Part shown: one piece after another, positions 1-64,000 of the stretch
How the letters are laid out: every line of letters begins with the position of its first letter
Numbering within the stretch: the first letter of the stretch is position 1
IMG/VR virus record: IMGVR_UViG_3300017971_007885
Location: 1-64,000 of that record
Origin: a virus
Length of the DNA: 64,000 bases
Reading direction: 5' to 3' (one strand)
Position numbers and translations under genes: made by a program
The notes under the pieces: generated by a model
Seen by the model: only the letters and a program-made list of their open reading frames with translations
Database searches by the model: none
Told to the model about the DNA's origin: nothing

Positions 1-237
1 CAGTTGTCGGGCGGTGAACGGGTGATCGCTGCCCTTGCGTGCCGGTTGGCCATAGCCAAGTACCGGGCCGATCTTGGCATGATGGTTTTGGATGAACCCA
101 CGATCCACTTGGATCCAAACAGTAAGCAGGGACTAGTAGAAGTTGTAGCGGCGTTGGGGTTGGGTCAGATTATCATTGTCTCACACGATGATGCCTTTAC
201 AACGGCGGCCACGAACGTGATAGAGGTAGGGCCATGA
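1..237 (+). CDS. SbcC/Rad50-like ABC ATPase, C-terminal fragment (5' truncated by window edge)
   Basis: LSGGE signature, Walker B LDEPT and H-loop VSHD motifs. Confidence 0.85.
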   Translation, partial: QLSGGERVIAALACRLAIAKYRADLGMMVLDEPTIHLDPNSKQGLVEVVAALGLGQIIIVSHDDAFTTAATNVIEVGP

Positions 238-953
238 GCGAACTAATGGAGTGGAAGCGTTGGGAAGTCCAGGGACGTGGTTTTGGCCCTAGACAGGTGA
301 TCGAAGCGCCAAGCAAGGGCGTGGCCATTGCTTATTACGAGTGCATGCATGCAATAGATTCTATCGATGATGTGGTTGAGTGTGTGCCCACAGATAGGCC
401 GCTTTATGGTTCCAAAGAAGACGTAAATCAAACTTTGGGCGGGGTCAATGCTTTGAAGGTCCGGGAACTCGATGCCCGCCACAATGCCCTTCTTGGGCTC
501 CAGAGGCGTTATGCTATTGCCTACAAGATAGCTCATGCTCTAGATCACAGCTTCAGCCATGGGCCGTATAAAGTGCTTTGGAAGGCGTTAGAAGTGGAAC
601 CGGACGAAAAACATGCGTTGCTTTGTGAGATTTATCCGGAAGGGCCAACGATTATCAAGCACTATTGGAATGGGAAGCGGTGGGTTATGGCGGGAACTTT
701 GTCCATTGTGGCCAAAGACGAAGGCGATCCACTCGGGCCGGTGCGCTATGGTTTCCCTGGAGTGTTTGAGTTGGCAGGTATCCCGGCGTTGCCTTTTATG
801 TGTCCACACGATCAGATTGTAGACAATGGGGGCAAGGGCCGGACGGTATACGTGCATCGGTGTGCTCAGTGCGGGAAGCTTTTTGCCAGAAGTATGATGG
901 CTCTTGTACCGGCGAAGTGTGGCCGGTGCTCTGAAAGGCGGATCACGTTATGA
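234..953 (+). CDS. hypothetical protein with C-terminal zinc-ribbon
   Basis: ATGA-coupled ORF; CAQC...CGRC. Confidence 0.6.
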   Translation: MSELMEWKRWEVQGRGFGPRQVIEAPSKGVAIAYYECMHAIDSIDDVVECVPTDRPLYGSKEDVNQTLGGVNALKVRELDARHNALLGLQRRYAIAYKIAHALDHSFSHGPYKVLWKALEVEPDEKHALLCEIYPEGPTIIKHYWNGKRWVMAGTLSIVAKDEGDPLGPVRYGFPGVFELAGIPALPFMCPHDQIVDNGGKGRTVYVHRCAQCGKLFARSMMALVPAKCGRCSERRITL

Positions 954-1396
954 GGGCGGAACTCGAAGCGTTGCTTGATCGGGCGGTGGATTATCAAGAT
1001 GAGCCCATAGAGTGGGCCAGGGCGTGGGCTATGGCGGCCCAAATGCGCAATGTGCTATGCTATCGGGGATCGGAGATAGTCCGTTGGCATGAAGATTGGT
1101 ACAACGAGATCGAGATGTGGGGGGCAGATCGGGCCGGGCTGACAGTTGAGATTATCAAACAATGTGCACTTGAGGCTTTGACTGGGCGATCCGCTCCAGG
1201 TCGGAATTTTGGGCTAGAAGTGCGCTATGAAGCATGGTGGAATCATACGTGGGGGCTCCAGGGCTATAGGTCCATGTGTGAAGAGTTAGTGAATATGCAC
1301 CGTGATCTAGAGATCGGGTGTAAAGGGTTTGAGTCATATGATCAATGGTTGGCGGTGTTGCTGGAAGGCGCTCCGCCCCGAGAGTTGAGCCTGTAA
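950..1396 (+). CDS. hypothetical protein
   Basis: ATGA overlap with previous gene. Confidence 0.6.
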   Translation: MRAELEALLDRAVDYQDEPIEWARAWAMAAQMRNVLCYRGSEIVRWHEDWYNEIEMWGADRAGLTVEIIKQCALEALTGRSAPGRNFGLEVRYEAWWNHTWGLQGYRSMCEELVNMHRDLEIGCKGFESYDQWLAVLLEGAPPRELSL

Positions 1397-1419
1397 CAGG
1401 CTAGAAAGCAGGATTATCA

Positions 1420-1620
1420 ATGTTTGGAAGTTGGAGCGAACAGGCAAAATGGGTGATTCAGTGTATCAAACGAGCGGTGCAACCGTATGGCCGGGACAAA
1501 TATGGCCGGGAATGGCGGGGGAAAGTGTGGCCCAAGATTGTAGAAGCCGGGCCGCCCGCCGATCTGACAGAAAAAGAGAGTAGGGCCGGGTATTGGGAAT
1601 TGGTTGCAGATCTGCCTTGA
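1420..1620 (+). CDS. hypothetical protein
   Basis: fills gap, AGGA RBS upstream. Confidence 0.5.
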   Translation: MFGSWSEQAKWVIQCIKRAVQPYGRDKYGREWRGKVWPKIVEAGPPADLTEKESRAGYWELVADLP

Positions 1621-1645
1621 CCGTGGGGATCTCTCGTGGTATACT
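1617..1645 (+). promoter_or_regulatory. sigma70-type promoter
   Basis: TTGACC (1617-1622), 17-nt spacer, TG-n-TATACT (1640-1645). Confidence 0.7.
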
Positions 1646-1688
1646 TGGATCAAGTTATACCACATCGGACAGAAGCTAGGAGCCAGCC

Positions 1689-1892
1689 ATGCCGGTTGAT
1701 CTTGCATCGTTCACGAGTGTATCAAGTTTTTTTGTTCTATTGTGGTTGTTGATTCTCCGGGTGTTGCCGGTGGATTGGCTGACCATCATGGGGCTTGTGA
1801 TCTTTGCGATCATCGGCATGGCTTCTAGCGATCAAATGAAAAGAGCGGAAGAACATGGACGAACCAGAAAAAAGTTTGATGCTCACAAGTGA
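1689..1892 (+). CDS. small membrane protein (2 TM)
   Basis: AGGAG RBS; two hydrophobic stretches and a basic tail. Confidence 0.55.
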   Translation: MPVDLASFTSVSSFFVLLWLLILRVLPVDWLTIMGLVIFAIIGMASSDQMKRAEEHGRTRKKFDAHK

Positions 1893-2643
1893 GCTAGACA
1901 TATTATCAAACTGGGATGCAACCGCAACCAGGGCCAACGGGCTGGAACTATGTCAACGGTCCAGCACCTTGGTGACAGCGGCGGAACGAAGCGAAGATCA
2001 AACATTTCTTGTCTTTGCGTGGGCGTGCTATTCGTTTTATGAGACAAAAATACCCGGCACTGGGGGCAAGAAAAAATGGCAGTTGACCAGGATCATAGAT
2101 CCCAAAACGGGCGTGATCCCGCCCTATGCCGATAGTTGGGCAGAGTTTTGTACCCGGCACTTGCGCAAAGCTACAACCACGGTAAGCGGGTATAAATCTA
2201 TTTGGGATACGTATGTGGTCAAGCTGGAGATCGACGTAACAAGATTATCATTGGCCGGCAAAAGCAAGCTACTCGTGGCCCAGAAATTGATCAAAGACAT
2301 GTATCCGGGCGTGAACAAAGAGCTTATGGATAAGCTTCTTGATCCTGAAGTCTCACTAAAGGAACTGCAAGACTTGGTGCACAAATTGCGGCGCTTGATG
2401 GATGGCAAGGACGATCCGGAAGAAGAGGAAGAGCCCAAGGGTGCCTTCCAGGGGGATCAGCGTTACGACAAGGATATGGGGATCATTTACTGGACCGGAC
2501 ACTTTATATACAAAGATCGCAAGGTGCCCTTGAATGAGTTGACCTTTGATGTACTCGGGCCGGATGTGGTGGGAAAGGGTGTGCCTGAAGATCTTGTGAT
2601 CCCGCTTATGGATGCTATAGCCGAAGCGTTGGGGGGATCATGA
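1855..2643 (+). CDS. hypothetical protein
   Basis: 262-aa ORF coupled to next gene. Confidence 0.65.
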   Translation: MDEPEKSLMLTSELDILSNWDATATRANGLELCQRSSTLVTAAERSEDQTFLVFAWACYSFYETKIPGTGGKKKWQLTRIIDPKTGVIPPYADSWAEFCTRHLRKATTTVSGYKSIWDTYVVKLEIDVTRLSLAGKSKLLVAQKLIKDMYPGVNKELMDKLLDPEVSLKELQDLVHKLRRLMDGKDDPEEEEEPKGAFQGDQRYDKDMGIIYWTGHFIYKDRKVPLNELTFDVLGPDVVGKGVPEDLVIPLMDAIAEALGGS

Positions 2644-3515
2644 AGACAACGATCGGATGGACTGACCATAGTTTGAATCCGGGAATCTTTGGGTGCTCCC
2701 CTAAAGGGCCGGAGTGCTTGCACTGCTATGCCGCCAAGATGGCACATAGACAGGTTGCCATGGGCAATTATCCACAAGGGATCACCGAGAGAACGGCGGA
2801 AGGGGTCAAGTGGACCGGGAAAGTGATCTTGGGATGCCATGCTTACGTGGTGGATGCTTTTGCCAAGTTGCCCAAACAGAAGCGGGGGCGGGTGTTTGTA
2901 ACCAGTATGGCCGATCTTTTCCATTGGCAGGTCAACAGCACGTTTATCCTGAACGTGTACAAAGAGATGGCCGCCAGGCCACACTTGACTTTCATGGTGC
3001 TCACCAAGAGGCCAGATCATTTACTCGAATTTTGGCAAGCCCTGAGAGTATGGGACGGTGGCAAGTATTCCGAGTTGCCCAACGTGTACTATGGTATAAC
3101 CGGTGGCACCCAAGGTACCTTTACCGAACGGTGGGCGCTCTTGCGCCAGGTGGAAGCGCCCCGGTATTTTGTGAGCCTGGAGCCGTTATTATCAAGCGTG
3201 GTACTGCCTTCCGACTTGCTCAATCTCGGGGACCGGGTACAAGTGATCTGGGGCGGTGAACAGGACGCCAGGGCCAGAGTGATGAAGCCGGTGGATGCCA
3301 GGGCGATCCGGGATCAACTTGAGGGAACGGGGATCAAGCGTTACTTCAAGCAATGGGGAACGTTCTTGCCCGCCAGCCAGATGATCCCCGGCGTGCATAC
3401 GAGCTTTACCGACTTGGCACCAGGCGGCGATAACACTTTTATCAAAGTAACTAAGGCCGGGCAAAGCGATCTTCTTGATGGGGTGACCTATCATGAGCAT
3501 TTGGACCTTGCGTAA
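2640..3515 (+). CDS. DUF5131 / phage Gp37-Gp68 family protein
   Basis: TTIGWTD..NP..GCSPKGPECLHCYA, SMADLFH, LTKRP, SLEPLL, GGE, FKQWG motifs. Confidence 0.9.
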   Translation: MKTTIGWTDHSLNPGIFGCSPKGPECLHCYAAKMAHRQVAMGNYPQGITERTAEGVKWTGKVILGCHAYVVDAFAKLPKQKRGRVFVTSMADLFHWQVNSTFILNVYKEMAARPHLTFMVLTKRPDHLLEFWQALRVWDGGKYSELPNVYYGITGGTQGTFTERWALLRQVEAPRYFVSLEPLLSSVVLPSDLLNLGDRVQVIWGGEQDARARVMKPVDARAIRDQLEGTGIKRYFKQWGTFLPASQMIPGVHTSFTDLAPGGDNTFIKVTKAGQSDLLDGVTYHEHLDLA

Positions 3516-3787
3516 TGGCTCAGTTTATACGGATTGCAACGGATGAAGATCGGAAACGTGTTGCACAATTTGAATTGCGTTTTGCAAGGAATAGGGAAAT
3601 AGAGCCGGTGCTTTGGATTTCAACTTTGCAATCTTGGTTTGATGGGTTTATAGAAGATGCTCCAGAACCAACACAACAAGACAGAAGGGCATATGTAGCA
3701 GGTATGAAACGAGCACTCCAGTGTAAAGATGCTACTGGGATAAGTGGAAAGTATGTTGTAGGTAAGGAGTTGGCCAGTGAAAGCTAA
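3515..3787 (+). CDS. hypothetical protein
   Basis: TAATG coupling. Confidence 0.6.
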   Translation: MAQFIRIATDEDRKRVAQFELRFARNREIEPVLWISTLQSWFDGFIEDAPEPTQQDRRAYVAGMKRALQCKDATGISGKYVVGKELASES

Positions 3788-4283
3788 TCCGCCTATGGCT
3801 GAAGGGCCGTTTATCTATCGTTTTGAGATCGTTGGCCAACCGCCCCGGAAGAGCAATAACCGGGTGATCCGGTGGGTGTATCGGAGCAAGAGCGATCCAA
3901 AGCGCAAAACCCATGGGCCAATGAGGCCGATCGTTGCCAAGTCGGATGAAGCCATAGCGTGGGTCAATGAGGCTATAGAGCAGGTGCCGGAAGACTTCAA
4001 GCTTATGCTTGGGAGCCTGGAAGAGCCCTTGGGAATCACGTTCTTTATCACCTATCGGAATGAAAGGCCGGATCTGTCGGCTGAATTGATATGTGATATG
4101 CTCCAAGATGCTGGAATGCTCAAAGATGACCGGTATCTTAGGGAAAAACATCTATACTGGTACAAGAACAAAGAACGGCAAGGGGTCAAGATTCTATTAT
4201 TTTCAAGCCTGGACGATCCGATCTTGATACAGGTCCGGGATCTCTTCCTTGATTGTCTGGAAGATAGAAATGGGAGCATGTAA
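3777..4283 (+). CDS. RusA-like Holliday junction resolvase
   Basis: PPRKSN, RPDLS..ICDMLQ..G...DDR pattern. Confidence 0.7.
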   Translation: MKANPPMAEGPFIYRFEIVGQPPRKSNNRVIRWVYRSKSDPKRKTHGPMRPIVAKSDEAIAWVNEAIEQVPEDFKLMLGSLEEPLGITFFITYRNERPDLSAELICDMLQDAGMLKDDRYLREKHLYWYKNKERQGVKILLFSSLDDPILIQVRDLFLDCLEDRNGSM

Positions 4284-4284
4284 G

Positions 4285-5292
4285 ATGGAAATAACACTTG
4301 TTGGAATTGATTTTGGTCGTGGGGGAACCAAGGCCGTGGTGTCTCGGGATGTGCGCACATGCTTCCCTTCAGTGGTGGCCAGGGACGTGGAACGGCGCTA
4401 TGGAGATCTCTTGACGCCCCTGGATGCTAATGGGTGTGTGCACGTTCAGATTATCAATGAATTTGGGACACGCCAGATCGAACGCCTTGTGGGCAAAACG
4501 GCTATAGACCAAAACCCACTTGCCAGGGCGGAACTTGCCCAACAGCGTGATCCGGATGATGTGATCGCTCTTGTGGCAGAAGCGTTTTACAAGCTTGGAG
4601 TTGTGGGGCCGGCCAAATTGGTCGTGGGCGCTCCGATCGATTATTACAAGCCGATCCGGGACAATCGCACCTATCACGATTTGTTGATCGGTAACTGGAC
4701 GATCAACGGCCATGAAGTACAGGTGTTGGATGTAGTTGTGTTGCCTGAAGCCGTGGGCACGTTTTATTCTTTGGCCCTGGACTTGGACGGCAATCCCAAA
4801 AACCTGGACCTGCTTAGAGGCGATCATGCAGTAGTAGACGTGGGCATGTTTACCACGGATGTGGTATGGTTTAGAGATTCACGATTCATAGAGCCAAGGT
4901 CGTTTTCTCGCCAGTTTGGCGTACATGCTATCTTGACGGCACTCAAGGCGCATATGCTCAACGAGCACGGCCAGGATGTGAGTTATTTCCGGCTAGATGG
5001 GCCGCTCCGGGATGGCAAAGCCGGACTTGGAGAAAACACGATCGATTTTGGCCCAGTGATCAACCAGGCGGCGGAAGTGTTGGCAGAATCGATCATATCC
5101 GAACTGCGATCGGCGTGGCGTGATGTGATGGGGTTGCGATCCGTGCACATTTGCGGCGGTGGCTCATATTACACATGGCAGTATTTTCAAGATGAGTACG
5201 GGGATATTGCCAGGCCGGTGCAAGATGCTGAATGGTCAAATGCCATGGGATTCCGGGCTTTTGCACCGTACAAATTCAGGAGGGCTGCATGA
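4285..5292 (+). CDS. ParM/StbA-family actin-like ATPase
   Basis: GIDFGRGGTK, FPSVV, LPEAVG, VVDVGMFTTD, ICGGGS, NAMGF actin-fold motifs. Confidence 0.85.
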   Translation: MEITLVGIDFGRGGTKAVVSRDVRTCFPSVVARDVERRYGDLLTPLDANGCVHVQIINEFGTRQIERLVGKTAIDQNPLARAELAQQRDPDDVIALVAEAFYKLGVVGPAKLVVGAPIDYYKPIRDNRTYHDLLIGNWTINGHEVQVLDVVVLPEAVGTFYSLALDLDGNPKNLDLLRGDHAVVDVGMFTTDVVWFRDSRFIEPRSFSRQFGVHAILTALKAHMLNEHGQDVSYFRLDGPLRDGKAGLGENTIDFGPVINQAAEVLAESIISELRSAWRDVMGLRSVHICGGGSYYTWQYFQDEYGDIARPVQDAEWSNAMGFRAFAPYKFRRAA

Positions 5293-5696
5293 AGGGATAT
5301 AGAACCCGGTTTGCCAAGGGGATGGATGATCCTGTTTTGAATGCGTTGGCCACGGGGCGTACCAAAAGTGCATGGTTGGCCAATGCGCTGGAAGCGTTTT
5401 TTCAAGCCTTCGGGCCGGAAGACCTTGGCGAATTGAGCTCAGAACGATACCAAGTTATTGCGTATAATGCCAGGTTGCCCAAGTGGGCGGTAGCTTATCT
5501 GGAGCGGGCAAACAATCATCGATCTGAATTGGTCCGGGCGGCGGCGTGGTTTTATCTCGGGCAACAATCCATGTCTTTTGATCTGAATAAGCTCTTGGCA
5601 GAAATGAAGCGAGTCATCGATCCAGATTTAACGCCCCAGGAACCTATAACCAGTGAAGATCAAGCACTTGTCGAAACACTAACGAGCCAATTTTAG
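5289..5696 (+). CDS. putative ParR-like ribbon-helix-helix DNA-binding protein
   Basis: ATGA-coupled to parM-like gene; two RHH-like segments (KSAWLANAL, RSELVRAAA) and acidic tail. Confidence 0.55.
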   Translation: MKGYRTRFAKGMDDPVLNALATGRTKSAWLANALEAFFQAFGPEDLGELSSERYQVIAYNARLPKWAVAYLERANNHRSELVRAAAWFYLGQQSMSFDLNKLLAEMKRVIDPDLTPQEPITSEDQALVETLTSQF

Positions 5697-5716
5697 TTAG
5701 AAGGGAATTGGGAAAA

Positions 5717-6586
5717 ATGAAGTTGATCGCGTTTGACTTGGAGATCGCAAAACCCATGGTAGATGGGGTGGAATGGTCGGAGCAAAGGCCATTGGGGATA
5801 TCTTGTGCCGCTACCTTAACCAGTGAAGGCCAGATGCGACATTGGCACAACGGCCAGAACTTGACGATAGGCGGCAATTTCGCCTTTGGTAACAAGATGA
5901 ATCCGGGCCAGGTGCATCAATTGGTGGCCTATTTGCAGGACTTTATCAATCGGGGCTATTACGTGGTGACCTGGAACGGGCTTGGTTTTGACTTTGACGT
6001 GTTGGCGGAAGAGTGCAAAGATCGAACGTGGGCCATGCAGGTCGGCAAAATGGCCATGGGTGCACATATCGATCCGGGCTTCCAGATGGTTTGTCAAAAG
6101 GGATATATGATCGGGCTGGAAAAAGCGGCCAAGGGGCTCCGGGTGGAAGGCAAAACCAAGGGCATGCATGGGGCGTTGGCTCCCCTTTTGTGGTCCGGTG
6201 ACCTATCGACAGCAAGCCCAGAGCAGTTGGAAGATATCGCTGGATTTTTTGAGGGCGGCCCGCCCGATCGCTTTGCCGGAAGCAGGTCCGCACAAGCCCT
6301 ATGCCTGGAATATGTGGGTCAGGATGTGCAAGCCACGATGAACGTGTACACAGCGTTGGTCGAGCAAAAAGAAGTGTGGTGGATAACTGCCAAAGGTACG
6401 ATATGCCGGAAGCCGTGGAAGCCGATTATCAAGACCGATCCATATGACCGGCTTTTGACCGTGGAAGAGGCGCTACGGATCGATGAGCCCAATACCTCAT
6501 GGATGTCGGATCCCCGCCCACGGGGTGAATATTTTGGGTGGGTGAAAACGTTACAACAGATGCCCGAGCGTGTGATCACGCTCTAG
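5717..6586 (+). CDS. DEDD 3'-5' exonuclease (RNase_H_2 / PolB-exo-like)
   Basis: AFDLE, TWNGLGFDF, YVGQDV motifs. Confidence 0.8.
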   Translation: MKLIAFDLEIAKPMVDGVEWSEQRPLGISCAATLTSEGQMRHWHNGQNLTIGGNFAFGNKMNPGQVHQLVAYLQDFINRGYYVVTWNGLGFDFDVLAEECKDRTWAMQVGKMAMGAHIDPGFQMVCQKGYMIGLEKAAKGLRVEGKTKGMHGALAPLLWSGDLSTASPEQLEDIAGFFEGGPPDRFAGSRSAQALCLEYVGQDVQATMNVYTALVEQKEVWWITAKGTICRKPWKPIIKTDPYDRLLTVEEALRIDEPNTSWMSDPRPRGEYFGWVKTLQQMPERVITL

Positions 6587-6600
6587 AGAGGAAAGGAGCA

Positions 6601-6750
6601 GTGTCCAGGAACGAAAAGATTCAAGAGTTTTTGCGCGTGTTGTGGGCCATCGTGACCTTACAGGGAACCCCGTGGGGGCTCCTGCGGGCGTGGCTTGACG
6701 TGGCCAGTGGTACCTATCCGGTGGATGATCAAGCCGAAGCAATGGCATAG
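6601..6750 (+). CDS. small hypothetical protein
   Basis: GGAAAGGAG RBS before GTG. Confidence 0.4.
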   Translation: MSRNEKIQEFLRVLWAIVTLQGTPWGLLRAWLDVASGTYPVDDQAEAMA

Positions 6751-6791
6751 GCACGAGCCGGATTATCATTCAGTGAAGGGAGTATGTATCT

Positions 6792-7187
6792 ATGGAAGGG
6801 AATTTGCTTTTTGGGTTTGACCTGTTTGCGATCGTGTTGGCGATCTGGAAGTTGATCACAACGGAACTTTTCCCCAAGTTGTCAGAACGGTGGAAGCGTG
6901 CGATCTTGGCGTTTTTGATGACCGGGGTTACCGTTTTGATCGGGCTCCAGACCATGGGCCTCATCTTTCCGCCAGAATCACAGCCGGTTGTAACCCTTGT
7001 TTTGACGGCGATCATGGCATTCTTGGCCACTATGGGCTATAGTGCGGAAGTGATCGGCGTGGTCAATGCCACAGTGGACTTGGTGCGTTTTGCGGCGATC
7101 CAAAAGATTGCCGAACCCAGTATGATGGCAAAGGGTACGGAAGAGACGGTGCTAAAGCGCATGATCCGCTATCGGTTGCACAAGTGA
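6792..7187 (+). CDS. membrane protein, holin-like
   Basis: three hydrophobic helices, basic C-terminus, GGGAG RBS. Confidence 0.55.
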   Translation: MEGNLLFGFDLFAIVLAIWKLITTELFPKLSERWKRAILAFLMTGVTVLIGLQTMGLIFPPESQPVVTLVLTAIMAFLATMGYSAEVIGVVNATVDLVRFAAIQKIAEPSMMAKGTEETVLKRMIRYRLHK

Positions 7188-7489
7188 CCGGCTCCGGCAA
7201 TTGGGGCCATCAGGGCCGCCCCGGACAACGGGGCGGCTCCATCCCACGGACTGAAGTGCACCCTATCTTCCGGTATGCTCAAGAACGATTATCAAAGCCG
7301 CCGCCGTGGCCGGACGTGATCGTGCTCAAGTCGGGGCTAAAAGTGCCGGTATGCCGGTGTGATGAAGTGTCAGAAGGCGTGATCTTGGTGGAAAATTGGC
7401 GGCTCATGGGTGCAATGTGGGATTTTAAGATGCTTATGCATGAACTTTGTGGGCCGTGTCCAGAAGAAAGGCAATGGACGAAATGTTAG
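7184..7489 (+). CDS. small protein beginning with the SGNWGH tag (no leader)
   Basis: MTGSGNWGHQGRPGQRGGSIP. Confidence 0.6.
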   Translation: MTGSGNWGHQGRPGQRGGSIPRTEVHPIFRYAQERLSKPPPWPDVIVLKSGLKVPVCRCDEVSEGVILVENWRLMGAMWDFKMLMHELCGPCPEERQWTKC

Positions 7490-7953
7490 AGTTTAGGAGT
7501 GATCGGGGGAAAGAGTGGGCCGCCAGGGCTCATCCAAGCCTAGTTGTTGCCGTGAATCGCCAAGTGGGCGAATTTTGGCGGCGTAATGATTTGAGGCTGG
7601 CACGTGAGGACTGCTCTTCTGCGATGTCTTCTCAAGAAGCCGAAAGCGAGATTCCGGAAGGAGCCATGCCTATCTCGGACATATCCAGGATTTTAGGGAT
7701 GGATCGTGCCACTTTGGCCAGGTGGGTCCGGGCGGGGGATCTTCCGTTGGCCGGCCGGTTTATGGTGAAGCGTAGTAGCCGGATTCATCATCAAGAGGTT
7801 TTTACGTGGCCGGGGTTGGTTGTGCAAGAGATTATCACTCGGAATGCAACCAGGACCGGGCGGACCAAAGAAATCATATGGATCGGTGAAGCGGCGTTGG
7901 CGGATAAGGGATATACTCCATGGCTAGAAGCGGCGGATCTATGTCTGGATTAG
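7474..7953 (+). CDS. HTH DNA-binding protein (excisionase/MerR-like)
   Basis: ISDISRILGMDRATLARWVRAGDLP. Confidence 0.65.
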   Translation: MDEMLEFRSDRGKEWAARAHPSLVVAVNRQVGEFWRRNDLRLAREDCSSAMSSQEAESEIPEGAMPISDISRILGMDRATLARWVRAGDLPLAGRFMVKRSSRIHHQEVFTWPGLVVQEIITRNATRTGRTKEIIWIGEAALADKGYTPWLEAADLCLD

Positions 7954-8531
7954 GTGTGCACGGGTTGTCTCTAAGCGGGAACTGGGAAACTCCGCCAAAG
8001 ATGGTAACGGATCTTGCCCCACTTTTCCCGTGGGATCTTGACGTATGCTCTTTGTGGCCCACGATAGCACCCAAGTTTTACACACCTTGGGACGATGGAT
8101 TATCATTGCCCTGGAAAGGTCTGTGCTTCATGAATCCGCCCTATGGCCGGAAGCGATTGATCGATCGGTGGATGGCCAAAGCTAGGGCGGAAGGGTGCAA
8201 ACTGGGCACCACGGTGGTATGCTTGATTCCGGCGCGTACTAGCACCACATGGTGGCAAGATAACGTGCCTTATGCCAGTATGGTAACGTTTATCCGGGGG
8301 CGGCTCCATTTTGTGCTTCGGGAACACTTTGCCCGTAAAGAAAACGGGGTTTTTGTGCGGGTGCCCACCAAGCAGGGGCCGGCGGGCTTTCCAAGCGCCT
8401 TTGTCGTGTTCGGTGATCTGGAGCGAGAGCAGATTATCAAGCTTGACAGCTATGGCTATACAGATATGTCAATTCTTGATGTTGGCGGCATGTGTGATTG
8501 GCTTTCTTGGGTAAAAAGAGAGTGGAAATGA
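7941..8531 (+). CDS. phage DNA N6-adenine methyltransferase (T1 Dam-like family)
   Basis: WETP, DLDVC, DDGL..PW, FMNPPY, LIPART.T.WW, FIRGRL.F. Confidence 0.85.
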   Translation: MSGLGVHGLSLSGNWETPPKMVTDLAPLFPWDLDVCSLWPTIAPKFYTPWDDGLSLPWKGLCFMNPPYGRKRLIDRWMAKARAEGCKLGTTVVCLIPARTSTTWWQDNVPYASMVTFIRGRLHFVLREHFARKENGVFVRVPTKQGPAGFPSAFVVFGDLEREQIIKLDSYGYTDMSILDVGGMCDWLSWVKREWK

Positions 8532-10423
8532 ACAATTGGCAGGTGCTTCCGGGGCACGTTTTGGAGTGGTTGCGAAAGTTGGCGGCGGGTAGTGTCAATC
8601 TGATTTTCACGAGTCCGCCATATTGGGCCTTGAGGGATTACGGGCTTCCGCCTTCAGTGTGGGGCGGCGATCCGAGTTGTAACCACGTATGGGGCGATCT
8701 TGTGCCGGGGGCGCATCCAAACCAGGTTGCCCAAACCAATACCCGACATTCAGACGCGGCGGCCAATGGCCAAATGGCCAAACGGGGCCAATTCTGTCAA
8801 AAGTGCGGGGCATGGTTGGGTTGTCTGGGGCTGGAGCCCGATCTAGACATGTTTATCAATCATTTGGTTGAGATCTTCAGGGAAGCACGGCGGGTGCTAC
8901 ATCCAAGCGGTACGCTCTGGGTGAACTTGGGGGATTCTTATGTAAGCAATCCTATAAGTGCCGGTGGTAAAAATGAGATCCGAACCGACGATCAAACAGG
9001 TGGCTTTCAAAGGGGGCATTCTAGGCGTGTGACCAGTCGTGGCAATGGGTTGAAGCCCAAAGACTTGATCGGAGTGCCATGGCGGTTGGCGTTGGCGCTC
9101 CAGGCGGATGGTTGGTGGCTAAGATCAGACATAGTGTGGTGCAAAGGTCTGGACCGGTCAGAGCAGGAGCTAGAGGCACAAGCGGAAGTGGAAGCGGCGC
9201 TTGCCATGGTGCGCCAGGCGGCCGGCGGAAGTCTCTTTGGATTATCAAAGCCACTAGATCAGGCTCTGAAACGGGCGGAAAAGGCTGTGGAACGGCTCTT
9301 TATGGTTGGGGCGACAATGCCCGAGAGTGTTAAGGATCGGGTCACCGCAAGCCATGAATACCTCTTTGTGTTTGCCAAGAGCAAAAAGTATCATTGGGAT
9401 AGGCATGCGATCCGGGTGTTGCCAAAACAGTGTAGTGTAGAACGGCGCTTGTATGGGCGGAGTGGCGATCACAAGCATACGGAAGGGGCTCCGGGCCAAA
9501 TGCCACATTCCTTTTTGATGGAAACAGAGATTGGTCAGGGACTGGATAACATGAATTCAGGGGGCCGCAATGCAAGAACGGTGTGGCGTGTGCAAGCCGA
9601 AGGTCACAAGCCCTTCATTTTGCCCGATGGTGAAGAGGTTGCCCACTTTGCCAGTTTCCCGAGAGCGTTGGCGGCCAGGGGGATCCAGGCCGGTACCTCA
9701 GAGCATGGGTGTTGTGCCACGTGCGGCGCTCCATTCAAACGGATTATCAAACCATCCGCCGCTTATGCCGAACTGCTAGGCCAGGACTGGGCAGATTATG
9801 AGCAGGACGCCAAAGAGGGCCGGGGTCATTCTGTAAGCAATCAACGAACCCAAAAGCGTGGGCCGGCGGCCACGGCGGAATACGAAACAACAGGTTGGGA
9901 ACCTACATGTAGGTGCCATGGCGCTCCAGAACCGGGGTTGGTGCCGTGCAAAAAGTGCAAGGGGACCGGGCAAAACCGGAAAGGCAAGAAGCGCCACGAT
10001 GATCATATGCCGGAAGAAGGCCAAAGGGAAAGTAAAAGCCGAGGCCATATCGGGAACTTGGGCAAGAATTCCATGGAGATCTTGGACGATCCATGCCCCA
10101 AGTGCAACGGTGCCGGACAGGTCCAGGGATGGGTATGGAACGAAGAGATTATCAAGGCGTGGCCGCTGAAAAGGCCAGTTGTGCTTGACACCTTTGCGGG
10201 AACAGGGCAAACGTTGCTTGCCGGGCTGGATCTCGGATGTGACGTGATCGGCATTGACTTGTCAGAAAGGTACGCCAGATTATCAAATGCCAGGTGTGAA
10301 GCGTGGCCGGAAGCGTTGCCCGAAAAAGGCAATGCCCGAGAAGAGAACGAAGCAGAAGCAATCCAACTAGAACTTGAACTAATGCGGGACGCTTCAGATT
10401 TTGAAGAGTTGGGGCTTCACTAA
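8528..10423 (+). CDS. beta-class N4-C/N6-A DNA methyltransferase with insertions
   Basis: TSPPYW, LWVNLGDSY, KDLIGVPW, MPESVKDR, HFASFP, VLDTFAGTGQT. Confidence 0.9.
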   Translation: MNNWQVLPGHVLEWLRKLAAGSVNLIFTSPPYWALRDYGLPPSVWGGDPSCNHVWGDLVPGAHPNQVAQTNTRHSDAAANGQMAKRGQFCQKCGAWLGCLGLEPDLDMFINHLVEIFREARRVLHPSGTLWVNLGDSYVSNPISAGGKNEIRTDDQTGGFQRGHSRRVTSRGNGLKPKDLIGVPWRLALALQADGWWLRSDIVWCKGLDRSEQELEAQAEVEAALAMVRQAAGGSLFGLSKPLDQALKRAEKAVERLFMVGATMPESVKDRVTASHEYLFVFAKSKKYHWDRHAIRVLPKQCSVERRLYGRSGDHKHTEGAPGQMPHSFLMETEIGQGLDNMNSGGRNARTVWRVQAEGHKPFILPDGEEVAHFASFPRALAARGIQAGTSEHGCCATCGAPFKRIIKPSAAYAELLGQDWADYEQDAKEGRGHSVSNQRTQKRGPAATAEYETTGWEPTCRCHGAPEPGLVPCKKCKGTGQNRKGKKRHDDHMPEEGQRESKSRGHIGNLGKNSMEILDDPCPKCNGAGQVQGWVWNEEIIKAWPLKRPVVLDTFAGTGQTLLAGLDLGCDVIGIDLSERYARLSNARCEAWPEALPEKGNAREENEAEAIQLELELMRDASDFEELGLH

Positions 10424-10443
10424 CTCTTCCAAAGCGACCAAAA

Positions 10444-10455
10444 CCATGGTATAAT
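10444..10455 (+). promoter_or_regulatory. extended -10 promoter driving the metallopeptidase array
   Basis: CCATGGTATAAT in the intergenic gap; near-identical boxes at 28236, 42364 and (minus strand) 38222. Confidence 0.6.
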
Positions 10456-10506
10456 GGAGTATACAACGTGATCTTTAGTTTTTGCGCAAAAACTGAGGTA
10501 TGAATA

Positions 10507-11709
10507 ATGGATAGACAAGCACGAAGGGCGTGGTTTGGCGGTTGGGTCGTGTTACGCTCCCTTGTGGAAAAGGGATCGGATACGTCTGGAAACTACTTCC
10601 ACAAGGGCATTCCTGGACAACGGGGCGGCTCTTTGCCAGGCGGCGGCCATAGAACGTTAGGCATATCCAGCATTAGCACGGAAGATGAAAAGCGGACTGC
10701 CATTGCCCACCACAGGCGGATGATGGCCAAAAAACGGGCTATGAAGAAGAAAAAGCCCACCCCCAAGCCGAAACCCAAACCGAAACCAAAACCAAAGCCC
10801 AAGCCAGCGATCGATCCAAACGATCCCGAGGCGATCATGGCGGCATTACTCGAAGGCACCAAAGGTCTTCAGGACCAACGGGAAAGTCTTCAATCTACAA
10901 TAGATCAACTAGACAAAGACATGGAGAAGTATCAAGAAGAATACGTGATGCCGATATCACGGCAGATGTGGAGTGCGGGATATAGAAGCCAAGAGTGGGA
11001 AAAACTTGCCAAAGAGATGGAGCCTCACAACGAAAAAATGGAGCAGATGCGCCAGGCCAAATATGCCGCTTTGCGTGAAAAAGGAGAGATTGAAACCCAA
11101 TTACGTGAAGATGGTCTAAAGTACCTGGAAGTGCCCAAGAGTCAGCAAAGCACGGTGCAATTGGATTTTGGCCGGTTGCGCAAAGGCAAGGCAGAAGCGC
11201 AAGCCGGGTTAGATATCTTTAATCGTTTGTGTGGTACCGGTACCGTGAACGGCAAAGTGGCGGGTGTGGCACGGACTTCTAGTAGAAGGGCGCATTATGT
11301 GCCCAATGCATTGGGGAAACTTGGCGTAAAAGAGCCTGGAAAAGTGGGATTATCAACCAAGAGCGGCAAAACCACGATGCTCCACGAGTTGGGCCATTGG
11401 TTTGAGGATAACGATCCCGAAGCACAAAGAAAGGCTTATGCTTTTTTGGACCGGAGAACCAAAGGAGAGCGCCCCCAACGGCTATCAAGGCTCATGCCCA
11501 ATTATCGGTTTAGTCGAAGAGAAGTTGCCAGGCCAGATCAGTTTATGAGTGCCTATGCTGGAAAAGTGTACGAATACGGAAGGCTTGGCCGGTACGCAAC
11601 CGAGATCATATCTATGGGGCTAGAAACGATGTTCACCGATCCGGTTGGAATGGCCAGGGAAGATCCGGATTATATGGGCTTTATGTTGAGCCTACTTAGG
11701 GGAAAATAA
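10507..11709 (+). CDS. tagged zincin-like metallopeptidase A1
   Basis: AWFGGW..EKG.SGNYFHKG tag; PK repeat; coiled coil; HELGHW...YATEIISMG. Confidence 0.8.
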   Translation: MDRQARRAWFGGWVVLRSLVEKGSDTSGNYFHKGIPGQRGGSLPGGGHRTLGISSISTEDEKRTAIAHHRRMMAKKRAMKKKKPTPKPKPKPKPKPKPKPAIDPNDPEAIMAALLEGTKGLQDQRESLQSTIDQLDKDMEKYQEEYVMPISRQMWSAGYRSQEWEKLAKEMEPHNEKMEQMRQAKYAALREKGEIETQLREDGLKYLEVPKSQQSTVQLDFGRLRKGKAEAQAGLDIFNRLCGTGTVNGKVAGVARTSSRRAHYVPNALGKLGVKEPGKVGLSTKSGKTTMLHELGHWFEDNDPEAQRKAYAFLDRRTKGERPQRLSRLMPNYRFSRREVARPDQFMSAYAGKVYEYGRLGRYATEIISMGLETMFTDPVGMAREDPDYMGFMLSLLRGK

Positions 11710-11710
11710 G

Positions 11711-11974
11711 ATGATAGCTGTTGAGTTTATGCCAGGAGCGGCGGGCGAAATCGAGAAAGAGAAACTTGTAGCCGTGATCGATGGCTGGAAGTGGGCCAGC
11801 AAAAGCAAAAAGCTGGAAGATTACTTGAATGCGATGCTTGATCCGGATGGCCCAAGCGGTGCCGATCCACAACCGGAACGGACGGCGGTGGATATGGCGA
11901 TCAAAACACTCGGTGGTGGTAAGATTATCAAAGAAGACCAAGGCCCACCCCCGCCGGCCGGGGCCGTGCTATAG
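11711..11974 (+). CDS. small partner protein B1 (putative immunity/inhibitor)
   Basis: VAVIDGWKWAS..LDPDGPSG family, 4 paralogs in window. Confidence 0.75.
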   Translation: MIAVEFMPGAAGEIEKEKLVAVIDGWKWASKSKKLEDYLNAMLDPDGPSGADPQPERTAVDMAIKTLGGGKIIKEDQGPPPPAGAVL

Positions 11975-11983
11975 GAGCAGGTC

Positions 11984-13135
11984 ATGCGCACCGTGCAAGC
12001 GAGCAAGCAAGCCTTATACGCCTACCTTTTGGCCGCCTTGGTGGCCAAGGGATCGTCCACGTCTGGGAACTGGGGCCACAAGGGCGTGAAGGGAAGGCGG
12101 GGCGGGTCGGCTCCAGGCGGGGGCCATACTCAACTTGGGATCACGGGTACCACTTCACCGGGCGGCAAAGAGAAGATTATCAATCTTTACCGGAGGCAAC
12201 AAGCCGAAAAAAAGAAACCCACGGCGGAACAGGCACGGAACAAAATAGCCAGGATAGAAAGTGCTACCCAGGCCAAGATCGACAAGCTGAAGGCCAAACA
12301 GAAGGCCATCTTACAGGCGCGTGAAGATTACATGGACGATCATGGCCTAGAAGACCTTTACGATCGGTATAGGATTGCCAGGAGAGCGGAAGGGGCTGAA
12401 TCCGATCCGGACGTGATCGCTATGCGTGAAGAGATCGACCAACATGATGCGAACTTGAGCGACATGTGGGATGAACACCAAGCACTTGGCAAAGAGCAAC
12501 GGGCTCTTGAGAACGGCGCGAGAGAAGCAACCATGAAGGTGTTGGAAGTGCCCAAAGATCAACAAGCCAAGGTGCAATTGAGGACCAAAGATCCGACGAT
12601 CGAGAAAACAGCACAAAAGGGGTTGGATATTTTCAACCGGTTGTATGGTCGTGGTACTATGGATGGTACTGCGGTGACCGTGGATACTCATAACAGGTCA
12701 AGGGCCGGGTACGATCCCCTTGTACTCGGAGGAACAGGCCGGATCTTGCTTTACTCTTCAGGGCCGGGCATACTGACTTCAACATCTAGCGCCACATCTA
12801 TGCTTCATGAGATGGGTCATTGGTTGGAAGAGCGAGATCATGGCGTGTTCCAAAAGGCCAAAGCGTTCTTGTTGAGCAGGACGCAAAAAGATCCGGCTCA
12901 GAAAATGGCCGATCTAAAGCCGGATCGTGGGTATGCAGAATACGAAATCACAAGGCCGGACAGGTTTATAGATCCCTACGTTGGCCGGGCTTATGTCGAA
13001 CCAGGGGTGGGACACTATGCCACGGAAATAGTGTCTATGGGGATGGAACTCTTTTTTACCGATCCGGGCCAGTTTGCCAGGGACGATCCGGGCCACTTTG
13101 ACTTTATATACAACCTCATGAGGGATAGGCCATGA
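11984..13135 (+). CDS. tagged zincin-like metallopeptidase A2
   Basis: AKG.SGNWGHKG tag; HEMGHW...YATEIVSMG. Confidence 0.8.
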   Translation: MRTVQASKQALYAYLLAALVAKGSSTSGNWGHKGVKGRRGGSAPGGGHTQLGITGTTSPGGKEKIINLYRRQQAEKKKPTAEQARNKIARIESATQAKIDKLKAKQKAILQAREDYMDDHGLEDLYDRYRIARRAEGAESDPDVIAMREEIDQHDANLSDMWDEHQALGKEQRALENGAREATMKVLEVPKDQQAKVQLRTKDPTIEKTAQKGLDIFNRLYGRGTMDGTAVTVDTHNRSRAGYDPLVLGGTGRILLYSSGPGILTSTSSATSMLHEMGHWLEERDHGVFQKAKAFLLSRTQKDPAQKMADLKPDRGYAEYEITRPDRFIDPYVGRAYVEPGVGHYATEIVSMGMELFFTDPGQFARDDPGHFDFIYNLMRDRP

Positions 13136-14280
13136 TCGATTATCATTCAAGGACAACGGCACTTGGTCCTAGACTGCGCTCCAAGTACAGGGCATGGTTT
13201 TTGGGATGGTGGGTGCTTGACGCTCCGGATGTGGTTGGTAAGGGATCGTCCAAGTCGGGCAATTGGAGGCACAAGGGCCGCAAGGGACAACGGGGCGGCT
13301 CCCTTCCAGGGGCTGGACATGGCGCGATCGGGGTGATGATAGGCGATACTCCAGAGCGAGTGGATGAGCAGATCCGAAGGCATAAAGAGGCCCAGGCGAG
13401 TGCTAAAGAGGCCAAGCGGGCACGGGCCAAAATGCTCCGGGACGTGGCTCCGATTATCAAACAAATATCAGCGGCCAAGGCCAGGGCGGCGGCTCTGGAC
13501 AAGCAACGATCCGAATTGACCACGGAACATCTTATGCCGCTTTATGACCAGATGCAGGAACTCAGAAGGGCCGGGCAACAAGATAGCGCCGAATACGCGG
13601 CGCTTCAGGAACAGGCCAAGCCCTATGAAGCACAAAAAGCCCAATTATTCAAGGGCTCTAGCTCAGAGCTAAACTATGCCAAAAACTTACAATTGGAGTT
13701 GCGAAACAAGGCGGTTGAAAGTCTATCCGTGCCTGAAGGGCAACGGGCCAACTTTAACTTAGACATTCAGCCGGGCAAAGACCTGGAAGATACGGTGGGC
13801 GTGGGTGCGCAAGTCTTCAGCCAATTGGTGGGCACCGGTACCATGGACGGCAAAACTTTGAAAGTGGTGGAAACGAACAAAAGCCGGGCCTCTTACAACG
13901 ATGGTACCAAAACCGCTTCTTTAACATCCTACTCCAAAACGGCTTCTGTGGTGCACGAGATGGGCCATTGGTGGGAAGATCACGACAAGCAAGCTTTTGG
14001 GAAGGCGCTTGCATTTTGGGAACGGCGCACCAAGCGGGAAAGCTTCCAACAACTAAACAAGATCTTTCCTCATGAAGGGTATCCCGATCACGAAGTCACC
14101 AAGCCGGACAAATTCATGGATCCCTACTCGGGCAAGGTGTACACAGAGGCGGGCAAGGGGATCACGGCTACGGAAATCCTGTCCGTGGGACTGGAAAAGA
14201 TGTATACCCATCCCGTGGCCTTTGCCAGGAACGATCCGGATTACTTTGACTTTATGTATAGCACACTGAGAGGTAAGTAA
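13132..14280 (+). CDS. tagged zincin-like metallopeptidase A3
   Basis: AWFLGW..GKG.SGNWRHKG; HEMGHW...ATEILSVG. Confidence 0.8.
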   Translation: MIDYHSRTTALGPRLRSKYRAWFLGWWVLDAPDVVGKGSSKSGNWRHKGRKGQRGGSLPGAGHGAIGVMIGDTPERVDEQIRRHKEAQASAKEAKRARAKMLRDVAPIIKQISAAKARAAALDKQRSELTTEHLMPLYDQMQELRRAGQQDSAEYAALQEQAKPYEAQKAQLFKGSSSELNYAKNLQLELRNKAVESLSVPEGQRANFNLDIQPGKDLEDTVGVGAQVFSQLVGTGTMDGKTLKVVETNKSRASYNDGTKTASLTSYSKTASVVHEMGHWWEDHDKQAFGKALAFWERRTKRESFQQLNKIFPHEGYPDHEVTKPDKFMDPYSGKVYTEAGKGITATEILSVGLEKMYTHPVAFARNDPDYFDFMYSTLRGK

Positions 14281-14281
14281 C

Positions 14282-14542
14282 ATGGTTGCTGTAGAATTCC
14301 CTTTTGGCTGGAGCGATAAAACCCAGAAGCCGGGCACCGTGGCCGTGATCAAAGATTGGCGGTGGGCAAGCGAAGATGAAGCCTTTGAAGCTGTTTTGAA
14401 CGCTACGCTTGATCCGGACGGCCCAAGCGGCTCCATTCCCCAACCCGACCTATGGGCGGCTAACCAGGCGATCGAGCAGTTTGGCGGCAAGATTATCAAA
14501 CAGGAATTGCCCGAGTACCCGCCCAAGGGGATGATCCTATGA
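14282..14542 (+). CDS. small partner protein B3
   Basis: paralog of B1. Confidence 0.75.
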   Translation: MVAVEFPFGWSDKTQKPGTVAVIKDWRWASEDEAFEAVLNATLDPDGPSGSIPQPDLWAANQAIEQFGGKIIKQELPEYPPKGMIL

Positions 14543-15783
14543 TTTCCAGAACCAGGAACGGCAGGGCACTTAGTCCTGAACTGCGCTCCAAGTACAGGGC
14601 ACTTAGTCCTGAACTGCGCTCCAAGTACAGGGCACTTAGTCCTGAACTGCGCTCCAAGTACAGGGCATGGTATTATGGTTGGCGTGTGGTACAACGGGGA
14701 TCGTCCAGGTCCGGAAACTGGGGCCATAAAGGCGTAAAGGGAAGGCGCGGGGGAAGTGCTCCGGGCGGCGGCCATAGGGTGATCGGCATTGGCCCAGAGG
14801 CTGAAGACTGGATGGTTGACACGGCTCTTTTAGAGTATCGCAAAGAGCGGGCCGAAAGAGCGGCCAGGAAAAAGAAGGGAGAAGGGCCAGAGCTCCGGCG
14901 CAAACTTGCTAAACAAGCTGAACAACAAGAAGCCAGGATCAAGGCTTATGGTGATGCAGCGGAAGCCGCATGGGAAACGATGAAGGGCCATGAGACGGCC
15001 ATGAATTCAGCGGCTAGAAACATCAAGTACATCAGGGAGCAAGGGCTATCCGAAGGGGCGCTTGAGGCGCAACGAGAAGTGTACTTTGCCGAGAAGGCGG
15101 AAGTGGAAAAATACTTGGGCATGTATCGGGAGTGGCGGGAAAAAGAATATGAACTTGGAAGAGAAAAGAATGCTGCCCAGATGGAACTTTTAGCCGTGCC
15201 CAAAGACCAACAAGCCAACGTCAAGCTGACCACCAAGATCCGCAAAGGTCGAGCGGAAGCCCAAGAAGGGCTTGATGCCTTTAACAAGCTTTGTGGAACC
15301 GGGACCGTGAACGGCCAAAAGGTGGAAGTGAAGCGCACCAATAGAAGCCGATCGTTTTACCGGGACAAGCTGACACGTACTTATGCCGGCTTTGGTGCCG
15401 GGGGCAAAGATATGACCGTGACGGTGGGCGGTGAAGTGCACTTGTCCAGTTGGAGCAGTGCAAGGACGATGATCCACGAGATGGGCCATTGGTTGGAAAA
15501 TCGAGATCCCAAGATCGCCAAGCGGGTCCAAAGCTTCCTTGCCAGGCGAACCAGGGGCGAAACGGCACAAAAACTATCTGTGCTAACCGGAGATTCAGCC
15601 TATAAAGCTTACGAAGTGGCCAAGCCCGACAAGTTCATGGATGCCTATGTGGGAAAGGTGTACGGCACCGGCTCCGAAGTGATCTCGATGGGACTGCAAT
15701 ACATGTTTAGTGGGGCGGCCAAGTTCGCAAAGCAAGATCCTGATTTCTTTGACTTTATGATCTCAGTGCTCAGAGGACAGTAA
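14539..15783 (+). CDS. tagged zincin-like metallopeptidase A4
   Basis: 3x RALSPELRSKY; AWYYGW..QRG.SGNWGHKG; HEMGHW...SEVISMG. Confidence 0.8.
   Translation: MISRTRNGRALSPELRSKYRALSPELRSKYRALSPELRSKYRAWYYGWRVVQRGSSRSGNWGHKGVKGRRGGSAPGGGHRVIGIGPEAEDWMVDTALLEYRKERAERAARKKKGEGPELRRKLAKQAEQQEARIKAYGDAAEAAWETMKGHETAMNSAARNIKYIREQGLSEGALEAQREVYFAEKAEVEKYLGMYREWREKEYELGREKNAAQMELLAVPKDQQANVKLTTKIRKGRAEAQEGLDAFNKLCGTGTVNGQKVEVKRTNRSRSFYRDKLTRTYAGFGAGGKDMTVTVGGEVHLSSWSSARTMIHEMGHWLENRDPKIAKRVQSFLARRTRGETAQKLSVLTGDSAYKAYEVAKPDKFMDAYVGKVYGTGSEVISMGLQYMFSGAAKFAKQDPDFFDFMISVLRGQ
14562..14667 (+). repeat. 33-bp tandem repeat x3.2 (cagggcacttagtcctgaactgcgctccaagta)
   Basis: perfect copies at 14562, 14595, 14628. 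Confidence 0.95.
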
Positions 15784-15784
15784 A

Positions 15785-16045
15785 ATGATAGGCGTGCGCT
15801 TTGATGGACCATTATCAATCGAAGGGAAAAAGACCGGGCGGGTGGCCGTGATCAACGGTTGGCAGTGGGCAAGCAATGACAAAGCTTTTGAAGCCGCTCT
15901 GAATGCCGATCTTGATCCACAAGGGCCGGGCGGTGAAGTGCCCGATCCAGATATGCAAGCGGCGCAAGCGGCGATCAAACGATGGGGCGGTAAGATTATC
16001 ATTCACGAACCAAGGCCATATCCGCCCAAGGATGCCAAACTATGA
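15785..16045 (+). CDS. small partner protein B4
   Basis: paralog of B1. Confidence 0.75.
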   Translation: MIGVRFDGPLSIEGKKTGRVAVINGWQWASNDKAFEAALNADLDPQGPGGEVPDPDMQAAQAAIKRWGGKIIIHEPRPYPPKDAKL

Positions 16046-17139
16046 ATGAAGCAATCGGATGGTTTCATGGATGGTGGACAGTCCAGAGCCGGGGATCTCG
16101 CACATCGGGCAATTATGGCCACAAGGGCCGGAAGGGCCAACGCGGCGGATCGCTTCCAGGGGCCGGGCATACCACCATTGGCGTGACGCCGGCCATGTCC
16201 AAAGAAGAGATCGCGCAAGCCATTGACGCCCACCAAGAGGCCAGGGCCAAAGAAAAGGGCAAGATGGGACCGCTTATCCGCAAACGGTTGGAAAAAGTGG
16301 ATGCCAAGTATGAAGCCAGGGCTCTAGCACTCATGCAGGAGAATGGAGAGCTTAACTTTTCTCTCAGATTGCACCAAGACGAAATCACAAACCTGTACGA
16401 TATGCGGGAAAGGGTCAGGAAGCAGGGGGCGGGCCAAGCGTCGATCGACTTTTGGAGCGATCAGATAGAAAAAACATCCGCCAAGGGTGAAGTTATGTTC
16501 AACCGCTCCATTGAAGTGAGTCAGGAACTGCATGGCTTGCGCCAGGAACAACGACAAGCCATGCTTGATGTTCTCTCGGTACCCAAAAGCCAGCAAGCTA
16601 ACGTGACTATGGATACCCGGATCCGGCTCAACCGGGAAGGCGTGCAAAAGGGCGTAGATGCCTTTAACCAACTGGTAGGCACCGGTACCGTGGATGGCCA
16701 GAAGGTCAGCGTGGGGCGGACCAACGATAGAAGGGCTGCCTATGTGCCGATCGGCTCCCCCAAGAACTCGGGCCGGGTAGTATTATCAAAGGGCGATAGC
16801 GCCACGACGATGCTTCACGAGATGGGCCATTGGTTGGAAGACCGAGATCCCAAGATACACCAAAAAGCCCTTGCCTTCCTGGACCGGCGCACCAAGGGCG
16901 AAACGGCACAAAAACTTTCGATACTCACCCGCAATTCCAACTATAAAGACCGAGAGATCGCCAAGCCGGACAAATTCATGACGCCCTATTCAGGCAAGAT
17001 TTACGAACACAGCACAGCAGGACGCTATGCAACCGAGATCATTTCTATGGGGCTCCAGCATATGTATGTGGAAGCGGCCACGTTCGCAAAGCGAGATCCA
17101 GATTTCTTTGATTTTATGATCTCGGTGTTGAGGGACTAG
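16042..17139 (+). CDS. tagged zincin-like metallopeptidase A5
   Basis: GWFHGW..SRG.SGNYGHKG; HEMGHW...YATEIISMG. Confidence 0.8.
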   Translation: MNEAIGWFHGWWTVQSRGSRTSGNYGHKGRKGQRGGSLPGAGHTTIGVTPAMSKEEIAQAIDAHQEARAKEKGKMGPLIRKRLEKVDAKYEARALALMQENGELNFSLRLHQDEITNLYDMRERVRKQGAGQASIDFWSDQIEKTSAKGEVMFNRSIEVSQELHGLRQEQRQAMLDVLSVPKSQQANVTMDTRIRLNREGVQKGVDAFNQLVGTGTVDGQKVSVGRTNDRRAAYVPIGSPKNSGRVVLSKGDSATTMLHEMGHWLEDRDPKIHQKALAFLDRRTKGETAQKLSILTRNSNYKDREIAKPDKFMTPYSGKIYEHSTAGRYATEIISMGLQHMYVEAATFAKRDPDFFDFMISVLRD

Positions 17140-17142
17140 ACT

Positions 17143-17400
17143 ATGATTGCCGTACACTTTCCTTTGGTATTCAAGGGCGATAAAACCAGGGCCGGACACG
17201 TGGCCGTGATCGACGGCTATAAGTGGGCCAGCAAACACCAGATGCTAGAAGACCTTTTGAACTCGAAACTTGATCCCGATGGACCACGGGGCGACGATCC
17301 CAACCCAGATGCCACGGCGGCACAAGCGGCAATCAAGCTTTGGGGCGGTGAGATTATCAAACAAAAGGCCAAACCAGAACCCCAAGGGGTGATCCAATGA
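17143..17400 (+). CDS. small partner protein B5
   Basis: paralog of B1. Confidence 0.75.
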   Translation: MIAVHFPLVFKGDKTRAGHVAVIDGYKWASKHQMLEDLLNSKLDPDGPRGDDPNPDATAAQAAIKLWGGEIIKQKAKPEPQGVIQ

Positions 17401-18557
17401 ACCAAAGACAGGCAGGAGCGTGGTATCTCGGGTGGTTGGCGGTAAGGCCCACCGGGGTGGCCAAGGGCGTAGTCCTTGAACGAACGATCAAGGGATCCAG
17501 CAAGTCTGGGAACTGGGGCCACAAGGGCGTAAAGGGTAGACGTGGCGGTAGTGCTCCAGGGGCTGGACACGGTGCGATCGGGATAACCCCGGCCATGTCA
17601 CAAGAAGAGATTCAAACGGCGGTGGATGCGCAACGAGCCAGGACGGCGGCCAAAAAGAAACCGGCCACAGCCAAGGCTGCCAGGCGTGCGATTATCAAAC
17701 AAGATGATGCTTTGCGGGCCAAAGAACAGGCGTTGCGCCAGGCCCAAGAAGAATACATAAAAGAGCTTACAGCTTTTCGGGAAGAGTACACAAGCCCACT
17801 TATCAAACAAAAACTAGAGTTGTACGAAAAGGGTTACAGGCCAGGCGATCCCGAGATGGAAGGGGTGGAAGCTGAATTATCCAGGTACCGGGGGAAACTA
17901 GATGACATGTGGGCGGAACACGCCAGGCAGTCAACCGAAATCAAGGCTATCATGGACCAACGAAAAGAAGCCGCCCTTCAGGCTCTGGAACTGCCCAAAG
18001 ACCAACAGGCTGAAGTGGAACTTGATTTTGGAAACTTGCGCAAGGGCAAAACAGAGGCGCAAGCGGGCGTGGATGCCTTTAACCGGCTAGTGAGCAACCG
18101 GCTGGAAATGGACAACGAAGTGGAAGTCACACGCACCCAAGACAGCAGGGCATTCTATACGCCCTTTGGCTATAGCATAAATCCCGGTACCATCGGACTG
18201 GCAACCACTTCAGGCCGCACAAGTATGCTTCACGAGTTGGGTCATTGGCTGGAAGATCGAGATCGAAGCGTGCACACCAAAGCCCTGAATTTTCTCAACC
18301 GGAGAACGGCCGGCGAAAGCGCGATCAAGATGCGAGATGCCAGGCCAGGTATGGGCTACGACGATTACGAAATAACCAAAGTGGACCAATTTTCCAGGCC
18401 GTACATGGGCAAAGTCTATCAGTCTAAAAGCCGGGGCCACTATGCAACCGAGATCGTTTCTATGGGACTGGAAGAGCTTTACAAGGACGCCGCCAGCTTT
18501 GCCAGAAAAGATCCGGATTACTTTGACTTTATGTATAGCCTACTGAGGGGACAATAA
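17397..18557 (+). CDS. tagged zincin-like metallopeptidase A6
   Basis: AWYLGW..IKG.SGNWGHKG; HELGHW...YATEIVSMG. Confidence 0.8.
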   Translation: MNQRQAGAWYLGWLAVRPTGVAKGVVLERTIKGSSKSGNWGHKGVKGRRGGSAPGAGHGAIGITPAMSQEEIQTAVDAQRARTAAKKKPATAKAARRAIIKQDDALRAKEQALRQAQEEYIKELTAFREEYTSPLIKQKLELYEKGYRPGDPEMEGVEAELSRYRGKLDDMWAEHARQSTEIKAIMDQRKEAALQALELPKDQQAEVELDFGNLRKGKTEAQAGVDAFNRLVSNRLEMDNEVEVTRTQDSRAFYTPFGYSINPGTIGLATTSGRTSMLHELGHWLEDRDRSVHTKALNFLNRRTAGESAIKMRDARPGMGYDDYEITKVDQFSRPYMGKVYQSKSRGHYATEIVSMGLEELYKDAASFARKDPDYFDFMYSLLRGQ

Positions 18558-18561
18558 CCAC

Positions 18562-19092
18562 ATGTCTAAGGCCAAAAAACGCAAGCCGGACAGCGACACC
18601 ACTATACTGGAGAAGGTGGACGAAAAGAAGACACATGAACCCACACCCAGACCACCGATCCGGGTGCTAATATGCGGCTCCAGAACCTGGACCGACGAAG
18701 ATGCGATCTTGGCTCAAATCTTCACCCTGCCACACGAGTCGATTATCATTCACGGTGCCCACCCAGAAGGCGCGGATGCCATTGCCCGCAAGTGGGCGGA
18801 ATACCTGGACTATAAACAAGAACCCTATCCAGCCGATTGGCCACGATATGGCAACCAGGCCGGTCCGATCCGCAATACCCAGATGCTCAAAGAGGGCAAG
18901 CCTATGGTCGTGTGGGCCTTTACCCATGAACTGTATGGCGGTGGCAGTGAAACCCACTGCGTGGCGGATATGGTAAACAAGGCCAGGCGGGCCAAGGTAA
19001 AGGTAAAACTTTTTGGATGCCAAGAACCAACCCAACTTGACTTCTTTTCCGTTGCCAACGAATCTACTCAGATACGGAACCTTGCCTTGTAG
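18562..19092 (+). CDS. SLOG-superfamily protein (YspA/DUF2493-like)
   Basis: VLICGSR, IIHGA..GAD, YPADW..YG..AGPIRN.QML. Confidence 0.85.
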   Translation: MSKAKKRKPDSDTTILEKVDEKKTHEPTPRPPIRVLICGSRTWTDEDAILAQIFTLPHESIIIHGAHPEGADAIARKWAEYLDYKQEPYPADWPRYGNQAGPIRNTQMLKEGKPMVVWAFTHELYGGGSETHCVADMVNKARRAKVKVKLFGCQEPTQLDFFSVANESTQIRNLAL

Positions 19093-19165
19093 AGGCTCCA
19101 ACTCGGGATTATCATTCAATCCGATCTGATAAGCGAGCAAGATGCTCTAGAAACGATCGCCAACC

Positions 19166-19597
19166 GTGATAGACTATGACGATTGCGCCCCACCGGGCGG
19201 ACACTGTACAGGTTTTTTTACCCCTATAGACGTATACTTGGTGAATCCCCGCAACGTAGTGCCCACCACGGCTAACTTTCATGCCATGGCCACATTCGAT
19301 CTTTGCCTATTGGATCCTTGTCCTGAACCGCAAGCCCAAGTACAGGGTTGCAAACTAAAACACGGACAGGTCACCCTTTACCGTTGGGCACATGGCATAA
19401 TCGTGGAACTAGTCAATTATATGCCTATCTCGCAGCATAGCGGGTCCGGACGCTCTGAGCAAGATATACCTAGCTGGATGGGCTCAAACTCGGAAGAGTG
19501 GGATCGGCTCCTATTCACGGCCATAGACCAATTGTGCAAACGGCAAGGATTATCATTCGCCGGAATGCTGGAAAGCAGGAGGTTTTTACTATCATGA
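19166..19597 (+). CDS. hypothetical protein
   Basis: ORF coupled to next gene; start uncertain. Confidence 0.45.
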   Translation: MIDYDDCAPPGGHCTGFFTPIDVYLVNPRNVVPTTANFHAMATFDLCLLDPCPEPQAQVQGCKLKHGQVTLYRWAHGIIVELVNYMPISQHSGSGRSEQDIPSWMGSNSEEWDRLLFTAIDQLCKRQGLSFAGMLESRRFLLS

Positions 19598-19878
19598 ATT
19601 GCCCTGAGTGTGGGCGCTTTATGACACTGACAATTGCCTTTGAGGTTACACCGGCCCAGGATGTATGGAACTGCGCTTATTGGTGGATATGCAACAACGA
19701 ATTGCACTTTTACCAGGCGGATCCCATACCCGCCCCAGAGTATCAATGGTTGTGGAATTGTGAAGGCATACCGGCCACGGCACTCCAAGCGTGGCCAGAG
19801 CTATACCAGGAATACAACCAGATGTGGGCCAGATTGCCCAAATCTATCCAAAAACATTATCAAAAGGTCCACCTATGA
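19594..19878 (+). CDS. hypothetical zinc-ribbon protein
   Basis: AGGAGG RBS; MNCPECG...WWIC. Confidence 0.6.
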   Translation: MNCPECGRFMTLTIAFEVTPAQDVWNCAYWWICNNELHFYQADPIPAPEYQWLWNCEGIPATALQAWPELYQEYNQMWARLPKSIQKHYQKVHL

Positions 19879-20198
19879 GCAAAACAACCAAGACCGTTAC
19901 TAGGCCAGCCCGCCCACTCGCCAGGATCGACGTGCCCAACCTTGTTATGTACCTGCGAGAGTATAACACGGATGAACTCCAGGCGTATTATGCCATCTTT
20001 AACACGTGCGTGGATCGGCTCCTAGATAGATCTAAAGATCACCGGCTCCGGAGAGATGTAAGACGCAAAGCACACGAAAGACTAAAGAAAACACGCAAAA
20101 AACGCAACCAGATCCGGGCTACCCTACTAGCTAGAGGGGCCAACCTGGAGCCCGAGCCGGAAGAATGGGAAGAAGACCATGCCAATACTACCCAATGA
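19875..20198 (+). CDS. hypothetical basic protein
   Basis: ATGA coupling. Confidence 0.6.
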   Translation: MSKTTKTVTRPARPLARIDVPNLVMYLREYNTDELQAYYAIFNTCVDRLLDRSKDHRLRRDVRRKAHERLKKTRKKRNQIRATLLARGANLEPEPEEWEEDHANTTQ

Positions 20199-20778
20199 AG
20201 AGCCTTACGTGTGTGATGGAGCAAGACACGATCCAGCCGGTATAGAACACCGGGGCTACTATAGACCAATGTTGTATGATGGAGAACCGGGGCGGATACT
20301 CATGCGGGGGGTGGGGGTATGGATCAAGGCCCAAGCGATGCGAACCACAGGGACGATCTTTGCATGGCAACAAAAACCATCATTCCCTTCATGGCTGTAT
20401 GTGGCTATGGGCCAAGTGCGAGAACTGGAAGACCTTTGTGGCTCCCAGTCCACAGACATTATCATGACAATGAACTGCATTGTACAGATTCCCGTGGCCA
20501 GCGCCGTGGTGCAACGGATAGGCATTGACCAAACCATAAACGAGATCAAGAGAGCCAGCCAGGTCATTGTAACACACCCGAGACATGAACCCAGACAAGG
20601 CAAGCCCGGAGCAATGGATATCTTGGCCATCTATCGCACCGACTTTTTGAACGTGTGGGATGATGTCAAAGTGGCACCCTTTTATAGGCAGTTTGGAGCC
20701 ATGGGGGACGTTCCAGAAGGCCATATTTGCTTTTGCGGCTATCCACTATATGGCGGCACCTACAAGGAAGACTGCTAA
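20179..20778 (+). CDS. hypothetical protein
   Basis: 199-aa ORF in operon. Confidence 0.6.
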   Translation: MPILPNEEPYVCDGARHDPAGIEHRGYYRPMLYDGEPGRILMRGVGVWIKAQAMRTTGTIFAWQQKPSFPSWLYVAMGQVRELEDLCGSQSTDIIMTMNCIVQIPVASAVVQRIGIDQTINEIKRASQVIVTHPRHEPRQGKPGAMDILAIYRTDFLNVWDDVKVAPFYRQFGAMGDVPEGHICFCGYPLYGGTYKEDC

Positions 20779-21089
20779 TGTCCATTGATCCGGATCTGTT
20801 TGCCCAGATGGAAACTATGTATGGGATTATCAAAGCCGATCCCAGATGGGGCGGCTCATACTGCATTGGCGTATGCCCAGAACTCAAAGAAGCCGCCTTT
20901 GCCGACATAACAGAACTAACCCTTTGCGGAGATACACTCTCGATCCTTGTCAGTGACCAAATTGTAAATGTGACCGATGGACAAGGCAACAAACATAGCG
21001 ATCTGTGGATCTGTAGGCTCCCGCCAGTACAAGACACTGATACGCCAGTACAAAACACTGATACGCCAGTACAAGACACTGGACAATGA
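20778..21089 (+). CDS. hypothetical protein
   Basis: TAATG coupling; ends in PVQDTDT repeats. Confidence 0.55.
   Translation: MSIDPDLFAQMETMYGIIKADPRWGGSYCIGVCPELKEAAFADITELTLCGDTLSILVSDQIVNVTDGQGNKHSDLWICRLPPVQDTDTPVQNTDTPVQDTGQ
21022..21081 (+). repeat. 21-bp tandem repeat x2.9 (cgccagtacaagacactgata)
   Basis: copies at 21022, 21043, 21064; one mismatch. Confidence 0.9.
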
Positions 21090-21508
21090 AACTTTACCCG
21101 TGGCACTCCAAGTCCTGGACTCGTAGTACAGGGCACTCCAGTGATTTCCAAAGACCGGCGCAATGGGGGGACTTGGCAGGTGCTTTGTTTGAAGCATCTA
21201 TGGCCAGCGATGAAGGGGCATATATCGAGATCGATGGCACCCCAAGTCCTGGACTTGTAGTACAGGGCACATGCCAAGAAGAACCATCTTCCTTCTTTAG
21301 AACCCTGGAGCAGGTCACCAGAGCCATAGAACGGCGGGCGGCTAACGTGAACTTGGAACTTATACCAGATCCAACCGTGGTACTGCCAAGACGTATCTTT
21401 GACCAAATCATAGCGGCGAGCTTTGGCGTGCCGACTGATATCCTGTACTCGGAACGTAGCCCAGGATCAAGTATGCTCATAACAGAACAGGAAAGGACAA
21501 ACCCATGA
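21086..21508 (+). CDS. hypothetical protein
   Basis: ATGA coupling both ends. Confidence 0.5.
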   Translation: MKLYPWHSKSWTRSTGHSSDFQRPAQWGDLAGALFEASMASDEGAYIEIDGTPSPGLVVQGTCQEEPSSFFRTLEQVTRAIERRAANVNLELIPDPTVVLPRRIFDQIIAASFGVPTDILYSERSPGSSMLITEQERTNP

Positions 21509-21693
21509 TGGCTGAAACTAAACCGATGTACGACGAATGCGCTTATGAACTCGGATGCAAAGCACGAGCAGATAACCAATCTCTTGATGCGTGCACTTAT
21601 CCAGATGGACACCTTGCCGACTCCTGGAAGGCCGGGTGGCACGACATGAACCGAACGCTACAAGAACAGAACCAGGCCAGTAAAGGACACTGA
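21505..21693 (+). CDS. Rmf (ribosome modulation factor)-like small protein
   Basis: AYELGCKA......CTY......SWKAGW matches the Rmf A..GY.AG....CPY....W..GW pattern. Confidence 0.6.
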   Translation: MMAETKPMYDECAYELGCKARADNQSLDACTYPDGHLADSWKAGWHDMNRTLQEQNQASKGH

Positions 21694-21694
21694 C

Positions 21695-22021
21695 ATGTCT
21701 AGACAACCGTACCAGGATTTTACACCAGAAGAATACTATACCATCCAACTCGCTACCTTTGGCGCTCAAGTGCTCCAAATCGTGGCCAATGCCAAAGCCG
21801 ACAAAGAACACCGGGGCCAAAAAGCCTACCATGAAGCCCAACGGCTTATCCCTCACCTTCCAAGAATCAAAAACCATCTTTACCGGACCGTGAGCGTGGC
21901 CATAGGCGGAGCCACCGATTCAAGCCAAGATGTTCTACAATGCGTACTTTGCCAAGCTAAATTCAGACGCAACCAGGAACGCCACTTGCCCAGTTGCCCA
22001 TATGGCCCAATGGCAACATAA
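21695..22021 (+). CDS. hypothetical protein, C-terminal Cys/His cluster
   Basis: CVLC...H...CP. Confidence 0.55.
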   Translation: MSRQPYQDFTPEEYYTIQLATFGAQVLQIVANAKADKEHRGQKAYHEAQRLIPHLPRIKNHLYRTVSVAIGGATDSSQDVLQCVLCQAKFRRNQERHLPSCPYGPMAT

Positions 22022-22036
22022 TAACCACGTGAACTT

Positions 22037-22660
22037 TTGCGGCAAAAACTAGGGCCATTTTGGACCATAACTGTAGACATATCACCATGCTGTGCGATCA
22101 AAAGATCGTTCCAAACCTGTAGAGGTAGAATGTCACCACAAAGCATAAATAACGGCAATAGAGAACATTGCTCCGGTCATCCCAGAAGCATAAATAACGG
22201 CAATAGAGAACATTGGTTGGGGATTATCATTCATCTAGATGCCCATGTCTACAAACTGGCATGGCAAAAGCTATATGGTAACCCACGGCAGTATAACCCA
22301 TTGCCCAAACTTGCCGATCCCACGATCACTAAAGCCTATCATGACGCCAAACACAAAATCATGCTCAATGAACTGTATGGCGTAAGAGGCTTTCCGGCAT
22401 TAGAACCCAAACCCACATACAACCAAGTAACCAATGCCCTACAAGCAAGCATAGCAGGGATACAAGCTTTCTATACCGCTATAGGGAATGCCATGATCCC
22501 GACCATGGAACGAATGACAGCTTCCTTTACTCACTTTGCCCAAAACCTCAACCAATGGGCCAATAACCCACTTGATATCAGAAGCCCAAGCCAAGAAACC
22601 ATAGACACGATCTTGGCCATGGCACCCGAAGAACCGGAGCAAACCCATGACAGGCCGTGA
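22037..22660 (+). CDS. hypothetical protein (start uncertain)
   Basis: ORF overlapping next gene. Confidence 0.45.
   Translation: MRQKLGPFWTITVDISPCCAIKRSFQTCRGRMSPQSINNGNREHCSGHPRSINNGNREHWLGIIIHLDAHVYKLAWQKLYGNPRQYNPLPKLADPTITKAYHDAKHKIMLNELYGVRGFPALEPKPTYNQVTNALQASIAGIQAFYTAIGNAMIPTMERMTASFTHFAQNLNQWANNPLDIRSPSQETIDTILAMAPEEPEQTHDRP
22141..22215 (+). repeat. 30-bp direct repeat x2 (aagcataaataacggcaatagagaacattg), 45-bp period
   Basis: copies at 22141 and 22186. Confidence 0.9.
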
Positions 22661-23675
22661 TATTCTAGTGCTATGCCAATATCATCCCCAATTCCAAGAC
22701 TTTCGCCGCAAGTGGGAACTCGATTACGCCATGCGCCAACGTGCCCACTTTTACGAACCAGATCAAATGGCCGATCGCTTCGATCTGTCCTACTATCCAT
22801 GCCCCGATCGCTTCGATCTGTCCTACTATCCATGCCCCGATCGCTTCGATCTGTCCTACTATCCATGCCCCGATCGCCTTCACTTTTACCGTGGACACGC
22901 CCAACAGGTAAATGGTCGGATTGTAAACATCATTGCCCAAACCGGGACATGGTATCAAAGAAGGCACATTCATGATGAACTACTTGAAATCAGGCACTCT
23001 TGCCCAGAAGCAGAATGGATCAATGACACACAACCCCTTCACGTGTTTGCTATCAATGAAGCAGACTTTAGGGATTACTGCAATAGCCGTTTCTTGAACC
23101 CAAACGATGGCCATGAAGCTGTTTTTGTGTCGCCAGATTCTAGCCTATCGCCGGAAACATTCCATCAACGTTTCCCCATGGCACACTTTGACATGACTTA
23201 CCACTATCTGACCTCTGACAGACGCTCAACCCAATATGCTATGCGAGATTCCAGAAACACCCAAACAATACCCATGTTCGACAGCGATGGCCCAACGACA
23301 TGGGTCAATGTGCCAGGGGATACGCCAAGACCATCCATAGATGACATGATCGATGCCATGCGGGCAGGGGTCCAGGCTGTACAAGATACCCCATGGGGTT
23401 GGACTTCCTCTATAGAATGGCCCGAGTGGATAGAAACCCAAGATCGCGCATTTCTAGAAGGGCAGTTTCATACCCATACCCACATGAAGCACGTATGCAT
23501 AGAGATGCTAGAAGAGGTACACATGGGACGCACATGGGACTACTTTGCACAACGCAAAAGCCTTGCTCATTTGACGTGCTATCTTATGCACACACACAAG
23601 GTCAAAGTGTTATTGGCCAAGCACTGGGCTAAATCCTATCTGGACCTGTATAGGCTATGTGGGGGGCACTCATGA
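22647..23675 (+). CDS. hypothetical protein
   Basis: 342-aa ORF with GGAG RBS. Confidence 0.6.
   Translation: MTGRDILVLCQYHPQFQDFRRKWELDYAMRQRAHFYEPDQMADRFDLSYYPCPDRFDLSYYPCPDRFDLSYYPCPDRLHFYRGHAQQVNGRIVNIIAQTGTWYQRRHIHDELLEIRHSCPEAEWINDTQPLHVFAINEADFRDYCNSRFLNPNDGHEAVFVSPDSSLSPETFHQRFPMAHFDMTYHYLTSDRRSTQYAMRDSRNTQTIPMFDSDGPTTWVNVPGDTPRPSIDDMIDAMRAGVQAVQDTPWGWTSSIEWPEWIETQDRAFLEGQFHTHTHMKHVCIEMLEEVHMGRTWDYFAQRKSLAHLTCYLMHTHKVKVLLAKHWAKSYLDLYRLCGGHS
22771..22877 (+). repeat. 33-bp tandem repeat x3.2 (ccgatcgcttcgatctgtcctactatccatgcc)
   Basis: copies at 22771, 22804, 22837; encodes DRFDLSYYPCP. Confidence 0.95.
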
Positions 23676-24082
23676 GCATGTATGCTACAAGGGGGGGCAT
23701 ACAGGCCCACGCTCTAAACACTAGTCCACGAGATGAAGGCTATGTGCATTTCTGTCAAGTGTTTGAGCATATATGTCACACGTGGCCAGAGGCTGACCGT
23801 ATACGTGAGAGTTTTGGTCTAGAGCGTATCTATACAGAGCTACAGGCACATCCCTTTGCTGTGGTACTAGAGGCTCACATAAGGCGTACCGTAAAGGACT
23901 ATAGAGGCAGAACTATCAGGATGACATGGGAACTGTGTACGCTACTCATGATAGAGCGCAAGATCACGTGTGTGGATGTGGCCATGGAGCTATTGCATAC
24001 TATCATCCATATGTGGCTATTGTGTGGGGTACCTGAAGAGCTAGATCCTAGTGTTGAGGTTGTACGTAGGGAGCCTACGTGA
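23672..24082 (+). CDS. hypothetical protein
   Basis: ATGA coupling. Confidence 0.55.
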   Translation: MSMYATRGGIQAHALNTSPRDEGYVHFCQVFEHICHTWPEADRIRESFGLERIYTELQAHPFAVVLEAHIRRTVKDYRGRTIRMTWELCTLLMIERKITCVDVAMELLHTIIHMWLLCGVPEELDPSVEVVRREPT

Positions 24083-24515
24083 GGATTCCCACAGGGCCAC
24101 ACATACGGGGGCGTGTGCGTGCCCACTCCGCCCCATCATCGGCTCTTATATGCAGCATGGGGTGCCTAATCCTATGTCTAAAAGCCTATGTCTAGCAACA
24201 CATGTTATACGACATAGAAACGTGCACCCCCCTATACACAAATATACGCAAGGCTGCAAGCAGAAAGCGGGGCAAAATGACCACGGATCGCAAAAAAAAT
24301 TACTAGGCCGGAAGGTCCAAGGTATTCCTTCGGGCCGGATGATCGATTTTTTACATGCTACAGTGATTGAAAGGACGGTGCTCTATGGAAGTATGGCATT
24401 GGTTGGACTTTTACGGGTGGGCGGACGGCTGAAAGGGGTTGGTTGTGGGTGGCTTGGTGAACGTGTCGGAATGCGAAGGCAATGGGGCTTAGTGGGTATC
24501 AGGTAGGAAGGCAAT
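24083..24515. other. largest non-coding gap; strand-skew switch point (candidate origin or packaging/terminus region)
   Basis: C/A-rich upstream, G/T-rich downstream; inverted repeat 24306-24336 flanked by A8 and T6 tracts. Confidence 0.5.
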
Positions 24516-24800
24516 TTGAGTAATATGGTAAACTGTGTTGTATGTCAAAAGGTGCTTTTAGGTGGGATTGACACGTTTGGATCGTATGATATGCCGATGT
24601 GTTGGGAGCACTTTAGTGAATTAAATGGGCAGGGTGGATCTTGTTATGGGCTTGCGCCGCATGTTCATGATTTGAGCCGAACGGGATCGATTATTGGTTC
24701 TACAGTTTTCACGGGTGAAGAGGATAGCAGGTTTGTGGCCGATCTTGATGCTCCGGGGTTGGGGGTTTGGATATGGTCAACGGCAAGAGGGTGGCGATAG
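24516..24800 (+). CDS. hypothetical protein
   Basis: AGGAAGG RBS; CVVC...CWEH. Confidence 0.55.
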   Translation: MSNMVNCVVCQKVLLGGIDTFGSYDMPMCWEHFSELNGQGGSCYGLAPHVHDLSRTGSIIGSTVFTGEEDSRFVADLDAPGLGVWIWSTARGWR

Positions 24801-25738
24801 TGGTGGAAAGGGTAAAGGGATTGTGGCAGGTGGATGGCACGTTGCCCAACTTGGCTTTGATGAAGCTATCTAGTTGGTTGCGCTCTTTGGATTTTGTGCC
24901 GGTATTGCAACGGGTACCGGATCGGTTTACGGCTTACGCATCGGTGATCTTTACTGAGAACAGGCCACGGGTTGAGATGTGGCGGCGGGTGTATGATTTT
25001 GAGGTTGGGGGTAGTGGGTGGGATTTGGCGGGCAGGTTACCGGATGAAGTGGAAGGGTGCGTGCCGGATTACTCGCTTTACGGGATCGGCTATGCCATGG
25101 GGCGGTTGTCTGTGGGGTGTATCCGGGATTGTTCTTTTTGCATTGTGAGGCGGAAAGAGGGGGGATTGAGGCAGGTGGCCCAATTGGGGGACTTGGTACG
25201 CCCAGATAGCAGAAAATTGATGTTATTGGACAACAACTTGTTGGCATTGCCGGGTGTGGTGGGGATATTGGAAGAGATGATCGATCTGGGGTTGCGGGTT
25301 GCCTTCACTCAAGGGTTGGATATTCGGTTAGTGACGCCGGAAATAGCCGAGTTATTGGCCGGGGTGGATTATAGGGCGAACGATTTTAAGCACAAGCGGC
25401 TATTTTTTGCCTTTGATGATATTGGTTTAGAAGAGCGGGTGCGGGCGGGCATTGATCTTTTACTCGGGGCCGGGTTGGATCCGGATACTTTGTCTTTTTA
25501 CGTGTTGGTTGGCTATGATTCTGATTTTGGTTCGGACGTGGCCCGGTGTGAGATATTGCGGGGGTATGGGATCAAGCCTTATGTGATGCGATATCGGAAG
25601 GCTCCGGATTTGAACGCATTGGCCAGGTGGGCGAATGCTTCGCGTGGGTTGTGGCGCATGCCCTTTTCCGAGTATACCCGGACTGAGAGGGTGAAGGTTG
25701 GGGAAGGGCAGGGCTGTTTATTTTCAATAGATGTTTGA
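24773..25738 (+). CDS. radical SAM protein (phage PNLALMK family)
   Basis: PNLALMKLS, GGSG, PDYSLY, GCIRDCSFC (CxxxCxxC), DNN, QGLD.RL. Confidence 0.85.
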   Translation: MVNGKRVAIVVERVKGLWQVDGTLPNLALMKLSSWLRSLDFVPVLQRVPDRFTAYASVIFTENRPRVEMWRRVYDFEVGGSGWDLAGRLPDEVEGCVPDYSLYGIGYAMGRLSVGCIRDCSFCIVRRKEGGLRQVAQLGDLVRPDSRKLMLLDNNLLALPGVVGILEEMIDLGLRVAFTQGLDIRLVTPEIAELLAGVDYRANDFKHKRLFFAFDDIGLEERVRAGIDLLLGAGLDPDTLSFYVLVGYDSDFGSDVARCEILRGYGIKPYVMRYRKAPDLNALARWANASRGLWRMPFSEYTRTERVKVGEGQGCLFSIDV

Positions 25739-25759
25739 TTGTAAGTAAAGGAGAAAGCG

Positions 25760-26035
25760 ATGGGCAAGAAAGAGAAGCGGTATAGTTCAACCGTTGTTGA
25801 CAGTATGGTAGCGAATGAAGCAAGAAAAGGATCGGATAGTTGTTACGCTTTACCGTGGCCTGATTGGCGTTCGGCTTTTGGTGAGCGAGAGCGGCGATTG
25901 ATCGAGAATTGCCAGGTGTATGCTCAGAACGATCCGGCTGGAATGCCTGGGCATGCATTAGCTTTGATCGTTTCCCAGTTTGCCGACATTTTGGATCAGG
26001 ATAGGGCGAAGTCTAGAAAGCTAAGTGATCAGTAG
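25760..26035 (+). CDS. hypothetical protein
   Basis: AAGGAG RBS. Confidence 0.6.
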   Translation: MGKKEKRYSSTVVDSMVANEARKGSDSCYALPWPDWRSAFGERERRLIENCQVYAQNDPAGMPGHALALIVSQFADILDQDRAKSRKLSDQ

Positions 26036-26059
26036 TTTAGTTAGAAATGGCAAAGCAAG

Positions 26060-26344
26060 ATGAAAAGCTGGAGGGATGTTAGCATAATTTTGTTGGTAGC
26101 GGTGTTTTGTACTACATGTGCCGCTCCCACCCCGATCGTGGTCAATGAGCGGGGCACGCCATACCCGATTTTGCAGGTCACCCAGATGGAAGGGAACGTG
26201 AAGCGGGTGATTGATCGGCAAGCGTGTGTGGTGCTCTGGGTTCACAACTATAACAGTGGGGGTGGTGTGGCGGTGTTGCCGGTTGATCAAACGGCTTTGA
26301 ATGTGCCCGAGTGTAATCGGGATAGAGGGAACAGTCATGAATAG
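26060..26344 (+). CDS. putative lipoprotein/secreted protein
   Basis: signal-like hydrophobic N-terminus followed by Cys. Confidence 0.5.
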   Translation: MKSWRDVSIILLVAVFCTTCAAPTPIVVNERGTPYPILQVTQMEGNVKRVIDRQACVVLWVHNYNSGGGVAVLPVDQTALNVPECNRDRGNSHE

Positions 26345-26750
26345 GAAAAAAGATGTGGATACGGTCATGGGGGTTGAGTTATTGGCTGACCTGGAGAAGC
26401 GGACAGGTCGGGAAGGGGCGTTTCAGTGTAACTATGATGAGGATCGGGCCACGTGTCGGGCGCTCATAGAATGGGTGGGGGTAGATCGGTGGTCGTGGGA
26501 GCGGTTGCGGTTATTGCTTAACTATGTGCATGAGCGGGGGATCCGGTTGGGGGCGGAGCGGTCTAGGGCGGCGATTATGGGGCAGGTATTGGGTGGGTCG
26601 GTGCATCGGGAATTCACCTTGTGGGGTCGTGATTTGACCGGGCTGGACATGGAAGAGTTGCAAGCCTTCTACAATGGGGAGTCGAAGCGGGGACTTGAGC
26701 ATGGGCTTGCCGGGTTTTTGTTGGTGAAGGGGGATCGGGATGGATCTTGA
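26337..26750 (+). CDS. hypothetical protein
   Basis: GAGGG RBS. Confidence 0.55.
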   Translation: MNRKKDVDTVMGVELLADLEKRTGREGAFQCNYDEDRATCRALIEWVGVDRWSWERLRLLLNYVHERGIRLGAERSRAAIMGQVLGGSVHREFTLWGRDLTGLDMEELQAFYNGESKRGLEHGLAGFLLVKGDRDGS

Positions 26751-27210
26751 AGTGATGGGTGGATGGTTACAGTTGGAACATGGGGTGGACGTGCATAGTG
26801 TGGAACATGCGTGGGAAGGGTTGCGGGTAGATGTGCCCATGGGTTGCACCTACGTATTAGCCGGGCAGTTAGCCGCTCCTGAGAAAACTTTAGGTCACAA
26901 GTGGTCCTTTTACATCGTGGCCGGTCAATCTTTTTTGCCCGATCGTTTTACTAGGGGTGATCTAGAGCTTGTGCGGTTAGACATGATATTGAAGGGCCGT
27001 TTCAGCATTAGTCATGATTTGCTGGACTTGGCCAACAGGTTACTAGCGGATGCTTTGGTGTTTGCCGGGTCCGGGATATTTTCAAGGGGCAAGAAGGAAG
27101 AGTGGACCAGGATGGTCAGGGGCTACTTGAGGCGGGCCGGGGTTGAGATACCGGAACCGAACCCCACGATCGAGGACATAAGGGAGGGAGGCGGTTGGGA
27201 TGGTGGATAA
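26740..27210 (+). CDS. hypothetical protein
   Basis: overlapping operon ORF. Confidence 0.55.
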   Translation: MDLEVMGGWLQLEHGVDVHSVEHAWEGLRVDVPMGCTYVLAGQLAAPEKTLGHKWSFYIVAGQSFLPDRFTRGDLELVRLDMILKGRFSISHDLLDLANRLLADALVFAGSGIFSRGKKEEWTRMVRGYLRRAGVEIPEPNPTIEDIREGGGWDGG

Positions 27211-27427
27211 GTGGTGTTTGCCATATGCTGAAGATATGAACTATTGGAAGACTGGCAAGAGTGGGCCGGATGTGTGGATGGAGCGGGCCAAGGTTGAGAT
27301 TATCAAGGCGGGTTGGGTTGTGCTCCAGCAAGCCCACGTTGAATGAAGCGGATGGCAAAAGGTGGGGGCCGGGTGCTCCATATGAGGCTTTTAGGCGGAG
27401 TTGCGAGAACATCATAAGGATGTGGCG

Positions 27428-27604
27428 ATGATCGAGCGAATTTGGTTTGTGGCATTGGGGGTTATGATCGGCCAGGTGCCGTGGATCGTGTCTATCGCTT
27501 GTGCGTTGTTTTGGCTTTGGCGGCGGCGGTGGCAGGTTGCGTTTTTGGCGGACGTATGTCGTCAACTGATGGTGTGGTTAAAAGAAGATCTTGACACGAT
27601 ATAG
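27428..27604 (+). CDS. small membrane protein
   Basis: hydrophobic, AAGGA RBS. Confidence 0.45.
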   Translation: MIERIWFVALGVMIGQVPWIVSIACALFWLWRRRWQVAFLADVCRQLMVWLKEDLDTI

Positions 27605-27608
27605 GGGG

Positions 27609-27803
27609 ATGGTGATGGTACTGGAAAAGATCATGGTGGTTATTGTGTACATCTTTGGCATTTCCGGCATGTATGATGTATGTTACTATGAAGCGGACAT
27701 GCCCAGAGGGGTGGCGCTCTTGTTTGCCTTGGTGTGGCCCATGGGATTGCCGATTTTGGGCGTGTTGTTGCTTATATCTCGGGTAGAGAGGCGGCACTTT
27801 TGA
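27609..27803 (+). CDS. small membrane protein
   Basis: two hydrophobic segments. Confidence 0.5.
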   Translation: MVMVLEKIMVVIVYIFGISGMYDVCYYEADMPRGVALLFALVWPMGLPILGVLLLISRVERRHF

Positions 27804-28120
27804 TGTTCTTTGAGATTGTTTGTCAGTACCACATCTTTCAGGATAAGGTTAGGGCGTTGGCCGGGTTTACGGGAGTGCTTCCGCCCCTGGAGTACCCACG
27901 GGTGCGCTATGAGGATGCCAGGCGGTTAGGATGGTGGCAGACAAGCAACCGGATATTTAGTCAGGATGGAAGATTGGTGTGGATATGCCCTGATTGTGCG
28001 CGGTGGCTTGACGATTACGAGGGCCGTGGACCGTTATGGCAAGCCAGCCGTGGCCTTTTTTACCCGTGGCAAGCCGACACTGGGCGGTTTATGGGTCCGG
28101 ATTATCAATGCGGGGCTTGA
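27803..28120 (+). CDS. hypothetical protein
   Basis: TGATG coupling; WICPDC. Confidence 0.5.
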   Translation: MFFEIVCQYHIFQDKVRALAGFTGVLPPLEYPRVRYEDARRLGWWQTSNRIFSQDGRLVWICPDCARWLDDYEGRGPLWQASRGLFYPWQADTGRFMGPDYQCGA

Positions 28121-28126
28121 TCTGGG

Positions 28127-28223
28127 GATACAGGGGCTTGATCCTGGATTGGAGATACAGGGGCTTGATCCTGGATTGGAGATACAGGGGCTTGATCCTG
28201 GATTGGAGATACAGGGGCTTGAT
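28127..28223 (+). repeat. 27-bp intergenic tandem repeat x3.6 (gatacaggggcttgatcctggattgga)
   Basis: copies at 28127, 28154, 28181, partial 28208. Confidence 0.95.
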
Positions 28224-28247
28224 TGATGGGTCATTCCATGGTACAAT
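28219..28247 (+). promoter_or_regulatory. sigma70-type promoter
   Basis: TTGATT, 17 nt, TG-n-TACAAT. Confidence 0.6.
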
Positions 28248-28280
28248 AGAGACAATCAAGAGCAACGGAAAGTGTGGTGT

Positions 28281-28481
28281 ATGGAAGATCAACTAAAGAG
28301 CATGTTTGATGAGATTCAAGAAGAACAGTTGGTTGAGCTAGAGGCGATGGCTAGGGCGTTATTGGCCAAAGCTGAAGACATGGGGCTTGATTCCATGTCG
28401 ATTTCATGGACCAGGGGGGAAAAGCAACAAGAGCGGGTCTATTACTGGAACCGTCCGGGCCTAGAAACCTTGGAACTGTGA
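28281..28481 (+). CDS. hypothetical protein
   Basis: acidic small ORF downstream of promoter. Confidence 0.55.
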   Translation: MEDQLKSMFDEIQEEQLVELEAMARALLAKAEDMGLDSMSISWTRGEKQQERVYYWNRPGLETLEL

Positions 28482-29449
28482 AGGGCGCAAAGAGGGTTGA
28501 GCGTTGGCAGTTGGCACAACGGCGATCTTTGAACCTGGATCAAAAGATCATCATGTCAACGAAGCGTATAAGGGCGTGGCATGAATGGTTTGATGGCCAG
28601 GTGCACGTATCGTTCTCGGGCGGGTTGGATAGCACTGTTTTGCTTCACTTGGTACGCTCTATCTATCCGGATGTGCCCGCCGTATTTTCAAACACGGGCC
28701 TGGAGTACCCGGAGAACGTGCGTTTTGCCCGTGGCACTGAGAACGTGCATGAGGTTAGGCCGGACAAGAATTTTAGGCGGGTGATCGATGAGTACGGTTA
28801 CCCGGTTGTGAGTAAAAAGATTGCCCAGTATCTTCATGAAGTGCGTATGGCGGGCGATCGCCAAACGGCTACAAAGCGGCTCCGGCTGACCGGCATTCGA
28901 TCGGACGGCACTTTTAGTAAGATGGCCAAGATCCCGGACAAGTGGCTTTACTTGGTAGATGCGCCGTTCAAGATCTCGCATCGGTGTTGCCATTGGCTCA
29001 AGAAACGGCCACTTAGACAGGCTTCAAAGCGGTTTGGGTATCCGTTTGTGGGCACTCGGGCGGATGAATCGAACGAGCGGGAATTAGTGTATCTACAGCT
29101 TGGGTGCAATGCTTACGATACAAAAGCGCCCAGATCCACGCCATTGGCCTTTTGGTTGGACAAGGACATAAAAGAGTACATCAACTTTTTCAATCTGTCC
29201 TATTCGCCTTTGTACGATATGGGTTATGACCGGAGCGGGTGCATGTTTTGCTGTTTTGGCGTGCACTTGGAGAAATATCCGAACCGGTTTCAGAAAATGC
29301 AGAAAACACATCCAAAATGGTGGGACGTGTGCATAAACCGGCTTGGGGTGGGCCGGGTACTGGAGCATATAAACGTGCCTTTTGAGATGCAGGATCAACA
29401 GCTTTCATTTTTTGAACCCAACTATGCCAGGTTAGAAGTGCGGGTATAG
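28478..29449 (+). CDS. PAPS-reductase-family (PP-loop) protein
   Basis: SFSGGLDSTVL, NTGLEYPE, CCHWLKK, RSGCMFC. Confidence 0.85.
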   Translation: MKGAKRVERWQLAQRRSLNLDQKIIMSTKRIRAWHEWFDGQVHVSFSGGLDSTVLLHLVRSIYPDVPAVFSNTGLEYPENVRFARGTENVHEVRPDKNFRRVIDEYGYPVVSKKIAQYLHEVRMAGDRQTATKRLRLTGIRSDGTFSKMAKIPDKWLYLVDAPFKISHRCCHWLKKRPLRQASKRFGYPFVGTRADESNERELVYLQLGCNAYDTKAPRSTPLAFWLDKDIKEYINFFNLSYSPLYDMGYDRSGCMFCCFGVHLEKYPNRFQKMQKTHPKWWDVCINRLGVGRVLEHINVPFEMQDQQLSFFEPNYARLEVRV

Positions 29450-29459
29450 GCTTCAAGCC

Positions 29460-29882
29460 ATGGCTATCAGGATCGTGTTGCTTCTTTTACTTGCCGGGAT
29501 CACTCGGGATCAATACGAGCTTGCGCGGATGCTGGATGGTGAAGCCTACGATTGCACGGATAGCTTTTGCCACGAAGCGGCCACATCTTTGATTGACACG
29601 GTATACAACCGGTTGGATCTGGGATGGTGTACCACGGTCAAGGGATGCCTGTTAGCCGGATATTGGGGTTACCTGGAAGCGCCGGAGATTCCCAGTGTGT
29701 GGGCGGTTGAGGCGGCCAAGGATTATCAAAGGTCAGATCGGCGGATCGTGTTTGCTTTCTCGGGTTGTGATTGTGATCGGCTCCAGTTGGATCGGGATTT
29801 GGCTTTGGTTGAGGCTGGACCGTTCTTCTTTTATGGGAATGAGATCGTGCTAGATGGTGGATCGCAACGTGGCGATCCTTAG
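29460..29882 (+). CDS. possible SleB/Hydrolase_2-like cell wall hydrolase
   Basis: N-terminal hydrophobic helix; LARMLDGEA....TVYNR pattern. Confidence 0.4.
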   Translation: MAIRIVLLLLLAGITRDQYELARMLDGEAYDCTDSFCHEAATSLIDTVYNRLDLGWCTTVKGCLLAGYWGYLEAPEIPSVWAVEAAKDYQRSDRRIVFAFSGCDCDRLQLDRDLALVEAGPFFFYGNEIVLDGGSQRGDP

Positions 29883-29982
29883 TTTGTCGTAATGGCGGGC
29901 ACTGTCAGGGACACCGGGCACCCCCCCTAACCCGATGATCGCCGGGTGCCCGCCTTACTTAGTAAGCAGTGAGGTATGCTGC

Positions 29983-30567
29983 ATGGTTGCAAAAGGGAGC
30001 CATCTATCTGAAGAGCACAAAAAAAAGCTGTCCGTAGCCTTGCGGGGCAATATGAACCGGCTGGATCACGGGGGCCGTTCTAGCCAGATTAAGGCCGTAC
30101 AACCGGTCAAGTGTGATCAAAACTGTGTACTTTGGGACAAATGCCCCAAAAAGATCGAAACGGGATTATCAATTTGTCCGATGAATCAGGAATTCATGGC
30201 CCTTGCGGACACATTGGCCAATGATGCTTTCTACGACCACCACGCCCTTGCCACGTTTTTATCCAGAGTGCTCCAGGTCCAGGGCACCCGCTTCAGCCGG
30301 GCCGCCTTTATAGAGCAGATGGAAGGCGGGGGCGATTTGGATCCCGAGATCACCAAGTTGGGCCAGGCCGTGGCCGGTGACTTGATGCGATTGGCCAGGT
30401 TAGTAGGCCACGACAAGACGGATCCCAAAACCGTGATTGACGCCAGGCAGGTCCACATACATGAGGGGTTGAACGGGAAGGAACGGGGGCGGGTTCTGGA
30501 GATCATTGCTCAGTTGCGTGAAGTGCATCCGGCGCTTGCAGAATCGATCCTTGAGGAAATTGGCTAA
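29983..30567 (+). CDS. probable terminase small subunit
   Basis: position upstream of TerL; NUMOD3-like HLSEEHKKKLS start, Cys cluster, helical C-terminus. Confidence 0.45.
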   Translation: MVAKGSHLSEEHKKKLSVALRGNMNRLDHGGRSSQIKAVQPVKCDQNCVLWDKCPKKIETGLSICPMNQEFMALADTLANDAFYDHHALATFLSRVLQVQGTRFSRAAFIEQMEGGGDLDPEITKLGQAVAGDLMRLARLVGHDKTDPKTVIDARQVHIHEGLNGKERGRVLEIIAQLREVHPALAESILEEIG

Positions 30568-32360
30568 TGAGACAATACATACATGGCCTACACGAGCCGG
30601 GGGGCGAACACTTGATGGTCACGAACCCCGGTTTTTTGCTTTTTACCCACGAGTTGGGTCGGGATCCGGGCAACCATAACGGTTTCGACTATACGCCGTG
30701 GACTTCTCAGGGCTTCCAGGTCATTGCCAGGCTCAACCACGGCTATGGGGCGGCCGGCACGATCCCGCTTCCGGCCTACTATGCCGACTTTGCCCAGAGG
30801 GTGCAAAACTTTGCGGCCAACAGCGTGGGGTGTTACCGGTGGATCATTGGCAATGAGCCAAACCACTCACAGGAGCGTCCAGAAGGCCAACCTATTAGGC
30901 CCGCCCAATATGCCGAGTGCTTCAACATGTGCGCCGATGGGATATTATCAATCGGTGGCTATTGGGATGACATCGTGATCCCGGCTCCGGTGGCCGTGTG
31001 GAATGTTGAGACGACCTATCCGGAGAATCCTTCCGGTGATTGGATCAAGTATTTTACTGACCAATTGGCCGGCTGTGATGAAGCTTTGGTGGGCGGCATA
31101 GCCCTTCACACCTACACCCACGGCAGTGATCCCCTTTTGATCGTGTCAGAGCAGACCATGGATCCCCCCTACCAAGATCGCCGGTACCACTTCCGGGCTT
31201 ACCGGGACTTTATGGCCGTTGTGCCCGATCACTTGGCCAGCCGTCCCGTTTACATCACCGAGACAAACCAGAACGGGCCGTGGTTGAATCAAAACAACGG
31301 TTGGATTCAGGCTGCCATGGCTGAAGTGGATGGGTGGAACCAGGTCAACGATCAGGTGATAGAAGCGTGTATTTGTTACCGGTGGCCACGGTATGACCAA
31401 TGGTACATGGATGGTCTTGGCGGGGTCATGCAGGGTTTTCAAGAAGCGGCGGATTTGGGTTATTATGTTGAAGTGAATGGAGATGGAACGATGCCAGATG
31501 AAGAGTGGGTACGAATATACTTGAACGAGTGCACGAACTTTTACGATCAAGATGGTGTTCCGGAGCAGACGATCCCGGTTGGCACCAGGCTTCACTATCG
31601 CCATCGCCTTGAGGGTCAACCGCCAGGGTATTTTCCACGCCCCGAGTTGGATTTGAAGGACCAAGACCTTGGGCATACCGAGTACCACAGCCCACCGAGG
31701 GCGGCAAGCGGTTTGTATATCAGTGCCGAAGGGCAATTTGCATGGGTCACGGACCGGATTCCGGTCACGCCTGGAAAGAAATTGAGGGCTATTATCAAGT
31801 ACATGCACATTTTCCACGAGGGTGGTCAAAATGGTGGTGGTGGTGCTCAACCGGGCATTGTGATGGGTGATGGTCCATTCGGCGGCGAGAACTATATTTG
31901 GCCGGTGAACGAAGACAGCCCATTTGACGATCCCAACATCGTTTATGGACCTTGGCGATCTTCGAGGATCGGAGCGAGCGACTATCTACAGGATCGTGGT
32001 TGGGCGGATCTGGTTGTGGACGATGTTCAGCACGGGGTCAACTTTGTGCGGCTTATTGTTCGGTGCCATTCTGATGTTCAATCATCGTGTGTTTTTCACA
32101 TAGATGACCTGGAGCTATTCATGCTCACAGACGACGATCCGGGCTTGCCCCCCGATCCGCCGGCCGGTGGTGGGGAATGCGATCCGATCTCCAGCGGTGT
32201 GGCAGATTTGGCGTTGGTTATGGCCAAGTCGTTGCTTTTGTTTTCCGACACGGCCAAGGAAGCGGCCAAGCTTTTTCACAACTTGGTGGATGAGTGGATG
32301 CCGGATGCATCCCCTTCTTTTCTTCAGCGAGTAACCCGGTTTTTTACTAGGAAGGGGTAG
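30567..32360 (+). CDS. GH-A clan glycoside hydrolase-like protein (possible endolysin)
   Basis: IIGNEPN acid/base and VYITETN nucleophile motifs, LHTY; C-terminal beta-rich domain. Confidence 0.65.
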   Translation: MRQYIHGLHEPGGEHLMVTNPGFLLFTHELGRDPGNHNGFDYTPWTSQGFQVIARLNHGYGAAGTIPLPAYYADFAQRVQNFAANSVGCYRWIIGNEPNHSQERPEGQPIRPAQYAECFNMCADGILSIGGYWDDIVIPAPVAVWNVETTYPENPSGDWIKYFTDQLAGCDEALVGGIALHTYTHGSDPLLIVSEQTMDPPYQDRRYHFRAYRDFMAVVPDHLASRPVYITETNQNGPWLNQNNGWIQAAMAEVDGWNQVNDQVIEACICYRWPRYDQWYMDGLGGVMQGFQEAADLGYYVEVNGDGTMPDEEWVRIYLNECTNFYDQDGVPEQTIPVGTRLHYRHRLEGQPPGYFPRPELDLKDQDLGHTEYHSPPRAASGLYISAEGQFAWVTDRIPVTPGKKLRAIIKYMHIFHEGGQNGGGGAQPGIVMGDGPFGGENYIWPVNEDSPFDDPNIVYGPWRSSRIGASDYLQDRGWADLVVDDVQHGVNFVRLIVRCHSDVQSSCVFHIDDLELFMLTDDDPGLPPDPPAGGGECDPISSGVADLALVMAKSLLLFSDTAKEAAKLFHNLVDEWMPDASPSFLQRVTRFFTRKG

Positions 32361-33779
32361 ATGGGTGCAGCGGATCTTGCTCCAAAAAACAAAGATGAGT
32401 TGCACAGTTGGATCAAGGCGTATCTTGGGCTTCACATTCCCAGAGTGCCGGTCTATCCTGGATCTTGCGCACCGTTCGATCTAATCTCGGATATCTATTT
32501 TAGGCGGGTACAAAGGGCGCTTGTATTGGCGTGCCGGGGCGGTGGGAAAACGCTCAATTTTTCATTACTCAACCTGCTACGTTCCAAGTTTCACGAGCGA
32601 TCGGGAACCGGCCATTTTGCAGCGGTGGAAGCACAAGGCGATTGGGGCATGTCCTATCTGAAGACGTGGCTCCAAAAGTCCTATCTTGCCCGTGATATCG
32701 TGAAGGATTACACGGATTACGTGGAGTGGGCCAACGGCTCATGGGTGCGCCGGGGCTCTGGGTACGCTACGAGGGGCGTTACTGCTTCCCACCCCAACCG
32801 ATTGGTGATAGATGAGGTGGACCTTTGGACGCCGGAGCAGTTTGAAACGGCTCAATTTATGGTGTCCGGGACCAAAGAGCATCCGCCCGAGACGTTGATC
32901 GCGTCTACCGCTTACACGGCACATGGCATGATGCTGTCCACATTGCTCCCACAGGCCAAGAAGCGCAATTTTAAGCTTTACCGGTGGACTGTCTTTGAGA
33001 CGTTGGAGCAGTGCCGCAAATGTCGGAAGGCCAAGTGCCCACTTTATCAATGGGAGCATCCACGGACAGGCCAGAAGGCGGCGCTATGTGGGGGTCGGGC
33101 ACTGCACAGTGATGGTTACGTGCCTTTGGACGTGGCCATAGATGAATACTACCGCACCGATGCGGATACTTACCTTGTCCAGAAGCTTCTAGCGGCTCCA
33201 GAGCGTCAACATTTGATCTATCCCAGATTTTTGCCCGATCTTCACGCTCCAGGGCCACCCCCGGAAGACGTAAAGCGGTATGGCCAATACGGGATCGGGG
33301 TTGACTGGGGGTTTGATCATCCCTTGGTGTTTACCGTCTTTGCCGAAATGCCCAACGGGGTGTACTGGGGCATAGAAGAGCATGGGGAACGGTTTGCGAC
33401 TCCGGATCGTGAGGTCGAGATAGCCAAGGATTTTCAAGCCAAGTACGGGGTGGAAGTGCCTTTTTATTGTGGCAAGGATCAACCCAAGAGCATCCAGGCA
33501 TTCTATGAGGCCGGGCTTGTCGTGATCCCCAACTTGGTAGATCGGCGGGACGATGGGCACCGTTATGTCAGGCGGCTTATGGATCCCAACAAGGGGCCGC
33601 TTTTGTACCTTGATCCGGATGAGATGCCCGCCACGGTGCACCAACTTGGGGCTATCCATCGGAACGATCGGGGCAAAGAAGTGCTCAAGGACAACGATTT
33701 TGCCGACTCTAGCCGCCACGTTCTTGCTTCAGCGCAAGAGGCCGGGGGCATTCAGGCGGGCGGGGGATTTATGGTATGA
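32361..33779 (+). CDS. terL: terminase large subunit
   Basis: Walker A CRGGGKT, Walker B LVIDE, coupling AST, nuclease GVDWG and ND.AD. Confidence 0.85.
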   Translation: MGAADLAPKNKDELHSWIKAYLGLHIPRVPVYPGSCAPFDLISDIYFRRVQRALVLACRGGGKTLNFSLLNLLRSKFHERSGTGHFAAVEAQGDWGMSYLKTWLQKSYLARDIVKDYTDYVEWANGSWVRRGSGYATRGVTASHPNRLVIDEVDLWTPEQFETAQFMVSGTKEHPPETLIASTAYTAHGMMLSTLLPQAKKRNFKLYRWTVFETLEQCRKCRKAKCPLYQWEHPRTGQKAALCGGRALHSDGYVPLDVAIDEYYRTDADTYLVQKLLAAPERQHLIYPRFLPDLHAPGPPPEDVKRYGQYGIGVDWGFDHPLVFTVFAEMPNGVYWGIEEHGERFATPDREVEIAKDFQAKYGVEVPFYCGKDQPKSIQAFYEAGLVVIPNLVDRRDDGHRYVRRLMDPNKGPLLYLDPDEMPATVHQLGAIHRNDRGKEVLKDNDFADSSRHVLASAQEAGGIQAGGGFMV

Positions 33780-33973
33780 AGATCAAGGTTACTTTGGAAT
33801 TGGACGTGCCGGAAAACGTGGCCAGGGCTATCCAGGAAGCAAAGCAGTACGATCCGAACTTTCTGGAAGTGTTCGCTCTTTTATCAATCCAAGAGTTGGC
33901 GGCGGAATACGATTTTGCGCTTGCCAATACGCCGGCCAGTCTCGATCCAAGCGGACCACAGCTAGAGCCATGA
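33776..33973 (+). CDS. hypothetical protein
   Basis: ATGA coupling. Confidence 0.55.
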   Translation: MKIKVTLELDVPENVARAIQEAKQYDPNFLEVFALLSIQELAAEYDFALANTPASLDPSGPQLEP

Positions 33974-34044
33974 CGTATGGCCAAGTTTTTGTGCACTAGT
34001 CCTTGGGACCAGTACCAAGGGCAAAAACCTAGAGGTACAGTCAA

Positions 34045-34785
34045 ATGCCAGCTACGCCGGGGATCATTTTAACTGACTATCGGACCGGGGGATCGTTTCT
34101 ATCCTTGTGCCTGGACTCGCATCCGTTGATCTTTTGTCTCAGGGGCGAGCCGTTGGCCAGGCGATCCGGGCTGTACCGTTATTTTCCGAACTTGGATCCG
34201 GAGCAGGTGCTTCAATACATCTTTCGGACCGAGTTTTGCGAATTGGCCATGTGCAAGATCGTCTACCGCCAGGCCGGTCCGAAGGTTTGGAAGTATCTTG
34301 TTGCGCAAAAGGGCATAAAGGTGGTACACTTGGTGCGGCGCAACGAATTAAGGGCCGCATGTTCTTTTCTTTTTCAAAAGGCCGTGCTCCAGGGCAAAGC
34401 AGAGCATCCCCACCCACTCCACCACTTCAATCGCAAGCCCACTCAACCGAAGCCGATCCGGCTTGATCCACATGTGATCTTGGACCTTTGCCGGGATCGG
34501 ATCCGGGCCAGAAAGGCCGCTTACAGCCAGATAGATAAGCATAACTTGTCTGCAAAAGTAGTCTACTATGAGCATATGTGCGGCGGAGAAGAGATCGAGG
34601 CGCTACCGGAAAGTCTGAATGAAGAGTTGTGCCGTTTCTTGGATCTGCCATATTATCAAATGGCCGCCCCGTTCTTGCATCGGGTCAATGCACAATTCCC
34701 CTTGTCCGAGTTGATCAAGAATTGGCGACAGGTGAAGGCATTGATCAGGGAAACGGAATTTGGCCACTATCTGGAAGGTGAATAA
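34045..34785 (+). CDS. Stf0-like sulfotransferase
   Basis: 5'-PSB RTGGSFL...LDSHP..GE; 3'-PB VHLVRRN..A.S; VYYE. Confidence 0.75.
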   Translation: MPATPGIILTDYRTGGSFLSLCLDSHPLIFCLRGEPLARRSGLYRYFPNLDPEQVLQYIFRTEFCELAMCKIVYRQAGPKVWKYLVAQKGIKVVHLVRRNELRAACSFLFQKAVLQGKAEHPHPLHHFNRKPTQPKPIRLDPHVILDLCRDRIRARKAAYSQIDKHNLSAKVVYYEHMCGGEEIEALPESLNEELCRFLDLPYYQMAAPFLHRVNAQFPLSELIKNWRQVKALIRETEFGHYLEGE

Positions 34786-35486
34786 TGTACATCAACGAAG
34801 TTGATCTTGCCAAGCTCACCGTGCGCGTGGAAGGATCTCCGGGCTCCATTCTATCATTCTTTACCGGGGCGTATCCCGAGTTATACATGCCGCTCCAGCG
34901 CATGCATGGGATCAAGAGCCAGGTTGGTTTACATCAGGCGTGTGCTCTTGTTTTGCTTGCCCGCCAGTTTGCCGGAAAAGAGGCGGCGATCTTAAACATC
35001 GGATGTGCTTTTGGCTATAGCACGGCTTGCCTTGCGGAAGGAGCTCCAGACGCTGACATTGTAAGCCTGGATGTGGCTCCAAAGCGGATCAAGCTTGCAA
35101 AGAAGGCGCTTGTCAGGTATCCCAACGTGAAAGTGCTTCAGATAGCATCTTGGGACTTCTTTTTGCCCAATGCCGGCCGGTTGTGGGATATGATCTTTGT
35201 GGATGGATGCCATAGGGCGATCTGGAAGGATATGCCATTTTACAACACGGTCAGGCCGGGCGGGCTTTTTATGTCCCACGATTACATACCGGCCCGCTTT
35301 CCCTTTGTGGTGGAAGCGTTGGACAGCCTCAAGGAGCAGTTTGGCCGCCTTTATGATGTGCGGATCTACGACGATCGGGGATGTGGCGTGGTCGGCATGG
35401 TCAGACAAGAAGGCGAAATGTGGCAGATGCCAAAGGGTTATCAATGGACAGAAGAAGCGGTGCGTGGTTTCAAGGGTGGCTTGTAA
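34785..35486 (+). CDS. class I SAM methyltransferase (Methyltransf_24-like)
   Basis: NIGCAFGYST, DMIFVDGCH, PGGL..HDY. Confidence 0.8.
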   Translation: MYINEVDLAKLTVRVEGSPGSILSFFTGAYPELYMPLQRMHGIKSQVGLHQACALVLLARQFAGKEAAILNIGCAFGYSTACLAEGAPDADIVSLDVAPKRIKLAKKALVRYPNVKVLQIASWDFFLPNAGRLWDMIFVDGCHRAIWKDMPFYNTVRPGGLFMSHDYIPARFPFVVEALDSLKEQFGRLYDVRIYDDRGCGVVGMVRQEGEMWQMPKGYQWTEEAVRGFKGGL

Positions 35487-35977
35487 CCAAAAAGGGGGCG
35501 GATACATCCGGAAATTGGCGGCATAGAGGCACGCCGGGAAGCGTTGGCGGATCGTTGCCAGGTGGTGGCCACGGATTGATCGGCATTGGAGCAGATACCC
35601 CGCCGGCCATGGCCAGTGATTTGGTGCACGAATACCGGAAAAATCAGGTGCGCAAGCGAGAGCTTGAAGAAAAGATGCGCAAAGCAGAAAGGGCGAAGCC
35701 GGGCGAAGCGCCGGCCGGAGAACCCAAGGGCCAGTTACCACCCGAAATCACTCAAAAAGAATCCAAGTTCACGGCCAAGGATCTGCGGGGGCTCAACAGG
35801 GAATGGGGCCACAAGATCCGGCAGTGGAAGCGCCGGGTGGATCAAGTTGTGGTATGGCTGAAAGGGGGCTGGATCGGCAGACCTGAAGTAAAAAGCCGGA
35901 TCGGGGCCATAAGGCAGGTCATGCAAGCGGCGCAAGAAAGACATGACAAGAAGATGAAGGAGTTTATGGCCAAATGA
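35444..35977 (+). CDS. tagged basic protein (putative internal virion protein)
   Basis: AWFQGWLVTKKG.SGNWRHRG.PGSVGGSLPGGG. Confidence 0.7.
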   Translation: MDRRSGAWFQGWLVTKKGADTSGNWRHRGTPGSVGGSLPGGGHGLIGIGADTPPAMASDLVHEYRKNQVRKRELEEKMRKAERAKPGEAPAGEPKGQLPPEITQKESKFTAKDLRGLNREWGHKIRQWKRRVDQVVVWLKGGWIGRPEVKSRIGAIRQVMQAAQERHDKKMKEFMAK

Positions 35978-36693
35978 ATAGCATACAGGCTTGGTTTAAT
36001 GGTTGGGTGGTCACAAAGGCCCATGGTCCTTTGGCCCATGGACAAAAGGGCTCCGACACGTCCGGGAATTGGCTCCACAAGGGTCGTAGAGGGAAAAGGG
36101 GCGGATCTTTGCCGGGCGGGGGCCATAAAACGCTAGGAATCGCCTCAGACGCTACGCCAGCGGAGATCAAGGATGAAGTGGCTGCCAGGCGTGAAGAGCG
36201 AAAGGACAAAAAGCCGGACCAGGGGCCGCCGATCGCGCCGGGCAAGTATATCCGGGCCAAAGCGGGCGTGTCTGGGGGAAAGGTCGTCAAGGAGATAGAC
36301 TATCTGGGCACAAAAGACGCTTACTTGGTCCAGATCCGCAATGGGGATCTCGTGGCATTTTCCAAGAAAGTGCCCCATGAAGAGATAAGCAAGGATCAAG
36401 CGATCCGCCAGGGTTTTGAAGCGCCAAAGGCCCATAAGCCCAGTCCGCCGCCCAAGAAATTGCCCAAGGGCGCATCATTTTACGCTCAGACGACAACCCA
36501 ACTTGGAAAGGAATTTGCCCACAAGATCCGATTGGTTCAGGGGGCCGTGAATAGGTTACAGGCCAGATTATCAAGCGGCAAGGGCAAAACGGCCAATATA
36601 GAGCGGGATCTTAGGCGATATGCCAGGCTGGCTACAGCCATTCGAGAAGAGTATAACCGATTGCTTGATGAGTTTTCAGGGGCCGGGGTATGA
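35974..36693 (+). CDS. tagged basic protein (putative internal virion protein)
   Basis: AWFNGW..QKG.SGNWLHKG; C-terminal helix related to previous gene (KEFAHKIR vs REWGHKIR). Confidence 0.7.
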   Translation: MNSIQAWFNGWVVTKAHGPLAHGQKGSDTSGNWLHKGRRGKRGGSLPGGGHKTLGIASDATPAEIKDEVAARREERKDKKPDQGPPIAPGKYIRAKAGVSGGKVVKEIDYLGTKDAYLVQIRNGDLVAFSKKVPHEEISKDQAIRQGFEAPKAHKPSPPPKKLPKGASFYAQTTTQLGKEFAHKIRLVQGAVNRLQARLSSGKGKTANIERDLRRYARLATAIREEYNRLLDEFSGAGV

Positions 36694-37727
36694 ACCAAAG
36701 AGCGGCACTTGATCCTGAATCGTGTTCCAAGCACAGGGCTTGGTTTAATGGTTGGGTGGTCACCCAGAGGGGCGGGCCAGGCTCTGGTAACTGGGGCCAT
36801 AAGGGGCGGAAGGGGCAACGGGGTGGATCGTTGGCCAAGACAGGCGGGGCCGCCTTTGCCCTTTACCGGTACATGCGCAAAAAGAAGGCCGGATTATCAA
36901 GCCCCGCCGCCAAAGCCGTGATCGATGGGATCAAGGCCCAGAGGCCGGATGCCACGGATGCCGGGATCGAGATGTATCTAGACACGATGGGTATGGACCG
37001 TGAAAAGTTCGACTATTATGGCGAAAAGTTGGGCTTGGATGTGGATGCGCTCCGGGATCCGTTTTTTGCCGAGATAGGCGAAACAGACAAGGCCATGGAA
37101 CGGCTCAAGATGCAGATCCAGGACAAGGCAACCTATCAATGGATCGGCACGAGTGGCAAAAAGTTTGTGGCCTTTTCTCAGGAAACGCCAGATGATATAT
37201 GGGAAAAGGTCAAAACGCCGGTAGGGACCACTTCAGCCGATGCGATCGACAAGCTGAAGAGCCAGGGGATCAAGGTCAATATACAGGGTGACGTAAAAGA
37301 AGAGCGGTTGCATCGGGAGTTATCGCAATTATCCAACTTGCTTCAGGAAAAGCCCATTCTGCAAAAGATCTTTACTTCCCAAGGGGGCCGGGTAGACTAC
37401 CGGGAAAGGCCGCCCCACAAGCCAACGGCTTCAGCTTCTTATGAATTTGACAAGATCGTGGTGTGGGCTGGAGAAGACGACTTTCCCAACTTTCCCAACG
37501 TATGGGCTCACGAGATAGGCCATGCGACGGCCAAAATGGCCAGTGTCAAGGATATGGCCAAAGTGTTTGGCCGGGGTCGTCACGTAAGCGCCTATGCCTG
37601 GACTAACTTCCAAGAGGACTTTGCGGAAACATTCACAAGCGTGATCTTTGGGGACCAGAAAGCCCAGAGTTTTGCAGGTCCGGACAAGGTTGGTTTTATC
37701 AATGACCTATTGGCGAGGGTACAATGA
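36690..37727 (+). CDS. tagged metallopeptidase of lethal-factor/Tox-MPTase type
   Basis: AWFNGW..QRGGPGSGNWGHKG; HEIGH...SAYAWTNFQEDFAE. Confidence 0.75.
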   Translation: MNQRAALDPESCSKHRAWFNGWVVTQRGGPGSGNWGHKGRKGQRGGSLAKTGGAAFALYRYMRKKKAGLSSPAAKAVIDGIKAQRPDATDAGIEMYLDTMGMDREKFDYYGEKLGLDVDALRDPFFAEIGETDKAMERLKMQIQDKATYQWIGTSGKKFVAFSQETPDDIWEKVKTPVGTTSADAIDKLKSQGIKVNIQGDVKEERLHRELSQLSNLLQEKPILQKIFTSQGGRVDYRERPPHKPTASASYEFDKIVVWAGEDDFPNFPNVWAHEIGHATAKMASVKDMAKVFGRGRHVSAYAWTNFQEDFAETFTSVIFGDQKAQSFAGPDKVGFINDLLARVQ

Positions 37728-37921
37728 CCACGGTGCGGATTATTCCATGCCAGGAACGTGGTTGCCGGTGGCTCCGAGATCCAAAAGGGCCATTGGACGA
37801 TCCGGTTTTTGTGTGTTACGCATTTCCGAACGGGATACCCGAAGAGATCCTAAACGGCAAAAACGATCACACAAAGCCCTATCCGGGCGATGATGGTTTT
37901 ATGTTCCAGGCGGAAGAGTAG
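37724..37921 (+). CDS. small Cys/His protein (putative partner of upstream peptidase)
   Basis: CQERGC...CYAFPNGIP..I..G..DH..PYPGDDG. Confidence 0.7.
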   Translation: MTTVRIIPCQERGCRWLRDPKGPLDDPVFVCYAFPNGIPEEILNGKNDHTKPYPGDDGFMFQAEE

Positions 37922-38199
37922 TGCTTGATCGATTGGCGTATTTCTTCCACCCATTCCTTGGCGTTGACCTGGACGCCGGTCAGATCGAGCGAGTTGGACA
38001 CGACGAATAGACCATATAGGGTTTGGATCACAGATTCGATTTGATCGGCTGAATAGGCGGCCAATGCCGGGCCGATCTCTCGGGCAAGGCGCATGTTGCG
38101 CTCTTTGCGTGTGACTGCTACACTGGGGAAATAAAAAGAATGTGCCCCCGGCGCTTTCAGTGCTTCACGCATCTTTGACACGTATTCTTGCAGTTTCAT
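37879..38199 (-). CDS. hypothetical protein, the only convincing minus-strand gene
   Basis: AAGGGAG RBS and CATGGTATAAT promoter on minus strand; fills + strand gap. Confidence 0.6.
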   Translation of the reverse strand: MKLQEYVSKMREALKAPGAHSFYFPSVAVTRKERNMRLAREIGPALAAYSADQIESVIQTLYGLFVVSNSLDLTGVQVNAKEWVEEIRQSIKHYSSAWNIKPSSPG

Positions 38200-38221
38200 G
38201 TGTGCTCCCTTCTATAAGGGA

Positions 38222-38232
38222 ATTATACCATG
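38222..38232 (-). promoter_or_regulatory. extended -10 promoter (minus strand)
   Basis: reverse complement reads CATGGTATAAT. Confidence 0.55.
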
Positions 38233-38236
38233 AAAA

Positions 38237-40492
38237 ATGGATAAAGGTAAAACTATGGAGCCCAGATCAAACGATCAATTGGCCACGATGGCCAAAAAAG
38301 AATCATTGGCCCTTGCCCAAAAGGCCAGTGCGCCAAAATCATCGATCCAGCTTCGAGTAACCGATCCGGCAAAGTTGGCCGGCGGTTGGAGTTCGGGCTT
38401 GACCAATTTTGTGAACCTCTTGGCCGGTCAAGATCAAGGGTGCCCGCCATGGTCGTGCCCATTGCGCCGGGCTGACTATTTGGAATCGGTTTGGCGTAAT
38501 GATAGCCGTCTATCAGGTGTGATCTTTACGATGGTTTCACGGATCGCTTCACTGGGGTGGGCCATTGTGGGGCCGATCAAGAAATTAAGACGTTGGTACG
38601 ATATGCTTGCGTGGGCAGATGAAGAGGGATGGACTCAGTTTATCAAACTGTTTTTTGCCGACTATCTGACCACGGATGAAGGCGGGATTCTGGAAACAAC
38701 CCGGAGCTTTTATCCCCGTGGTCCGCTCGTTTCTTTGTGGAATATGGACGCCAGGCACGCCATACCGGGACCGGTCACGTTGCCCGCAAAAACTGAAGTG
38801 GCCGGAAAGAGCACCAAGATGAAGTCTTGGCCGCTTATTTTCAAAGATCAAGATCATTGGAAGGGACTCAAGAAAGGGCAATTTTTGCGCGTGGCCTCAC
38901 TTCCGACCACGGACCAATTCAGACGGCGCATGGGGTTCTGTTTTATGTCTAGAATCTTGCGCTATGCCGCTCTAGCCGATGCCATGCTAAAGTTTCAAGA
39001 AGAGCGGGTGTCAAACTTGCCCCCAGAGGGGATCGCCACGATCTCAGGACTAACCAGGCCACAGGTCGAGAAGGCCATGCAGGAATACACCCTTCAGCGC
39101 AAACAAAAAAACCAGTTGACATGGCCGGGCGTGCTTTGGTTGGTATCCAATACCTATGGTCAGGAATGCAAGGTAGCTTTTACAAGCTTTCGCCAGGTGT
39201 GGGAAAACTTTAGTGATCGGGAAGCAAACGAGGTTTTTTCTAAAGTCGTGGCACTGGATGCCGGGATCGATGTATCCGAGATATGGCAAGTGGAATTCCA
39301 CGGGGCAACAAAGGCCGCTTCTTGGCTCCAGCACAAAAAGAGCTTGGGCAAGGGATCGGCTGAATTTATCGTGGAATTCGAGCGATGGATCGCCAGGAAC
39401 ACGCCTCAAGATATCGCTTTCCGCTTTGACACGCCGGACGACGAACAGGACGTGACGCATGAGCGGATCCGGCAAATGCGAATTAAAAACATCAAGGAGC
39501 TTTGGGTACCGCCTCAAGGACAAGAAGAAGGACTGCTTACAAAAGAACAAGCTCTTGAGTTATTGGCCATGGAGCAGGTTATACCCAACTATATGGCCGC
39601 CCCAACTATAAGCACGGTGACTGACATTATCAAAAGCAACACAGGGGGGACCATTGGCCGGATGCACTTTCCTTCAGGGGCTATCGAGATTGACCGGCCA
39701 TATTGGCAACTTGATGCCACGATGCTGACAGCCGCCGATCTTGACCTGGAGCCGGTCAACCGGAATGATCCGGGGATCGATGCCTTGCTAGATGAAGCAT
39801 CCCCAGAGTTGGCCACTCAACTAATCCCGATCGTCAAGCGGTGGGAAGACCTGAACGAGCGACTTAGGAGAGTGCTTGATCTATGGCAAAGGGATATAAT
39901 AAGCGAGTTGGAAGGCAACCCGGATATTTTGGCAGATCCAAACTACTGGAGCGGATGGGGCGATCAAATCTCAGATGCTCTTATGCCCGCCTTTTATCAA
40001 TCGGCACTCGAAGGCGGCATGAGTGTACTATCTCAACCCGGTCTAGATGTAAGCTTTGATCGGGTCAATCAAGTGGCCAGGCAGGTAGCACAAGAAGAGA
40101 TGTTTGGCATGGTCAGCTTGACAGGCAATGAAAGCATAGTGCGATCACGCCGGGAACTGCTTGATCAAGTGCGCAAGGACTTGGCCACGGAAAAGATCGC
40201 TTGGACAGATGTGGAAGGGCGGCTTGCCCCCTACTTTGGAGCGGGCCGGGCACGTATGATTGCCGTGTCCGAGAACACCGATCTATGGGCCGGGGCTCAG
40301 TTACGAACGGCCACGGGTGCAGGGCTCACGGAAAAGAGGTCTATCCGGGCTGACATTGGCCGGGTATGCCCAACCCACATATGTGACGATGCGCAAGCGG
40401 CGGGGTGGGTGCCGATCGATGAAGAGATCGTGCCGGGTCATAAGCGCCCAAGATACCATCCTATGTGCTATTGTTTCACTCAATACCGCTAA
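38237..40492 (+). CDS. portal protein fused to MuF-like head morphogenesis domain
   Basis: position and size; C-terminal RARMIAVSE...C..C...HPMCYC MuF motif. Confidence 0.75.
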   Translation: MDKGKTMEPRSNDQLATMAKKESLALAQKASAPKSSIQLRVTDPAKLAGGWSSGLTNFVNLLAGQDQGCPPWSCPLRRADYLESVWRNDSRLSGVIFTMVSRIASLGWAIVGPIKKLRRWYDMLAWADEEGWTQFIKLFFADYLTTDEGGILETTRSFYPRGPLVSLWNMDARHAIPGPVTLPAKTEVAGKSTKMKSWPLIFKDQDHWKGLKKGQFLRVASLPTTDQFRRRMGFCFMSRILRYAALADAMLKFQEERVSNLPPEGIATISGLTRPQVEKAMQEYTLQRKQKNQLTWPGVLWLVSNTYGQECKVAFTSFRQVWENFSDREANEVFSKVVALDAGIDVSEIWQVEFHGATKAASWLQHKKSLGKGSAEFIVEFERWIARNTPQDIAFRFDTPDDEQDVTHERIRQMRIKNIKELWVPPQGQEEGLLTKEQALELLAMEQVIPNYMAAPTISTVTDIIKSNTGGTIGRMHFPSGAIEIDRPYWQLDATMLTAADLDLEPVNRNDPGIDALLDEASPELATQLIPIVKRWEDLNERLRRVLDLWQRDIISELEGNPDILADPNYWSGWGDQISDALMPAFYQSALEGGMSVLSQPGLDVSFDRVNQVARQVAQEEMFGMVSLTGNESIVRSRRELLDQVRKDLATEKIAWTDVEGRLAPYFGAGRARMIAVSENTDLWAGAQLRTATGAGLTEKRSIRADIGRVCPTHICDDAQAAGWVPIDEEIVPGHKRPRYHPMCYCFTQYR

Positions 40493-40512
40493 GCATCATA
40501 GAAAGATTGTCA

Positions 40513-41517
40513 ATGCCTAGAAAAGCAACTAGAATACAAAAAGTCTGTAAAGTTTGCGGTGAACCATTTGAAGTGCTCCCAAGTAGAGCCAAGAAGCGGT
40601 TTTGCTCCAAGTCATGCGCCGCCAAAGTAAACCGCAAGACTAAAAATCCAGTGTTTGTAAAGTGTCAACAATGTGGCGTAGAATTCCAGGTGCCACCAAG
40701 TAGAAGAGATGCCAAGTTTTGTTCCAAAGAGTGCTATGGAGAATCCAAGAAGGGCATAGTGCCGGATGTAAAAGGCAAGCATTGGTGGAATTCGGAGCCG
40801 GTCACTTTGGAATGTGAGCAGTGCCACGCACCGTTTCAGGTGCCAGAATCACGGAAAGGCACGGCGCGTTTTTGCACAAAAACATGTGCCGATCTTTGGA
40901 GAGTAGGCCGGGATAGACCAGAAATGAAGCGCCAGGTCCAGGTAACTTGTGAACAGTGCGGCAAGACATTTTCAATCAATGCCGCCCAAACAGAACGGCG
41001 CTTTTGTTCTCGGGGTTGTCGTGCTCTATGGCTTGGTGAACTGCAAGCGGGCCAGGATCATCCAGGTTACAACAGTGAAGAGCGGGCTTGTTTGCAGTGC
41101 GGGAAGCCGATCCAGGTAACCAAGGGGTACAGAGAAAAGGGATGGGGTCAGTTTTGCAACCGGCAATGCCAGGCGCTCTATCAAGTGGGAGCCAATAGCC
41201 CGGCATGGAAGGGCGGCTTGTCTTTTGAGCCGTATCCCCCCGAGTTTAACGATCGGCTGAAGCGCCCGGTGTGGGCACGGGATCGGGGTATTTGCCGGTG
41301 TGGATGTGGCCAACCCGGTGCCGATGTGCACCATGTGGACTATGACAAGGAAAACAACAGCTTGGGCAACTTGGTGCTTTTGGCCAAGTCATGCCACGGC
41401 AAAACGAACTTCAACCGGGAGCACTGGACGGCATTTTTCCAGGCCCAACAAGAGGGATTATCAAATGCCATACCCAAACGAGCACGCCGCAAGGCTCAAC
41501 AACCCGGACAAGTATAA
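40513..41517 (+). CDS. HNH endonuclease with tandem CxxC/FCSxxC zinc fingers
   Basis: five C..C-x-FC...C repeats; NSPAWKGG; RD..C..DVHH.DYDK.NN..NL. Confidence 0.85.
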   Translation: MPRKATRIQKVCKVCGEPFEVLPSRAKKRFCSKSCAAKVNRKTKNPVFVKCQQCGVEFQVPPSRRDAKFCSKECYGESKKGIVPDVKGKHWWNSEPVTLECEQCHAPFQVPESRKGTARFCTKTCADLWRVGRDRPEMKRQVQVTCEQCGKTFSINAAQTERRFCSRGCRALWLGELQAGQDHPGYNSEERACLQCGKPIQVTKGYREKGWGQFCNRQCQALYQVGANSPAWKGGLSFEPYPPEFNDRLKRPVWARDRGICRCGCGQPGADVHHVDYDKENNSLGNLVLLAKSCHGKTNFNREHWTAFFQAQQEGLSNAIPKRARRKAQQPGQV

Positions 41518-41767
41518 GCGAGTGCGCCGGGTCAATAACAAATTTGGTCCAGGGATCCATGCCATCTTTGGCTTTACGGGTTCAAAGCAGGACGGCGGTG
41601 GTGAACTGCAAGCAATCCGCTTTGATCGCTCCAAGTATACACCCAAACAGGCACGGAAGTGGCTCAAAGAGCACGATTACAAGGCTATGCTGGAAGAGGC
41701 CACAAAACCAAAGGCCGCTCCGGTCAAGAAGAGCGCATGGTTTATGGGTTGGCACGTAACCCGATAG
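41465..41767 (+). CDS. conserved-looking phage head-region protein
   Basis: MPYPNEHAARL..., ELQAIRF...ARKWL; ends in KKSAWFMGWHV. Confidence 0.7.
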   Translation: MPYPNEHAARLNNPDKYKRVRRVNNKFGPGIHAIFGFTGSKQDGGGELQAIRFDRSKYTPKQARKWLKEHDYKAMLEEATKPKAAPVKKSAWFMGWHVTR

Positions 41768-41777
41768 GGGATTATCA

Positions 41778-42278
41778 ATGGCTTGGGACGTGATCGATGA
41801 AGGGCAAGAATACGAGATTGATCTTGATGAATTCGACGTGGCGATCGGGAAGGCGCTCCAGAGAGCGGCCAACGTGGTCCGCACCCCTTTGGCTACGCCG
41901 CCCACCAAAAAGCCAGGGGAAAAACACCTTGCCGGGCCATTGCCAGGCGGATTTTACACGAACCGCCAACGAAAGTTTGTGCTTGCCGGGATCCGGAGCG
42001 GGGCCATCAAGGTGCCTTATCTCAGGACTGGAAACTTGCCACGATCTTGGTCTATCTCAGATCCCGAGAAGGATGGCAAGGATCTGACCGTTACCATCTT
42101 TTCGGATATTACAGAAGCGCCATATAATGAGTGGGTCCAGCAGGACAACAGAGCGGCAAAGCGCCGCCAGGTGCCCATGCATAAGGATTGGCCGGTGCCC
42201 AACGATGTAGCAGATAGGAACGAGAAAAAAGTAAGCCAGATCCTGGAAGACGAAATGAAGCATTGGGGCGGTGCATAA
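41778..42278 (+). CDS. HK97 gp10-like/head-tail component
   Basis: YLRTGNLPRSW, APY..WVQ. Confidence 0.55.
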   Translation: MAWDVIDEGQEYEIDLDEFDVAIGKALQRAANVVRTPLATPPTKKPGEKHLAGPLPGGFYTNRQRKFVLAGIRSGAIKVPYLRTGNLPRSWSISDPEKDGKDLTVTIFSDITEAPYNEWVQQDNRAAKRRQVPMHKDWPVPNDVADRNEKKVSQILEDEMKHWGGA

Positions 42279-42481
42279 TGGCGGACACTAGAAAAACCGT
42301 CCGGCTTGGCCCGGAAGAGATGCAGCTTATACAGAAACTTAGGGTATTGCGGCGGAGCGATATCCATGGTATAATGGTAGTTAAATGGGAGCCATCGGCT
42401 CTTTCTATAGTCACGAAGACAGGCCAGATCGTTACCTACGAGTGCGGGAAACGCCGCACATCCGGAAACGGCACTATCTGA
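42278..42481 (+). CDS. small hypothetical protein
   Basis: TAATG coupling; contains internal promoter. Confidence 0.45.
   Translation: MADTRKTVRLGPEEMQLIQKLRVLRRSDIHGIMVVKWEPSALSIVTKTGQIVTYECGKRRTSGNGTI
42347..42375 (+). promoter_or_regulatory. sigma70-type promoter
   Basis: TTGCGG, 17 nt, TG-n-TATAAT. Confidence 0.55.
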
Positions 42482-42511
42482 CCACCCAACCGGATCGGTA
42501 TAGCCGATGAC

Positions 42512-42553
42512 GCGGGCATGCGCTTTACGGGCGCATGCCCGTTTTTGCGTTTT
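42512..42553 (+). terminator. intrinsic terminator/attenuator
   Basis: GCGGGCATGCGC-7nt-GCGCATGCCCGT stem followed by T-rich tract. Confidence 0.7.
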
Positions 42554-42568
42554 GGGAGCAGGTGCATA

Positions 42569-43147
42569 ATGCAACACGGCAGGGCCATGGTGGCATTCTT
42601 TTTGCCCCAGTACGCGAGTGAACAACTGGACTCATTCAAGGAGCACTTTCCGCCAGGCTCTGAAGTGACGCCGCTTCAGGATTATCATATCACCTTGGCC
42701 TATATGCCGGAAGTCAAGGATAAAGAGCTTTTGCGTGAAGTAGTCCGGGGGTTTGCACAAAACGAGCACCCAATATCCGGACAGATCGGTGGTATCGGGC
42801 GTTTTGCCCACGATGAAAAGGGTACAAACCCATTTTACACGTCTTTTGATGCTCCAGTGTTGCCAGGCTTCCGCCAAAGGCTAGTAGAAAAGCTTGGCCA
42901 ATACGGCATTGCGGTTTCAGAATTGCACGGCTTTATTCCACATTGCACCATGGCCTACATTCCAGCCAACACACACAACCCGGCCCTTGTGGTGCCATAT
43001 ATCGGGGTCACTTTTGATTGCATTTGGTTAGCATCCGACGATGATCGGGAACGGTTTCCGTTGGTATCCACGACGATGGAGCTAAAAAAAAGACTCGGGC
43101 CAAGAGCAAAAGCCCTTGCAGGAGTGATAGAGTATGCCAAGTCCTAG
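42569..43147 (+). CDS. 2H phosphoesterase (2'-5' RNA ligase/Acb1-like)
   Basis: two HxT motifs: YHITLAY and PHCTMAY. Confidence 0.8.
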   Translation: MQHGRAMVAFFLPQYASEQLDSFKEHFPPGSEVTPLQDYHITLAYMPEVKDKELLREVVRGFAQNEHPISGQIGGIGRFAHDEKGTNPFYTSFDAPVLPGFRQRLVEKLGQYGIAVSELHGFIPHCTMAYIPANTHNPALVVPYIGVTFDCIWLASDDDRERFPLVSTTMELKKRLGPRAKALAGVIEYAKS

Positions 43148-43577
43148 TAAGCCATGGTTAGCAAGAGTGCTTGTAGCAATCGAGCAATTATCTGGTGCGA
43201 TCGGGGGCGGAAGCGGATCCGCGATCGGGGTGAATCTGGAAGATATCATTGGTGCGGATGCCAATGCCAACTTTGTGGATGAGCCGGCGGCCAACACAGC
43301 GGCGGTTGTGACATTGGCCGCTCCAGGTGCCGGAGTACGTAACGTGATCGGTGTGATTGGTTGGTCCTATGATGGTGAACCGGCCAATGGTTCTTTAACA
43401 ATTGCATCCGGGGGAGCCGACTTTTTCAAGATCGACATAACAACCAGTGGGCCGGGCTTCTATCCTTTTTTGCCCCGCCCCTTGCGTCTTCCAGCGGGCC
43501 AGGCCGTGACGATCACCCTATCGGCGGCAGGAGTTGGGATCAGCGGGATTGTCAATACCCATGCCTGGACAGAGTAG
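43134..43577 (+). CDS. putative virion structural protein
   Basis: Ala/Gly beta-rich, head module. Confidence 0.55.
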   Translation: MPSPSKPWLARVLVAIEQLSGAIGGGSGSAIGVNLEDIIGADANANFVDEPAANTAAVVTLAAPGAGVRNVIGVIGWSYDGEPANGSLTIASGGADFFKIDITTSGPGFYPFLPRPLRLPAGQAVTITLSAAGVGISGIVNTHAWTE

Positions 43578-43586
43578 GGTGGAAGA

Positions 43587-43829
43587 ATGGTTATTCGCTA
43601 TTGGTGGCTTGCAAGACTCATTCAAGCACTTTCTATTTTCGGGCGTTGCGGGACTATTGGCGTATTGCTTGACCTGGATCATGTGTTGGTTCTCTTACTC
43701 GAAGGGAAGCCCCTCACGTGGGAGAACCTTTGCACGAATTCAGGCAGACCGTTCCATATCCCGGCTGTGTTGGTCAGCGGCGGTGTTTTTTGCATTTCTT
43801 GTGCATTGCGTACAGGACGGGCTAATTAG
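43587..43829 (+). CDS. small membrane protein
   Basis: hydrophobic; LLDLDH motif reminiscent of YdjM-type hydrolases. Confidence 0.45.
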   Translation: MVIRYWWLARLIQALSIFGRCGTIGVLLDLDHVLVLLLEGKPLTWENLCTNSGRPFHIPAVLVSGGVFCISCALRTGRAN

Positions 43830-45569
43830 ATGAGCTTATCACTGACAGGGATGCAAGGTCTTCATGGCCTCATAGGTAGAGTGCGGTGGTTGTTGCGGGA
43901 TGACTTTTGCGACACGAGAGCGGCCGGCGCTGTCGATGGCACCCCGGCCACGCCTGGACCTGGAACGAGAACGGTGGTTGACACGGGCAATCACATGTCT
44001 GTGAATGGAGATTTTTTGACCACAGATGGGTCCGTTGCAACAGGAGATCCACGATGCTACTACAATGTTGTGTTTACTAGACAGGCCGGTCTAGTAGCTC
44101 TTTGTGATATTGAAACGAATTCACGGATCTATTTTGGATTTGATAGTGGCGTCGGGGCAGAGCCAGATCTAGCCGCCTTGTCGTTTAACGGAACGCCTCT
44201 TTTTGCTTGGGATGGTGGAGTGGCACGCCAGGTTGGAACCATAGTTCTTGGTGCAAAGTATAAACTGGGCATTGTGTTGCGCACATCAGGGCTGTACTGT
44301 TTCATCAAAGGACAAGCATTCACACATTGGACACTATTGTGGTTCAGTGCCGCAAATAATACAGCAAATTTGTATCTAGGGGCTTGTGGACGAACAGGCA
44401 CACTGGATAGTGATTTTATCCGTGTCCCAGACGCCCTATGGCTCCCAAACCCGCTTGCCCATGACTCTTTCACTCGTGCCAACGGGCCGCTAGGATCAAC
44501 GGAAGATACAGGGCCAGATGGACAACCGTCAACGATCAGGGTGTGGCAGTTGGGTGGGGCGACATGGGCCGTGAGTGCAAATGAAGCCGTCAACACGCCA
44601 ACGTTGGGATCGGAAGAATTGACCAACGGTAACTTTACAGCCTGGACCGGGGATGATCCGGATAATTGGTCCGTTTTACTTGAGGATGTGAACAACTATG
44701 TCACCGAAAATCCGGCCAACAACGCACAAGTTGTGTCGGACGGATCAGCAGGTGTCAATCTCCGGCAGTCTTGCATGGGCGAAGGGTGGTTTCGCATTCA
44801 AGCGGTCGTTTCTGCACATGCCGTTGGCGGGCTTAAAATCTACAACACTGATGGGGAATGGATTTTTCAAAGCGGAAAACCCAATGCGGTTGGAACGTGG
44901 GAGAGTAGCCAATACAACAGCGGTGTAGGAATGTCGCTCATCGTCCAGGCGGCGGCGGCCTGTGATATCACGCTTGATAGTGTCAGCGTGAAACGGCTGA
45001 CCACAAAAGAGCTATTCTCAGCCGTGCAAGTAGCAACGGCAGATGTACTTGCCAGTGTCGAGATTGACGCAATGCCAGTTTCAGGAACTGAATATGCCCA
45101 GGCCGGCCTTATGCTCAACCTTGACGATCCGGACAACCCGCAAAACTATGTGTTAGTCCTTATGGATACAGCACCGTTGTCACTCGGATTTGTGCGAATT
45201 CACAAGTGGGTAGCCGGGGTGAGGACGAATGTTGCAAACACAAGTGTTGCTTATGTACCCGGCGCAACGCTTGTAGCCGTTAAGGATGGCACATCCTATT
45301 CAGTGTACTATAACAACTCGCTCGTAGGAACGACACAGACCATTGCTGATGCCGGGATTATCAATAACACGTTACACGGCATGTTCAGCACGCACGAAGA
45401 CAACCAGTTAGACAACTTTCAGGTGTTCGCTCGTGGAACAGGTAACGAGTACAACCGGCTGGATGCGTGGTCATTTGACGGCAATTGTGCTGCCTGTGTT
45501 TGACTGCTTTTAATGGAATCAGGCGATTTCCTACTACTCGAAAGCGGGGACAAGATTTTATTGGAGTAA
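43830..45569 (+). CDS. virion fibre/decoration protein with in-frame UGA (45501-45503), candidate selenoprotein
   Basis: DSFTRANG and ELTNGNF carbohydrate-binding-type repeats; frame continues past TGA into LLLMESGDFLLLESGDKILLE; hairpin 11 nt after UGA. Confidence 0.65.
45515..45531 (+). promoter_or_regulatory. candidate bacterial SECIS element
   Basis: GGAATC-AGGC-GATTTCC, 17-nt stem-loop with bulged U, 11 nt after UGA. Confidence 0.55.
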
Positions 45570-45573
45570 AACG

Positions 45574-47745
45574 ATGCCCGACACAAAGATATCAAATTTG
45601 ACACCGTTGGCTACCGCCGTTAAAGGTGACGTGCTCCCGATCGTCAACGGGGGCGCAACCAAAAAGATCACGGTTGAAGACTTGTTGCGTTACGAGAACG
45701 TGATCACGGTTGCCAAAAGCGGGCCGGCGGACTATACAACTATTGAAGCGGCTCTTGCTGTAGCGGCGGCTCGTGATGTGATCATGGTTGCGCCGGGTAT
45801 CTATTCTGAAAACAACCCTTTGACCGTGCCCGATCAGGTCACGATCATGGCACTCGGGGAGCAGAACACAACCCGGATAGAAGCAGCCAATGCCAACCAG
45901 GATCTGTTCACGAGTGCTAACTTTTTTATCGTCACGGGCTTTTCTATTGCCGATGTAGCTGGAACTGGTTGGATCATTGACGTAAACGCCGCCGATGCCG
46001 TGATTTTTGAGGACTGTGTTGTCTATGAGTGTGAGCAGGGATTCAGAACGTCTCACGTGTCCGCCACGCTGACCTTGGGCAATATATTCTTTTTGACCTT
46101 GGGCGTTACCAAGACCGATCCGTGCGTTCGGAACAACGCCGGAAACATCACCGTTGCCGGTGGGCGTATTGGCGTAGGCTCTTTGATCGGTTGCGTTTTC
46201 AATGTGGACGGCGCAAATGCGATCACCACCGTGCTTCACTTTCTGACATTTGAAACCACCGTTGACTATGTTGTGGTAGCTGACAACGGGGCACGCTCTG
46301 TTTTTACCGGGTGTTCGTTTGTGGGAATGAACGATGCGGCTTCTTTGGCCGGTGGAAGCGATACGCGATTTGTCGCCACGTCTGTCTTTTTGGCCGGGAA
46401 TGATGCGATCCGAATTGAAAACAGCGGAGCCAACACAAACTTTGTAGGCCAAGGGATCACGGTTGAGTCAACGACTCGCTACGATCTCAACATTTTGAGT
46501 GCAACGGGTACAGTATCGGGGTTTGGACAGTCTGCGCTTGATCAGATGAACTTTGTTACGGGAGCGCAGTTTACAGCCAGCTTTGTGGACTTGAAAGAGG
46601 ACGACGAAGGGCTGAATGTCGTTGGGGAACTTCACGTTGGCATACCGGAACTTGGCGCAGAATCGGTTATGGGCCAGGGCGATAGTTACACACGTGGTAT
46701 GCTTGTCTACACTTATAATCCAGCCGGGCCGGTGTGGGCTGATGTTAGTGTCGCCGCCCGATCTGCTTCCGGGTCCACATTCACATTTCCGGCAGTGGCG
46801 GCAAATAACGCGATCTATGTTGCTTCCAGCTTGGCGGATGCTTCGGACTATTTGCACCACGATGGAATCAAGGCCAGCATTACAACCGCCGCCGTTTTGG
46901 GTGGTGGGTCGATCGTGGTCGAATACTGGAACGGGGCGGCCTGGGTGCCCATTGATCACATGTCCACGCTATCAAATGCCCCCTATACTCAGTATGGAAA
47001 GAATATCTTTGAGCGGACAGGCTCCGAACAAATCCGCTATCCGTTGGCCTTTGTATCGTCTTGGACCAAAAACGATCCAGTGACGCCGGCCATTGGCACA
47101 AATTACTTTTGGATGCGTTTCCGGGTTGTAGGCGGGATTACCACGGCACCGATCTTTGAGCAATTCAAGCTACACACCGATCGCTTTGAGGTTAACGCTG
47201 ATGGCGTCACGGAGTATTTTGGCCATGCCCGCTATCCGCAAGATTTGAGACTAGACTATCGGGAACTAAGCGGCTTTTCTCCAGGCAATCAGAATGTTGC
47301 TTATGGAACCGGGGTCACGTTTGTTTATATCAATAACAAGTTTGTAGATGGCAAAAAGGACGGATTTGGTGTTTACGTGACCATTCCGACAGGTATCGAC
47401 ACAAGTTTGCCACTCCGCTTTGCCTGGAACTGGTATGCAGACACGGCCAATGCCGGGGATGTGGAATTTACTGTAGAAGATATACAGCTTGAGGTAGGTG
47501 ATCTGATAGATGGCACGGCCGGCACCACAACTTATACCACGGTTGAGACTGTCGGGGCTGGAACCAGATACGTTTTCCGCCAGTCTTACCTTGACCTGGA
47601 TATCTCGGATTTGGTGCCTGGGGAAGCCGTGGCCATCGCTCTTTATCGTGATGCAACAGCACCCAATGATCCGCCTGATACACTAAACGGTGATGTTGTG
47701 ATCTTTGGTGATATCCGGGCGATCGGTTACTTTTGGCGGCCATGA
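45574..47745 (+). CDS. beta-helix (pectinesterase/pectin-lyase-like) spike protein
   Basis: N-terminal KISNL...KKITV domain; TVAKSGPADYTTIEAAL...VAPGIYSE. Confidence 0.7.
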   Translation: MPDTKISNLTPLATAVKGDVLPIVNGGATKKITVEDLLRYENVITVAKSGPADYTTIEAALAVAAARDVIMVAPGIYSENNPLTVPDQVTIMALGEQNTTRIEAANANQDLFTSANFFIVTGFSIADVAGTGWIIDVNAADAVIFEDCVVYECEQGFRTSHVSATLTLGNIFFLTLGVTKTDPCVRNNAGNITVAGGRIGVGSLIGCVFNVDGANAITTVLHFLTFETTVDYVVVADNGARSVFTGCSFVGMNDAASLAGGSDTRFVATSVFLAGNDAIRIENSGANTNFVGQGITVESTTRYDLNILSATGTVSGFGQSALDQMNFVTGAQFTASFVDLKEDDEGLNVVGELHVGIPELGAESVMGQGDSYTRGMLVYTYNPAGPVWADVSVAARSASGSTFTFPAVAANNAIYVASSLADASDYLHHDGIKASITTAAVLGGGSIVVEYWNGAAWVPIDHMSTLSNAPYTQYGKNIFERTGSEQIRYPLAFVSSWTKNDPVTPAIGTNYFWMRFRVVGGITTAPIFEQFKLHTDRFEVNADGVTEYFGHARYPQDLRLDYRELSGFSPGNQNVAYGTGVTFVYINNKFVDGKKDGFGVYVTIPTGIDTSLPLRFAWNWYADTANAGDVEFTVEDIQLEVGDLIDGTAGTTTYTTVETVGAGTRYVFRQSYLDLDISDLVPGEAVAIALYRDATAPNDPPDTLNGDVVIFGDIRAIGYFWRP

Positions 47746-48962
47746 TGACTCAAAATCAACTTGTTTTTTCAAACCAACCCGATTCATCGATCTTTGTTTG
47801 GAAGGCAATGGGAGATCGGTGGTATGTGGCCATCGTTTCAAAGGCAACCACGGACCGGGTTGGCGAACTGGTTACAATCAAGGGAATGGACTTTGCGATC
47901 GACGTTGCAAAGCGGCACAATTATCATTCCGGGCTCTACATCGAACATGCGGTGCCATGGACACGCATAGGGCGATCGGTGCGCGAAATGCGAATTGGAA
48001 AGCTGTGGATCGAGATCGGGAAGTTTTATAAGAACCCATTAGCAAAACTAGCCTATAAGGCATTGCAAAAGGCCAAAGACGGCGCGATTAGGTTGAGCGT
48101 GGGCTTCTTAACGCCAGCAAAGCAACGGAAACTTGGCGTATATACAAAGCTTTTGAAGTTTGACACGAGTTTGGTGCTTAAACCGGCTCACCCAGAAACA
48201 CACATCATAGTGGGAGGTAACAAAATGAGTGATCTAATGCAACGGGTCTTGAAACTGCTTGGCCCTGAGAATCCGGAAGAGGAAGAACAGGCCATGGCAA
48301 TGCTCAAGGAGTTGTTCACCGGATCGAAGTCCATGGACGGTGATCTTGCCTTAGTGGGGAAGGCCGGAAAAGGCAAGGACGACGACGACAAGAGCGGTTT
48401 CCCGGCTTTTCTGAAGAAAGTCAAAGCCGGGGACAAAGAATTGTTTGGCATGCTGGAAAAGATGGCTGAAGAGATGCCCGACAATGAAGCTCTGAAAAAG
48501 GCTTGTGCGACGATGAAGAAACGCATGAGCGAATACCCGGCCATCGAAGAGAAGCAGGAACCGCCCCCGGAAGAGGAAGAGGAAGAAGAAGAGGCAGTGG
48601 CCGCCAAAACAAAGAGCGGTGAAGGGGTCGAGACTCTGCTTACCGCTGTAGCGGAGATCGTGGACGCCAGGCTTGTCCCGATCACGGAAGCCCTTGCCGG
48701 ATTATCAAGCACGCCGGGCCAGGTCGTGGAACTGACCGAACGGGTCAAGAACTTGGAAGCCGGGGACCAGGCGGCGGAAGTGATCGCAGCTTTGGTCAAG
48801 CGGTTGCCTGACATGGCTTTTGCTCAGTCCACCCGGCCATCCGACGATGCTGAAGACGTTGGCGACACGGCGGACTTGATCGAAGAGCTTCAGAAACGGC
48901 TTGACTTTGGCGACGATGAACCACAGCACCCACTTGCGCATTTTATTGGCGCGGGCGAGTAG
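47742..48962 (+). CDS. prohead protease-scaffold fusion
   Basis: DRVGE, EH, LSVGF, SLV..PA HK97-protease-like motifs; acidic helical C-half; upstream of capsid. Confidence 0.7.
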   Translation: MMTQNQLVFSNQPDSSIFVWKAMGDRWYVAIVSKATTDRVGELVTIKGMDFAIDVAKRHNYHSGLYIEHAVPWTRIGRSVREMRIGKLWIEIGKFYKNPLAKLAYKALQKAKDGAIRLSVGFLTPAKQRKLGVYTKLLKFDTSLVLKPAHPETHIIVGGNKMSDLMQRVLKLLGPENPEEEEQAMAMLKELFTGSKSMDGDLALVGKAGKGKDDDDKSGFPAFLKKVKAGDKELFGMLEKMAEEMPDNEALKKACATMKKRMSEYPAIEEKQEPPPEEEEEEEEAVAAKTKSGEGVETLLTAVAEIVDARLVPITEALAGLSSTPGQVVELTERVKNLEAGDQAAEVIAALVKRLPDMAFAQSTRPSDDAEDVGDTADLIEELQKRLDFGDDEPQHPLAHFIGAGE

Positions 48963-49026
48963 CCAACCCATTCTAGTGCACGATTGCACGGAATGAAACC
49001 CAGAAACACATTTTGGAGGTAACAAG

Positions 49027-50472
49027 ATGGATCAAAACACATTATCAATGCTTGTCCGGTTGGCTGAATCGGGCCAGTCAGAAACCCTACTGAACCTCTT
49101 GGGCAATGACATGGGCGGTGTGGCTGTGCGCCGGAAAGCACTCACCAACACTCTTTTGTACGGCAATGGTGGGTTGTTTACCGTTTGTGCGGATGACAAC
49201 TTGATCAACGCATCGGTGAACGATGATGGCATTTGTGCCGTTATTCCCTGGAAGCCCACCACGGCGGATGTGCGCCGCCAACCCGTGATCACGGCGATCG
49301 GACACTTGGGCGGCTACGCTCAACCAACCGATCAGTGTGGCGATCCCCCGGTCAGCGATTGGCGGGGGTGTGAACTCGAATGGTGCATTGGCCGCATCCG
49401 TGGCCGATCCCCCGAGTATGACCGGCTGGATCTTGGCACCCGATGGTGCGAGAAATACCCGATCTTTCGCACCTTTGGTAGTTTGACCGTGGGCGGGCAA
49501 ACGATCGCTCCCACTGGCACCCAGATCCAGAATGATGCAGAGTGGGGAGCCGTGGCCGCCGCCATCCAGGTCCGCCAGGTGCTTGGACGCTGGATCTATA
49601 CTGGCAACCGGTCCACAAACCGGAACATGTTCGATGGGTTCCAGATCCTGATCAACACCGGTTATACCGATGTTCAGAGCCGGATCCCGTGCCCCGCCGT
49701 TGACTCGAAGATCGAGGACTTTGAAAGCGACTGCATCAGCGACGAAACGAGCGGCAAGAACATCTATGCCTACCTGGAAGCCGTTGTGCAACGGATCATC
49801 CAGAGGGCACGCCAGGCCGGTCTAGGCCGTCCCAAAGCGGAAGATATGGTGCTTGTGATGCGCACCGAGATGGCAGAAGCCTTGTATGAGTATTGGGCTT
49901 GCCAGATCGGGCCGTGCTCCACCACGCTCCCAGTGGCTGGAACGGCAACCAACCAAGTGCAGTTTGTGTCTTCCGACTGGGCACGCCAGTTTGCCGATGA
50001 CCTACGCCGCCGTGAAGTGCTCTTGGTGCACGGTATGTACATCCCGGTTGTGACCGACGATTACATGCCCTTTACCAATGGAGCAGGGGTCAATAACCGG
50101 ATCTCGGATATCTACATCTTGACGCTTCAGATCTCGGGGCTGCCCAACGTTTACGGTGAATTCCAGGACTTCCGGGCGGGCGTGGGTGACTCGATCACCG
50201 GCTTCAATGAAGAACTTTACGGTGGTCAGCCAACCGATGAGGGCCGCTTTTACGTATGGCAAGAGCGAACCAACACTTGCTTTGACGTGAGGCTTGCCGT
50301 GAAACCACGCTTGGTTGTGGCTATGCCCTTCCTTTGTGGCCGGGTATCCAACGTTTGCGTGACGCCGCTTAACCCGCCGTTGTCGAGCTATCCGCCAGAT
50401 GGTAGCCCGTATTACCCCGATGGTGGCGCTTACGATGCCACGTATGACGCCGGGGACTGCGTGTATAGCTAG
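49027..50472 (+). CDS. major capsid protein (Cys-rich)
   Basis: strong GGAGG RBS, follows scaffold, YTGN...FDGF, DIYIL HK97-fold-type motifs. Confidence 0.7.
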   Translation: MDQNTLSMLVRLAESGQSETLLNLLGNDMGGVAVRRKALTNTLLYGNGGLFTVCADDNLINASVNDDGICAVIPWKPTTADVRRQPVITAIGHLGGYAQPTDQCGDPPVSDWRGCELEWCIGRIRGRSPEYDRLDLGTRWCEKYPIFRTFGSLTVGGQTIAPTGTQIQNDAEWGAVAAAIQVRQVLGRWIYTGNRSTNRNMFDGFQILINTGYTDVQSRIPCPAVDSKIEDFESDCISDETSGKNIYAYLEAVVQRIIQRARQAGLGRPKAEDMVLVMRTEMAEALYEYWACQIGPCSTTLPVAGTATNQVQFVSSDWARQFADDLRRREVLLVHGMYIPVVTDDYMPFTNGAGVNNRISDIYILTLQISGLPNVYGEFQDFRAGVGDSITGFNEELYGGQPTDEGRFYVWQERTNTCFDVRLAVKPRLVVAMPFLCGRVSNVCVTPLNPPLSSYPPDGSPYYPDGGAYDATYDAGDCVYS

Positions 50473-50485
50473 AAGGGCGGCTTGA

Positions 50486-51334
50486 ATGAGCCGGAGTGAT
50501 AGGGGAAGCCCTTCCGGGGCTTCCCCCACTGTACACCTTGTGGGCAAGCGAGATCCGTGGATCTTAGGCAGGTATGCCGATATCTTGACCGGGCGGCTTG
50601 GTTGGTCAATCGGAGAACGTCCAAAAACGGACGTGGCCTTGAACCTCTTTTGGCCTTACTTGTCGATCATGGTCGGGGATCCGCTCCCACAGACCAAGAA
50701 CGCCGCTTTTTTCACGCACCTTGAAGAAGCGGAAAGAGGCCGTACCCAGTCAAAAATAAACCGATGGCATAACGCGGCTCAAGTGGTGGACCTGCGGATC
50801 TGCATGACTGCCAAATACAGGGAGATCTTGGCTCCCCATGGGCCAACGGTGCACGTGCCGGTACCCATAGAAGAGCAGTTTGCGCCCTGCAAATTGCGGG
50901 TGGGTGTGGCCGGGAAGGTGTATGATTTATCTCGCAAGGGTGAAGACCTGGTGCGGCAATTGGTCAACACCAAAGAATTTGACGTGATCGGGGCCGGAGA
51001 AGGATGGCCGTGCCCCACAAAGTTTTACAAGTGGGCGGATATGCCCAAATTTTATCAATCGCTTGATGTGTTCCTGGTTACGTCTGAAGTGGAAGGCGGG
51101 CCGGTAACGATGCTAGAGGCGCTTAGATGTGGCGTGCCGGTTGTGGCTCCGGCACACGTGGGAATGGTGGATGAATTCCAGGTGGCCACATACAAGCGGG
51201 GCAATTTTCAATCAATGCTTGCCCGGCTCCGGACCTTCCAGTTGGGAAGGATAAAGCGATATCAGAGCGTGGCCAATAGAACGGTGGAAAACTTTGCGCA
51301 AGCCTGTCAACAAGCCATCGAACGGGTATGCTAA
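50486..51334 (+). CDS. GT-B (GT4-like) glycosyltransferase
   Basis: RKG; DVFLVTSEVEGGPVTMLEALRCGVPVV (E-x7-E). Confidence 0.85.
   Translation: MSRSDRGSPSGASPTVHLVGKRDPWILGRYADILTGRLGWSIGERPKTDVALNLFWPYLSIMVGDPLPQTKNAAFFTHLEEAERGRTQSKINRWHNAAQVVDLRICMTAKYREILAPHGPTVHVPVPIEEQFAPCKLRVGVAGKVYDLSRKGEDLVRQLVNTKEFDVIGAGEGWPCPTKFYKWADMPKFYQSLDVFLVTSEVEGGPVTMLEALRCGVPVVAPAHVGMVDEFQVATYKRGNFQSMLARLRTFQLGRIKRYQSVANRTVENFAQACQQAIERVC
50502..50526 (+). terminator. stable hairpin after capsid gene (possible attenuator)
   Basis: GGGGAAGCCC/GGGCTTCCCC 10-bp stem; no U-tract. Confidence 0.45.
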
Positions 51335-51983
51335 CACAGGGGCCATGTTTGTGGCTTATGGTCAGAAAGCGATCCAATGTTTCTATGATTGTGCGGAATC
51401 GCTCCGAGTGCATCACCCGGATATGCCTATAGTGGTGATCGGGGATCAATCAATCGTTTTCCCGAATTGCACGTGCCTACAGGAGCCAAGCACCGATATC
51501 GGAGCCAGAAGCATCAAGACTCAGATTTGGCGGTATGTACCCGATGGTTGGACATATGCGCTATACATGGATGTTGACACACTTGTATTGAAACCGCTAG
51601 ATCGTTTCTTGCAACCATTGCTTGACGGTTGGGAACTGGTTATGGTCCGGGATGAGTTGGCGGATGTAGTGGATCGGTGCCGACTCAAGAACAATGAAGA
51701 AAAGCAACACATCAAGAACGCTTTTGGGACCGGGGAACTAGTCCAGTTTGCGGGCGGTTTGTTTTCTTGGCGTATATGCCCAACAGTGCAACGTTTTTTC
51801 GAGATATGGCATGCAGAGTGGGGCCGTTTCAGCTTCAGGGATCAAGGGGCTTTGGTGCGGGCCTTGGCACTTACGCCGGTCAAACTTTGGCCACTCGGAT
51901 GGGCGGCCAATGCTTCCAAACGAGAGCATGCGATCGAAGTATGGCATATACACGGCAAGGCCAGAATGGCAGGTGCTCAATGA
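51294..51983 (+). CDS. GT-A (GT8-like) glycosyltransferase
   Basis: LYMDVDT (DxD), GG.F, RDQGAL..AL, H.HG. Confidence 0.75.
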   Translation: MRKPVNKPSNGYANTGAMFVAYGQKAIQCFYDCAESLRVHHPDMPIVVIGDQSIVFPNCTCLQEPSTDIGARSIKTQIWRYVPDGWTYALYMDVDTLVLKPLDRFLQPLLDGWELVMVRDELADVVDRCRLKNNEEKQHIKNAFGTGELVQFAGGLFSWRICPTVQRFFEIWHAEWGRFSFRDQGALVRALALTPVKLWPLGWAANASKREHAIEVWHIHGKARMAGAQ

Positions 51984-52999
51984 CTTGGTTACAAGCATGG
52001 ATTATCAATCAAGATCCGGTTGCCCAGTTGGCCGTAGCGGAAAAAGGTGGGCCGGGCTCCGGGAACTGGGGACACGCCGGAGTAAAGGGCACTCGTGGCG
52101 GATCTGCTCCTAAACGGGGCAAAGGTGCGGCCATGTCTTTGGCTACTGGCAAGGATTGGGAAGAGCGCCAGATGCAAACCATAGAAGATGCTTACTTGGC
52201 AGATGCTGAAGATAGTTCCAAGCGACTTTATCAAGCCGCCGTGAAGGGTGGCAAGCTGTCTACCAAAGAACAAAGAAAGGATGCCCTGAAGAGCTACAAA
52301 GCACTCAAAGAATTAGACCGGCATAGCATGTATGAGCCGATGGATGACTATCCGGCTATGTCGGAAGCCCTTGCCTATACTGTTAGTCATGGCAGTTTGA
52401 AACAAGCAAGGGCCAACTTCCAAGAAATTGCCGATCTGTTGGTAGATCCAAAACGTAAAGAAGAAGAAGAGTGGAAAGTGCACCGGGTGGATGCCATAAC
52501 ACGGGCCAGGGGTGAACGAGTGCCGGGCCTAAAGAAACAAGCAAAGCCAAAGCCGGTTGAGGTAGTAAAGCCGTCCGGACCGGAAGCAAAAAAGATCTTG
52601 GATGCCAAACCGGTCACGGATGACTATTATATAAACCGCCCAGTAAGCCGGAGAACGATCGGGGGCGGGGTAACAAGCGAATGGCAGAAGGTCAAGGCCA
52701 AGCCGGTTAAGGTAGCGGGCTATGAAGATCAAGATTTTTTCATTCACCGGCCATTGGGCTCCAGAAAAAGCGGTTGGACTATCTCAGAAGGCCGCACCGG
52801 TACATCACTTGTTTTACAATACGGCGGCACTCAGGCCAAAGCCATCCGAAAGCTTACGACTATACTGGACAAAATAAAGAAAGCAGGGCGGACCACGTTT
52901 CAGAACAAAATAACCAGTGCCGTGAACGCCAGTACACAAAGAGGTCAGCCTTTGCAATCGCCCCGCTATGGCGGAACAGGGCCAATATATAGGGGCTAG
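51980..52999 (+). CDS. tagged basic protein (putative internal virion protein)
   Basis: LQAWII...AEKGGPGSGNWGHAGVKGTRGGSAP. Confidence 0.7.
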   Translation: MTWLQAWIINQDPVAQLAVAEKGGPGSGNWGHAGVKGTRGGSAPKRGKGAAMSLATGKDWEERQMQTIEDAYLADAEDSSKRLYQAAVKGGKLSTKEQRKDALKSYKALKELDRHSMYEPMDDYPAMSEALAYTVSHGSLKQARANFQEIADLLVDPKRKEEEEWKVHRVDAITRARGERVPGLKKQAKPKPVEVVKPSGPEAKKILDAKPVTDDYYINRPVSRRTIGGGVTSEWQKVKAKPVKVAGYEDQDFFIHRPLGSRKSGWTISEGRTGTSLVLQYGGTQAKAIRKLTTILDKIKKAGRTTFQNKITSAVNASTQRGQPLQSPRYGGTGPIYRG

Positions 53000-53013
53000 A
53001 AGGGATACTTGAC

Positions 53014-53466
53014 GTGAAGCTACAACTTGGGGCCGGGGACCGGCCACGTCAAGGGTACATTAACAGCGATATTATCAAACTGCCAGGGATCCAGGTGATT
53101 CACGATCTGAATGTGCTTCCATGGCCCTGGGAAGATGGGAAATTTGAAGAGATCCTATCTTTGGCTGTGTTTGAACACTTGTGGCTCAGACTGGACACGA
53201 GTATAGAAGAGTGTTGGCGGCTCCTGAAGCCGGACGGCTTGCTTATTTTCAAAGTGCCAGATTGCAATTCCCCCACAGTGGCGGATGATCCACAACACAT
53301 TCATAGGGGATGGAGCAACCGGACTTTTGACTTCTTCGATCCGACTCGGGGCGAATATGGCAAGCGGGGCCAGATGTATGGATATCATCCATGGTCCGTT
53401 CTCTCGATCAAGCCGATAGCCAACGGGAATTCTTGGATGGTGCGCATGCGGAAGGTTGGGCAATGA
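53014..53466 (+). CDS. SAM methyltransferase (type 11-like)
   Basis: LQLGAG, HDLN..PWP, FEH, RLLKPDG, DPQH. Confidence 0.8.
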   Translation: MKLQLGAGDRPRQGYINSDIIKLPGIQVIHDLNVLPWPWEDGKFEEILSLAVFEHLWLRLDTSIEECWRLLKPDGLLIFKVPDCNSPTVADDPQHIHRGWSNRTFDFFDPTRGEYGKRGQMYGYHPWSVLSIKPIANGNSWMVRMRKVGQ

Positions 53467-54590
53467 GACAAACGATCTATAGATCGGGGACAAACAAAAT
53501 AGAGACGCCAAATCAAATATCCACGCCCACGCGCCAGGTGCCCTATGTTATGCCGCTTCACTATCCAGAAGTGATCTTGGACTGCTACAATGAAGGCGAT
53601 CAGGCACTTTTCATGTTTCCAGAAGCGTGGCTTGCCCCAGAGTATTGCAAGTTGGGCTTTAGGGTCTTGGCTCAAGGGTATGACATAGTTGTGCCGCTCC
53701 GGGAACATCAAGAAGAGCCGGTCATGTATGCCGGGCTTCTATGGATGGCCTTCAGCGATCCGGTAAAGGCGTTCTTGAGAGACTGGGCATTAAAGAGCCA
53801 GGAGCTTTATCCGTGGCGAGCCTTTCATGATGCGCTTTATGAGAGCGGGATCCGGGTATGGTATGCGCCGGCCACGTGGTGGAAGCAACCGACCTATGCC
53901 GGTATGGCCGTGATCATTCCTTGCTACAACCATGAAGAATTCTTGCTTGAAGCGGTAAACTCTGCGCTCCGGGCCAGGGCCGATCAGATTATCATTGTAG
54001 ACGATGGATCTCCGGGGGATGTGCTTGGGGCGCTTGCACCATTGATCAATCGAAGGAAAGCGCCGATCTTTGTGCTCAAGCAGGAAAACAAAGGCTTGCC
54101 CGCCGCCAGAAATGCCGGGATCCGGGCCACGACTATGCAGCATTGCATTGCTCTGGATGCTGACGATCGAATCTCGGATCATTACATTGCCAGGGCGAAA
54201 AAGGCGATCATCAAACACACATGGCTATATAGCAATGTCGAGCTTTTTGGTGACGCTCAGAGGGTGGTCAAGCCTAAAGTCAACAGGGCTTCGATGCGTG
54301 CAATGCAACCGACCAATGCCACTACAGTGGTTCCAAAGCACGCATGGCAGTTTGTGGGCGGGTACGATGAAACGATAGGTGGCTTTGAATCGTGGGACTT
54401 TTTATCAAGGCTCATACAGGCCAATTGGACACCACGCAAATTCACGGGCGTGGCCTACTATCGGAAACGGAACGGTGAAGGCATGTTGGCGGAAAAGGTT
54501 TTTGCTGACAAGCCAACTTACTTCAAGGGTTTGATAGATCGCAACCCGGTCTATTTCCGGGGTGCCTTCAAAGAGCACTTGCGTGAATAA
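53463..54590 (+). CDS. GT2 glycosyltransferase
   Basis: IIPCYN, IVDDGS, N.GL.AARNAG, LDADD, GGYDE, ESW. Confidence 0.85.
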   Translation: MRQTIYRSGTNKIETPNQISTPTRQVPYVMPLHYPEVILDCYNEGDQALFMFPEAWLAPEYCKLGFRVLAQGYDIVVPLREHQEEPVMYAGLLWMAFSDPVKAFLRDWALKSQELYPWRAFHDALYESGIRVWYAPATWWKQPTYAGMAVIIPCYNHEEFLLEAVNSALRARADQIIIVDDGSPGDVLGALAPLINRRKAPIFVLKQENKGLPAARNAGIRATTMQHCIALDADDRISDHYIARAKKAIIKHTWLYSNVELFGDAQRVVKPKVNRASMRAMQPTNATTVVPKHAWQFVGGYDETIGGFESWDFLSRLIQANWTPRKFTGVAYYRKRNGEGMLAEKVFADKPTYFKGLIDRNPVYFRGAFKEHLRE

Positions 54591-54610
54591 CGCTAGAAAG
54601 CAGGTCCAGA

Positions 54611-55156
54611 ATGGAACAAAGTACACGGATGGGGTTGGTTGAGTACATAGGAGCCAAGACGGCTTCTTTCTCAGTAGCCTATAACCCAACTCAGGGCCGG
54701 ACCGTGAACCGGATGTGGGCGGCCATTGGTAACGATCAATCGCCCATGATCAAACAAAGAAGGTGGTTGCCGGAGCCAGAGGCACGATTTTACAACGCTT
54801 TTGCGGACTTTAGGCTTTTGCGATGGGGATCGAGCGTTTCAACCGAACCGGTCAGAACGCCGGTGGTTACTGCATTCTCGGAGCCGATTCCGGAACCGCA
54901 AGCCCTTCCTTTGCACGTGCTTTTACAACAGCAAAGAGATGCAATGATGGCCGTTGCCCCGGCCGGCGCGATCGTGACCAAGGACATAGAAGAGATCGGG
55001 CCGCAATATCTCATGTCAAAATCTGGAACTGTTCACAGGCCAGAATGCTCTTCAGCCAAGAGGATCAAAACGCCGGTAGAATTCCATACGATGGAAGACG
55101 TAACCGCCGATCCGAACTTCAAAAAGTTTCATAGTTGTTGTGAGGGATTAACGTAA
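54611..55156 (+). CDS. hypothetical protein with C-terminal metal-binding motif
   Basis: YIG..T.SF.V N-domain; VHRPEC...HSCC. Confidence 0.6.
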   Translation: MEQSTRMGLVEYIGAKTASFSVAYNPTQGRTVNRMWAAIGNDQSPMIKQRRWLPEPEARFYNAFADFRLLRWGSSVSTEPVRTPVVTAFSEPIPEPQALPLHVLLQQQRDAMMAVAPAGAIVTKDIEEIGPQYLMSKSGTVHRPECSSAKRIKTPVEFHTMEDVTADPNFKKFHSCCEGLT

Positions 55157-55395
55157 TGGGTTGAGGGTGCCCAACTCGGACGGGTCCGAGCAGAACCAGG
55201 CCACGGCGGATTTTCAAACCAGATCCAACGTGGAAGCAGATCCTGTACATCGGTGGGCGTGCGGGCACGTTTACCGTGCCGGGAGGATATACCGGCCAAG
55301 ATTACGCTATTTGTCCAAATACGCTTATACCAGTGCACCCACGGGACATGCCTTTTTTTGAGGGTAGGCCAAGGGAGTATAAAACAGTATGGTGA
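55156..55395 (+). CDS. 79-aa candidate selenoprotein (M-G-U-G-C...), missed by ORF track
   Basis: TAATG-coupled start, GAGGG RBS, TGA at codon 3, 76 further open codons, stop overlaps next ATG; SECIS-like hairpin. Confidence 0.7.
55175..55190 (+). promoter_or_regulatory. candidate bacterial SECIS element
   Basis: CTCGGAC-GG-GTCCGAG perfect inverted repeat 10 nt after UGA. Confidence 0.65.
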
Positions 55396-56594
55396 ATCCA
55401 AGTCCGTTTTATGCGCCGGGCTTTATCGCTCCAGGTATCGCACCGGTGCCGATCTCACTAACTGAATACATCCAAACCACAGGGATCAACGAATATCTAT
55501 TCTATGGCGTGAAACGGGGCGCTTACGTGCCGGAAAGTACCCAATTTTACGACTTTTGGGATCGCCAGATGATTTATCAATACCTGCGGGCGGCGGAGCG
55601 CCAGATCGAGAACAAGATCCGGGTCCACCTTACCCCTACTTGGGCGGATGAAGACGGCGAAGAAGTGATCGTGGCAGATATGCGCGGCTATGTCTCAACA
55701 TCGGGCCGCTCTGGGTACTATGCATGGCACGATTTTGCAGGTGCGTGGCCCTGGAGTGGGAGCGGATCGTACTATTACAACCCAACAAGCTTGGACTGGA
55801 AGGCATTTATCCAGGCCGGGCAAAGAAAAACTTCTGTATACGCCGCCCATGCCACGGTTTCATATGGCGGTGACTGGGCAAAAGTGACCGTTCCAAGTGG
55901 CGGGGTGGGCTCCAAGGACGAAATACGGGTATTTTATGCCGATGGCACCCATACCTATGGGCCAGAGCCGTCCAAGATCAAAGTGGGACCGAACAACATT
56001 ATCATTACATGGCCAAAGGTCCGGATGGTTAAGCCAGAACTGAGCACCAGGCACAACTTGCCGGTGGACTTTGACGATAACAACAACTTTGTGGAAACGA
56101 TCACAGTGGCCCGAGAGTACAACGATCCAAGTGTTCAAGCCGTGGTCAGAACACGCCGGAACTGCAATACAACCGCATGCCAGGAGAGCACGGAAACAGC
56201 TTGTATCTTTCCTTCAGAACGGGAACTTGGTTATGTGGCCATCTATCCGGCTTGCTATGGCGGTGGACAGTGGCGGCGGCGGACGGCATTCCAGGGAATC
56301 CCAGATGTGGCGTTTCTGCATTATCAATCAGGGCTGAAGACCTTGCCGCCAGGGTGGGATCAAGCGATCATCCGCCTTGCTCACACGATTATGCCAGAAG
56401 CACCATGTCCGACAGGTCACCAACCCCAAGATCGTTTCTGGAGCAGGGACCGGAACATGAGCCATTCACAAACCCGAGAGCGGATCAATTGTCCGTGGGG
56501 GCTAATGGATGGGGCGTGGTACTCCTGGATGTTTTTCGAGGAACAAGAGCAGAATTATAGCAAAGGGGGTGGTTTACTTGCCTTCAGAGGATAA
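55389..56594 (+). CDS. head-tail connector/adaptor-like protein
   Basis: YLRAAERQIENKI and Y.SG...P...QAIIRLA connector-type motifs; position. Confidence 0.55.
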   Translation: MVNPSPFYAPGFIAPGIAPVPISLTEYIQTTGINEYLFYGVKRGAYVPESTQFYDFWDRQMIYQYLRAAERQIENKIRVHLTPTWADEDGEEVIVADMRGYVSTSGRSGYYAWHDFAGAWPWSGSGSYYYNPTSLDWKAFIQAGQRKTSVYAAHATVSYGGDWAKVTVPSGGVGSKDEIRVFYADGTHTYGPEPSKIKVGPNNIIITWPKVRMVKPELSTRHNLPVDFDDNNNFVETITVAREYNDPSVQAVVRTRRNCNTTACQESTETACIFPSERELGYVAIYPACYGGGQWRRRTAFQGIPDVAFLHYQSGLKTLPPGWDQAIIRLAHTIMPEAPCPTGHQPQDRFWSRDRNMSHSQTRERINCPWGLMDGAWYSWMFFEEQEQNYSKGGGLLAFRG

Positions 56595-56907
56595 ACAGAT
56601 CGTATTTTTCGATCCTAGAAACTACCGGAGAGGCAATCCCAATGTGATCTTGTTTCATAGCAACCGCTTCTTGATCTTGCCCTTATCTGAGGTAGCCATA
56701 GCTGAAGATGGTATTTTGTCCGTTGATCAAGTCAACTTGGCTTGTGCATTTGATGTAACCCCAGACTTGCCGCCCCGAGTGGTGGGAAGCGCGTGGAAAC
56801 ATCACATTGTTTTCAATACAGAAGTAGATCCAGTGTGGGCCGTAGGTGTAGCCCGATCGTGTGACCTATCCGCAAGTGAGATTGTGGACAAATTCATGGA
56901 GGTATAA
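56569..56907 (+). CDS. hypothetical protein (start uncertain)
   Basis: fills gap before tail gene. Confidence 0.5.
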   Translation: MVYLPSEDKQIVFFDPRNYRRGNPNVILFHSNRFLILPLSEVAIAEDGILSVDQVNLACAFDVTPDLPPRVVGSAWKHHIVFNTEVDPVWAVGVARSCDLSASEIVDKFMEV

Positions 56908-56910
56908 GAA

Positions 56911-58410
56911 ATGTCAACAACCGTTGATCAAACAACTATCCAAAGGGGGTTTCAAACCCCATTCCTAAAGATCCATCCTTCCATCGATCCATACGAGTAC
57001 ACGGGCGATTGTTCACGGCTTCAAGGCGTAACAAAACCCCTTGGCGATGTGGAACACACGGAATGTATGGATGCAACCCAGGCCACGGGCTTCCGGGAAG
57101 ACTCGGAGATCGTCTCACGGCCAGGATCCACCACGGGCACCATGGTGATGAAGAAGAGTATTGTCAATGCGATCAAGGCTGAACTCTGGGCAGATTGCAG
57201 ATGGAACATTGACATTAGGCTTCAGCTAGAGGGTACCGGCTCCAGGTCCGATCAAATGAACTGGAACGCAATCGATCGGTATATCCGGTCCAAGTACACC
57301 GAGTATGCTACTGACGACGAAACGGTATACACTCGGGACGATCAAGGCGAAGTCTTGATCACGATGCCCTTTAGTGCGCCGCCTTTGTCGTTTTACAACA
57401 TCCGCAAGCTGGATGCCCAATTGATCGATACTGACAAGGCCGGAAACATCACATGTATAACGTGGCTTGCCCATGAAGAGTGCCCCAGTGTCAACGGGCC
57501 GGCCGTGGGGTGCAAGATGGCTGTGGGAACGGCTGACATCGGTGGTAACCCACAGGTAGGATTATCAAGCGACGGTGGCCAAACCTGGACTTGGTTTACC
57601 TTTGATGGCACGAACAACACGCCAACGTGGACCAACCCGATTACTGGAATCAGCGGGATCGATGACTTGATCGTGGTGGTCAGTGCGGCGGAAGGGTCAC
57701 ATGCGTATTCCACAGACGGCGGAACCACGTGGGCGGAAGTCACGCTTGCCGACTATGCCGCCAATGCCCCCCAGGCCGTGGTAGTGCAATCGCCTACAGC
57801 TATATGGATTGCCGGTGCCAACGGGTATATCTGGTTCTCGGATGACGGCGCTGTAACAGCAACCACGGCGGACGGTGGGAACCCCGGTGTGGTCACGTCA
57901 AGCAACCTGCTCCGGATCAAGGCGCTATCCGATCGCTTTATCATTGCCGTGGGTGCATCCAATGCCATCGTAAAATCTGAGAACGGCGGCGAAACCTGGA
58001 GCCTGGTTACAGGGCCGGCGGCTCAAGCGGCGGTGCAAGCCAATTCGATCGCAATGTGGGATCAAAACATTTGGCTTGTGGTCTATGAAGACGGCGAGGC
58101 TTACTGGACCGACGATGCCGGAACAACCTGGACCGAGGATACCCAGATCACAGACAAGGCTTTGACGGCGCTCAACGATGTTGCCGTGCATAAAGCGGAA
58201 CGGTATGTGATGGTGGGTGAAGACGGCGATGGTAACGGGATCATTTTGGACAACATCCACGGTGCCCCCGGCAAGTGGGCAGAAATCGCAGAGCCGTCCG
58301 ATGTGCAGGAGCTTTTCCAGGTGATCACGTGTGATCAAAACCTTTGGGTAGCAACCGGCGAAGTCACCTATGTGGGTGCCGAAGGCGCGATCGTTCGAGC
58401 GGTGGCCTAA
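56911..58410 (+). CDS. probable major tail protein with BNR/Asp-box propeller domain
   Basis: GGAGG RBS; directly upstream of chaperones; repeated S.DGG.TW motifs. Confidence 0.6.
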   Translation: MSTTVDQTTIQRGFQTPFLKIHPSIDPYEYTGDCSRLQGVTKPLGDVEHTECMDATQATGFREDSEIVSRPGSTTGTMVMKKSIVNAIKAELWADCRWNIDIRLQLEGTGSRSDQMNWNAIDRYIRSKYTEYATDDETVYTRDDQGEVLITMPFSAPPLSFYNIRKLDAQLIDTDKAGNITCITWLAHEECPSVNGPAVGCKMAVGTADIGGNPQVGLSSDGGQTWTWFTFDGTNNTPTWTNPITGISGIDDLIVVVSAAEGSHAYSTDGGTTWAEVTLADYAANAPQAVVVQSPTAIWIAGANGYIWFSDDGAVTATTADGGNPGVVTSSNLLRIKALSDRFIIAVGASNAIVKSENGGETWSLVTGPAAQAAVQANSIAMWDQNIWLVVYEDGEAYWTDDAGTTWTEDTQITDKALTALNDVAVHKAERYVMVGEDGDGNGIILDNIHGAPGKWAEIAEPSDVQELFQVITCDQNLWVATGEVTYVGAEGAIVRAVA

Positions 58411-58432
58411 GTCCACCTAGAAACGGGAACCA

Positions 58433-58987
58433 ATGTTAGTATCAGAAGCTGAAGCGATCTTGGATGATTTTCAATCGATCGTCAAGTTGTCGTGCGGCGC
58501 GATCGTACTATGCAAAAAAGTGCCGGGATTTTTGCTCCGGGCCTTCCAGCGTAGCCACGTGGAACCAAAACCGCCCAAGAAACCGGTAAAAGTCTTGGGC
58601 GGCATGACAACGATGGAAGAAGATCCAGAGGATCCAGCGTATAAACAAACGATGGACGACTGGACAGCAAAAACAGGCTTTGACTTCCTGGAGATCGCCA
58701 TGGATTATATGGATCTCCTGGACGAAACAAAAGAGCAAGCGACGATCCGGGAACAAAGGCTTGATCGGTACGGCATGGAAAATATCACGCCAAACAGGAT
58801 GGACGTGTTTATATTTTCTGAACAAACAGAAGATACCAATGCCGAGTACATCAAGCTTTTGTGCGATGAAGTCATGCGGTTGAGTACAATTACGCCCCCG
58901 GAGGTGGCTGAAGCCAAGGGCAATTTTCGATCTTCGATGGATGAATCTGCCAGTAACGGATCTCCAGATGCCGAGGACGCATCTTAG
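58433..58987 (+). CDS. tail assembly chaperone (G-like)
   Basis: position between tail tube and tape measure; ends ...KGNFR. Confidence 0.6.
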   Translation: MLVSEAEAILDDFQSIVKLSCGAIVLCKKVPGFLLRAFQRSHVEPKPPKKPVKVLGGMTTMEEDPEDPAYKQTMDDWTAKTGFDFLEIAMDYMDLLDETKEQATIREQRLDRYGMENITPNRMDVFIFSEQTEDTNAEYIKLLCDEVMRLSTITPPEVAEAKGNFRSSMDESASNGSPDAEDAS

Positions 58988-59180
58988 TTATGGCCCTGAA
59001 GGGAAAAGCACTTGGCTTTTGTGTCCGGAACTCTTGAGATGGGAGATCGCCAGGTTTGAAGGTTACCGGCTAGATGAATTTGACGATCTTCCGGGTCCAG
59101 AACAGTCCCGTTGTGCCGCCCGGTTTGAAGTCTACCAGATCAAGGAACGATTACTAGCCGGAGGGTTGCATGGCGGATAA
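58926..59180 (+). CDS. tail assembly chaperone extension (T-like), probably reached by +1 frameshift
   Basis: +1 frame open from 58884; TTT-CGA shift site; W...EFDDLP..EQ..A pattern. Confidence 0.55.
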   Translation, partial: FDLRWMNLPVTDLQMPRTHLSYGPEGKSTWLLCPELLRWEIARFEGYRLDEFDDLPGPEQSRCAARFEVYQIKERLLAGGLHGG

Positions 59181-59210
59181 TGTGCAACCCTTTTTTCACA
59201 TGAGGTAGCC

Positions 59211-59666
59211 ATGAAACGATCGCAATGGTACGGATGGCCAAAAAAGAGGGCGCTTTATAGCCAGGGCGAAGGGCCAGGCGGTGAATGTGTATGCCCAGAG
59301 TGCGGCGCAAAGAAGCCGCATGAAGCAGGGACGCCATGCACAGATGTGCCGTGCCCAAAGTGCGGTACAAAGATGGTCCGGGAAGGGGCGATTATCAACA
59401 AGGCCGCCTATAGCCGGAGCAGGTGCATGATGTGCGACAATCCCCCCCAGATAGATGCCAGGTGGGCGGATGGCCGGGGGCGGGCATGGTTTTGCATCCC
59501 CCACTTCCTAGAGTGGACGCAAAAAGAGCCACGAGAGATCGTACAAGCATGGTTTATCAAAGATGGCCAAGCACCCAAAACTTTGAAGGATCATCCAGGG
59601 GCTAGACTCGGTACAGAGCCGGCCAAGATAGCAAATCGGGCCAGGGAGTTAGCACATGGCGGATAA
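59211..59666 (+). CDS. Cys-rich zinc-ribbon protein
   Basis: GPGGECVCPECG...H..G.PC....CPKCGTKM; CMMC...CIPH. Confidence 0.65.
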   Translation: MKRSQWYGWPKKRALYSQGEGPGGECVCPECGAKKPHEAGTPCTDVPCPKCGTKMVREGAIINKAAYSRSRCMMCDNPPQIDARWADGRGRAWFCIPHFLEWTQKEPREIVQAWFIKDGQAPKTLKDHPGARLGTEPAKIANRARELAHGG

Positions 59667-62600
59667 AATGCGCAAACTTGGGCTAAAAGTGGCGCTTGCC
59701 GGGCTCCAGTCCTACCGATCCGGCATTCAGTCTATCAACAAAGACAACGCCGCAACCAGGCAATCAATGGAAGACGTGGCCCAAGGGAGCCAAAAACTAG
59801 ACTTGGGCATGGCCGCCTTGACCGGCGGAATGCAAGCCCTTGCCGCAAAGGGGATCGAAGTGCTTCTTGGCGGACTGAAGAGGTTGGGCAAAGAGATCTA
59901 TGGCATGGCCTCAGAAGCCGGTGTGGTGGCCGGGCTAAAAGGAGCCTTTGAAGGACTGTCCGCTTCTGTGGGCCTAACCGGTGCAGAAATGCTACAAAAG
60001 TTCAGGGTGGCCACGGGTGGCATGGTGACCATGAAAGATGCTATGATGAGTTTTAACAAGGCCGCCCAGTTGATTAGCACTGATTTTGCCACAATGATCC
60101 CCGATGCTATGGGGCACCTATCCAAGGTGTCTCGGTCAACCGGGGCCAGTCTGGACTATTTGCTTGACTCCTTGGTGATCGGTATTGGCCGCCTATCTCC
60201 TATGATCCTGGACAACTTGAGTATCCAGGTGTCCCTTGCCGAAGCCTCACAACGAGCCGCCGACATGTTTGGCGTGAACACCAAGGCATTATCAAAACAG
60301 CAAAAGCAATTGGGCATGGCCAATATCGTTATGGAAAAGTTGGCCATCAATACGGCGCATATGCCAGGCGTAACCGGCACAACCACGGCACAAATGGCTG
60401 CATTGGGTACAACCTTGAAAGACGTGCGAACAGAGATCGGCCTTCGCTTTTTGCCGGTGTTGAGCGAATGGATGGGCATTGCCAACGCTCTAGCCACTGA
60501 GTTTATGCCAAAACTCATTCCAGCGGCTGAAAAGGTATCTAATGCAGTCATGGGAATGATGACTTGGTTTCAAAAGTTGGTTCCTGTACAGAAAATTGTG
60601 GCCGGTTTATCTGAAGCTTTTGATGCTTTCGTGACCGGGATGCAAACGGCGCTTGCTCCGGCTCTAGAAGTCTGGGGGAACTGGACCGGGATTATCAAAG
60701 CTTACATTGAAAGCATCGTCAATATTTTGACCGGTGGTGGACTGGGGAAGGTGTTTGAAGAACTGCCAGGCAAGATCGAAGCCGCTTTTGCGGTGATCGG
60801 GCCAATAATTGAAGAGGTAACCAAGTACCTGACTTATTTCTTCAGAGTGGCCAGAGATGTTTTTGCAGGAGTTGAAGCCCTTTTGAAGGGGGACACAGAG
60901 CGGGCAACCAAATTTTTTACAAAAGCCTTCAACACAGCCATAGCCACGGTGATCGCCCTATTCAAGCGGCTTGGTGCTCAAGTGATCGAGTGGGGCAAAA
61001 GTCTGATTGCATCCTACAGTAAAGGGATCATTGAAGGGATCAAAGCCTATCTATCCGCCGCTCTTCAATCTGTAGCCAACTTTATCAAATCATTTATGGC
61101 TCCAGGGAGCCCGCCCAAGTTTTTGCCGGATATTGGCACGTGGGGTGCCGGGGCAATGAATGAGTACATCAAGGGCATGGAGCATGCCGATTTTGGTATG
61201 CTGTCTAGTTTTACATCCCAATTCAAAACCGAACTTTCAGGCTTGATCCAGGCCGGTGATTTGGATGCTTCTGCTTTTGCAGATACGTTTTTTGAGCTAC
61301 GTGGCACCGTCATGAAGGTCATGGATGACTTCAAAAAAACCGGCAAGGTTGCAGCGGGGGCATTGGATCCGTTACGCAAAAACTTGGGCAAGACCGGGGA
61401 AGCTTTGGCTGAATTGATCGAGAAACAACTTGCCTTTTCCGCTCTGGATAAGCAGATCGAAGAGCTAGAAAAAGGCTTCAGTGAAGCAATGGATGGAATC
61501 AGCAAAAAGTTCGAGGGCTTGACGGATCAAGAAGAAGCCTTGAATGATGCCTTGATGCCTTTTATCAAAAACCTGGAAAAGCTACGCGCTCAAGAAGTCG
61601 TTGAACTTGACGAATTGAGAGAGATGTTAGACGCCGGAGAAATTGGGCTTGAAGAGTACGAAGATCGGGTCAAGGCTGTAAAAGATCAAACCAGGGAAGC
61701 CGAAAAAGCCTATAATGTGAAGCGAGCAGAGCAGGTAAAATCACGCCAAAATATTCAGGAGCAAAAAGAGGCACTTCAGGACCAGGCCAAAACGCTTCAA
61801 GATGAACGGCGAGAGAAACTAAAAGCTCTTGCTGAAGAAAGAAAAGCTTTGGCTGAAGGGATCACGGCGCTTCAGGACCGGCTTGCGTTCCACCGTGAAA
61901 CGTTGGGCGTGATGAAACAACAAGACCAATTGTTAAAAAAGATGGCTGAAAGGATGCCCAAGGTTGGCGTGGGGGCCGGCCCTAAAGTGGACGGCATGCC
62001 AGCTTTACCAAAGGTTGAAGATTTGCTTGGTGAAGACATGCCCACCGTGCTTGAATCTGTTGACGACTTTAGGAAACGGATGGAAGATCTAGGTAGTCTT
62101 GAGATCGAACCGTTTGATCTCGGGGAACTTTTGCCCGATGTGGAAACAACAAAACGTGAAGTTTCCGCTTGGTTCTCTGCATCTTTGGCCGGCATACAAA
62201 CGGCGGCACAAAATTCGCCTATTGCTCAATGGATCCTGGATGCATTTTTCGTAAAACTCCCTGAAGTAATAAAGGGAATTAGCACGTGGATGGAAAGCAA
62301 TTTTCCTATGGCCTTTTATATGGTACCAAAAATCTTGGAAGAAGTTTTCTCTGGAGATTTTCAAGGTGCCTTGCAATTGGCTATTGATTGGTTCGAGTGG
62401 TTCAAAAGCTATATTGCTATCTGGTGGGCAATGGAGATTGAGCCTAAACTGAAACCATTCAAAGAGTGGTGGGAAAAAACTTGGCCGATCTTGCAAGCGA
62501 TTGCAGTCACGGCATGGAAAGTGATCAGTGATGTTGTCTCGGCGGCGGTGAAAGTGATCGTGGATGATGTTTGGCCAAAACTCCAAGAAGCATGGGATAA

Positions 62601-63717
62601 TTTGAGCGAAGCCCTTGGACTTGGACAGATCACATGGGAAGATACTTGGTATGCGATCAAAACAGCCGTGATGGTGGTCGGGGCCGTTATCGGTGCGGTC
62701 ATTTTGGGAGTGGTGGCCGTGATCGTGGGGCTGGCCAACGCGATCGCTTCCGCTGCACAGACGATCACTAGTGCGATGAGAAACACTAAGGAAGGGTGGA
62801 TCAAAATTTGGGCCGCCATAACAACGTCACTCGAACTTGCCAAAAAGTTCATCTTGGCGATTATCAAAGGTGATTTTGCCCTTGCTTGGGAAACTATGAA
62901 GCAGGGACTCGTAGCAACAAAAATATTCTGGGAAGGTGTTTGGTTGGCCATCAAGGGCGCTTTTGAAGCTTCAATTGGGCTTATTTTGTCGATCATTGGC
63001 GGATTCGTCGAAGGCATAATTGACTTCTTTACTAACCTGTACAAAGACTTGATCGGTGAATCTATCATCACTGATATGCTAACCGATATCTGGACCGCTT
63101 TCACCAAAACGTTCACGGATATTTTGGAGAAGGCGGGGGAATTTGTAACGGGTGTGATTGACTTTTTCAAAGGGCTATTGACTGACCTTGTTGGCGATGA
63201 TGGCACCGTGACCAACATGGCCAAAAAAATCTATGATACGGTTGTCGGCGCTTTTAACGATATCATCAAAACAGCCGGTGAGATGGTGGAAAGCTTCAAG
63301 CAAGTTGGTATAGATATTTTCGCCGGAATTTGGGAAGGTCTAAAAGAAAAGTGGCAGGAAGTCAAAAAGTGGATCTTGGGCCGCTTCAGCAAATTAGGCA
63401 AAGACGTGGAAGACGAAATGGAGATCGAATCTCCAAGCAAGGTGTTCTCCAGAATTGGCGAAAAAATGGCTGAAGGTGTTGAAGTGGGCTTTGGTTTGGA
63501 AGGGCTGGAGAAGAAAGTGTCTATGAGCGTGGCTCCAGCGATCATGATGAGCAAAACCGCCCGACCAATAAGCACATCGAATACAAATAACAACGTTGAC
63601 AGATCGATAGATAGCAGAAACCAAAGCGTAAGCATGCCGGTGACAGTTGTTGATAGCCAGGTGTCGCTTGCTCAATTTAGAGAAACATTCAGACAAATGT
63701 TGACCGAGAGAGGGTAA
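59656..63717 (+). CDS. tape measure protein
   Basis: 1353 aa helical, GRLSPMILDNL, W-spaced repeats, SPSKVF C-terminal motif. Confidence 0.9.
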   Translation: MADKMRKLGLKVALAGLQSYRSGIQSINKDNAATRQSMEDVAQGSQKLDLGMAALTGGMQALAAKGIEVLLGGLKRLGKEIYGMASEAGVVAGLKGAFEGLSASVGLTGAEMLQKFRVATGGMVTMKDAMMSFNKAAQLISTDFATMIPDAMGHLSKVSRSTGASLDYLLDSLVIGIGRLSPMILDNLSIQVSLAEASQRAADMFGVNTKALSKQQKQLGMANIVMEKLAINTAHMPGVTGTTTAQMAALGTTLKDVRTEIGLRFLPVLSEWMGIANALATEFMPKLIPAAEKVSNAVMGMMTWFQKLVPVQKIVAGLSEAFDAFVTGMQTALAPALEVWGNWTGIIKAYIESIVNILTGGGLGKVFEELPGKIEAAFAVIGPIIEEVTKYLTYFFRVARDVFAGVEALLKGDTERATKFFTKAFNTAIATVIALFKRLGAQVIEWGKSLIASYSKGIIEGIKAYLSAALQSVANFIKSFMAPGSPPKFLPDIGTWGAGAMNEYIKGMEHADFGMLSSFTSQFKTELSGLIQAGDLDASAFADTFFELRGTVMKVMDDFKKTGKVAAGALDPLRKNLGKTGEALAELIEKQLAFSALDKQIEELEKGFSEAMDGISKKFEGLTDQEEALNDALMPFIKNLEKLRAQEVVELDELREMLDAGEIGLEEYEDRVKAVKDQTREAEKAYNVKRAEQVKSRQNIQEQKEALQDQAKTLQDERREKLKALAEERKALAEGITALQDRLAFHRETLGVMKQQDQLLKKMAERMPKVGVGAGPKVDGMPALPKVEDLLGEDMPTVLESVDDFRKRMEDLGSLEIEPFDLGELLPDVETTKREVSAWFSASLAGIQTAAQNSPIAQWILDAFFVKLPEVIKGISTWMESNFPMAFYMVPKILEEVFSGDFQGALQLAIDWFEWFKSYIAIWWAMEIEPKLKPFKEWWEKTWPILQAIAVTAWKVISDVVSAAVKVIVDDVWPKLQEAWDNLSEALGLGQITWEDTWYAIKTAVMVVGAVIGAVILGVVAVIVGLANAIASAAQTITSAMRNTKEGWIKIWAAITTSLELAKKFILAIIKGDFALAWETMKQGLVATKIFWEGVWLAIKGAFEASIGLILSIIGGFVEGIIDFFTNLYKDLIGESIITDMLTDIWTAFTKTFTDILEKAGEFVTGVIDFFKGLLTDLVGDDGTVTNMAKKIYDTVVGAFNDIIKTAGEMVESFKQVGIDIFAGIWEGLKEKWQEVKKWILGRFSKLGKDVEDEMEIESPSKVFSRIGEKMAEGVEVGFGLEGLEKKVSMSVAPAIMMSKTARPISTSNTNNNVDRSIDSRNQSVSMPVTVVDSQVSLAQFRETFRQMLTERG

Positions 63718-63721
63718 AGAT

Positions 63722-64000
63722 ATGCCGTCAAACCCATATTCCGGAATGCCAAAGATGTGCTTGCTGTGCACAACTGCCCCCAACGGTAGGCCGATCGATC
63801 TTTTGAATGCTCGTGGCATTTGTATCACAAATCCGCCAGGCTGGACGCCGCAAATTACAACGTTGAAAGGTGGTGGGGTCCGGGTCGGATCGCAAACATT
63901 GGATGATGATTGGCTCGTGGCCGGTGCGTATGGAGCGGTAGGGGAAGCTTTTCCGGTCAGAATCAACGCGGCGGATACCGCTGCAAGGGTACAAGAACTC
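63722..64000 (+). CDS. distal tail/baseplate protein, N-terminal fragment (3' truncated)
   Basis: ATG after tape measure stop, open to the window end (MPSNPYSGMPKMCLLC...). Confidence 0.55.
   Translation, partial: MPSNPYSGMPKMCLLCTTAPNGRPIDLLNARGICITNPPGWTPQITTLKGGGVRVGSQTLDDDWLVAGAYGAVGEAFPVRINAADTAARVQEL

Follow-up and report, generated by a model that had tools for sequence, protein, structure and literature searches.

A conserved, regularly spaced word on one strand of an uncultivated tailed phage genome

Introduction

The USS and DUS words of Pasteurellaceae and Neisseria are 9–10 nt long, recur about once per kb in all frames and are reportedly distributed more regularly than a random process would give; they are found on either strand, and their carriers are competent bacteria rather than phage. 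KOPS and SRS, which the gamma domain of FtsK and SpoIIIE reads, are 8-mers of extreme strand polarity. KOPS sites are chromosomal, with one per about 12 kb and a change of orientation at dif; even spacing is not one of their properties. In phage T7 the EcoP15I sites all point one way, a pattern of avoidance that involves neither enrichment nor conservation nor spacing.

A few phages are known to have one-strand words, either as nick motifs, whose function has gone unexplained for 50 years, or as accumulated Chi sites. The nick motif of phage tf, TACT/RTGMC, occurs in 14 copies on one strand, concentrated in one half of the genome (PMC3517423), and is enriched and one-stranded in 61 phages that share little nucleotide sequence (PMC11780129). 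Zinc-ribbon HNH enzymes that phages encode beside their terminase genes are site- and strand-specific nickases with sites of 3–7 bp (PMC3592412). Chi is the commonest octamer of phages LLS and P1, at 1 per 1.9 kb; in LLS one orientation accounts for 20 of 23 sites, and the Chi sites of Pseudomonas aeruginosa MD8 are divided 32:0 (PMC12315714).

Here we analyse a word, ATTATCA, in the genome of an uncultivated tailed phage (IMG/VR IMGVR_UViG_3300017971_007885; whole contig 100,482 bp). The window is the stretch from position 1 to 64,000 of this contig, and a sequence-only reading of it had drawn attention to the word. That reading did not consider programmed nick sites, and it saw neither the regular spacing nor the density gradient described below.

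Results and Discussion

The window contains 64 copies of ATTATCA on the + strand and 0 on the − strand, in agreement with the earlier manual count of just over 60 with no reverse complement; the positions given then are correct apart from the first copy, which had been placed at 168 and starts at 169. Across the whole contig the ratio (+:−) is 118:0, against 149:2 for TTATCA, 93:0 for ATTATCAA, which is the most over-represented octamer of the contig, and 172:1 for the degenerate WTTWTCAW. Moreover, the − strand has none of the frequent one-mismatch variants of the word. As a consensus the word reads R-G-[A>T]TT[A>T]TCA[A>T], or R-G-WTTWTCAW, with G at position −1 in 75% of copies and T almost never at −2. 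At one per ~0.6–0.85 kb, it is the densest and most strictly polar one-strand word among the ~200 viral contigs examined.

All window copies read on the + strand. The leftmost lie at 169–175, 651–657, 990–996, 1151–1157, 1413–1419, 1902–1908, 2244–2250, 3188–3194, 4450–4456, 6425–6431, 6762–6768, 7288–7294, 7831–7837 (the sole window copy not followed by A or T, its next base being C), 8099–8105, 8433–8439, 9241–9247 and 9743–9749. They are followed by copies at 10148–10154, 10279–10285, 11349–11355, 11924–11930, 12176–12182, 13139–13145, 13453–13459, 14492–14498, 15811–15817, 15995–16001, 16782–16788, 17353–17359, 17691–17697, 18742–18748, 19108–19114, 19549–19555, 19856–19862, 20458–20464, 20826–20832 and 22223–22229, the final copy left of a motif-poor zone. 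To the right of that zone the word resumes at 27299–27305, 28101–28107, 29722–29728, 30165–30171, 30944–30950, 31791–31797, 34652–34658, 36567–36573, 36893–36899, 39626–39632, 41457–41463, 41771–41777 (adjoining the ATG of ORF 41778–42278), 42681–42687, 45357–45363, 47920–47926, 48701–48707, 49041–49047, 52001–52007, 53071–53077, 53988–53994, 55998–56004, 56320–56326, 57561–57567, 59391–59397, 60288–60294, 60691–60697 and 62860–62866.

A further 39 variant copies (TTTATCAA, ATTTTCAA, TTTTTCAA and, rarely, a form ending in CAT) fall within 3438–63170, again all on the + strand. They start at 3438, 4199, 5183, 5398, 5942, 8852, 12629, 25720, 27078, 28684, 29186, 32558, 33043, 33430, 33880, 34370, 37695, 38639, 38837, 39993, 40968, 43422, 44863, 47765, 51051, 51204, 52227, 52736, 53245, 54401, 55210, 55573, 57937, 58467, 59553, 61081, 61561, 62357 and 63163. 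The variant words are absent from the − strand with the single exception of one TTTTTCAT at 38230.

Dinucleotide shuffles of the window yielded 7.4 ± 2.6 copies of ATTATCA on both strands summed (maximum 14) against the 64 observed, which bears out the earlier claim of an excess over composition. A synonymous-codon shuffle, in which every protein and each gene's codon pool were held constant, gave 31.9 ± 3.5 copies (maximum 41) against 118. The excess is thus 3.7-fold (about 4-fold) when codons are accounted for and 26-fold over composition. The sequence-only reading had held that this was no codon or peptide effect and had named a codon-preserving shuffle as its own refutation test; since that shuffle gives 31.9 copies against 118, the enrichment withstands it. 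The − strand count, which it had also proposed as a check, is 0 for ATTATCA across the contig. The reverse word TGATAA is avoided, with 2 copies against 16.6 expected. As had been stated, the word occurs in all three frames of + strand genes (33/19/35) and between genes (14 copies). A proposed tendency to sit just before start codons was not borne out, as the 15 nt upstream of called starts hold 2 copies where 1.8 are expected.

About 85% of the genes are on the + strand, and most copies are therefore transcribed as AUUAUCA, as would suit an RNase site, an RNA-binding-protein site or a translation signal in mRNA. However, minus-strand gene blocks at 75.4–76.8, 78.6–80.3 and 81.1–86.3 kb, whose − strand genes are confirmed by Pfam LPD29 matches, hold 11 sites antisense to their mRNA, all of them on the + strand, and 0 on the − strand. 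GC skew reverses in these blocks; the orientation of the word does not. The word also favours no reading frame and is not enriched close to start codons. Because the minus-strand blocks carry the word only on the + strand, we reject an mRNA-level signal, which has next to no chance of being right; it is refuted unless these blocks are also transcribed rightwards at a high level. We regard R-G-WTTWTCAW, with a probability of roughly 0.9, as a cis-acting DNA signal that selection keeps on one strand of the whole chromosome, and whose reader would be something that sees the genome as polar along the packaging or entry axis rather than the transcription or translation apparatus.

Five related viral contigs (44–90% protein identity) carry the same one-way word, n:0, and n:0 ratios hold for relatives L003–L007 and L157. 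At ~80% nucleotide identity, 12–13 of 14–16 sites are kept, against 26–35% of random 8-mers (P 1e-4 to 1e-7), with some turnover of sites among the relatives. On these comparisons the word is under purifying selection in the relatives. A paired-word scan of viral contigs returned a known relative only. The shuffles, the minus-strand blocks and this selection together uphold the general proposal of the sequence-only reading, that of an oriented signal for a one-directional process; its mRNA option falls, and its Chi-like and KOPS-like options are possible, though each fails a test.

The sites are kept apart. No two neighbours lie closer than 126 bp, and gaps below 300 bp number 26 where 68 are expected. 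Neighbour distances form two narrow bands, 414 ± 76 and 785 ± 36 bp, with a deep trough in between; the correlation between adjacent gaps is negative (r = −0.42), with sums of ~830 bp, and pair-correlation peaks stand near 400, 800, 1225 and 1600 bp. The two bands recur in relatives. Tests of the sites for helical phasing found none. The other one-way words of the contig are Poisson-spaced and at or near their expected numbers. The USS and DUS words likewise lie inside genes in all frames and are reportedly evenly spaced, but on both strands. Neither nicking nor any other model considered here predicts the two-band spacing (~414 and 785 bp) in detail.

Such spacing, with its two bands, negatively correlated gaps and pair-correlation peaks, is readily given only by a physical ruler. 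An oligomeric DNA-organising protein, acting in condensation, capsid-interior contacts or partition, could hold loops or turns of fixed contour length on a docking lattice. Against this, the sites lack helical phasing, a multilayer spool would give a continuum of turn lengths and not two bands, and symmetric binding would not need strict one-strandedness. Tailed phages offer no precedent, and the phage offers no candidate protein; we consider a lattice improbable.

Co-orientation by itself would arise if the word were recognised by a host Type III or Type ISP restriction enzyme, which cuts between head-to-head sites, or were the target of the 641-aa N6/N4 methyltransferase of the phage, the phage simply keeping every copy in one orientation. 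The same contig has GGGTC 77 times (86 expected) and GACCC 0 times (75 expected), which fits the pattern of Type III or Type ISP evasion, and CAGGTG and GAACTG are divided 65:0 and 41:0. The one-way copies of ATTATCA, and these other words, resemble the EcoP15I sites of T7. However, evasion explains a missing orientation and not a 4-fold (codon-aware) to 26-fold (composition) excess, and it leaves site-by-site conservation and regular spacing unexplained, whereas the comparator words are near expected numbers and Poisson-spaced. The 641-aa methyltransferase, moreover, matches small beta-class enzymes in the PDB and not Type III Mod. Restriction or methylation is consequently a very remote explanation of this word.

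Density changes along the genome. From 24 kb rightwards the counts of ATTATCA per 10 kb are 6, 7, 7, 7, 12, 15, 12, 23, 16 and 13, an approximately threefold increase from the terminase side to the opposite end. The gene for the terminase large subunit (TerL) lies at 32361–33779 on the + strand (phrog_2, E 3e-8; phrog_5653, E 3e-7), and from its position packaging would run left to right on the + strand. The absence of the word from about 22.3 to 27.3 kb, pointed out earlier, is real: between the copies at 22223 and 27299 the zone 22230–27298 holds 0 ATTATCA and two weaker variants (ATTTTCAA at 25720 and 27078). The GC-skew flip near 24 kb lies within this zone, whose flanks carry perfect tandem repeats (22771–22877 and 28123–28223). 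Taken alone the gap is not unusual (Poisson P = 0.23); relatives L004 and L005 have a gap at the matching place, at the same GC-skew flip. The motif-poor zone may be the neighbourhood of the packaging start or of a genome end.

Site-specific priming would account for another part of the pattern. Were replication one-way over the whole genome (rolling circle or end-initiated) and Okazaki fragments started by a sequence-specific primase only at the word on the lagging-strand template, strict one-strandedness independent of transcription would follow, as would spacing of a few hundred bases, the loss of close pairs and strong site conservation; the + strand is the lagging-strand template for rightward forks. 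Known primases read 3–5 nt, however, so that a word of 8–9 nt is longer than their sites. Neither the density gradient nor the motif-poor 5 kb would be expected, and Pfam, PHROGs or NCBIfam matches among the ~75 ORFs scanned include no primase, helicase or DNA polymerase. We judge priming at the word to be unlikely.

The phage encodes a translocase of the FtsK/SpoIIIE family (contig 73394–74686; Pfam FtsK_SpoIIIE, E 5.5e-19) within an operon of RHH, FtsK-like and small membrane protein genes, and the word could orient this protein for one-way pumping, in which case its C-terminal domain would prefer GATTATCAA duplexes. The gene product is 69–90% identical in the five relatives, with an invariant C-terminal helical domain; an AF2 model predicts this as a separate 4-helix domain (residues 362–428, pLDDT ~80), and hhalign (99.8% probability, full-length match) places it in the register of the FtsK gamma domain. 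Like KOPS and SRS, the word is a strongly polar 8-mer whose reverse, TGATAA, is avoided. However, the domain has no Pfam gamma-domain match (PF09397) even at E <= 10, the hhalign register shows no conservation of the KOPS-reading residues, and the model has a helix in place of the wing. Seventy-four other viral contigs with FtsK-like genes show no comparable polar word, their median polar 8-mer score being 8.2 against 8.2 and 9.2 in controls. A search of genome contigs for homologues of the translocase found remote ones only. Furthermore, the word has ~20 times the density of KOPS, is evenly spaced and keeps one orientation genome-wide. A KOPS-like role is accordingly as improbable, in our estimation, as a docking lattice.

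Chi offers a closer parallel. The word could be the site of a host RecBCD/AddAB-type helicase-nuclease, oriented to halt degradation and start recombination from the last-packaged, first-injected end. Here too ATTATCAA is the most over-represented octamer, as Chi is the commonest in the Chi-rich phages LLS, P1 and MD8, at about 1 per 1–2 kb; in MD8 the sites are co-oriented even through minus-strand genes (32:0, all on the top strand), and in these phages they are concentrated opposite the terminase genes and turn over individually (PMC12315714). With TerL at the left, the word on the top strand and density rising 3-fold towards the right end, the present genome would show the same polarity, provided packaging runs as its terminase suggests. 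However, Chi in MD8 is clustered (CV 1.39, gaps of 6–60 bp) and in P1 lies on both strands with Poisson-like spacing, whereas no gap here is below 126 bp and two bands are seen. The phage also owns at least part of an end-processing kit, with an RNase H-fold exonuclease and, where the contig begins, an SbcC/Rad50-like gene. To our knowledge, all characterised Chi sequences are G-rich. The present word is A/T-rich, and known Chi words are defined by the host. We consider a Chi-like function doubtful, if less so than priming.

The reading that we tentatively rank first, at odds that are still against it, is that the sites are programmed single-strand interruptions as in T5, phiKMV-like and tf/LUZ24-like phages. 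A phage-encoded site- and strand-specific nickase would cut one strand at each word late in infection, and the nicks would act as swivels or hinges for the packaged DNA. The nicked strand would be the one that the packaging motor does not grip, which would explain the one-strandedness; a swivel or hinge role would account for close pairs not being kept; and the density gradient would follow if the last-packaged part is the most tightly bent. The nicking itself, the enzyme and the strand cut are all conjectural.

The nick motifs of tf, Rembedalsseter (WACTRTGAC), phiKMV-like phages and T5 are also short asymmetric words of 7–9 nt on one strand only (PMC3517423, PMC11780129). They are likewise enriched over chance, shared by members of a phage family that otherwise have little nucleotide similarity, found inside and outside genes, loaded to one genome half and accompanied by near-cognates on the same strand. 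They differ in the word itself and in the phage lineage, in numbering 9–14 copies per 45 kb against 118–172 per 100 kb here, and in having no regular spacing reported; the density here is 5–8 times that of any described nicked phage (tf, 1 per 3.3 kb). Moreover, nicks have been physically shown in those phages, whereas here they are predicted from sequence.

Two genes could encode the putative nickase. The first candidate, encoded in the late region (40465–41517, + strand; phrog_1271, E 4e-37; HNH_3, YacG-type zinc ribbon), is an HNH endonuclease that contains zinc-ribbon modules. Cos phages that have no nicks commonly carry an HNH endonuclease gene near the terminase genes too, and the gene here therefore argues only weakly for nicking. 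The second candidate is a Mini-A (Topo VI-A/Spo11-like) protein at contig 92.6 kb, in which the catalytic Tyr and the Toprim residues are present; Mini-A-bearing contigs in general have no polar word. In assembled contigs of public runs there were no pile-ups of contig beginnings or ends at the word, and breaks fell at repeats and strain variants.

Conclusions

The word array may represent a new genome-wide ruler, serving a phage-encoded machine that needs one oriented site per ~400 or 785 bp; we put this forward as a possibility, somewhat more guardedly than nicking. If true, phage DNA would carry a layer of cis-information that has not been described before and that is linked to the polarity of packaging or entry. 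The word described here does not depend on the direction of genes, its individual sites are conserved, and it prefers two distances. Should the sites be nicks, their spacing and gradient would be the first quantitative clue to what nicks do, namely to relieve torsion or bending in step with the order of packaging. Otherwise, some reader that measures ~400 to 800 bp as a physical ruler is still to be discovered. In either case, the word is a handy metagenome marker for this uncultivated phage lineage.

Word abundance, strand bias and reading frame

The window contains 64 copies of ATTATCA, all on the + strand, against 7.4 ± 2.6 in a both-strand dinucleotide-shuffle null. This agrees with the sequence-only reading, which had counted more than 60 copies and no reverse complement. 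The window forms the first 64 kb of one 100,482-bp contig, and the claimed enrichment extends over all of it: in the whole contig ATTATCA is found 118:0 (+ strand:- strand), ATTATCAA 93:0 and TTATCA 149:2. Position counts give the consensus R-G-ATTATCA-W. The common one-mismatch variants, ATTATCAT (23 copies), TTTATCAA (19), ATTTTCAA (17) and TTTTTCAA (16), are likewise absent from the - strand, and therefore we adopted WTTWTCAW as a working definition (172:1 in the whole contig). A PWM scan at 8 bits returned 184:3, that is, few extra weaker sites. A literature search on the word matched only primers and unrelated sequences. Resemblance to an IHF site was rejected, as the flanks of the word do not match the IHF consensus. 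Resemblances to a DnaA box, a Fur box or a pC194-type nick site were given no weight.

Genes were taken from our own longest-ORF calls, and synonymous codons were shuffled inside each called gene with the proteins and the per-gene codon pool held constant. The excess survives this codon-preserving shuffle, which yields 31.9 ± 3.5 copies of ATTATCA (maximum 41) where 118 are observed; the null is conservative because the proteins already contain the II(K/N), DYQ and GLS that the word writes. Moreover, the copies fall in the three reading frames 33/19/35 times and further copies are intergenic, as expected from the earlier argument that this is not a codon or peptide effect. The suggestion that copies sit just before start codons did not hold up, with 2 found and 1.8 expected.

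Most genes lie on the + strand, with three blocks of - strand genes at contig 75.4-76.8, 78.6-80.3 and 81.1-86.3 kb; two of their ORFs carry Pfam LPD29 domains and a third matches phrog_2319 (E 7e-86). GC skew is negative within these blocks, while all 11 word sites they contain remain on the + strand. Therefore, GC skew tracks transcription and the word does not. The word is a signal in DNA and not in RNA, and a signal acting at the mRNA level is scarcely credible given these 11 sites.

Conservation and rarity

The same word occurs in five viral contigs with shared proteins 44-90% identical, always on one strand only (n:0) and at similar density, so that the comparison with related phages proposed earlier gave the same result in each. 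These relatives also share the further words that occur in one orientation only here. Alignments at ~80% nucleotide identity show 12-13 out of 14-16 sites retained, compared with 26-35% of random 8-mers in those alignments (P 1e-4 to 1e-7). Of the sites in a relative, 8-28% are not matched by one in this phage, and the differences are substitutions, not insertions. High retention together with some loss thus places each site under purifying selection with slow turnover.

A scan for paired words in viral contigs (GATTATCAA N301-331 GATTATCAA) recovered the array, among at least 118 matches listed, only in the relative L157, whose word count is 14:0. An AT-rich, unrelated viral contig (IMGVR_UViG_3300027969_000084, 12895-16948) has a ~20-nt repeat in 8 same-strand copies across 4 kb. 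The repeat, which happens to include the word in its consensus (...TCGGATGGATTATCAATATAT...), is probably promoter-like in that phage. For rarity, each contig was given the score of its best dispersed polar 8-mer, scaled to 20 kb. Two 20-kb pieces of the phage contig that lie beyond the window obtained 24 and 34, against medians of 8-9 in controls (74 contigs with an FtsK-like gene, 66 with Mini-A and 58 from the pattern scan). Among these controls, scores of 24-34 are reached only by tandem or palindromic repeats.

Gene content

The element is a tailed phage. Its DNA was found in seawater and sediment metagenomes, and megablast of 20 kb against a phage collection gave no match. The contig is incomplete, starting inside an SbcC/Rad50-like gene (1-233, the C-terminal part, with signature and Walker B motifs) and ending 19 nt into a new ORF (100464-100482). 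The FtsK-like protein is also present on a 109,791-bp contig, which implies that ~9 kb are missing here. The window encodes a DUF5131 protein (2640-3515), an actin-like ALP (4249-5292), an RNase H-fold protein (5708-6586), a 641-aa N6/N4 methyltransferase (8498-10423), a PAPS-reductase-like protein (28406-29449), the terminase large subunit (32361-33779), an HNH endonuclease with zinc ribbons (40465-41517) and a tape-measure protein (59656-63717), followed by a second large ORF of 1344 aa without annotation (63722 to contig 67756). The window has no tRNA genes, and we recognised no gene for a polymerase, a primase or a helicase in the contig. The 641-aa enzyme was rejected as a Type III Mod, its PDB sequence matches being small beta-class N4/N6 enzymes only. 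A 597-aa protein (30567-32360) looks, from its GNEPN ... ITETN motifs, like a TIM-barrel glycoside hydrolase that leads into a linker rich in Cys, Pro and Asp; it has no Pfam or PHROG match and is 44-82% conserved in relatives. Within the terminase gene (32510-33725), co-occurring strain variants in all three Logan runs depart from the window sequence at dozens of sites, most of them synonymous-looking.

Two further genes lie outside the window. Mini-A (297 aa, Topo VI-A/Spo11-like; contig ~92.6-93.5 kb, or 12134-13027 of the 20-kb piece L002) matches phrog_6247 (E 2e-99), and its best Foldseek matches are Topo VI-A structures (probability 1.0). It carries 5Y-CAP and Toprim as well as the SWELDAL box, a Mini-A feature described in PMC7671362, has >8000 metagenome homologues at ~50% identity and is matched by no Pfam or NCBIfam model. 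An FtsK/SpoIIIE-family ATPase (contig 73394-74686) stands in an operon with a weak RHH-like protein and two small proteins (contig 73045-75341; 9045-11341 of the 20-kb piece L001). It is 69-90% identical in the five relatives, the next homologues reaching only 33%, and a scan of genome contigs for the family, in search of the host, found only bacterial FtsK homologues at 24-25% identity; a metagenome scan added no new contig. That the word sites load this ATPase is improbable. Its C-terminal helical domain aligns in the FtsK gamma register by hhalign; however, Pfam finds no gamma domain, and FtsK-bearing phage contigs in general are without polar words. Across viral contigs, neither the FtsK-like gene nor Mini-A co-varies with polar words.

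Gradient and motif-poor zone

Starting at 24 kb and moving rightwards around the contig, successive 10-kb bins hold 6, 7, 7, 7, 12, 15, 12, 23, 16 and 13 copies of ATTATCA. The gap noted earlier at about 22.3-27.3 kb is real, coincides with the GC-skew flip and recurs in relatives. With the terminase gene a short way to the right of this gap, packaging would by the usual phage layout start at ~24-30 kb and run rightward. With that polarity, the word would be sparse in the first-packaged DNA and dense in the last-packaged, first-injected DNA. GC skew leaps from -0.1 to +0.35 at ~24.0 kb; ORF translations at 23400-24500 are oddly His/Cys-rich, and this stretch may be non-coding, with a role in control, as an origin or in packaging. 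Tandem repeats, perfect or nearly so, lie at 14562-14667, 21022-21081, 22771-22877 and 28123-28223. Two arrays are 33 bp x 3.2, of unlike units, and the others are 21 bp x 2.9 and 27 bp x 3.7; the motif-poor zone is bracketed by two of the four. Logan contigs from three runs end at these repeats. These aligned contigs, being assembled, gave no informative ends for nicks. A 4237-bp Logan contig spans 22848-27084, and therefore a terminus there is not marked by any break in the assembly.

Spacing of sites

No two sites are closer than 126 bp, and gaps <300 bp number 26 where 68 are expected. Neighbour distances form a short band of 99 gaps between 280 and 600 bp (mean 414, sd 76) and a long band of 25 gaps between 731 and 879 bp (mean 785, sd 36), separated by a trough at 550-700 bp with only 4 gaps (~25 predicted by the exponential tail). 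Adjacent short gaps are anticorrelated (r = -0.42, p = 5e-4), summing to ~830 bp, and a gap of 733-814 bp follows 10 of 21 very short gaps. Pair correlation peaks at ~400, 800, 1225 and 1600 bp, with order lost beyond ~2 kb. There is no helical (10.5-bp) or codon (3-bp) phasing of distances, and neither a weaker copy nor a second motif was found midway in the 785-bp gaps. Both bands recur in relatives, and the control words GCCAGG, GGGTC and CAGGTG of the same genome are Poisson-spaced.

A Chi-like signal has a precedent in phages LLS, P1 and MD8, where Chi is the commonest octamer (PMC12315714). We examined MD8 and half of P1 directly: Chi is 32:0 and clustered in MD8 (CV 1.39) and lies on both strands of the P1 half. 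The word sites here are instead kept apart, which argues against a simple Chi and for a signal whose neighbours interfere or add nothing. We regard a Chi-like role as unlikely, second among the readings to nick sites.

Other one-way words and avoided sites

GCCAGG occurs 163:0 whichever the gene direction, with CCTGGC nowhere (synonymous-shuffle expectation 56 and 24). GGGTC is found 77 times and GACCC 0 (75 expected), CAGGTG 65:0, GAACTG 41:0, GGAGG 18 times against CCTCC 0, and CGAGG 22 times against CCTCG 0. These words keep their orientation irrespective of gene direction, behave alike in relatives and are Poisson-spaced. They read like evasion of Type III / Type ISP enzymes cutting between head-to-head sites, which does not account for the ~3-fold enrichment of GCCAGG. 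The palindromes CCCGGG, GGCGCC, GGGCCC, AGGCCT, CAGCTG, ACGCGT, AGTACT and ATTAAT are absent from the whole contig, where CGCG and TTAA are depleted 4-6-fold. GATC is 3-fold in excess (1121 in the whole contig, where composition predicts 387 and the synonymous shuffle 734), and this GATC-rich phage itself encodes a Dam-family methylase (7920-8531).

Possible functions of the word

The closest published phenomena are phage nick motifs and Chi-rich phages. Each reading was weighed on the density and spacing of the sites, the gradient, the composition of the word and the candidate genes. On these grounds priming sites seem more doubtful than a Chi-like signal, a protein-docking lattice slightly more so again, and co-orientation as the sole explanation very improbable. 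The remaining probability falls to something outside these readings, none of which predicts the two bands in detail.

Our leading reading, to which we tentatively assign a probability of about 0.3, is that the sites may be nick sites. The nick motif of tf (TACT/RTGMC) has 14/14 copies on one strand, mostly in one genome half, and is kept in 61 phages (PMC3517423, PMC11780129); the word is alike in keeping to one strand and in being denser towards one half of the genome. Moreover, zinc-ribbon HNH enzymes adjoining terminase genes are strand-specific nickases (PMC3592412).

Follow-up and report, generated by a model that had tools for sequence, protein, structure and literature searches.

The window, the whole stretch of 64,000 nucleotides analysed, carries eleven genes whose products share a short peptide motif, SGN[WY]xHxG-x2-G-x2-GGS. 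When the whole 100,482-bp genome was scanned in six frames with a regular expression, exactly 11 occurrences were found. All are on the + strand, and their genes start at 7184, 10507, 11984, 13132, 14539, 16042, 17397, 35444, 35974, 36690 and 51980; the strict pattern occurred 0 times in 100 shuffles of the sequence. These are the genes near whose N-termini the first-pass annotation had placed the motif. Across the 11 copies the columns S, G, N, H, G, G, G, G and S were invariant. A lysine or arginine stood five residues ahead of the motif serine in 10 of the 11, the exception being gene 7184, and [LA]PG[GA]GH followed the motif in eight. A leader of the form [AG]W[FY]xGWx[VTA] was clear in 8/11 genes; 11984 and 51980 have a degenerate form of it and 7184 has none. 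The earlier description of an invariant [KR] before the motif in ten genes, an [AG]W[FY]xGWxV leader in most and xPG[GA]G usually after the motif was therefore borne out.

The first tagged gene (7184..7489, +; 101 aa) has its tag (7184-7240) at the extreme N-terminus, without leader and without K/R. Its GTG start, which overlaps the stop codon of the preceding gene, is followed by TGSGNWGH; the product begins M-TGSGNWGHQGRPGQRGGS and is, to judge from its sequence, a natural 'already cut' form. Six tagged genes, all on the + strand, are zincin paralogs with the motif HE[LM]GHW: paralog 1 (10507..11709, 400 aa, tag 10570-10632), paralog 2 (11984..13135, 383 aa, tag 12047-12109, with the degenerate leader), paralog 3 (13132..14280, 382 aa, tag 13240-13302), paralog 4 (14539..15783, 414 aa, tag 14695-14757), paralog 5 (16042..17139, 365 aa, tag 16090-16152) and paralog 6 (17397..18557, 386 aa, tag 17490-17552). 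Paralog 1 matched phrog_33618 and a PHROG of 'minor head protein', phrog_19443. The leader of paralog 4 is extended by a perfect 33-bp tandem repeat of 3.2 copies (14562-14667). Four paralogous genes of 85-87 aa are interleaved with the six zincins, and Pfam was blank for the two that were scanned.

Three further tagged genes encode basic proteins: 35444..35977 (+; 177 aa, pI 10.5, tag 35492-35554), 35974..36693 (+; 239 aa, pI 10.2, tag 36046-36108) and 51980..52999 (+; 339 aa, pI 9.8, tag 52043-52105). The starts 35444 and 51980 were picked for their fit to the family alignment; both are ATGs inside longer open frames (35381 and 51767). The remaining gene (36690..37727, +; 345 aa, tag 36768-36830) encodes a zincin of a second type, with HEIGH, and its tag is, among the 11, the nearest to the general consensus RGGPGSGNWGH. 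The cargo thus differs from gene to gene as had been described, with two metallopeptidase types and basic proteins. Each of the 11 proteins holds one cargo region, and none of them combines two or more unrelated effector domains. The Phage_Mu_F model PF04233 gave no match in the ten tagged proteins scanned, that is, all except 7184; relatives of the zincin domain fused to MuF do exist (P0245, P0247).

Three of the tagged genes lie between the large terminase subunit (32361..33779, +; phrog_2, phrog_5653) and a gene for a portal-MuF fusion (38237..40492, +), and one (51980) lies 1.5 kb past the likely major capsid gene (49027..50472, +), so that four copies fall within the packaging/head module, as first reported. 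The other seven are found in a methyltransferase/effector block at 7-19 kb, outside the head module, and this counts against the head-cargo scheme set out below. The portal-MuF product is untagged and 751 aa long. It had no match in Pfam or PHROGs, and was assigned from an Atlas features score of 0.97 with 183 shared features, Phage_portal with or without Phage_Mu_F being present in 21/30 Atlas hits. Similarly, the product of 49027 is SU10_MCP-like (Atlas features score 0.97, 185 shared features; the SU10_MCP set holds 23/30 Atlas hits).

The gene directly upstream of the capsid gene (47733..48962, +) is a candidate for a prohead protease, with an acidic scaffold region fused to it. Its position and its acidic helical C-terminal half fit a prohead protease-scaffold. 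No Pfam match was obtained for it, and the Pfam protease and capsid models matched nowhere in this genome. Comparison with S78 domains by hhalign was weak (E 0.01, 4% probability), aligning DRVGE with DRVGD, the His, and LSVGF with WSIGF. A twelfth gene (41465..41767, +) encodes an untagged 'MPYPNEHAARL' protein of 100 aa whose last 10 residues, AWFMGWHVTR, are the cargo leader. In its AF2 model a small beta/alpha domain is followed by a disordered tail; the best fold match was to a protein labelled 'Prohead protease' from an uncultured phage (E 1e-8, TM 0.78), and L070 has this domain joined to Peptidase_S78. Folding back of the C-terminal leader onto its own domain was considered and rejected, the tail being disordered in the model. 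Because it is the leader, and not the tag, that the cargo shares with this prohead-protease-associated protein, the W-rich leader is at least as good a candidate as the tag for the loading signal in this phage.

The tag is a sharp conserved island of 23 residues with unconserved flanks. Its main part, referred to below as the header, has the consensus G-x-G-S-G-[NH]-aromatic-G-H-x-G-x-x-G-x-x-G-G-S-x-P, roughly 20 residues. The AF2 model of paralog 5 (16042) had a pLDDT of 88 and a pTM of 0.82, with a helical hairpin at 54-178 and the zincin domain at 189-363. Residues 1-45, comprising leader and tag, averaged a pLDDT of about 50 (10-residue block means 46-52), and the model thus predicts that leader and tag are disordered. 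Since the tag is disordered in this model and precedes many unrelated folds, we rejected the possibility, raised in the first-pass annotation, that it is part of a folded domain. When the zincin model was searched against the PDB with Foldseek, only weak metzincin and lethal-factor rows appeared (E 0.2-0.5). A pseudo-substrate docked in the zincin cleft was not seen in the AF2 model. Self-cleavage by Asn cyclisation (NPTH-like) was rejected because the Asn is conserved in only 56% of cases, His taking its position in 32%; AT-hook DNA binding through a GRP core is unlikely, as this phage has V/I/T and K where the core has R and P.

A profile of the tag matched 2,757 cluster representatives at E<=1e-3, and single proteins had as many as 10 copies. 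Most of the top matches were polyvalent proteins of 800-2,500 residues with 2-10 internal tag copies. All carriers were from uncultured phages, linked to bacterial and archaeal bins; one of the loci, L086, belongs to a prophage of Clostridiales bacterium CCNA10 (AP018533.1). The tag had no family in Pfam, PHROGs or NCBIfam, the motif strings were absent from searchable papers, and no PDB chain carried the tag, the sole match being a chance one to a formate dehydrogenase. Neither megablast nor tblastn matched the tag in GenBank phages, a result to which low-complexity masking possibly contributed. In the relatives the tag lies between Pfam domains and never inside one. It is never C-terminal, and in 95% of proteins at least ~138 aa separate the last tag from the C-terminus. 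It was at the protein start in 76/117 proteins; of the proteins with a carrier domain 1/13 began with a tag, vs 75/104 of the others (p=1e-5). In many tagged proteins the leader is only 5-8 residues long.

Portal, MuF and S78_2 prohead protease domains were often found upstream of tags, and the typical gene order in relatives, drawn from related loci and from clustering of their ORFs, was TerL-portal-MuF-tagged genes-DUF2213. Tagged relatives contained ART-PolyVal, ADPrib_exo_Tox, NUDIX, LigT, Zeta_toxin, GNAT, ATLF and ddrB-ParB domains. One cargo module was found in two settings, behind a tag in a portal fusion (L074) and, with leader and tag, as a stand-alone gene product (L047, L062). A tagged HExxH zincin, the commonest cargo here, was present in 29/79 loci and absent from the other 50. 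This survey of the tag and its cargo domains, which the first-pass annotation had suggested, bears in two ways on its proposal of a capsid-loading tag: the idea of a portable disordered peptide on unrelated cargo stands, tied to the head interior by the portal, MuF and prohead-protease fusions, but to call the tag an N-terminal signal is too simple, since in most carriers it is internal and repeated 2-10 times.

The residue before the GG of the tag (position -10) was uniform within a phage and varied by lineage, being K/R here and D, E or L elsewhere. It had the lowest ratio of within-genome to global entropy, 0.13 vs 0.26-0.56 at other variable positions. Every -10 class had its own upstream pattern, and E at -10 was accompanied by a hydrophobic residue at -12 in 90%, mostly L or I. 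The resulting [LI]-x-E of the E-type phages is the cleavage consensus of T4 gp21. Peptidase_S77, the gp21-type protease, was encoded in 3/5 E-type records (at about 17.5-18.0 kb in the one that holds L016) and in 0/10 K/R- or D-type records; in the three phages that encode it, hydrophobic-x-E preceded 15/15 tags, with L or I in 14/15. Since the three S77-positive records are possibly closely related, the correlation may count as one event. Complete genomes of the K/R type had no Pfam protease. In this phage the corresponding stretch reads hydrophobic-x-x-K/R, then G-G/S, and the protease candidate 47733 is a weak one. The lineage-specific residues before the tag look like a prohead-protease cleavage site. 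Alternatively, descent together with a lineage-specific binding partner could account for a uniform -10 residue that is not a P1 residue.

Taken from sequence context, the identity of the tagged proteins as capsid cargo appears well supported, and we propose that the tag probably both labels head-carried proteins and provides the joint at which they are cut. The scheme as a whole, to which we give an even chance, is that the 11 genes would encode head-carried, probably injected cargo with a disordered N-terminus of three parts. The leader, W-rich in this clade (AW[FY]xGWxV), would be propeptide and docking peptide in one, bringing the precursor to the core of the head under assembly much as the T4 capsid-targeting sequence does. 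The joint would be cut by the head-maturation protease at lineage-specific residues/G-G/S; this cut would remove the leader or, elsewhere, release the module from its carrier (portal, MuF or protease) or from the polyvalent module ahead of it. The header would stay on the mature cargo and move with its module during shuffling between phages, and may offer assemblin-type proteases a docking element on the prime side, or act as a handle for retention or ejection. We count for the joint the two natural half-sites in this phage, gene 7184 starting at the tag and gene 41465 ending with the leader. Against the scheme, 20 invariant prime-side residues would be more than a plain cleavage site needs, and leaders of 5-8 residues are too short for docking. 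That the header is a universal portable label of injected capsid cargo, read by a conserved feature of the tailed-phage head machinery in viruses of bacteria and of archaea, we regard as possible but doubtful.

If the header itself were the capsid-loading signal, recognising a conserved feature inside the procapsid, on capsid protein, scaffold, portal or protease, cutting would be unnecessary. The header is the only element common to all cargo across thousands of phages; it occurs without a leader in gene 7184, the shortness of many leaders agrees with such a role, and proteins without a carrier domain usually begin with it. We nevertheless consider this rather unlikely, since the header is kept between portal and cargo, where an address is unneeded, since loading would not require several internal copies, and since the lineage-specific preceding residues and the [LI]-x-E/S77 match are left unexplained. 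It is likewise unlikely that the tag is purely a processing site, for the prohead serine protease or for the co-encoded zincins, with carriers or leaders doing the loading. The placement of tags between domains, joint residues that fit protease specificity and the frequency of zincins as cargo are all as expected for such a site, and zincin-mediated processing is predicted in a passage of Iyer et al. (PMC5512222). Yet stand-alone single-module genes retain the tag with nothing to separate, the twenty invariant residues far exceed the known needs of prohead-protease sites, the loci without a tagged HExxH protein outnumber those with one, and the tag lies outside the zincin cleft in the AF2 model.

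The regular spacing of glycine, which between G(-4) and G(+8) comes at every third position and is often accompanied by Pro, would suit an uncut structural joint, that is, a Gly-X-Y polyproline-II or collagen-like element that pairs tags with each other or with the portal/tail channel, bundling cargo or guiding its exit; the presence of a tag on every module, the first included, would also suit it. However, the run is only five triplets, too few for a stable triple helix, AF2 gave it no ordered structure, the lineage-specific residue before the tag is given no reason, and the portal-MuF of this phage has no tag to pair with. We hold this explanation to be improbable. The shuffling of modules behind the tag between phages could also point to a DNA-level homology patch for recombination of cargo cassettes, with a functionless peptide. 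This was rejected on the codons, and we give it almost no credence: the invariant Ser and Gly are encoded in several ways (all four Gly codons at some positions, both TCN and AGT for the invariant final Ser), and nucleotide identity among tag copies averages 62%, with a pairwise minimum of 46%. Because synonymous codons vary so freely, selection acts on the tag peptide.

Capsid-targeting signals in T4 and P1, and prohead proteases that remove short N-terminal propeptides, offer precedents for the label-and-joint reading (PMC3012670, PMC9958956, PMC9024508, PMC10052503). The T4 internal proteins (IPI-III, Alt) bear an N-terminal capsid-targeting sequence that is removed by the gp21 prohead protease, and P1 DarB bears an N-terminal packaging signal (PMC3012670, PMC9958956, PMC9024508); the P1 Dar proteins have no common consensus (PMC9024508). 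[quoted passage not shown] Unlike those phage-specific signals, the header is near-invariant across the 2,757 clusters, occurs also inside long proteins and lies after the predicted cut, so that it would stay on the mature protein.

The domains behind the tags are those of polyvalent proteins as given in passages of Iyer, Burroughs, Anand, de Souza and Aravind (2017, PMC5512222): zincin MPTases, ADP-ribosyltransferases, NUDIX, 2'-5' ligase/2H, zeta-toxin kinases, GNAT, ParB and MuF/portal fusions. Seven zincins in the window and further effector domains in tagged relatives represent this repertoire. Proteolytic processing of polyvalent proteins is predicted in passages of the same paper, in which term searches gave no description of a junction motif (PMC5512222). 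Unlike polyvalent proteins, each module is a separate gene here, while the tagged relatives carry 2-10 modules. The MuF polymorphic toxins of temperate phages are described by Jamet et al. (2017, PMC5576092) as a head-internal carrier with C-terminal domains that vary and are toxic or enzymatic; a term search of that paper gave no linker or motif. Relatives of the zincin domain are, like these toxins, fused to MuF; in this phage MuF is fused to the portal and not, in the ten proteins scanned, to tagged proteins. Encapsulin cargo-loading peptides are short disordered terminal peptides that target diverse cargo inside an HK97-fold shell, and differ from the tag in having another consensus and in being usually C-terminal, uncleaved and not repeated inside polyproteins.

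Proteins carried in the head and coinjected with the DNA are the first weapons of phages against host defences, and are hard to spot, as they have no common family. If the tag heads such modules, it would provide a finder for them that needs only sequence and would mark module boundaries in giant polyvalent proteins. This window adds a split form, in which 11 separate genes share a W-rich leader with a protease-associated protein and half-sites locate the joint. The link between joint residue and head-protease type is a testable handle on cargo processing. If the label reading is true, one profile would be enough to enumerate, by sequence alone, the effectors that thousands of uncultured phages inject, and the leader-joint-header cassette could load chosen proteins into phage heads.

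The motif SGN[WY]xHxGxxGxxGGS (the tag), which a first-pass annotation had reported near the N-terminus of 11 otherwise unlike proteins, was sought by a six-frame scan of its source, a 100,482-bp IMG/VR virus record classed as a provirus (CheckV completeness 92%), the first 64 kb of which form the window. Exactly 11 copies were found, all in plus-strand genes; the remaining 36 kb held no further copy, and shuffled sequence gave zero. When the copies were aligned, nine residues were invariant. As also reported earlier, a K or R precedes the tag, five residues ahead of the Ser in 10/11 copies, and most of the proteins have an upstream W-rich leader (clear AW[FY]xGWx in 8/11). [LA]PG[GA]GH directly follows the tag in eight copies. 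The codons of the invariant Ser and Gly are mixed: some positions use all four that exist for Gly, both TCN and AGT encode the final Ser, and the mean nucleotide identity of the copies is 62%. Hence, the conservation is at the peptide level.

A profile built from this alignment retrieved at least 751 proteins in a word-indexed search; when 1.84 billion representatives were searched exhaustively, it retrieved 2,757 clusters, the tag occurring as many as 10 times in one protein. The logo of 280 internal copies was [KR/D/E..]-G-G-P-G-S-G-[NH]-[FHWY]-G-H-x-G-[RVI]-P-G-x-[VR]-G-G-S-[AL]-P-GGG, a sharp island with flanks unconserved except for hydrophobic residues just upstream. Copies are spaced by a median of 238 residues, lie always between Pfam domains and never within one, and are never close to the C-terminus. 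Contigs with the tag were binned mostly with Clostridia; the other bins were Dehalococcoidia, Omnitrophota, Succinivibrio, Sulfuricaulis and four archaeal MAGs, binning errors being possible.

The survey bore out the idea of varied cargo: the domains behind the tags are the set known from polyvalent proteins of phages (ART-PolyVal, ADPrib_exo_Tox, NUDIX, LigT/2H, zeta toxin, GNAT, Ntox50, ATLF/M90/SprT zincins and ddrB-ParB). Upstream of tags, the carrier domains Phage_portal, Phage_portal_3, Phage_Mu_F and Peptidase_S78_2 were found, and the tag stood at the protein start in 1 of 13 proteins with a carrier domain, compared with 75 of 104 without (p=1e-5). One cargo module is portal-fused behind the tag in one related phage locus (L074) and a separate gene with leader and tag in two others (L047, L062); thus, the tag travels with the module after it. 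Two to six tagged genes lie on one strand in 54 of 78 related loci, a recognised head-module gene is also present in at least 46 loci, and a common order is ParB-TerL-portal-MuF-tagged genes-tagged zincin-DUF2213. These fusions and the synteny make an association of the tagged proteins with the phage head highly probable.

Four tagged genes of the window are in the packaging/head module, as originally described: those at 35444, 35974 and 36690 between the large terminase (32361-33779) and the portal-MuF fusion (38237-40492; Atlas score 0.97), and that at 51980 after the SU10-type major capsid candidate (49027-50472). Just upstream of the capsid gene, 47733-48962 is, on weak evidence, a likely prohead protease-scaffold fusion, with a candidate divergent S78-type protease joined to an acidic scaffold. 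Its DRVGE, His and LSVGF motifs align with S78 proteases at an hhalign E of 0.01 only, and no Pfam model detects a protease in it. An HNH endonuclease gene (40465-41517) separates the portal-MuF gene from a small protease-associated gene (41465); it is probably a mobile insertion, since the two flanking genes are adjacent, slightly overlapping, in a relative (L011). The head module also holds an RNA-ligase-like gene (42518-43147; PHROG 14859), conserved in seven related loci. Some 3 kb ahead of the large terminase gene is one resembling PAPS reductase (28406-29449; phrog_424, E 1e-53).

The other seven tagged genes are 7184 and six tandem zincin paralogs (10507-18557), adjoining an HTH gene, two DNA methyltransferase genes (Dam-like and a 641-aa N6_N4_Mtase; 7920-10423, directly upstream of the array) and a SLOG-family (YspA/YAcAr) gene (18562-19092) that ends the array. 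Among PHROGs, the paralogs hit phrog_33618 and a family annotated 'minor head protein', and their catalytic domain has relatives fused to MuF or a zeta-toxin kinase. The AF2 model of paralog 16042 (pLDDT 88) has a long helical hairpin and a zincin domain, with a mean pLDDT of about 50 for residues 1-45 (leader and tag). Interleaved with the zincin genes are four paralogous 85-87-aa genes (11711-11974, 14282-14542, 15785-16045, 17143-17400), about 50% identical with 29 invariant columns; the two scanned had no Pfam match, and possible roles of the four are those of a chaperone, an inhibitor or an immunity-like partner. In zincin gene 14539, a 33-bp unit repeated perfectly in tandem (3.2 copies, 14562-14667), which looks like a very recent duplication, triples the leader peptide ALSPELRSKYR.

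Two genes are natural half-sites. Gene 7184 has neither leader nor K/R, its start coinciding exactly with that of the tag. The product of gene 41465-41767 is a small domain with the cargo leader AWFMGWHVTR as its last residues before the stop codon. By structure, this domain is matched best by an annotated prohead protease; in L070 it is joined to Peptidase_S78, and in L016 and L028 to a scaffold-like region and tag. Its tail is predicted to be disordered, and its relatives have other short tails containing W. Judged from sequence, the two half-sites put a functional boundary at the junction of leader and tag, and they suggest that the leader is a docking peptide common to the protease-associated protein and the cargo.

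At this boundary (the joint), position -10 from the invariant His, the residue before G-G, is the most lineage-specific: its entropy is 2.39 bits globally vs 0.30 bits within a genome, a ratio of 0.13 vs 0.26-0.56 at other variable positions. It is D in all portal_3/MuF/DUF2213 loci, K/R in the clade of this phage, and E, L, A, N or F elsewhere, and the three residues before it have a distinct pattern for each class. In the E class, 90% of tags have a hydrophobic residue at -12, mostly L or I, giving [LI]-x-E-GG, the consensus at which the prohead protease of T4 (gp21) cleaves. Of the five E-class records, three encode Peptidase_S77, the gp21 family, with matches above the Pfam cut-off (E about 1e-16); no S77 was detected in ten records of the K/R and D classes (five each), half of which are complete or nearly so (CheckV 99-100%). 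Hydrophobic-x-E precedes 15/15 tags of the three S77-positive records (L or I in 14/15); as these records may be related, the link is suggestive and not proof. AXE cleavage is used by giant phages (PMC10052503). Tagged genes of E-type L016, L024 and L040 share a second conserved amphipathic leader before the joint, KDISSEVLTxLFE, which corresponds to the W-rich leader of this phage. Support for cleavage at the joint is moderate.

The first-pass annotation had proposed the tag as a candidate loading signal for cargo injected with the DNA; a loading role alone leaves both the internal copies and the joint unexplained. Were the tag purely a cleavage site, the 20 invariant residues kept on stand-alone genes would be unexplained. 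The model with the best support combines three elements: a leader that would act as propeptide and docking peptide, a joint at which a protease would cleave leader from tag, and the tag itself as a universal header that would be retained on the cargo. The motif is not covered by any model of Pfam, PHROGs or NCBIfam, by any chain in PDB or in any searchable paper, and there is no description of this universal header or of its form split over separate genes. The kind of system is already known, from capsid-targeted, protease-processed internal proteins and from polyvalent proteins.

Follow-up and report, generated by a model that had tools for sequence, protein, structure and literature searches.

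Why should one phage carry, side by side, six diverged copies of a gene for a putative metallopeptidase? The question is raised by a ten-gene block on the + strand (10507-18557) of an uncultured phage, known from a record of 100 kb; the window analysed here consists of the first 64,000 nucleotides of that record (IMGVR_UViG_3300017971_007885). Phage proteins that are borne in the capsid and act within seconds of infection are not easily spotted by sequence, and the targets of very few are known. The block is a clean natural experiment, with six predicted enzymes that share a conserved catalytic core and carry exchangeable hairpins, four of them having a dedicated partner. The tag found on all six also marks head cargo in many uncultured phages. 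With a probability of about 60%, the block encodes capsid-carried, injected endopeptidases together with cognate inhibitor or immunity proteins.

The Array and Its Six Large Genes

The six large genes, all on the + strand, encode proteins of 365-414 amino acids with one shared layout, in which a leader and a glycine-rich tag are followed by an antiparallel helical hairpin (about 135 residues) and then by a domain of about 190 residues that bears the HExxH motif. P1 (10507-11709, 400 aa) bears in addition a (KP)n run between the tag and the hairpin. The other tagged hairpin-zincin proteins are P2 (11984-13135, 383 aa), P3 (13132-14280, 382 aa), P4 (14539-15783, 414 aa), P5 (16042-17139, 365 aa), which was the subject of structure modelling, and P6 (17397-18557, 386 aa). 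The leader of P4 contains a perfect 33-bp tandem repeat in 3.2 copies (14562-14667). The spacing between successive genes, over all ten, is -4 to +9 nt.

All six ORFs are present as described in the first-pass annotation, and their products can be aligned end to end, with 37-42% identity to P1. The tag (GS..SGN..HKG..G.RGGS.PG.GH) and the motifs HE.GHW, F..RT, Y.G..Y, E..S.G, and DP are invariant. Identity among the six amounts to 49-70% in the tag and 42-64% in the peptidase domain, but only to 18-31% in the hairpin, in agreement with its earlier description as a highly variable coiled coil. The proteins are basic (pI 8.9-9.9), contain 0-1 Cys, and show Lys-rich stretches.

Age of the Array

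The paralogs are mutually 37-46% identical as proteins and 60-75% identical as DNA. An assembly artefact is ruled out as the source of the array, because its DNA copies are merely 60-75% identical. The array had been considered the product of an accordion-like expansion. Recent tandem amplification of this type was rejected, as the copies are far from near-identical and their number is the same in a related phage, L078. The array is old, since the paralogs have diverged to 37-46% identity and the gene order of L078, with its six peptidases and four partners, matches that of the array.

The comparison with L078 also indicates which parts of the proteins change. P3 is 83% identical to its counterpart, Q3 of L078 (also designated L012 Pa). 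The ortholog of P2 in L078, Q2, is likewise devoid of a partner, and so is the P6 slot. In slot 4, the peptidase is 81% and the partner 78% identical between the two phages, and the hairpin has been replaced (23%). Hairpins are swapped in slots 4 and 5 and are the fastest-evolving part, with pairwise dN/dS values of 0.17-0.52, all below 1; the N-terminal segments are mosaic. The peptidase domain is the most constrained part, with dN/dS values of 0.06-0.25 against the related phage, and the catalytic domains are under purifying selection.

The Peptidase Domain

The fold of the conserved domain was approached by modelling with AF2, which gave a pLDDT of 91.4 and a pTM of 0.82 for the whole of P5 and a pLDDT of 96.0 and a pTM of 0.92 for its domain alone. 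In the model, an N-terminal helix is followed by a three-stranded sheet, the HExxH motif lies on the next helix, and an invariant Glu opens a later helix (domain model elements H31-44, E54-59, E66-68, E78-81, H87-101, and H103-116). The sequence HE[LM]GH, on helix 87-101, is retained by all six copies and throughout two family alignments of 61 and 42 sequences. The Glu of TE[IV]xSxG, also invariant in both alignments, is the candidate third metal ligand; it is located 69 residues past the second His, where helix 166-184 begins. Distant relatives likewise retain the nearby Tyr residues, with few or no exceptions.

The best solved neighbours of the model in VIA-align are anthrax lethal factor (LF; Z 8.0-8.2 over 138-140 aa, 3.2 A), and the Pro-Pro endopeptidases PPEP-1, PPEP-2, and PPEP-3 (Z 7.8-8.0), followed at Z 6.7 by a protein resembling MtfA. 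Nearly all of the 50 neighbours listed are zinc peptidases. With Z about 8, the similarity of fold is moderate. The conserved domain is thus predicted to adopt a zincin/gluzincin fold nearest to that of the M34 enzymes, in line with the earlier proposal of a gluzincin with HExxH and a downstream Glu. Because the domain models as a zincin/gluzincin, the objection that no such fold is present fails.

Sequence and structure searches with the domain returned little. Foldseek gave no match to the domain model at E<=0.001 (best E no better than 0.056), and a profile search of the PDB found no peptidase. Pfam ATLF, the model for lethal factor and PPEP, was not matched by the six proteins at E<=1 or by 42 domain sequences at E<=0.1, and the relation to M34 is, as modelled, limited to structural similarity. 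The domain is not covered by any model in Pfam or NCBIfam. Among the 42 members, Pfam MPTase-PolyVal (PF18818) yielded nothing above its gathering score, with sub-threshold matches for four (best E 0.026), and Peptidase_M90 was likewise matched only below threshold (best E 0.013). The domain constitutes an uncatalogued zincin family.

The Small Partner Genes

Directly behind P1, P3, P4, and P5 lie four paralogous + strand ORFs of 85-87 aa with about 50% mutual identity. These are s1 (11711-11974, 87 aa, partner of P1; dN/dS 0.24 against L078), s2 (14282-14542, 86 aa, partner of P3; 83% identical to its ortholog, dN/dS 0.17), s3 (15785-16045, 86 aa, partner of P4), and s4 (17143-17400, 85 aa, partner of P5). 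A partner is therefore present for four of the six peptidases, P2 and P6 having none. The partners have a pI of 4.4-6.8 and no tag, and their dN/dS values range from 0.17 to 0.37. The four small interleaved ORFs had not been mentioned in the first-pass annotation.

Peptidase and partner can be regarded, from gene order, as a conserved cassette, because the small gene trails the domain directly in 27 of 64 viral loci and in 53 of 73 metagenome loci. In the Planktothrix phage PaV-LD, too, the peptidase domain is followed by a homolog of this ORF. The search for a known fold or family gave no match for the partner protein, and the family appears to be previously undescribed.

The Putative Cargo Tag and the Association with Phage Heads

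The glycine-rich tag, with the consensus SGNWGHKGxKGxRGGSxPGxGH, follows a short leader in P1-P6. Across this genome it occurs in 11 ORFs, whose C-terminal parts are of at least five kinds. Three tagged + strand genes just after terL (35444-35977, 35974-36693, and 36690-37727) differ in their C-terminal parts and, to judge from the tag, would belong to the same cargo system as the array. A further tagged gene on the + strand (51980-52999) lies within the ORF 51767-52999, the translation of which probably begins at the Met at 51980. The eleventh core tag, SGNWGHQGRPGQRGGS (7172-7264, + strand), has no leader, and a lone tag is found at the equivalent place in L078.

In other phages, the tag precedes each module of head proteins that are polyvalent or carry a portal or MuF fusion. 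Polyvalent proteins contain it 3-7 times each, at intervals of 150-400 aa, and the domains that it punctuates include ART, NUDIX, 2H, zeta-toxin, Ntox50, portal, and MuF. This variant of the tag, upstream in the same ORF, accompanies only 12 of the 82 peptidase domains in metagenome loci. Neither the tag nor the partner family is mentioned in the keyword-matched passages of PMC5512222 and PMC5576092.

The peptidase family comprises 6,911 cluster representatives, in which the domain is mostly C-terminal in proteins of 500-1,000 or more aa, and it is present in cultivable phages of Streptococcus pyogenes, Lactococcus, Flavobacterium, and Planktothrix. Pfam analysis of ten long homologs found Portal_Mu, Phage_portal, Phage_Mu_F, and ART-PolyVal, and the same tag-hairpin-peptidase module is fused elsewhere to portal and MuF head proteins. 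In the Flavobacterium phage pippi8-1, gp28 consists of MuF and the peptidase domain and adjoins the portal gene; its designation as a structural protein is the depositors' annotation. ORF081R of PaV-LD, between the capsid and tape-measure genes, was likewise annotated by its depositors as a virion structural protein. Injection of the array proteins, proposed at the outset, is suggested by the portal and MuF fusions, by the 11 shared tags, and by the structural annotation in PaV-LD.

Genomic Surroundings

The array is flanked by a DNA methylase gene and a SLOG gene, outside the head module. TerL is represented by a weak match at 32361-33779, 13.8 kb downstream of the array, which fits the earlier estimate of about 14 kb. 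No portal or capsid genes, and no prohead-protease genes of the S78 or ClpP type, were recognisable in this genome. The array had also been credited with its own promoter. A perfect promoter-like extended -10 element, TGGTATAAT (10447-10455, + strand), one of three perfect matches in the window, does lie in the 83-bp gap before P1; however, no -35 element was found for it, and a sigma-70 scan of the array region did not rise above chance.

Proposed Function and Alternative Explanations

According to the preferred reading, the ten genes would form one translationally coupled operon, from which a set of capsid-carried effector peptidases would be made together with their partners. At a late stage of infection, the large proteins, which are basic and almost free of cysteine, would be steered into the procapsid by their tag, and a cut at or near the tag perhaps accompanies packaging. 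On ejection of the DNA, the peptidases would leave the capsid with it and cleave proteins of the newly infected host, the six diverged copies covering different substrates in the way that T4 Ip1, Ip2, and Ip3 act against GmrSD enzymes. The untagged partners of about 86 aa may be cognate inhibitors, immunity proteins, or chaperones, which would restrain the peptidase in the producing cell and stay behind there.

A more specific version of this proposal is tentative and somewhat doubtful. It describes a six-slot arsenal of capsid-delivered, sequence-specific endopeptidases, aimed by their hairpins at different host defence or housekeeping proteins, each being kept latent in the producing cell by its own small inhibitor, a pseudo-substrate belonging to a family not described before. 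If it is true, thousands of genomes would contain a new and widespread phage effector-immunity pair, and such cargo could be predicted from the tag by sequence alone. If the partner is a specific inhibitor, the cassette would represent a new effector-immunity module and a source of sequence-specific proteases with matched inhibitors.

An alternative that seems rather unlikely is that these are polymorphic toxin-immunity cassettes serving competition between bacteria or phages, in which cells without the matching small immunity protein are poisoned. Resident prophages would then protect their hosts, and the array would be a store of alleles exchanged by recombination. Overlap between this alternative and the preferred reading is considerable, the difference lying mainly in who is targeted. 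A polymorphic toxin had been one of the options raised by the first-pass annotation, and it gains support from the small downstream ORF, which occupies the classical position of an immunity gene directly behind the enzymatic domain. It has been reported that MuF toxins have small immunity ORFs behind them and that metallopeptidases account for 20% of these toxins (Jamet et al. 2017, PMC5576092). The exchange of cassettes between related phages in slots 4 and 5, the mosaic N-terminal segments, and the classification of the record as a provirus by IMG/VR are also consistent with such a role. However, a search of the 100-kb record gave no tyrosine integrase, P2 and P6 are without a partner in either phage, and the combination of a conserved enzymatic domain with a variable N-terminal hairpin is the reverse of what polymorphic toxins show.

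It is quite improbable that the proteins are morphogenetic or processing peptidases, which would cut tagged cargo or polyvalent proteins at or close to the tag, either while the head is being assembled or once ejection has taken place, and spare host proteins. Zincin MPTase domains are the hub of phage polyvalent proteins and have been predicted to process them (Iyer et al. 2017, PMC5512222), and this genome encodes 11 tagged proteins but no recognisable S78- or ClpP-type prohead protease. Nevertheless, a single enzyme would suffice for processing, whereas two phages maintain six diverged copies under purifying selection, and a dedicated partner is not expected for such an enzyme. Moreover, the peptidase domain itself stands behind the tag like other cargo, and among about 90 scanned polyvalent proteins with at least two tags, only about 15 also match the peptidase domain.

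It is highly implausible that the proteins are non-catalytic internal head proteins, structural or DNA-condensing, with the zincin fold as a relic. In favour of this view, they are basic, contain almost no cysteine, and have long helical hairpins as well as Lys-rich stretches, and the catalytic role of the family is a prediction from sequence and model. Against it, distant relatives keep the HExxH motif, the candidate third-ligand Glu, and the nearby Tyr residues with few or no exceptions, and the catalytic domain is the most constrained part.

Comparison with Known Systems

Among solved structures, the MEROPS M34 peptidases (anthrax lethal factor and PPEP-1/2/3) resemble the phage domain most closely, as the best neighbours of the model (Z 7.8-8.2 over about 140 residues) and as carriers of HExxH and a downstream Glu. 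Identity is only 12-17%, however, the spacing of the candidate metal ligands is longer in the phage domain (69 residues), and M34 enzymes have neither hairpin nor tag. Pfam MPTase-PolyVal differs in that it has no above-threshold match to the domain described here.

The closest isolate is PaV-LD, in which ORF080R, ORF081R, and ORF082R form a tandem peptidase pair followed by the small-ORF homolog. PaV-LD has only two copies, situated inside the structural module, and the PaV-LD peptidase homologs lack the glycine-rich tag; no other structural proteins were detectably shared between the two phages. The MuF- and portal-fused effectors have in common with the array the same peptidase domain, a predicted zincin with HExxH and Glu, the small downstream ORF, and the same tag, whereas each module of the array is a gene in its own right, and the six stand in tandem away from the head module.

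[quoted passage not shown] The T4 proteins have no sequence relationship to those of the array, are small stoichiometric inhibitors rather than enzymes, and have no partner genes. The T4 signal is cut off by the gp21 protease, and a comparable removal of the tag is here a proposal. Each of Ip1-3 is tagged, packed in the head, injected, and specific for one GmrSD, so that it disarms one variant of the host defence (PMC12373910), and it is because of this division of labour that multiple copies are kept.

Organization of the Array

Six ORFs of 365–414 aa each (P1–P6) lie between positions 10507 and 18557 of the window, which represents the first 64 kb of a source record of 100,482 bp (estimated completeness 92%) and carries nearly all of its genes, these six included, on the + strand. 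Over the full-length alignment, the proteins show 37–42% identity to the first copy. Their invariant columns comprise a glycine-rich N-terminal tag, GS..SGN..HKG..G.RGGS.PG.GH, followed by HE.GHW, F..RT, Y.G..Y, E..S.G, and DP. The first-pass annotation had described six zinc-metallopeptidase paralogs; all six ORFs and all the motifs listed for them are present, and four small ORFs are now added, namely, s1 (11711–11974), s2 (14282–14542), s3 (15785–16045), and s4 (17143–17400), whose products of 85–87 aa share about 50% mutual identity. The ten genes follow the order P1 s1 P2 P3 s2 P4 s3 P5 s4 P6. As all their junctions measure −4 to +9 nt and GAGG-like Shine-Dalgarno sequences are placed in the final codons of the preceding gene, the block is almost certainly a single translationally coupled unit.

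The array had also been credited with its own promoter. A perfect extended −10, TGGTATAAT, occurs at 10447–10455 within the 83-bp gap 5′ of P1, but a generic sigma-70 scan of the array region did not rise above chance; an own promoter is thus plausible on sequence grounds. The terminator scan of the same region was uninformative, and the TGTCAG-repeat promoter of this genome does not occur at the array. Upstream of the block (8498–10423) lies a gene for a 641-aa N6/N4 DNA methylase that has a large insertion, and downstream (18562–19092) one for a YAcAr/SLOG-family protein (PF10686). The leader that precedes the tag of P4 contains a perfect 33-bp tandem repeat of 3.2 units (14562–14667), translated as (ALSPELRSKYR)x3, which looks like a recent slippage event; one copy of this unit is found in P3.

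The Predicted Zincin Fold of the C-Terminal Domain

Identity among the six paralogs is 49–70% in the tag region, 18–31% in the middle part, and 42–64% in the C-terminal domain, in agreement with the variable coiled coil noted at first pass. In the AlphaFold2 model of whole P5 (61 homologs; pLDDT 91.4, pTM 0.82), the leader and tag (residues 1–53) are predicted to be disordered, and two long helices (75–127 and 132–178) would form an antiparallel hairpin that leads into an alpha/beta domain. When the whole model was used for fold searches, helical hairpins were the only hits, and because the hairpin swamped the search, the domain was modelled alone (42 sequences; pLDDT 96.0, pTM 0.92). The predicted structure is that of a zincin core, consisting of a helix, three strands, the HExxH helix, and a later helix opening with the invariant Glu of TE[IV]xSxG; this layout matches the zincin core of Iyer et al. 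(PMC5512222).

Exhaustive structural comparison of the domain placed anthrax lethal factor at the top (Z 8.0–8.2 over 138–140 residues, 3.2 Å) and the Pro-Pro endopeptidases PPEP-1, -2, and -3 second (Z 7.8–8.0). An MtfA-like protein (Z 6.7) is among the neighbours, thermolysin, M1 aminopeptidases, and matrix metalloproteinases rank lower, and zinc peptidases account for nearly all rows listed. These Z values are middling. The zincin fold anticipated by the first-pass annotation is upheld by a confident domain model and its structural neighbours, but not by Foldseek, which gave no match in the PDB at E ≤ 0.001 even with the domain alone. As modelled, the peptidase domain is a distant zincin whose closest solved neighbours are M34 enzymes. 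Membership of M34 was ruled out, as no Pfam or NCBIfam model matches the domain; below threshold, Peptidase_M90 and MPTase-PolyVal were each matched by 4 of the 42 domain members. Searches of the six proteins against Pfam, NCBIfam, and PDB sequences yielded coiled-coil noise only, and PHROGs matches were limited to families of unknown function and one “minor head protein” family.

Distribution of the Peptidase Family

A profile of the six proteins, searched against 1.84 billion cluster representatives, retrieved 6,911 of them at E ≤ 0.001 and 640 at E ≤ 1e-30. Most members are proteins of 500 to >1,000 residues with the domain at the C-terminus. Pfam matches on the ten long homologs scanned were to Portal_Mu, Phage_portal, Phage_Mu_F (twice, once with an intein), ART-PolyVal, and a GNAT domain. 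Among phage isolates, gp28 of Flavobacterium phage pippi8-1, annotated as a “structural protein,” combines MuF with the peptidase domain and adjoins the portal gene. The domain is likewise carried by SpyM3_1120 of Streptococcus pyogenes phage 315.3, by “minor head proteins” of Lactococcus phages 62503 and 50902, and by a head-morphogenesis/ART protein of a Bacillus phage. In Planktothrix phage PaV-LD, a tandem pair with the domain, ORF080R and ORF081R, is flanked by the capsid and tape-measure genes; the annotation of ORF081R is “virion structural protein,” and the CL131 supplement holds nothing bearing on it. In BFVD, the PaV-LD protein was matched along with “head morphogenesis domain” proteins that are uncharacterised. 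The link of the family with head proteins is strong.

Smaller arrays exist in other lineages: besides the two copies of PaV-LD, contig L119 has three tandem untagged peptidase genes with one small ORF (6162–10318). In contig L100, two peptidase domains lie within one 1029-aa ORF followed by the small ORF (1290–4606). The domain is also present on 18 non-mobilizable plasmids (Vibrio, Leptolyngbya, Aeromonas, and others; 67–141 kb among ten listed), which are probably phage-plasmids.

The head genes of this phage itself appear, from their sequences, to be unusually divergent. No portal, capsid, or prohead-protease gene was recognised in the genome, neither S78 nor ClpP was found in it, and PaV-LD structural proteins gave no tblastn match in the window. 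Between 30567 and 58410, a weak TerL match and the tape-measure protein aside, the large late proteins (ORFs of 597, 751, 557, 409, 481, and 401 aa among them) match no head-protein family of PHROGs, Pfam, or NCBIfam.

The Tag

Eleven ORFs of this genome carry the tag, and all of them are inside the window: P1–P6, three consecutive genes directly after terL (35444–37727), a gene at 51980, and a bare core copy at 7172. When longer proteins were scanned, the tag profile retrieved hundreds of polyvalent-type proteins of 700–1,900 residues. The Pfam domains on tag-bearing proteins include ART-PolyVal, ADP-ribosyl exotoxin, NUDIX, 2H phosphoesterase, zeta toxin, and Ntox50, as well as ATLF, M90, SprT, DdrB-ParB, portal, MuF, and an S78-type protease. 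In the polyvalent-type proteins the tag is repeated 3–7 times at a spacing of 150–400 residues, which places it at module boundaries. For this reason, the six genes can be read as the unfused form of a long polyvalent protein whose modules each start with the tag. Since the domain is fused to portal and MuF elsewhere and the tag heads polyvalent modules, the proteins are likely to be head cargo, which would be injected as proposed at first pass. Literature searches turned up no account of the tag or of any phage metallopeptidase that is packaged, and keyword search found no passage on the tag in PMC5512222 and PMC5576092.

One product of the terL-proximal cluster (36690–37727; 345 aa) has its own HEIGH motif close to the C-terminus. 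It was rejected as a seventh family member (hhalign probability 6%) and may represent another zincin cargo of a different kind. The whole cluster resembles a run of five consecutive genes in relatives, the viral contigs L049, L054, and L075, encoding 190, 234, 303, 384, and 357 aa and each starting with the tag. In the late region, a free-standing 2H phosphoesterase (2_5_RNA_ligase2, E 2.4e-10; 42518–43147) represents a domain type placed behind the tag in polyvalent proteins of other phages.

The Small Partner

An HMM seeded with the four small ORFs was iterated over the fetched loci. A homolog follows the peptidase gene in 27 of 64 viral-contig cases and in 53 of the 73 metagenome-contig cases with downstream room, starting 20–70 nt past the stop; most of the genes so accompanied are long fusions in phages that are unrelated. 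ORF082R of PaV-LD clearly belongs to the partner family (E 1.5e-18), whose common features are W..S, LN, a DP.GP.G..P.PD stretch, GG.II, and a tail rich in proline. Its members are untagged and acidic to neutral, and dN/dS between this phage and a relative (0.17–0.37) indicates purifying selection. The small ORF has no match in Pfam, PHROGs, or NCBIfam, nothing above 0.77 in the ESM Atlas, and no tblastn match in 50,697 phage isolates. Two further genes occupy the right position but were rejected: pippi8-1 gp29 (E 0.015), for which homology is not demonstrable, and S. pyogenes SpyM3_1119, whose match is not significant. Among the paralog pairs, a mirror-tree of peptidase and partner showed no correlation, the distances being saturated. 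At the GG[KE]II codons of every small ORF, (G)ATTATCA(A) is found (11915–11955, 14483–14523, 15986–16026, and 17344–17384).

In MuF toxins, immunity genes lie directly behind the enzymatic C-terminal domain, and 20% of the toxins have a metallopeptidase domain (PMC5576092). As a small family-specific ORF occupies the same position here, the odds are roughly even, by analogy, that the partner is a cognate inhibitor, immunity protein, or chaperone.

History of the Array

Metagenome contigs were scanned for relatives, and orthologs were compared between two genomes. Contig L078 (40,838 bp), whose phage was sampled a second time as L012, has the ten genes in identical order, and the lone tag upstream of them is there too. 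Whole-protein identity between the two phages is 76, 67, 83, 60, 48, and 76% for slots 1 to 6, made up of 92, 82, 95, 81, 60, and 88% in the peptidase domain and 53, 45, 66, 23, 25, and 61% in the hairpin. Pairwise dN/dS is 0.06–0.25 for the peptidase domain and 0.17–0.52 for the hairpin. In the maximum-likelihood tree, the copies of both phages form one clade (support 93/98), and slots 3, 4, and 6 pair as orthologs at full support. In slot 4, the peptidase (81%) and partner (78%) have been kept together while the hairpin was replaced, with a new N-terminal segment similar to the one in P6. In slot 5, the entire cassette differs (dS ~1.4 vs. ~0.5 elsewhere).

Within the array, copies are 60–75% identical in DNA, so it is not an artefact of assembly, nor is it recent. 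The accordion-like expansion suggested at first pass is not supported; given the same ten genes in L078 and the exchanges in slots 4 and 5, the comparison argues instead that the six-slot structure is old and stable and that cassettes and hairpins are occasionally exchanged.

Proposed Function and Known Systems

The best-supported and most likely reading is that the six proteins are a battery of capsid-carried zinc endopeptidases, with restraining partners for four of them. The tag would target the enzymes to the capsid, which they would leave along with the DNA, to act on the proteins of the cell just infected; while still in the cell that produces the phage, four of the six would be held in check by their dedicated small partners. 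The hairpins may select targets, as suggested at first pass. A toxin-immunity system for competition would employ identical parts against another target. It is weakened by a variability pattern that is the reverse of the expected one and by the integrase search, which found none in the genome. Zincin domains might otherwise process the tagged cargo, as Iyer et al. proposed for MPTases (PMC5512222). This is also weakened, as six diverged copies are conserved, a dedicated partner exists, and most tag-bearing polyvalent proteins scanned are devoid of the domain. Inert structural proteins are contradicted by the invariant catalytic residues.

As classes, metallopeptidase effectors delivered by phages and MuF toxin-immunity pairs are already known. 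The six-slot free-standing array, the uncatalogued peptidase family with a predicted fold near M34, and its conserved small partner family are new. For a battery of capsid-carried endopeptidases, the nearest functional analogy is offered by T4 Ip1, Ip2, and Ip3, which share a common packaging signal, are injected, and each inhibit one GmrSD variant with no cross-protection (PMC12373910).

What the first reader, a model, noticed from the sequence alone, without database searches (positions are those of the whole stretch)
45480..45574. UGA recoding would add a C-terminal LLLESGD anchor to a virion protein (second selenocysteine candidate)
Seen: gene 43830 reads ...GNCAACV-TGA-LLLMESGDFLLLESGDKILLE-TAA in one frame, ending 4 nt before the next ATG. 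After an 11-nt spacer the UGA is followed by a 17-nt stem-loop (GGAATC-AGGC-GATTTCC) with a bulged U and GG in the loop. Established: this spacing and size resemble the E. coli fdhF SECIS. From my recollection of phage proteins, LL.E.G..LL.E tails commonly precede genes starting KIS.L, as the next gene does here. Inference: Sec insertion (CxxC-V-U) or readthrough is needed to make the tail that anchors the beta-helix spike, possibly a selenium-dependent switch in virion composition.
Basis: partly seen in the sequence, partly recalled or inferred. Interest (0 to 1): 0.88.

Follow-up and report, generated by a model that had tools for sequence, protein, structure and literature searches.

The report
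Stop codon cuts off phage docking tail
A real TGA stop codon separates a phage tail-type protein from a short, intact "LLLE-G" peptide that in other phages is fused to proteins just upstream of fibre or spike genes; nothing supports selenocysteine, so this is a truncated or leaky-stop gene.

Summary
Gene 43830-45503 ends at TGA. Twenty-one in-frame codons (LLLMESGDFLLLESGDKILLE) follow, then TAA, and 4 nt later the next gene starts MPDTKISNL. The TGA stands in contigs of three metagenome runs.

The tail is a real module.
- The nearest relative (45% identity) carries it fused, with no stop.
- A profile of 41 tails from other phages scores it 35 bits; the best background score is 3 bits.
- About 32 of 37 such C-terminal tails in IMG/VR are followed at once by a gene with the same N-terminal domain.

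The selenocysteine reading fails.
- TGA aligns with Gly/Pro in the relative, not Cys.
- The hairpin is weak (-3.9 kcal/mol, rank 12 of 23 among TGA stops here).
- Rfam has no match, and the phage has no tRNA-Sec.
- TGA is an ordinary stop for 23 of 61 genes.

No other TGA-interrupted tail turned up in three IMG/VR scans. Most likely a lineage-specific nonsense change (GGA to TGA type) cut the tail off. Tailed protein can then arise only by ordinary leak at the weak UGA-C stop. A selected readthrough isoform stays possible, at about 0.3.

The scan's first readers noted LLLEDG boxes in seven other genomes.

The parts
43830..45503 (+). Carrier gene, 557 aa: an all-beta protein with three ConA/LamG-like jelly-roll domains, probably a tail fibre or adhesin-type virion protein.
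   Evidence: ORF. AF2 model pLDDT 75.5. Foldseek matches to LamG/ConA-like phage minor tail, tail fibre and adhesin proteins. The family has 4,021 cluster representatives.
45501..45504 (+). In-frame TGA followed by C (UGA-C). It lies in the linker between the body and the tail.
   Evidence: Identical in contigs of three metagenome runs. Aligns with Gly/Pro of P0003.
45504..45569 (+). Twenty-one-codon tail LLLMESG-DF-LLLESG-DK-ILLE plus TAA: an intact member of the LLLE.G tail class.
   Evidence: Scores 35.4 bits against a profile of 41 foreign tails. It is the only such motif in the 100-kb genome.
45515..45531 (+). Weak hairpin proposed as a SECIS. It is judged to be chance structure inside the tail coding sequence.
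   Evidence: -3.9 kcal/mol and rank 12 of 23. z = +0.34. No Rfam match.
45563..45566 (+). GGAG Shine-Dalgarno-like site for the next gene, inside the last tail codons and 7 nt before the ATG.
   Evidence: Read from the sequence.
45574..47745 (+). Downstream 723-aa gene with a KIS.L-type N-terminal domain (MPDTKISNLTPLAT..PIVNGGATKKITV) and a probable beta-helix body: a spike or fibre.
   Evidence: Weak DUF1565 and pectinesterase hits. PHROG tail fibre. The N-domain is shared with 61 viral loci, and with cultured phages. It is the only such gene in the genome.

Best explanation
The TGA is an ordinary stop codon, so the main product is the 557-aa tail-less protein. The 21 codons behind it are a docking-type tail that was once fused to this protein, as it still is in the nearest relative. 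A lineage-specific nonsense change in the linker cut the tail off; Gly GGA to TGA is the one-step route. The tail has not yet decayed. Tail-bearing protein can now arise only by ordinary near-cognate readthrough, probably Trp-tRNA, at a weak UGA-C stop. Shown: the stop is real; the tail is intact and is a member of its class; the relative has the fused form; TGA is a normal stop in this phage. Inferred: the direction of change (sense to stop), that it is recent, and that the tail docks the carrier to the downstream KIS.L protein.
For: P0003/G001 (45% identity) has the tail in one open frame, followed by a MADQKITDL gene, and TGA aligns with Gly/Pro. No other family member has a tail or a KIS.L neighbour: about 35 loci and none of the other listed representatives among the best 150. 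So the body works without a tail. TGA ends 23 of 61 genes here, often in ATGA overlaps. Three IMG/VR scans for TGA one to three codons before such a tail found 0, 0 and 1 hit, and that one was a chance hit in AT-rich DNA. The stop is therefore not a conserved feature. There is no stimulatory RNA structure. The three contigs that hold the stretch are 100% identical, so they sample one young clone and a recent mutation would be shared by all.
Against: The tail shows no decay (35.4 bits). Its end still sits 4 nt before the next gene. It is the only tail in a genome that keeps an intact KIS.L gene. UGA with +4 C is the documented weak stop context in bacteria (PMC5289835). All of this fits a maintained leaky stop equally well. 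The age of the stop cannot be measured, because no relative closer than 45% identity exists.
Confidence: 0.5

Rival explanations
1. Selected stop-codon readthrough without selenocysteine. The weak UGA-C stop is kept so that a minor fraction of the protein carries the tail, giving two isoforms, as with the Q-beta A1 protein. The tailed isoform links the carrier to the KIS.L spike.
For: UGA-C context (PMC5289835). The tail is intact and 67% identical to G001's tail, against 45-49% for the body. It is the only tail and the only KIS.L gene in the genome. The allele is present in three metagenome runs.
Against: The stop is not conserved in the one tail-bearing relative. No analogue was found in IMG/VR. 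There is no stimulatory structure. The C at +4 is simply the first base of a Leu codon. The three contigs are clonal. KIS.L phages often lack any tail: 0 of 5 records checked.
Confidence: 0.3
2. Selenocysteine insertion at UGA, directed by the downstream hairpin acting as a SECIS.
For: In-frame UGA; a 17-nt hairpin 11 nt downstream; nearby Cys residues (CAACV).
Against: Homologous position is Gly/Pro, not Cys, and the CxxC is absent in G001. The hairpin is -3.9 kcal/mol and rank 12 of 23, with z = +0.34. From my own knowledge of the fdhF SECIS, its loop AGGC lacks the GU of that element, and the fold needs no bulged U. No Rfam match. No tRNA-Sec in the 100-kb record; the best match is 16 bits against a 47-bit cut-off. 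The other Sec candidate in this genome has no homologue.
Confidence: 0.02
3. Termination and reinitiation. Ribosomes stopping at TGA restart at ATG 45513 and make a free 18-aa peptide (MESGDF..ILLE), a minimal version of the small tail-bearing proteins seen in other phages.
For: About a third of C-terminal tails sit on small ORFs of 47-69 aa. The ATG lies 9 nt after the TGA.
Against: There is no Shine-Dalgarno site before that ATG. The peptide would lack the first LL of unit 1, and also the 25-45-aa N-terminal part that all small carriers have.
Confidence: 0.05
4. Sequencing or assembly error, or compensating indels in the T-runs.
For: Short T-runs flank the TGA.
Against: Contigs from three runs are identical, with no indel or alternative base. 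The zero-frame reading gives a perfect motif.
Confidence: 0.03

Closest known systems
Q-beta coat protein / A1 readthrough protein (leaky UGA read by Trp-tRNA)
   Same: An in-frame UGA ends a virion protein, and reading it through would add a C-terminal extension with a plausible structural role. UGA misreading by tRNA-Trp, and readthrough in a coliphage, are cited in PMC5289835.
   Different: Here the extension is 21 aa, not a domain. The stop is not conserved in relatives. No product has been shown. This is a dsDNA tailed phage.
E. coli fdhF-type bacterial SECIS selenoprotein genes
   Same: In-frame UGA with a small hairpin starting 11 nt downstream.
   Different: The hairpin is weak and not distinctive. 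The homologous residue is Gly/Pro. No Sec machinery was seen. TGA is an ordinary stop elsewhere in the phage.
LLLE.G-repeat tails and boxes of phage tail-region proteins next to KIS.L-type fibre genes. I found no Pfam or PHROG family and no paper for these.
   Same: The window's tail has the full pattern (two LL.E.G units plus a final LLE), the usual position directly before a KIS.L gene, and a carrier of tail-protein type.
   Different: It is the only case found in which a stop codon separates the tail from its carrier.
ConA/LamG-like jelly-roll phage minor tail, adhesin and fibre proteins
   Same: Fold class of the 557-aa body.
   Different: No Pfam or PHROG hit by sequence. TM-scores are low because the match is domain by domain.

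Membership tests
Bacterial selenoprotein gene (UGA-Sec with SECIS) | In-frame UGA inside a continuous coding frame | tested here: met
Bacterial selenoprotein gene (UGA-Sec with SECIS) | A stable, specific SECIS stem-loop directly downstream of the UGA | tested here: not met
   The hairpin is at the right distance but only -3.9 kcal/mol and rank 12 of 23. The region has z = +0.34. No Rfam match at E up to 10.
Bacterial selenoprotein gene (UGA-Sec with SECIS) | Cys or Sec at the homologous position in relatives | tested here: not met
   Gly/Pro in P0003, the only relative that reaches this position.
Bacterial selenoprotein gene (UGA-Sec with SECIS) | tRNA-Sec and SelA/SelB/SelD available | tested here: inconclusive
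   No tRNA at all in the phage record, and the best tRNA-Sec match is 16 bits against a 47-bit cut-off. The host is unknown. SelA, SelB and SelD were not searched.
Programmed stop-codon readthrough (Q-beta A1 type) | Leaky stop codon in a weak context | tested here: met
   UGA with +4 C. This context is documented as inefficient in bacteria (PMC5289835).
Programmed stop-codon readthrough (Q-beta A1 type) | The extension is a conserved, functional peptide | tested here: met
   35.4 bits against the foreign-tail profile. Fused in P0003.
Programmed stop-codon readthrough (Q-beta A1 type) | The stop codon is conserved among relatives or recurs in analogous genes | tested here: not met
   Sense codon in P0003. 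No true analogue in three IMG/VR scans.
Programmed stop-codon readthrough (Q-beta A1 type) | The extended product is detected | not testable with these tools
   This needs mass spectrometry or a reporter assay.
LLLE.G tail / KIS.L gene module | At least two [LIM]L.E.G units plus a final LLE at the end of an ORF | tested here: met
LLLE.G tail / KIS.L gene module | Followed within about 50 nt by a gene with the KIS.L N-domain | tested here: met
   4-nt gap. The same arrangement holds for about 32 of 37 tails and 9 of 9.
LLLE.G tail / KIS.L gene module | Tail continuous with its carrier protein | tested here: not met
   A TGA lies one codon before unit 1.

The most novel reading that the evidence does not exclude
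The weak UGA-C stop is maintained so that only a minor fraction of the LamG-type tail protein carries the LLLE.G docking tail. This would set how many copies are coupled to the KIS.L beta-helix spike. It would be a readthrough-controlled virion stoichiometry in a dsDNA tailed phage, built on a widespread and so far undescribed plug-and-socket pair (LLLE.G tail and KIS.L N-domain).
Probability: 0.3. Interest if true: 0.7.

Novelty: new variant of a known kind. Interest (0 to 1): 0.4.

Why it matters
The selenocysteine claim, which carried the high first-stage score, does not hold. What remains has two parts.

First, this is a clean natural case where a conserved peptide module sits behind a weak UGA-C stop. 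That makes it a simple test bed for whether a tailed phage uses stop-codon leak to make a minor structural isoform.

Second, and more generally, the LLLE.G tail is tightly coupled to a downstream gene with a KIS.L-type N-domain.
- It occurs on unrelated carriers: small ORFs of 47-69 aa and lambda FII-like head-tail attachment proteins.
- It also occurs as an insertion in lambda gpL-like and Phage_stabilise-family (PF11134) proteins.
- I found no Pfam or PHROG family and no paper for it.

If the pair is a portable dock for fibres and spikes, it would help to read phage receptor-binding modules and to design fibre swaps in laboratory phages.

Tried and rejected
The four contigs that hold the identical 557-aa protein could not be fetched.
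- tblastn of the carrier and of the downstream gene against 50,697 phage records gave no match.
- Pfam and PHROGs gave nothing for the carrier, and Pfam gave nothing for the tail.
- Complex prediction with G001's tail (three copies) and its KIS.L N-domain (three copies) returned 'no answer', score 0.03. This is not evidence either way.
- No RNA holder was listed among the sequencing runs, so nothing can be said on expression.
- The PDB profile search with the tail gave only spurious TALE-repeat hits. The search with the KIS.L N-domain gave only a weak lead (E 0.58) to crAss001 tail fibre gp22, residues 27-70.
- Paper searches for LLLEDG-type and KISDL-type strings found nothing relevant.
- Alternative genetic code (TGA as Trp or Gly) is rejected: 23 of 61 genes end at TGA, and the extensions are short or overlap the next gene.
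- A +1 frameshift at GTT-TGA-C is rejected: the +1 frame stops after four codons, and the tail lies in the zero frame.
- The metagenome scan and the 1.84-billion-protein profile search found no further tail-bearing member of the family.

Full report
**1. The observation**

The window is the first 64 kb of a 100,482-bp IMG/VR virus record, with all genes on the + strand. ATG 43830 opens a 557-codon frame ending ..GNCAACV, with TGA at 45501-45503 and C at +4. The same frame runs on for 21 codons, LLLMESG-DF-LLLESG-DK-ILLE, to TAA at 45567-45569. The next gene starts 4 nt later at 45574; it is 723 aa and begins MPDTKISNL... A GGAG for that gene lies inside the last tail codons. The hairpin GGAATCAGGCGATTTCC starts 11 nt after the TGA.

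Contigs from three metagenome runs of three studies (two sediment, one seawater) match the stretch without a single difference. Two of these runs may be the source of the record. So the TGA is real, but the population sampled is effectively one clone.

**2. TGA is a normal stop in this phage**

Of 61 long + strand ORFs, 23 end in TGA, 23 in TAA and 15 in TAG. Many TGAs sit in ATGA overlaps, and reading them through gives short or overlapping extensions. ARAGORN finds no tRNA in the whole record. The tRNA-Sec model gives only a 16-bit tRNA-like fragment, against a cut-off of 47 bits. The other 'Sec candidate' of this genome (55156) has no homologue. A changed genetic code or a phage suppressor is therefore not supported.

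**3. The hairpin is not a SECIS**

On its own it folds at -3.9 kcal/mol. The 40 nt after this TGA rank 12th of 23 among all TGA stops in the window. The region 45495-45580 has z = +0.34 against shuffles, and Rfam gives nothing at E up to 10. From my own knowledge of the fdhF element, the loop AGGC lacks the GU of that element, and the fold needs no bulged U.

**4. The tail is real and was once fused**

The protein family is large: 48 word-index hits and 4,021 cluster representatives by HMMER. Almost all members end shortly after a conserved ..RGxGxEY..LD.. motif.

Only one relative carries a tail. This is P0003 (45% identity), on a 54-kb contig with terminal repeats. It continues without any stop as ..CPAVPPGVMLLETG-VDQ-LLLEDG-DG-IELEDFT, and its stop overlaps the start of a gene beginning MADQKITDL. 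In the alignment the TGA falls on Gly/Pro, and the CxxC is not conserved. The tail is about 67% identical between the two phages, against 45-49% for the body.

None of about 35 other family loci has a tail or a KIS.L neighbour. None of the other listed representatives among the best 150 has a tail either.

**5. The tail belongs to a widespread, specific module**

- Starting from the KIS.L N-domain, I collected 61 viral loci. A strict tail definition (two or more units in the last 32 residues of an ORF) found 9 tails in 172 kb, and all of them end within 15 nt of the KIS.L start. It found none in 297 kb of control loci.
In the 80 loci returned, 37 are C-terminal tails. 23 of these are followed by a KIS.L-type gene by regex, and about 32 by eye, usually at -1 to +12 nt.
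- The carriers are unrelated to one another. They include ORFs of 47-69 aa, lambda FII-like Phage_attach proteins, and proteins of up to 716 aa. The same box is inserted in Phage_tail_L and Phage_stabilise proteins, or sits at N-termini.
- A profile of 41 distinct foreign tails scores the window's tail at 35.4 bits. The training tails score 30.7-48.7 bits, and the best of 2,280 other ORF ends of this genome scores 3.3 bits.
- It is the only such motif in the genome, and 45574 is the only KIS.L gene.
- The dependence runs one way. Five KIS.L-bearing records, one of them complete, have no such motif at all.
- The first readers of this scan noted LLLEDG boxes in seven other genomes. My counts agree with them.

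**6. What the proteins are**

AF2 models the body as three jelly-roll domains (pLDDT 75.5) and the tail as disordered. Foldseek finds ConA/LamG-like phage minor tail, tail fibre and adhesin proteins. The downstream protein has weak DUF1565 and pectinesterase hits and a PHROG tail-fibre hit. KIS.L N-domains occur in proteins annotated as structural or minor tail proteins in cultured Flavobacterium phages, and in a hypothetical protein of phage DSL-LC05. 'Virion protein' and 'spike' are therefore plausible but not proven. That the tail docks onto the KIS.L domain is inferred from gene adjacency only.

**7. The stop: programmed or accidental?**

Three IMG/VR scans for TGA one, two or three codons before such a tail gave 0, 0 and 1 hit, and the single hit was a chance match in AT-rich DNA. 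The stop is therefore unique to this phage.

One base change from Gly GGA gives TGA, and the +4 C is simply the first base of a Leu codon. So neither the codon nor its context needs selection to explain it. The body of the family works without a tail.

Against that, the tail shows no decay. UGA-C is the documented weak stop in bacteria and is misread by tRNA-Trp (PMC5289835). And the only tail of the genome lies behind this stop.

I weigh a recent nonsense change, with only incidental leak, at about 0.5, a selected leaky stop at about 0.3, and selenocysteine at about 0.02.

**8. Verdict**

The 'needs readthrough to make a conserved tail' reading holds as a description; its function is undecided. 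The more general result is the LLLE.G tail / KIS.L gene coupling.

Noticed in passing
IMG/VR loci L122-L200, L040, L059, L073, L074, L078, L090, L094: LLLE.G..LLLE.G boxes are common in phage tail regions. As C-terminal tails they are almost always followed at once by a gene with a KIS.L-type N-domain. They sit on ORFs of 47-69 aa and on Phage_attach (lambda FII-like) proteins, and as insertions in Phage_tail_L and Phage_stabilise proteins. I found no family model and no paper for them.
   Followed up: partly
window 30567-33779: ORF 30567-32360 ends in TAG and is followed, in the same frame and with no gap, by ATG 32361 of a terminase-large-subunit-like ORF. The PHROG match covers only the C-terminal part of the terminase profile. 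This could be two adjacent genes or a split or read-through terminase.
   Followed up: no
window 43587-43829, and L033 1505-1789: An 80-aa hydrophobic ORF just upstream of the carrier gene has a clear counterpart in the relative G001 (shared ..TWENL..GRP.H.P.VL.SG.. stretch), where it lies after the KIS.L gene. It is probably a small membrane protein. It also lies in frame with the TAG-terminated gene 43134-43577.
   Followed up: no
window 55156-55392: The genome's other 'selenoprotein candidate' (M-G-TGA-G-C..) has no homologue among proteins of 43-139 aa in the 5.8-billion-protein index. No support for it as a gene was found.
   Followed up: partly
G000 88576-88646 (beyond the window; L120 1501-1571): A tRNA-like fragment with a good T-arm (GGGTTCGATTCCC) but no full tRNA: ARAGORN finds none, and the tRNA-Sec model gives 16 bits. 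It may be a remnant of an integration site in a record that IMG/VR classes as a provirus.
   Followed up: partly
window 42518-43147: A LigT-like 2'-5' RNA ligase / phosphoesterase gene (PF13563, E 2e-10) sits among the structural genes.
   Followed up: no
proteins P0052-P0183: The 557-aa LamG-type module also occurs as one segment of giant proteins of up to 4,042 aa, so it is a shuffled building block of large phage or cell-surface proteins.
   Followed up: no
L095 2317-2475 (phage DSL-LC05, OR003940): A cultured phage has a 52-aa ORF ending ..LLCENGDNLVQEDGGLILLE two genes upstream of its KIS.L gene. This is a handy experimental system for the tail / N-domain idea.
   Followed up: no
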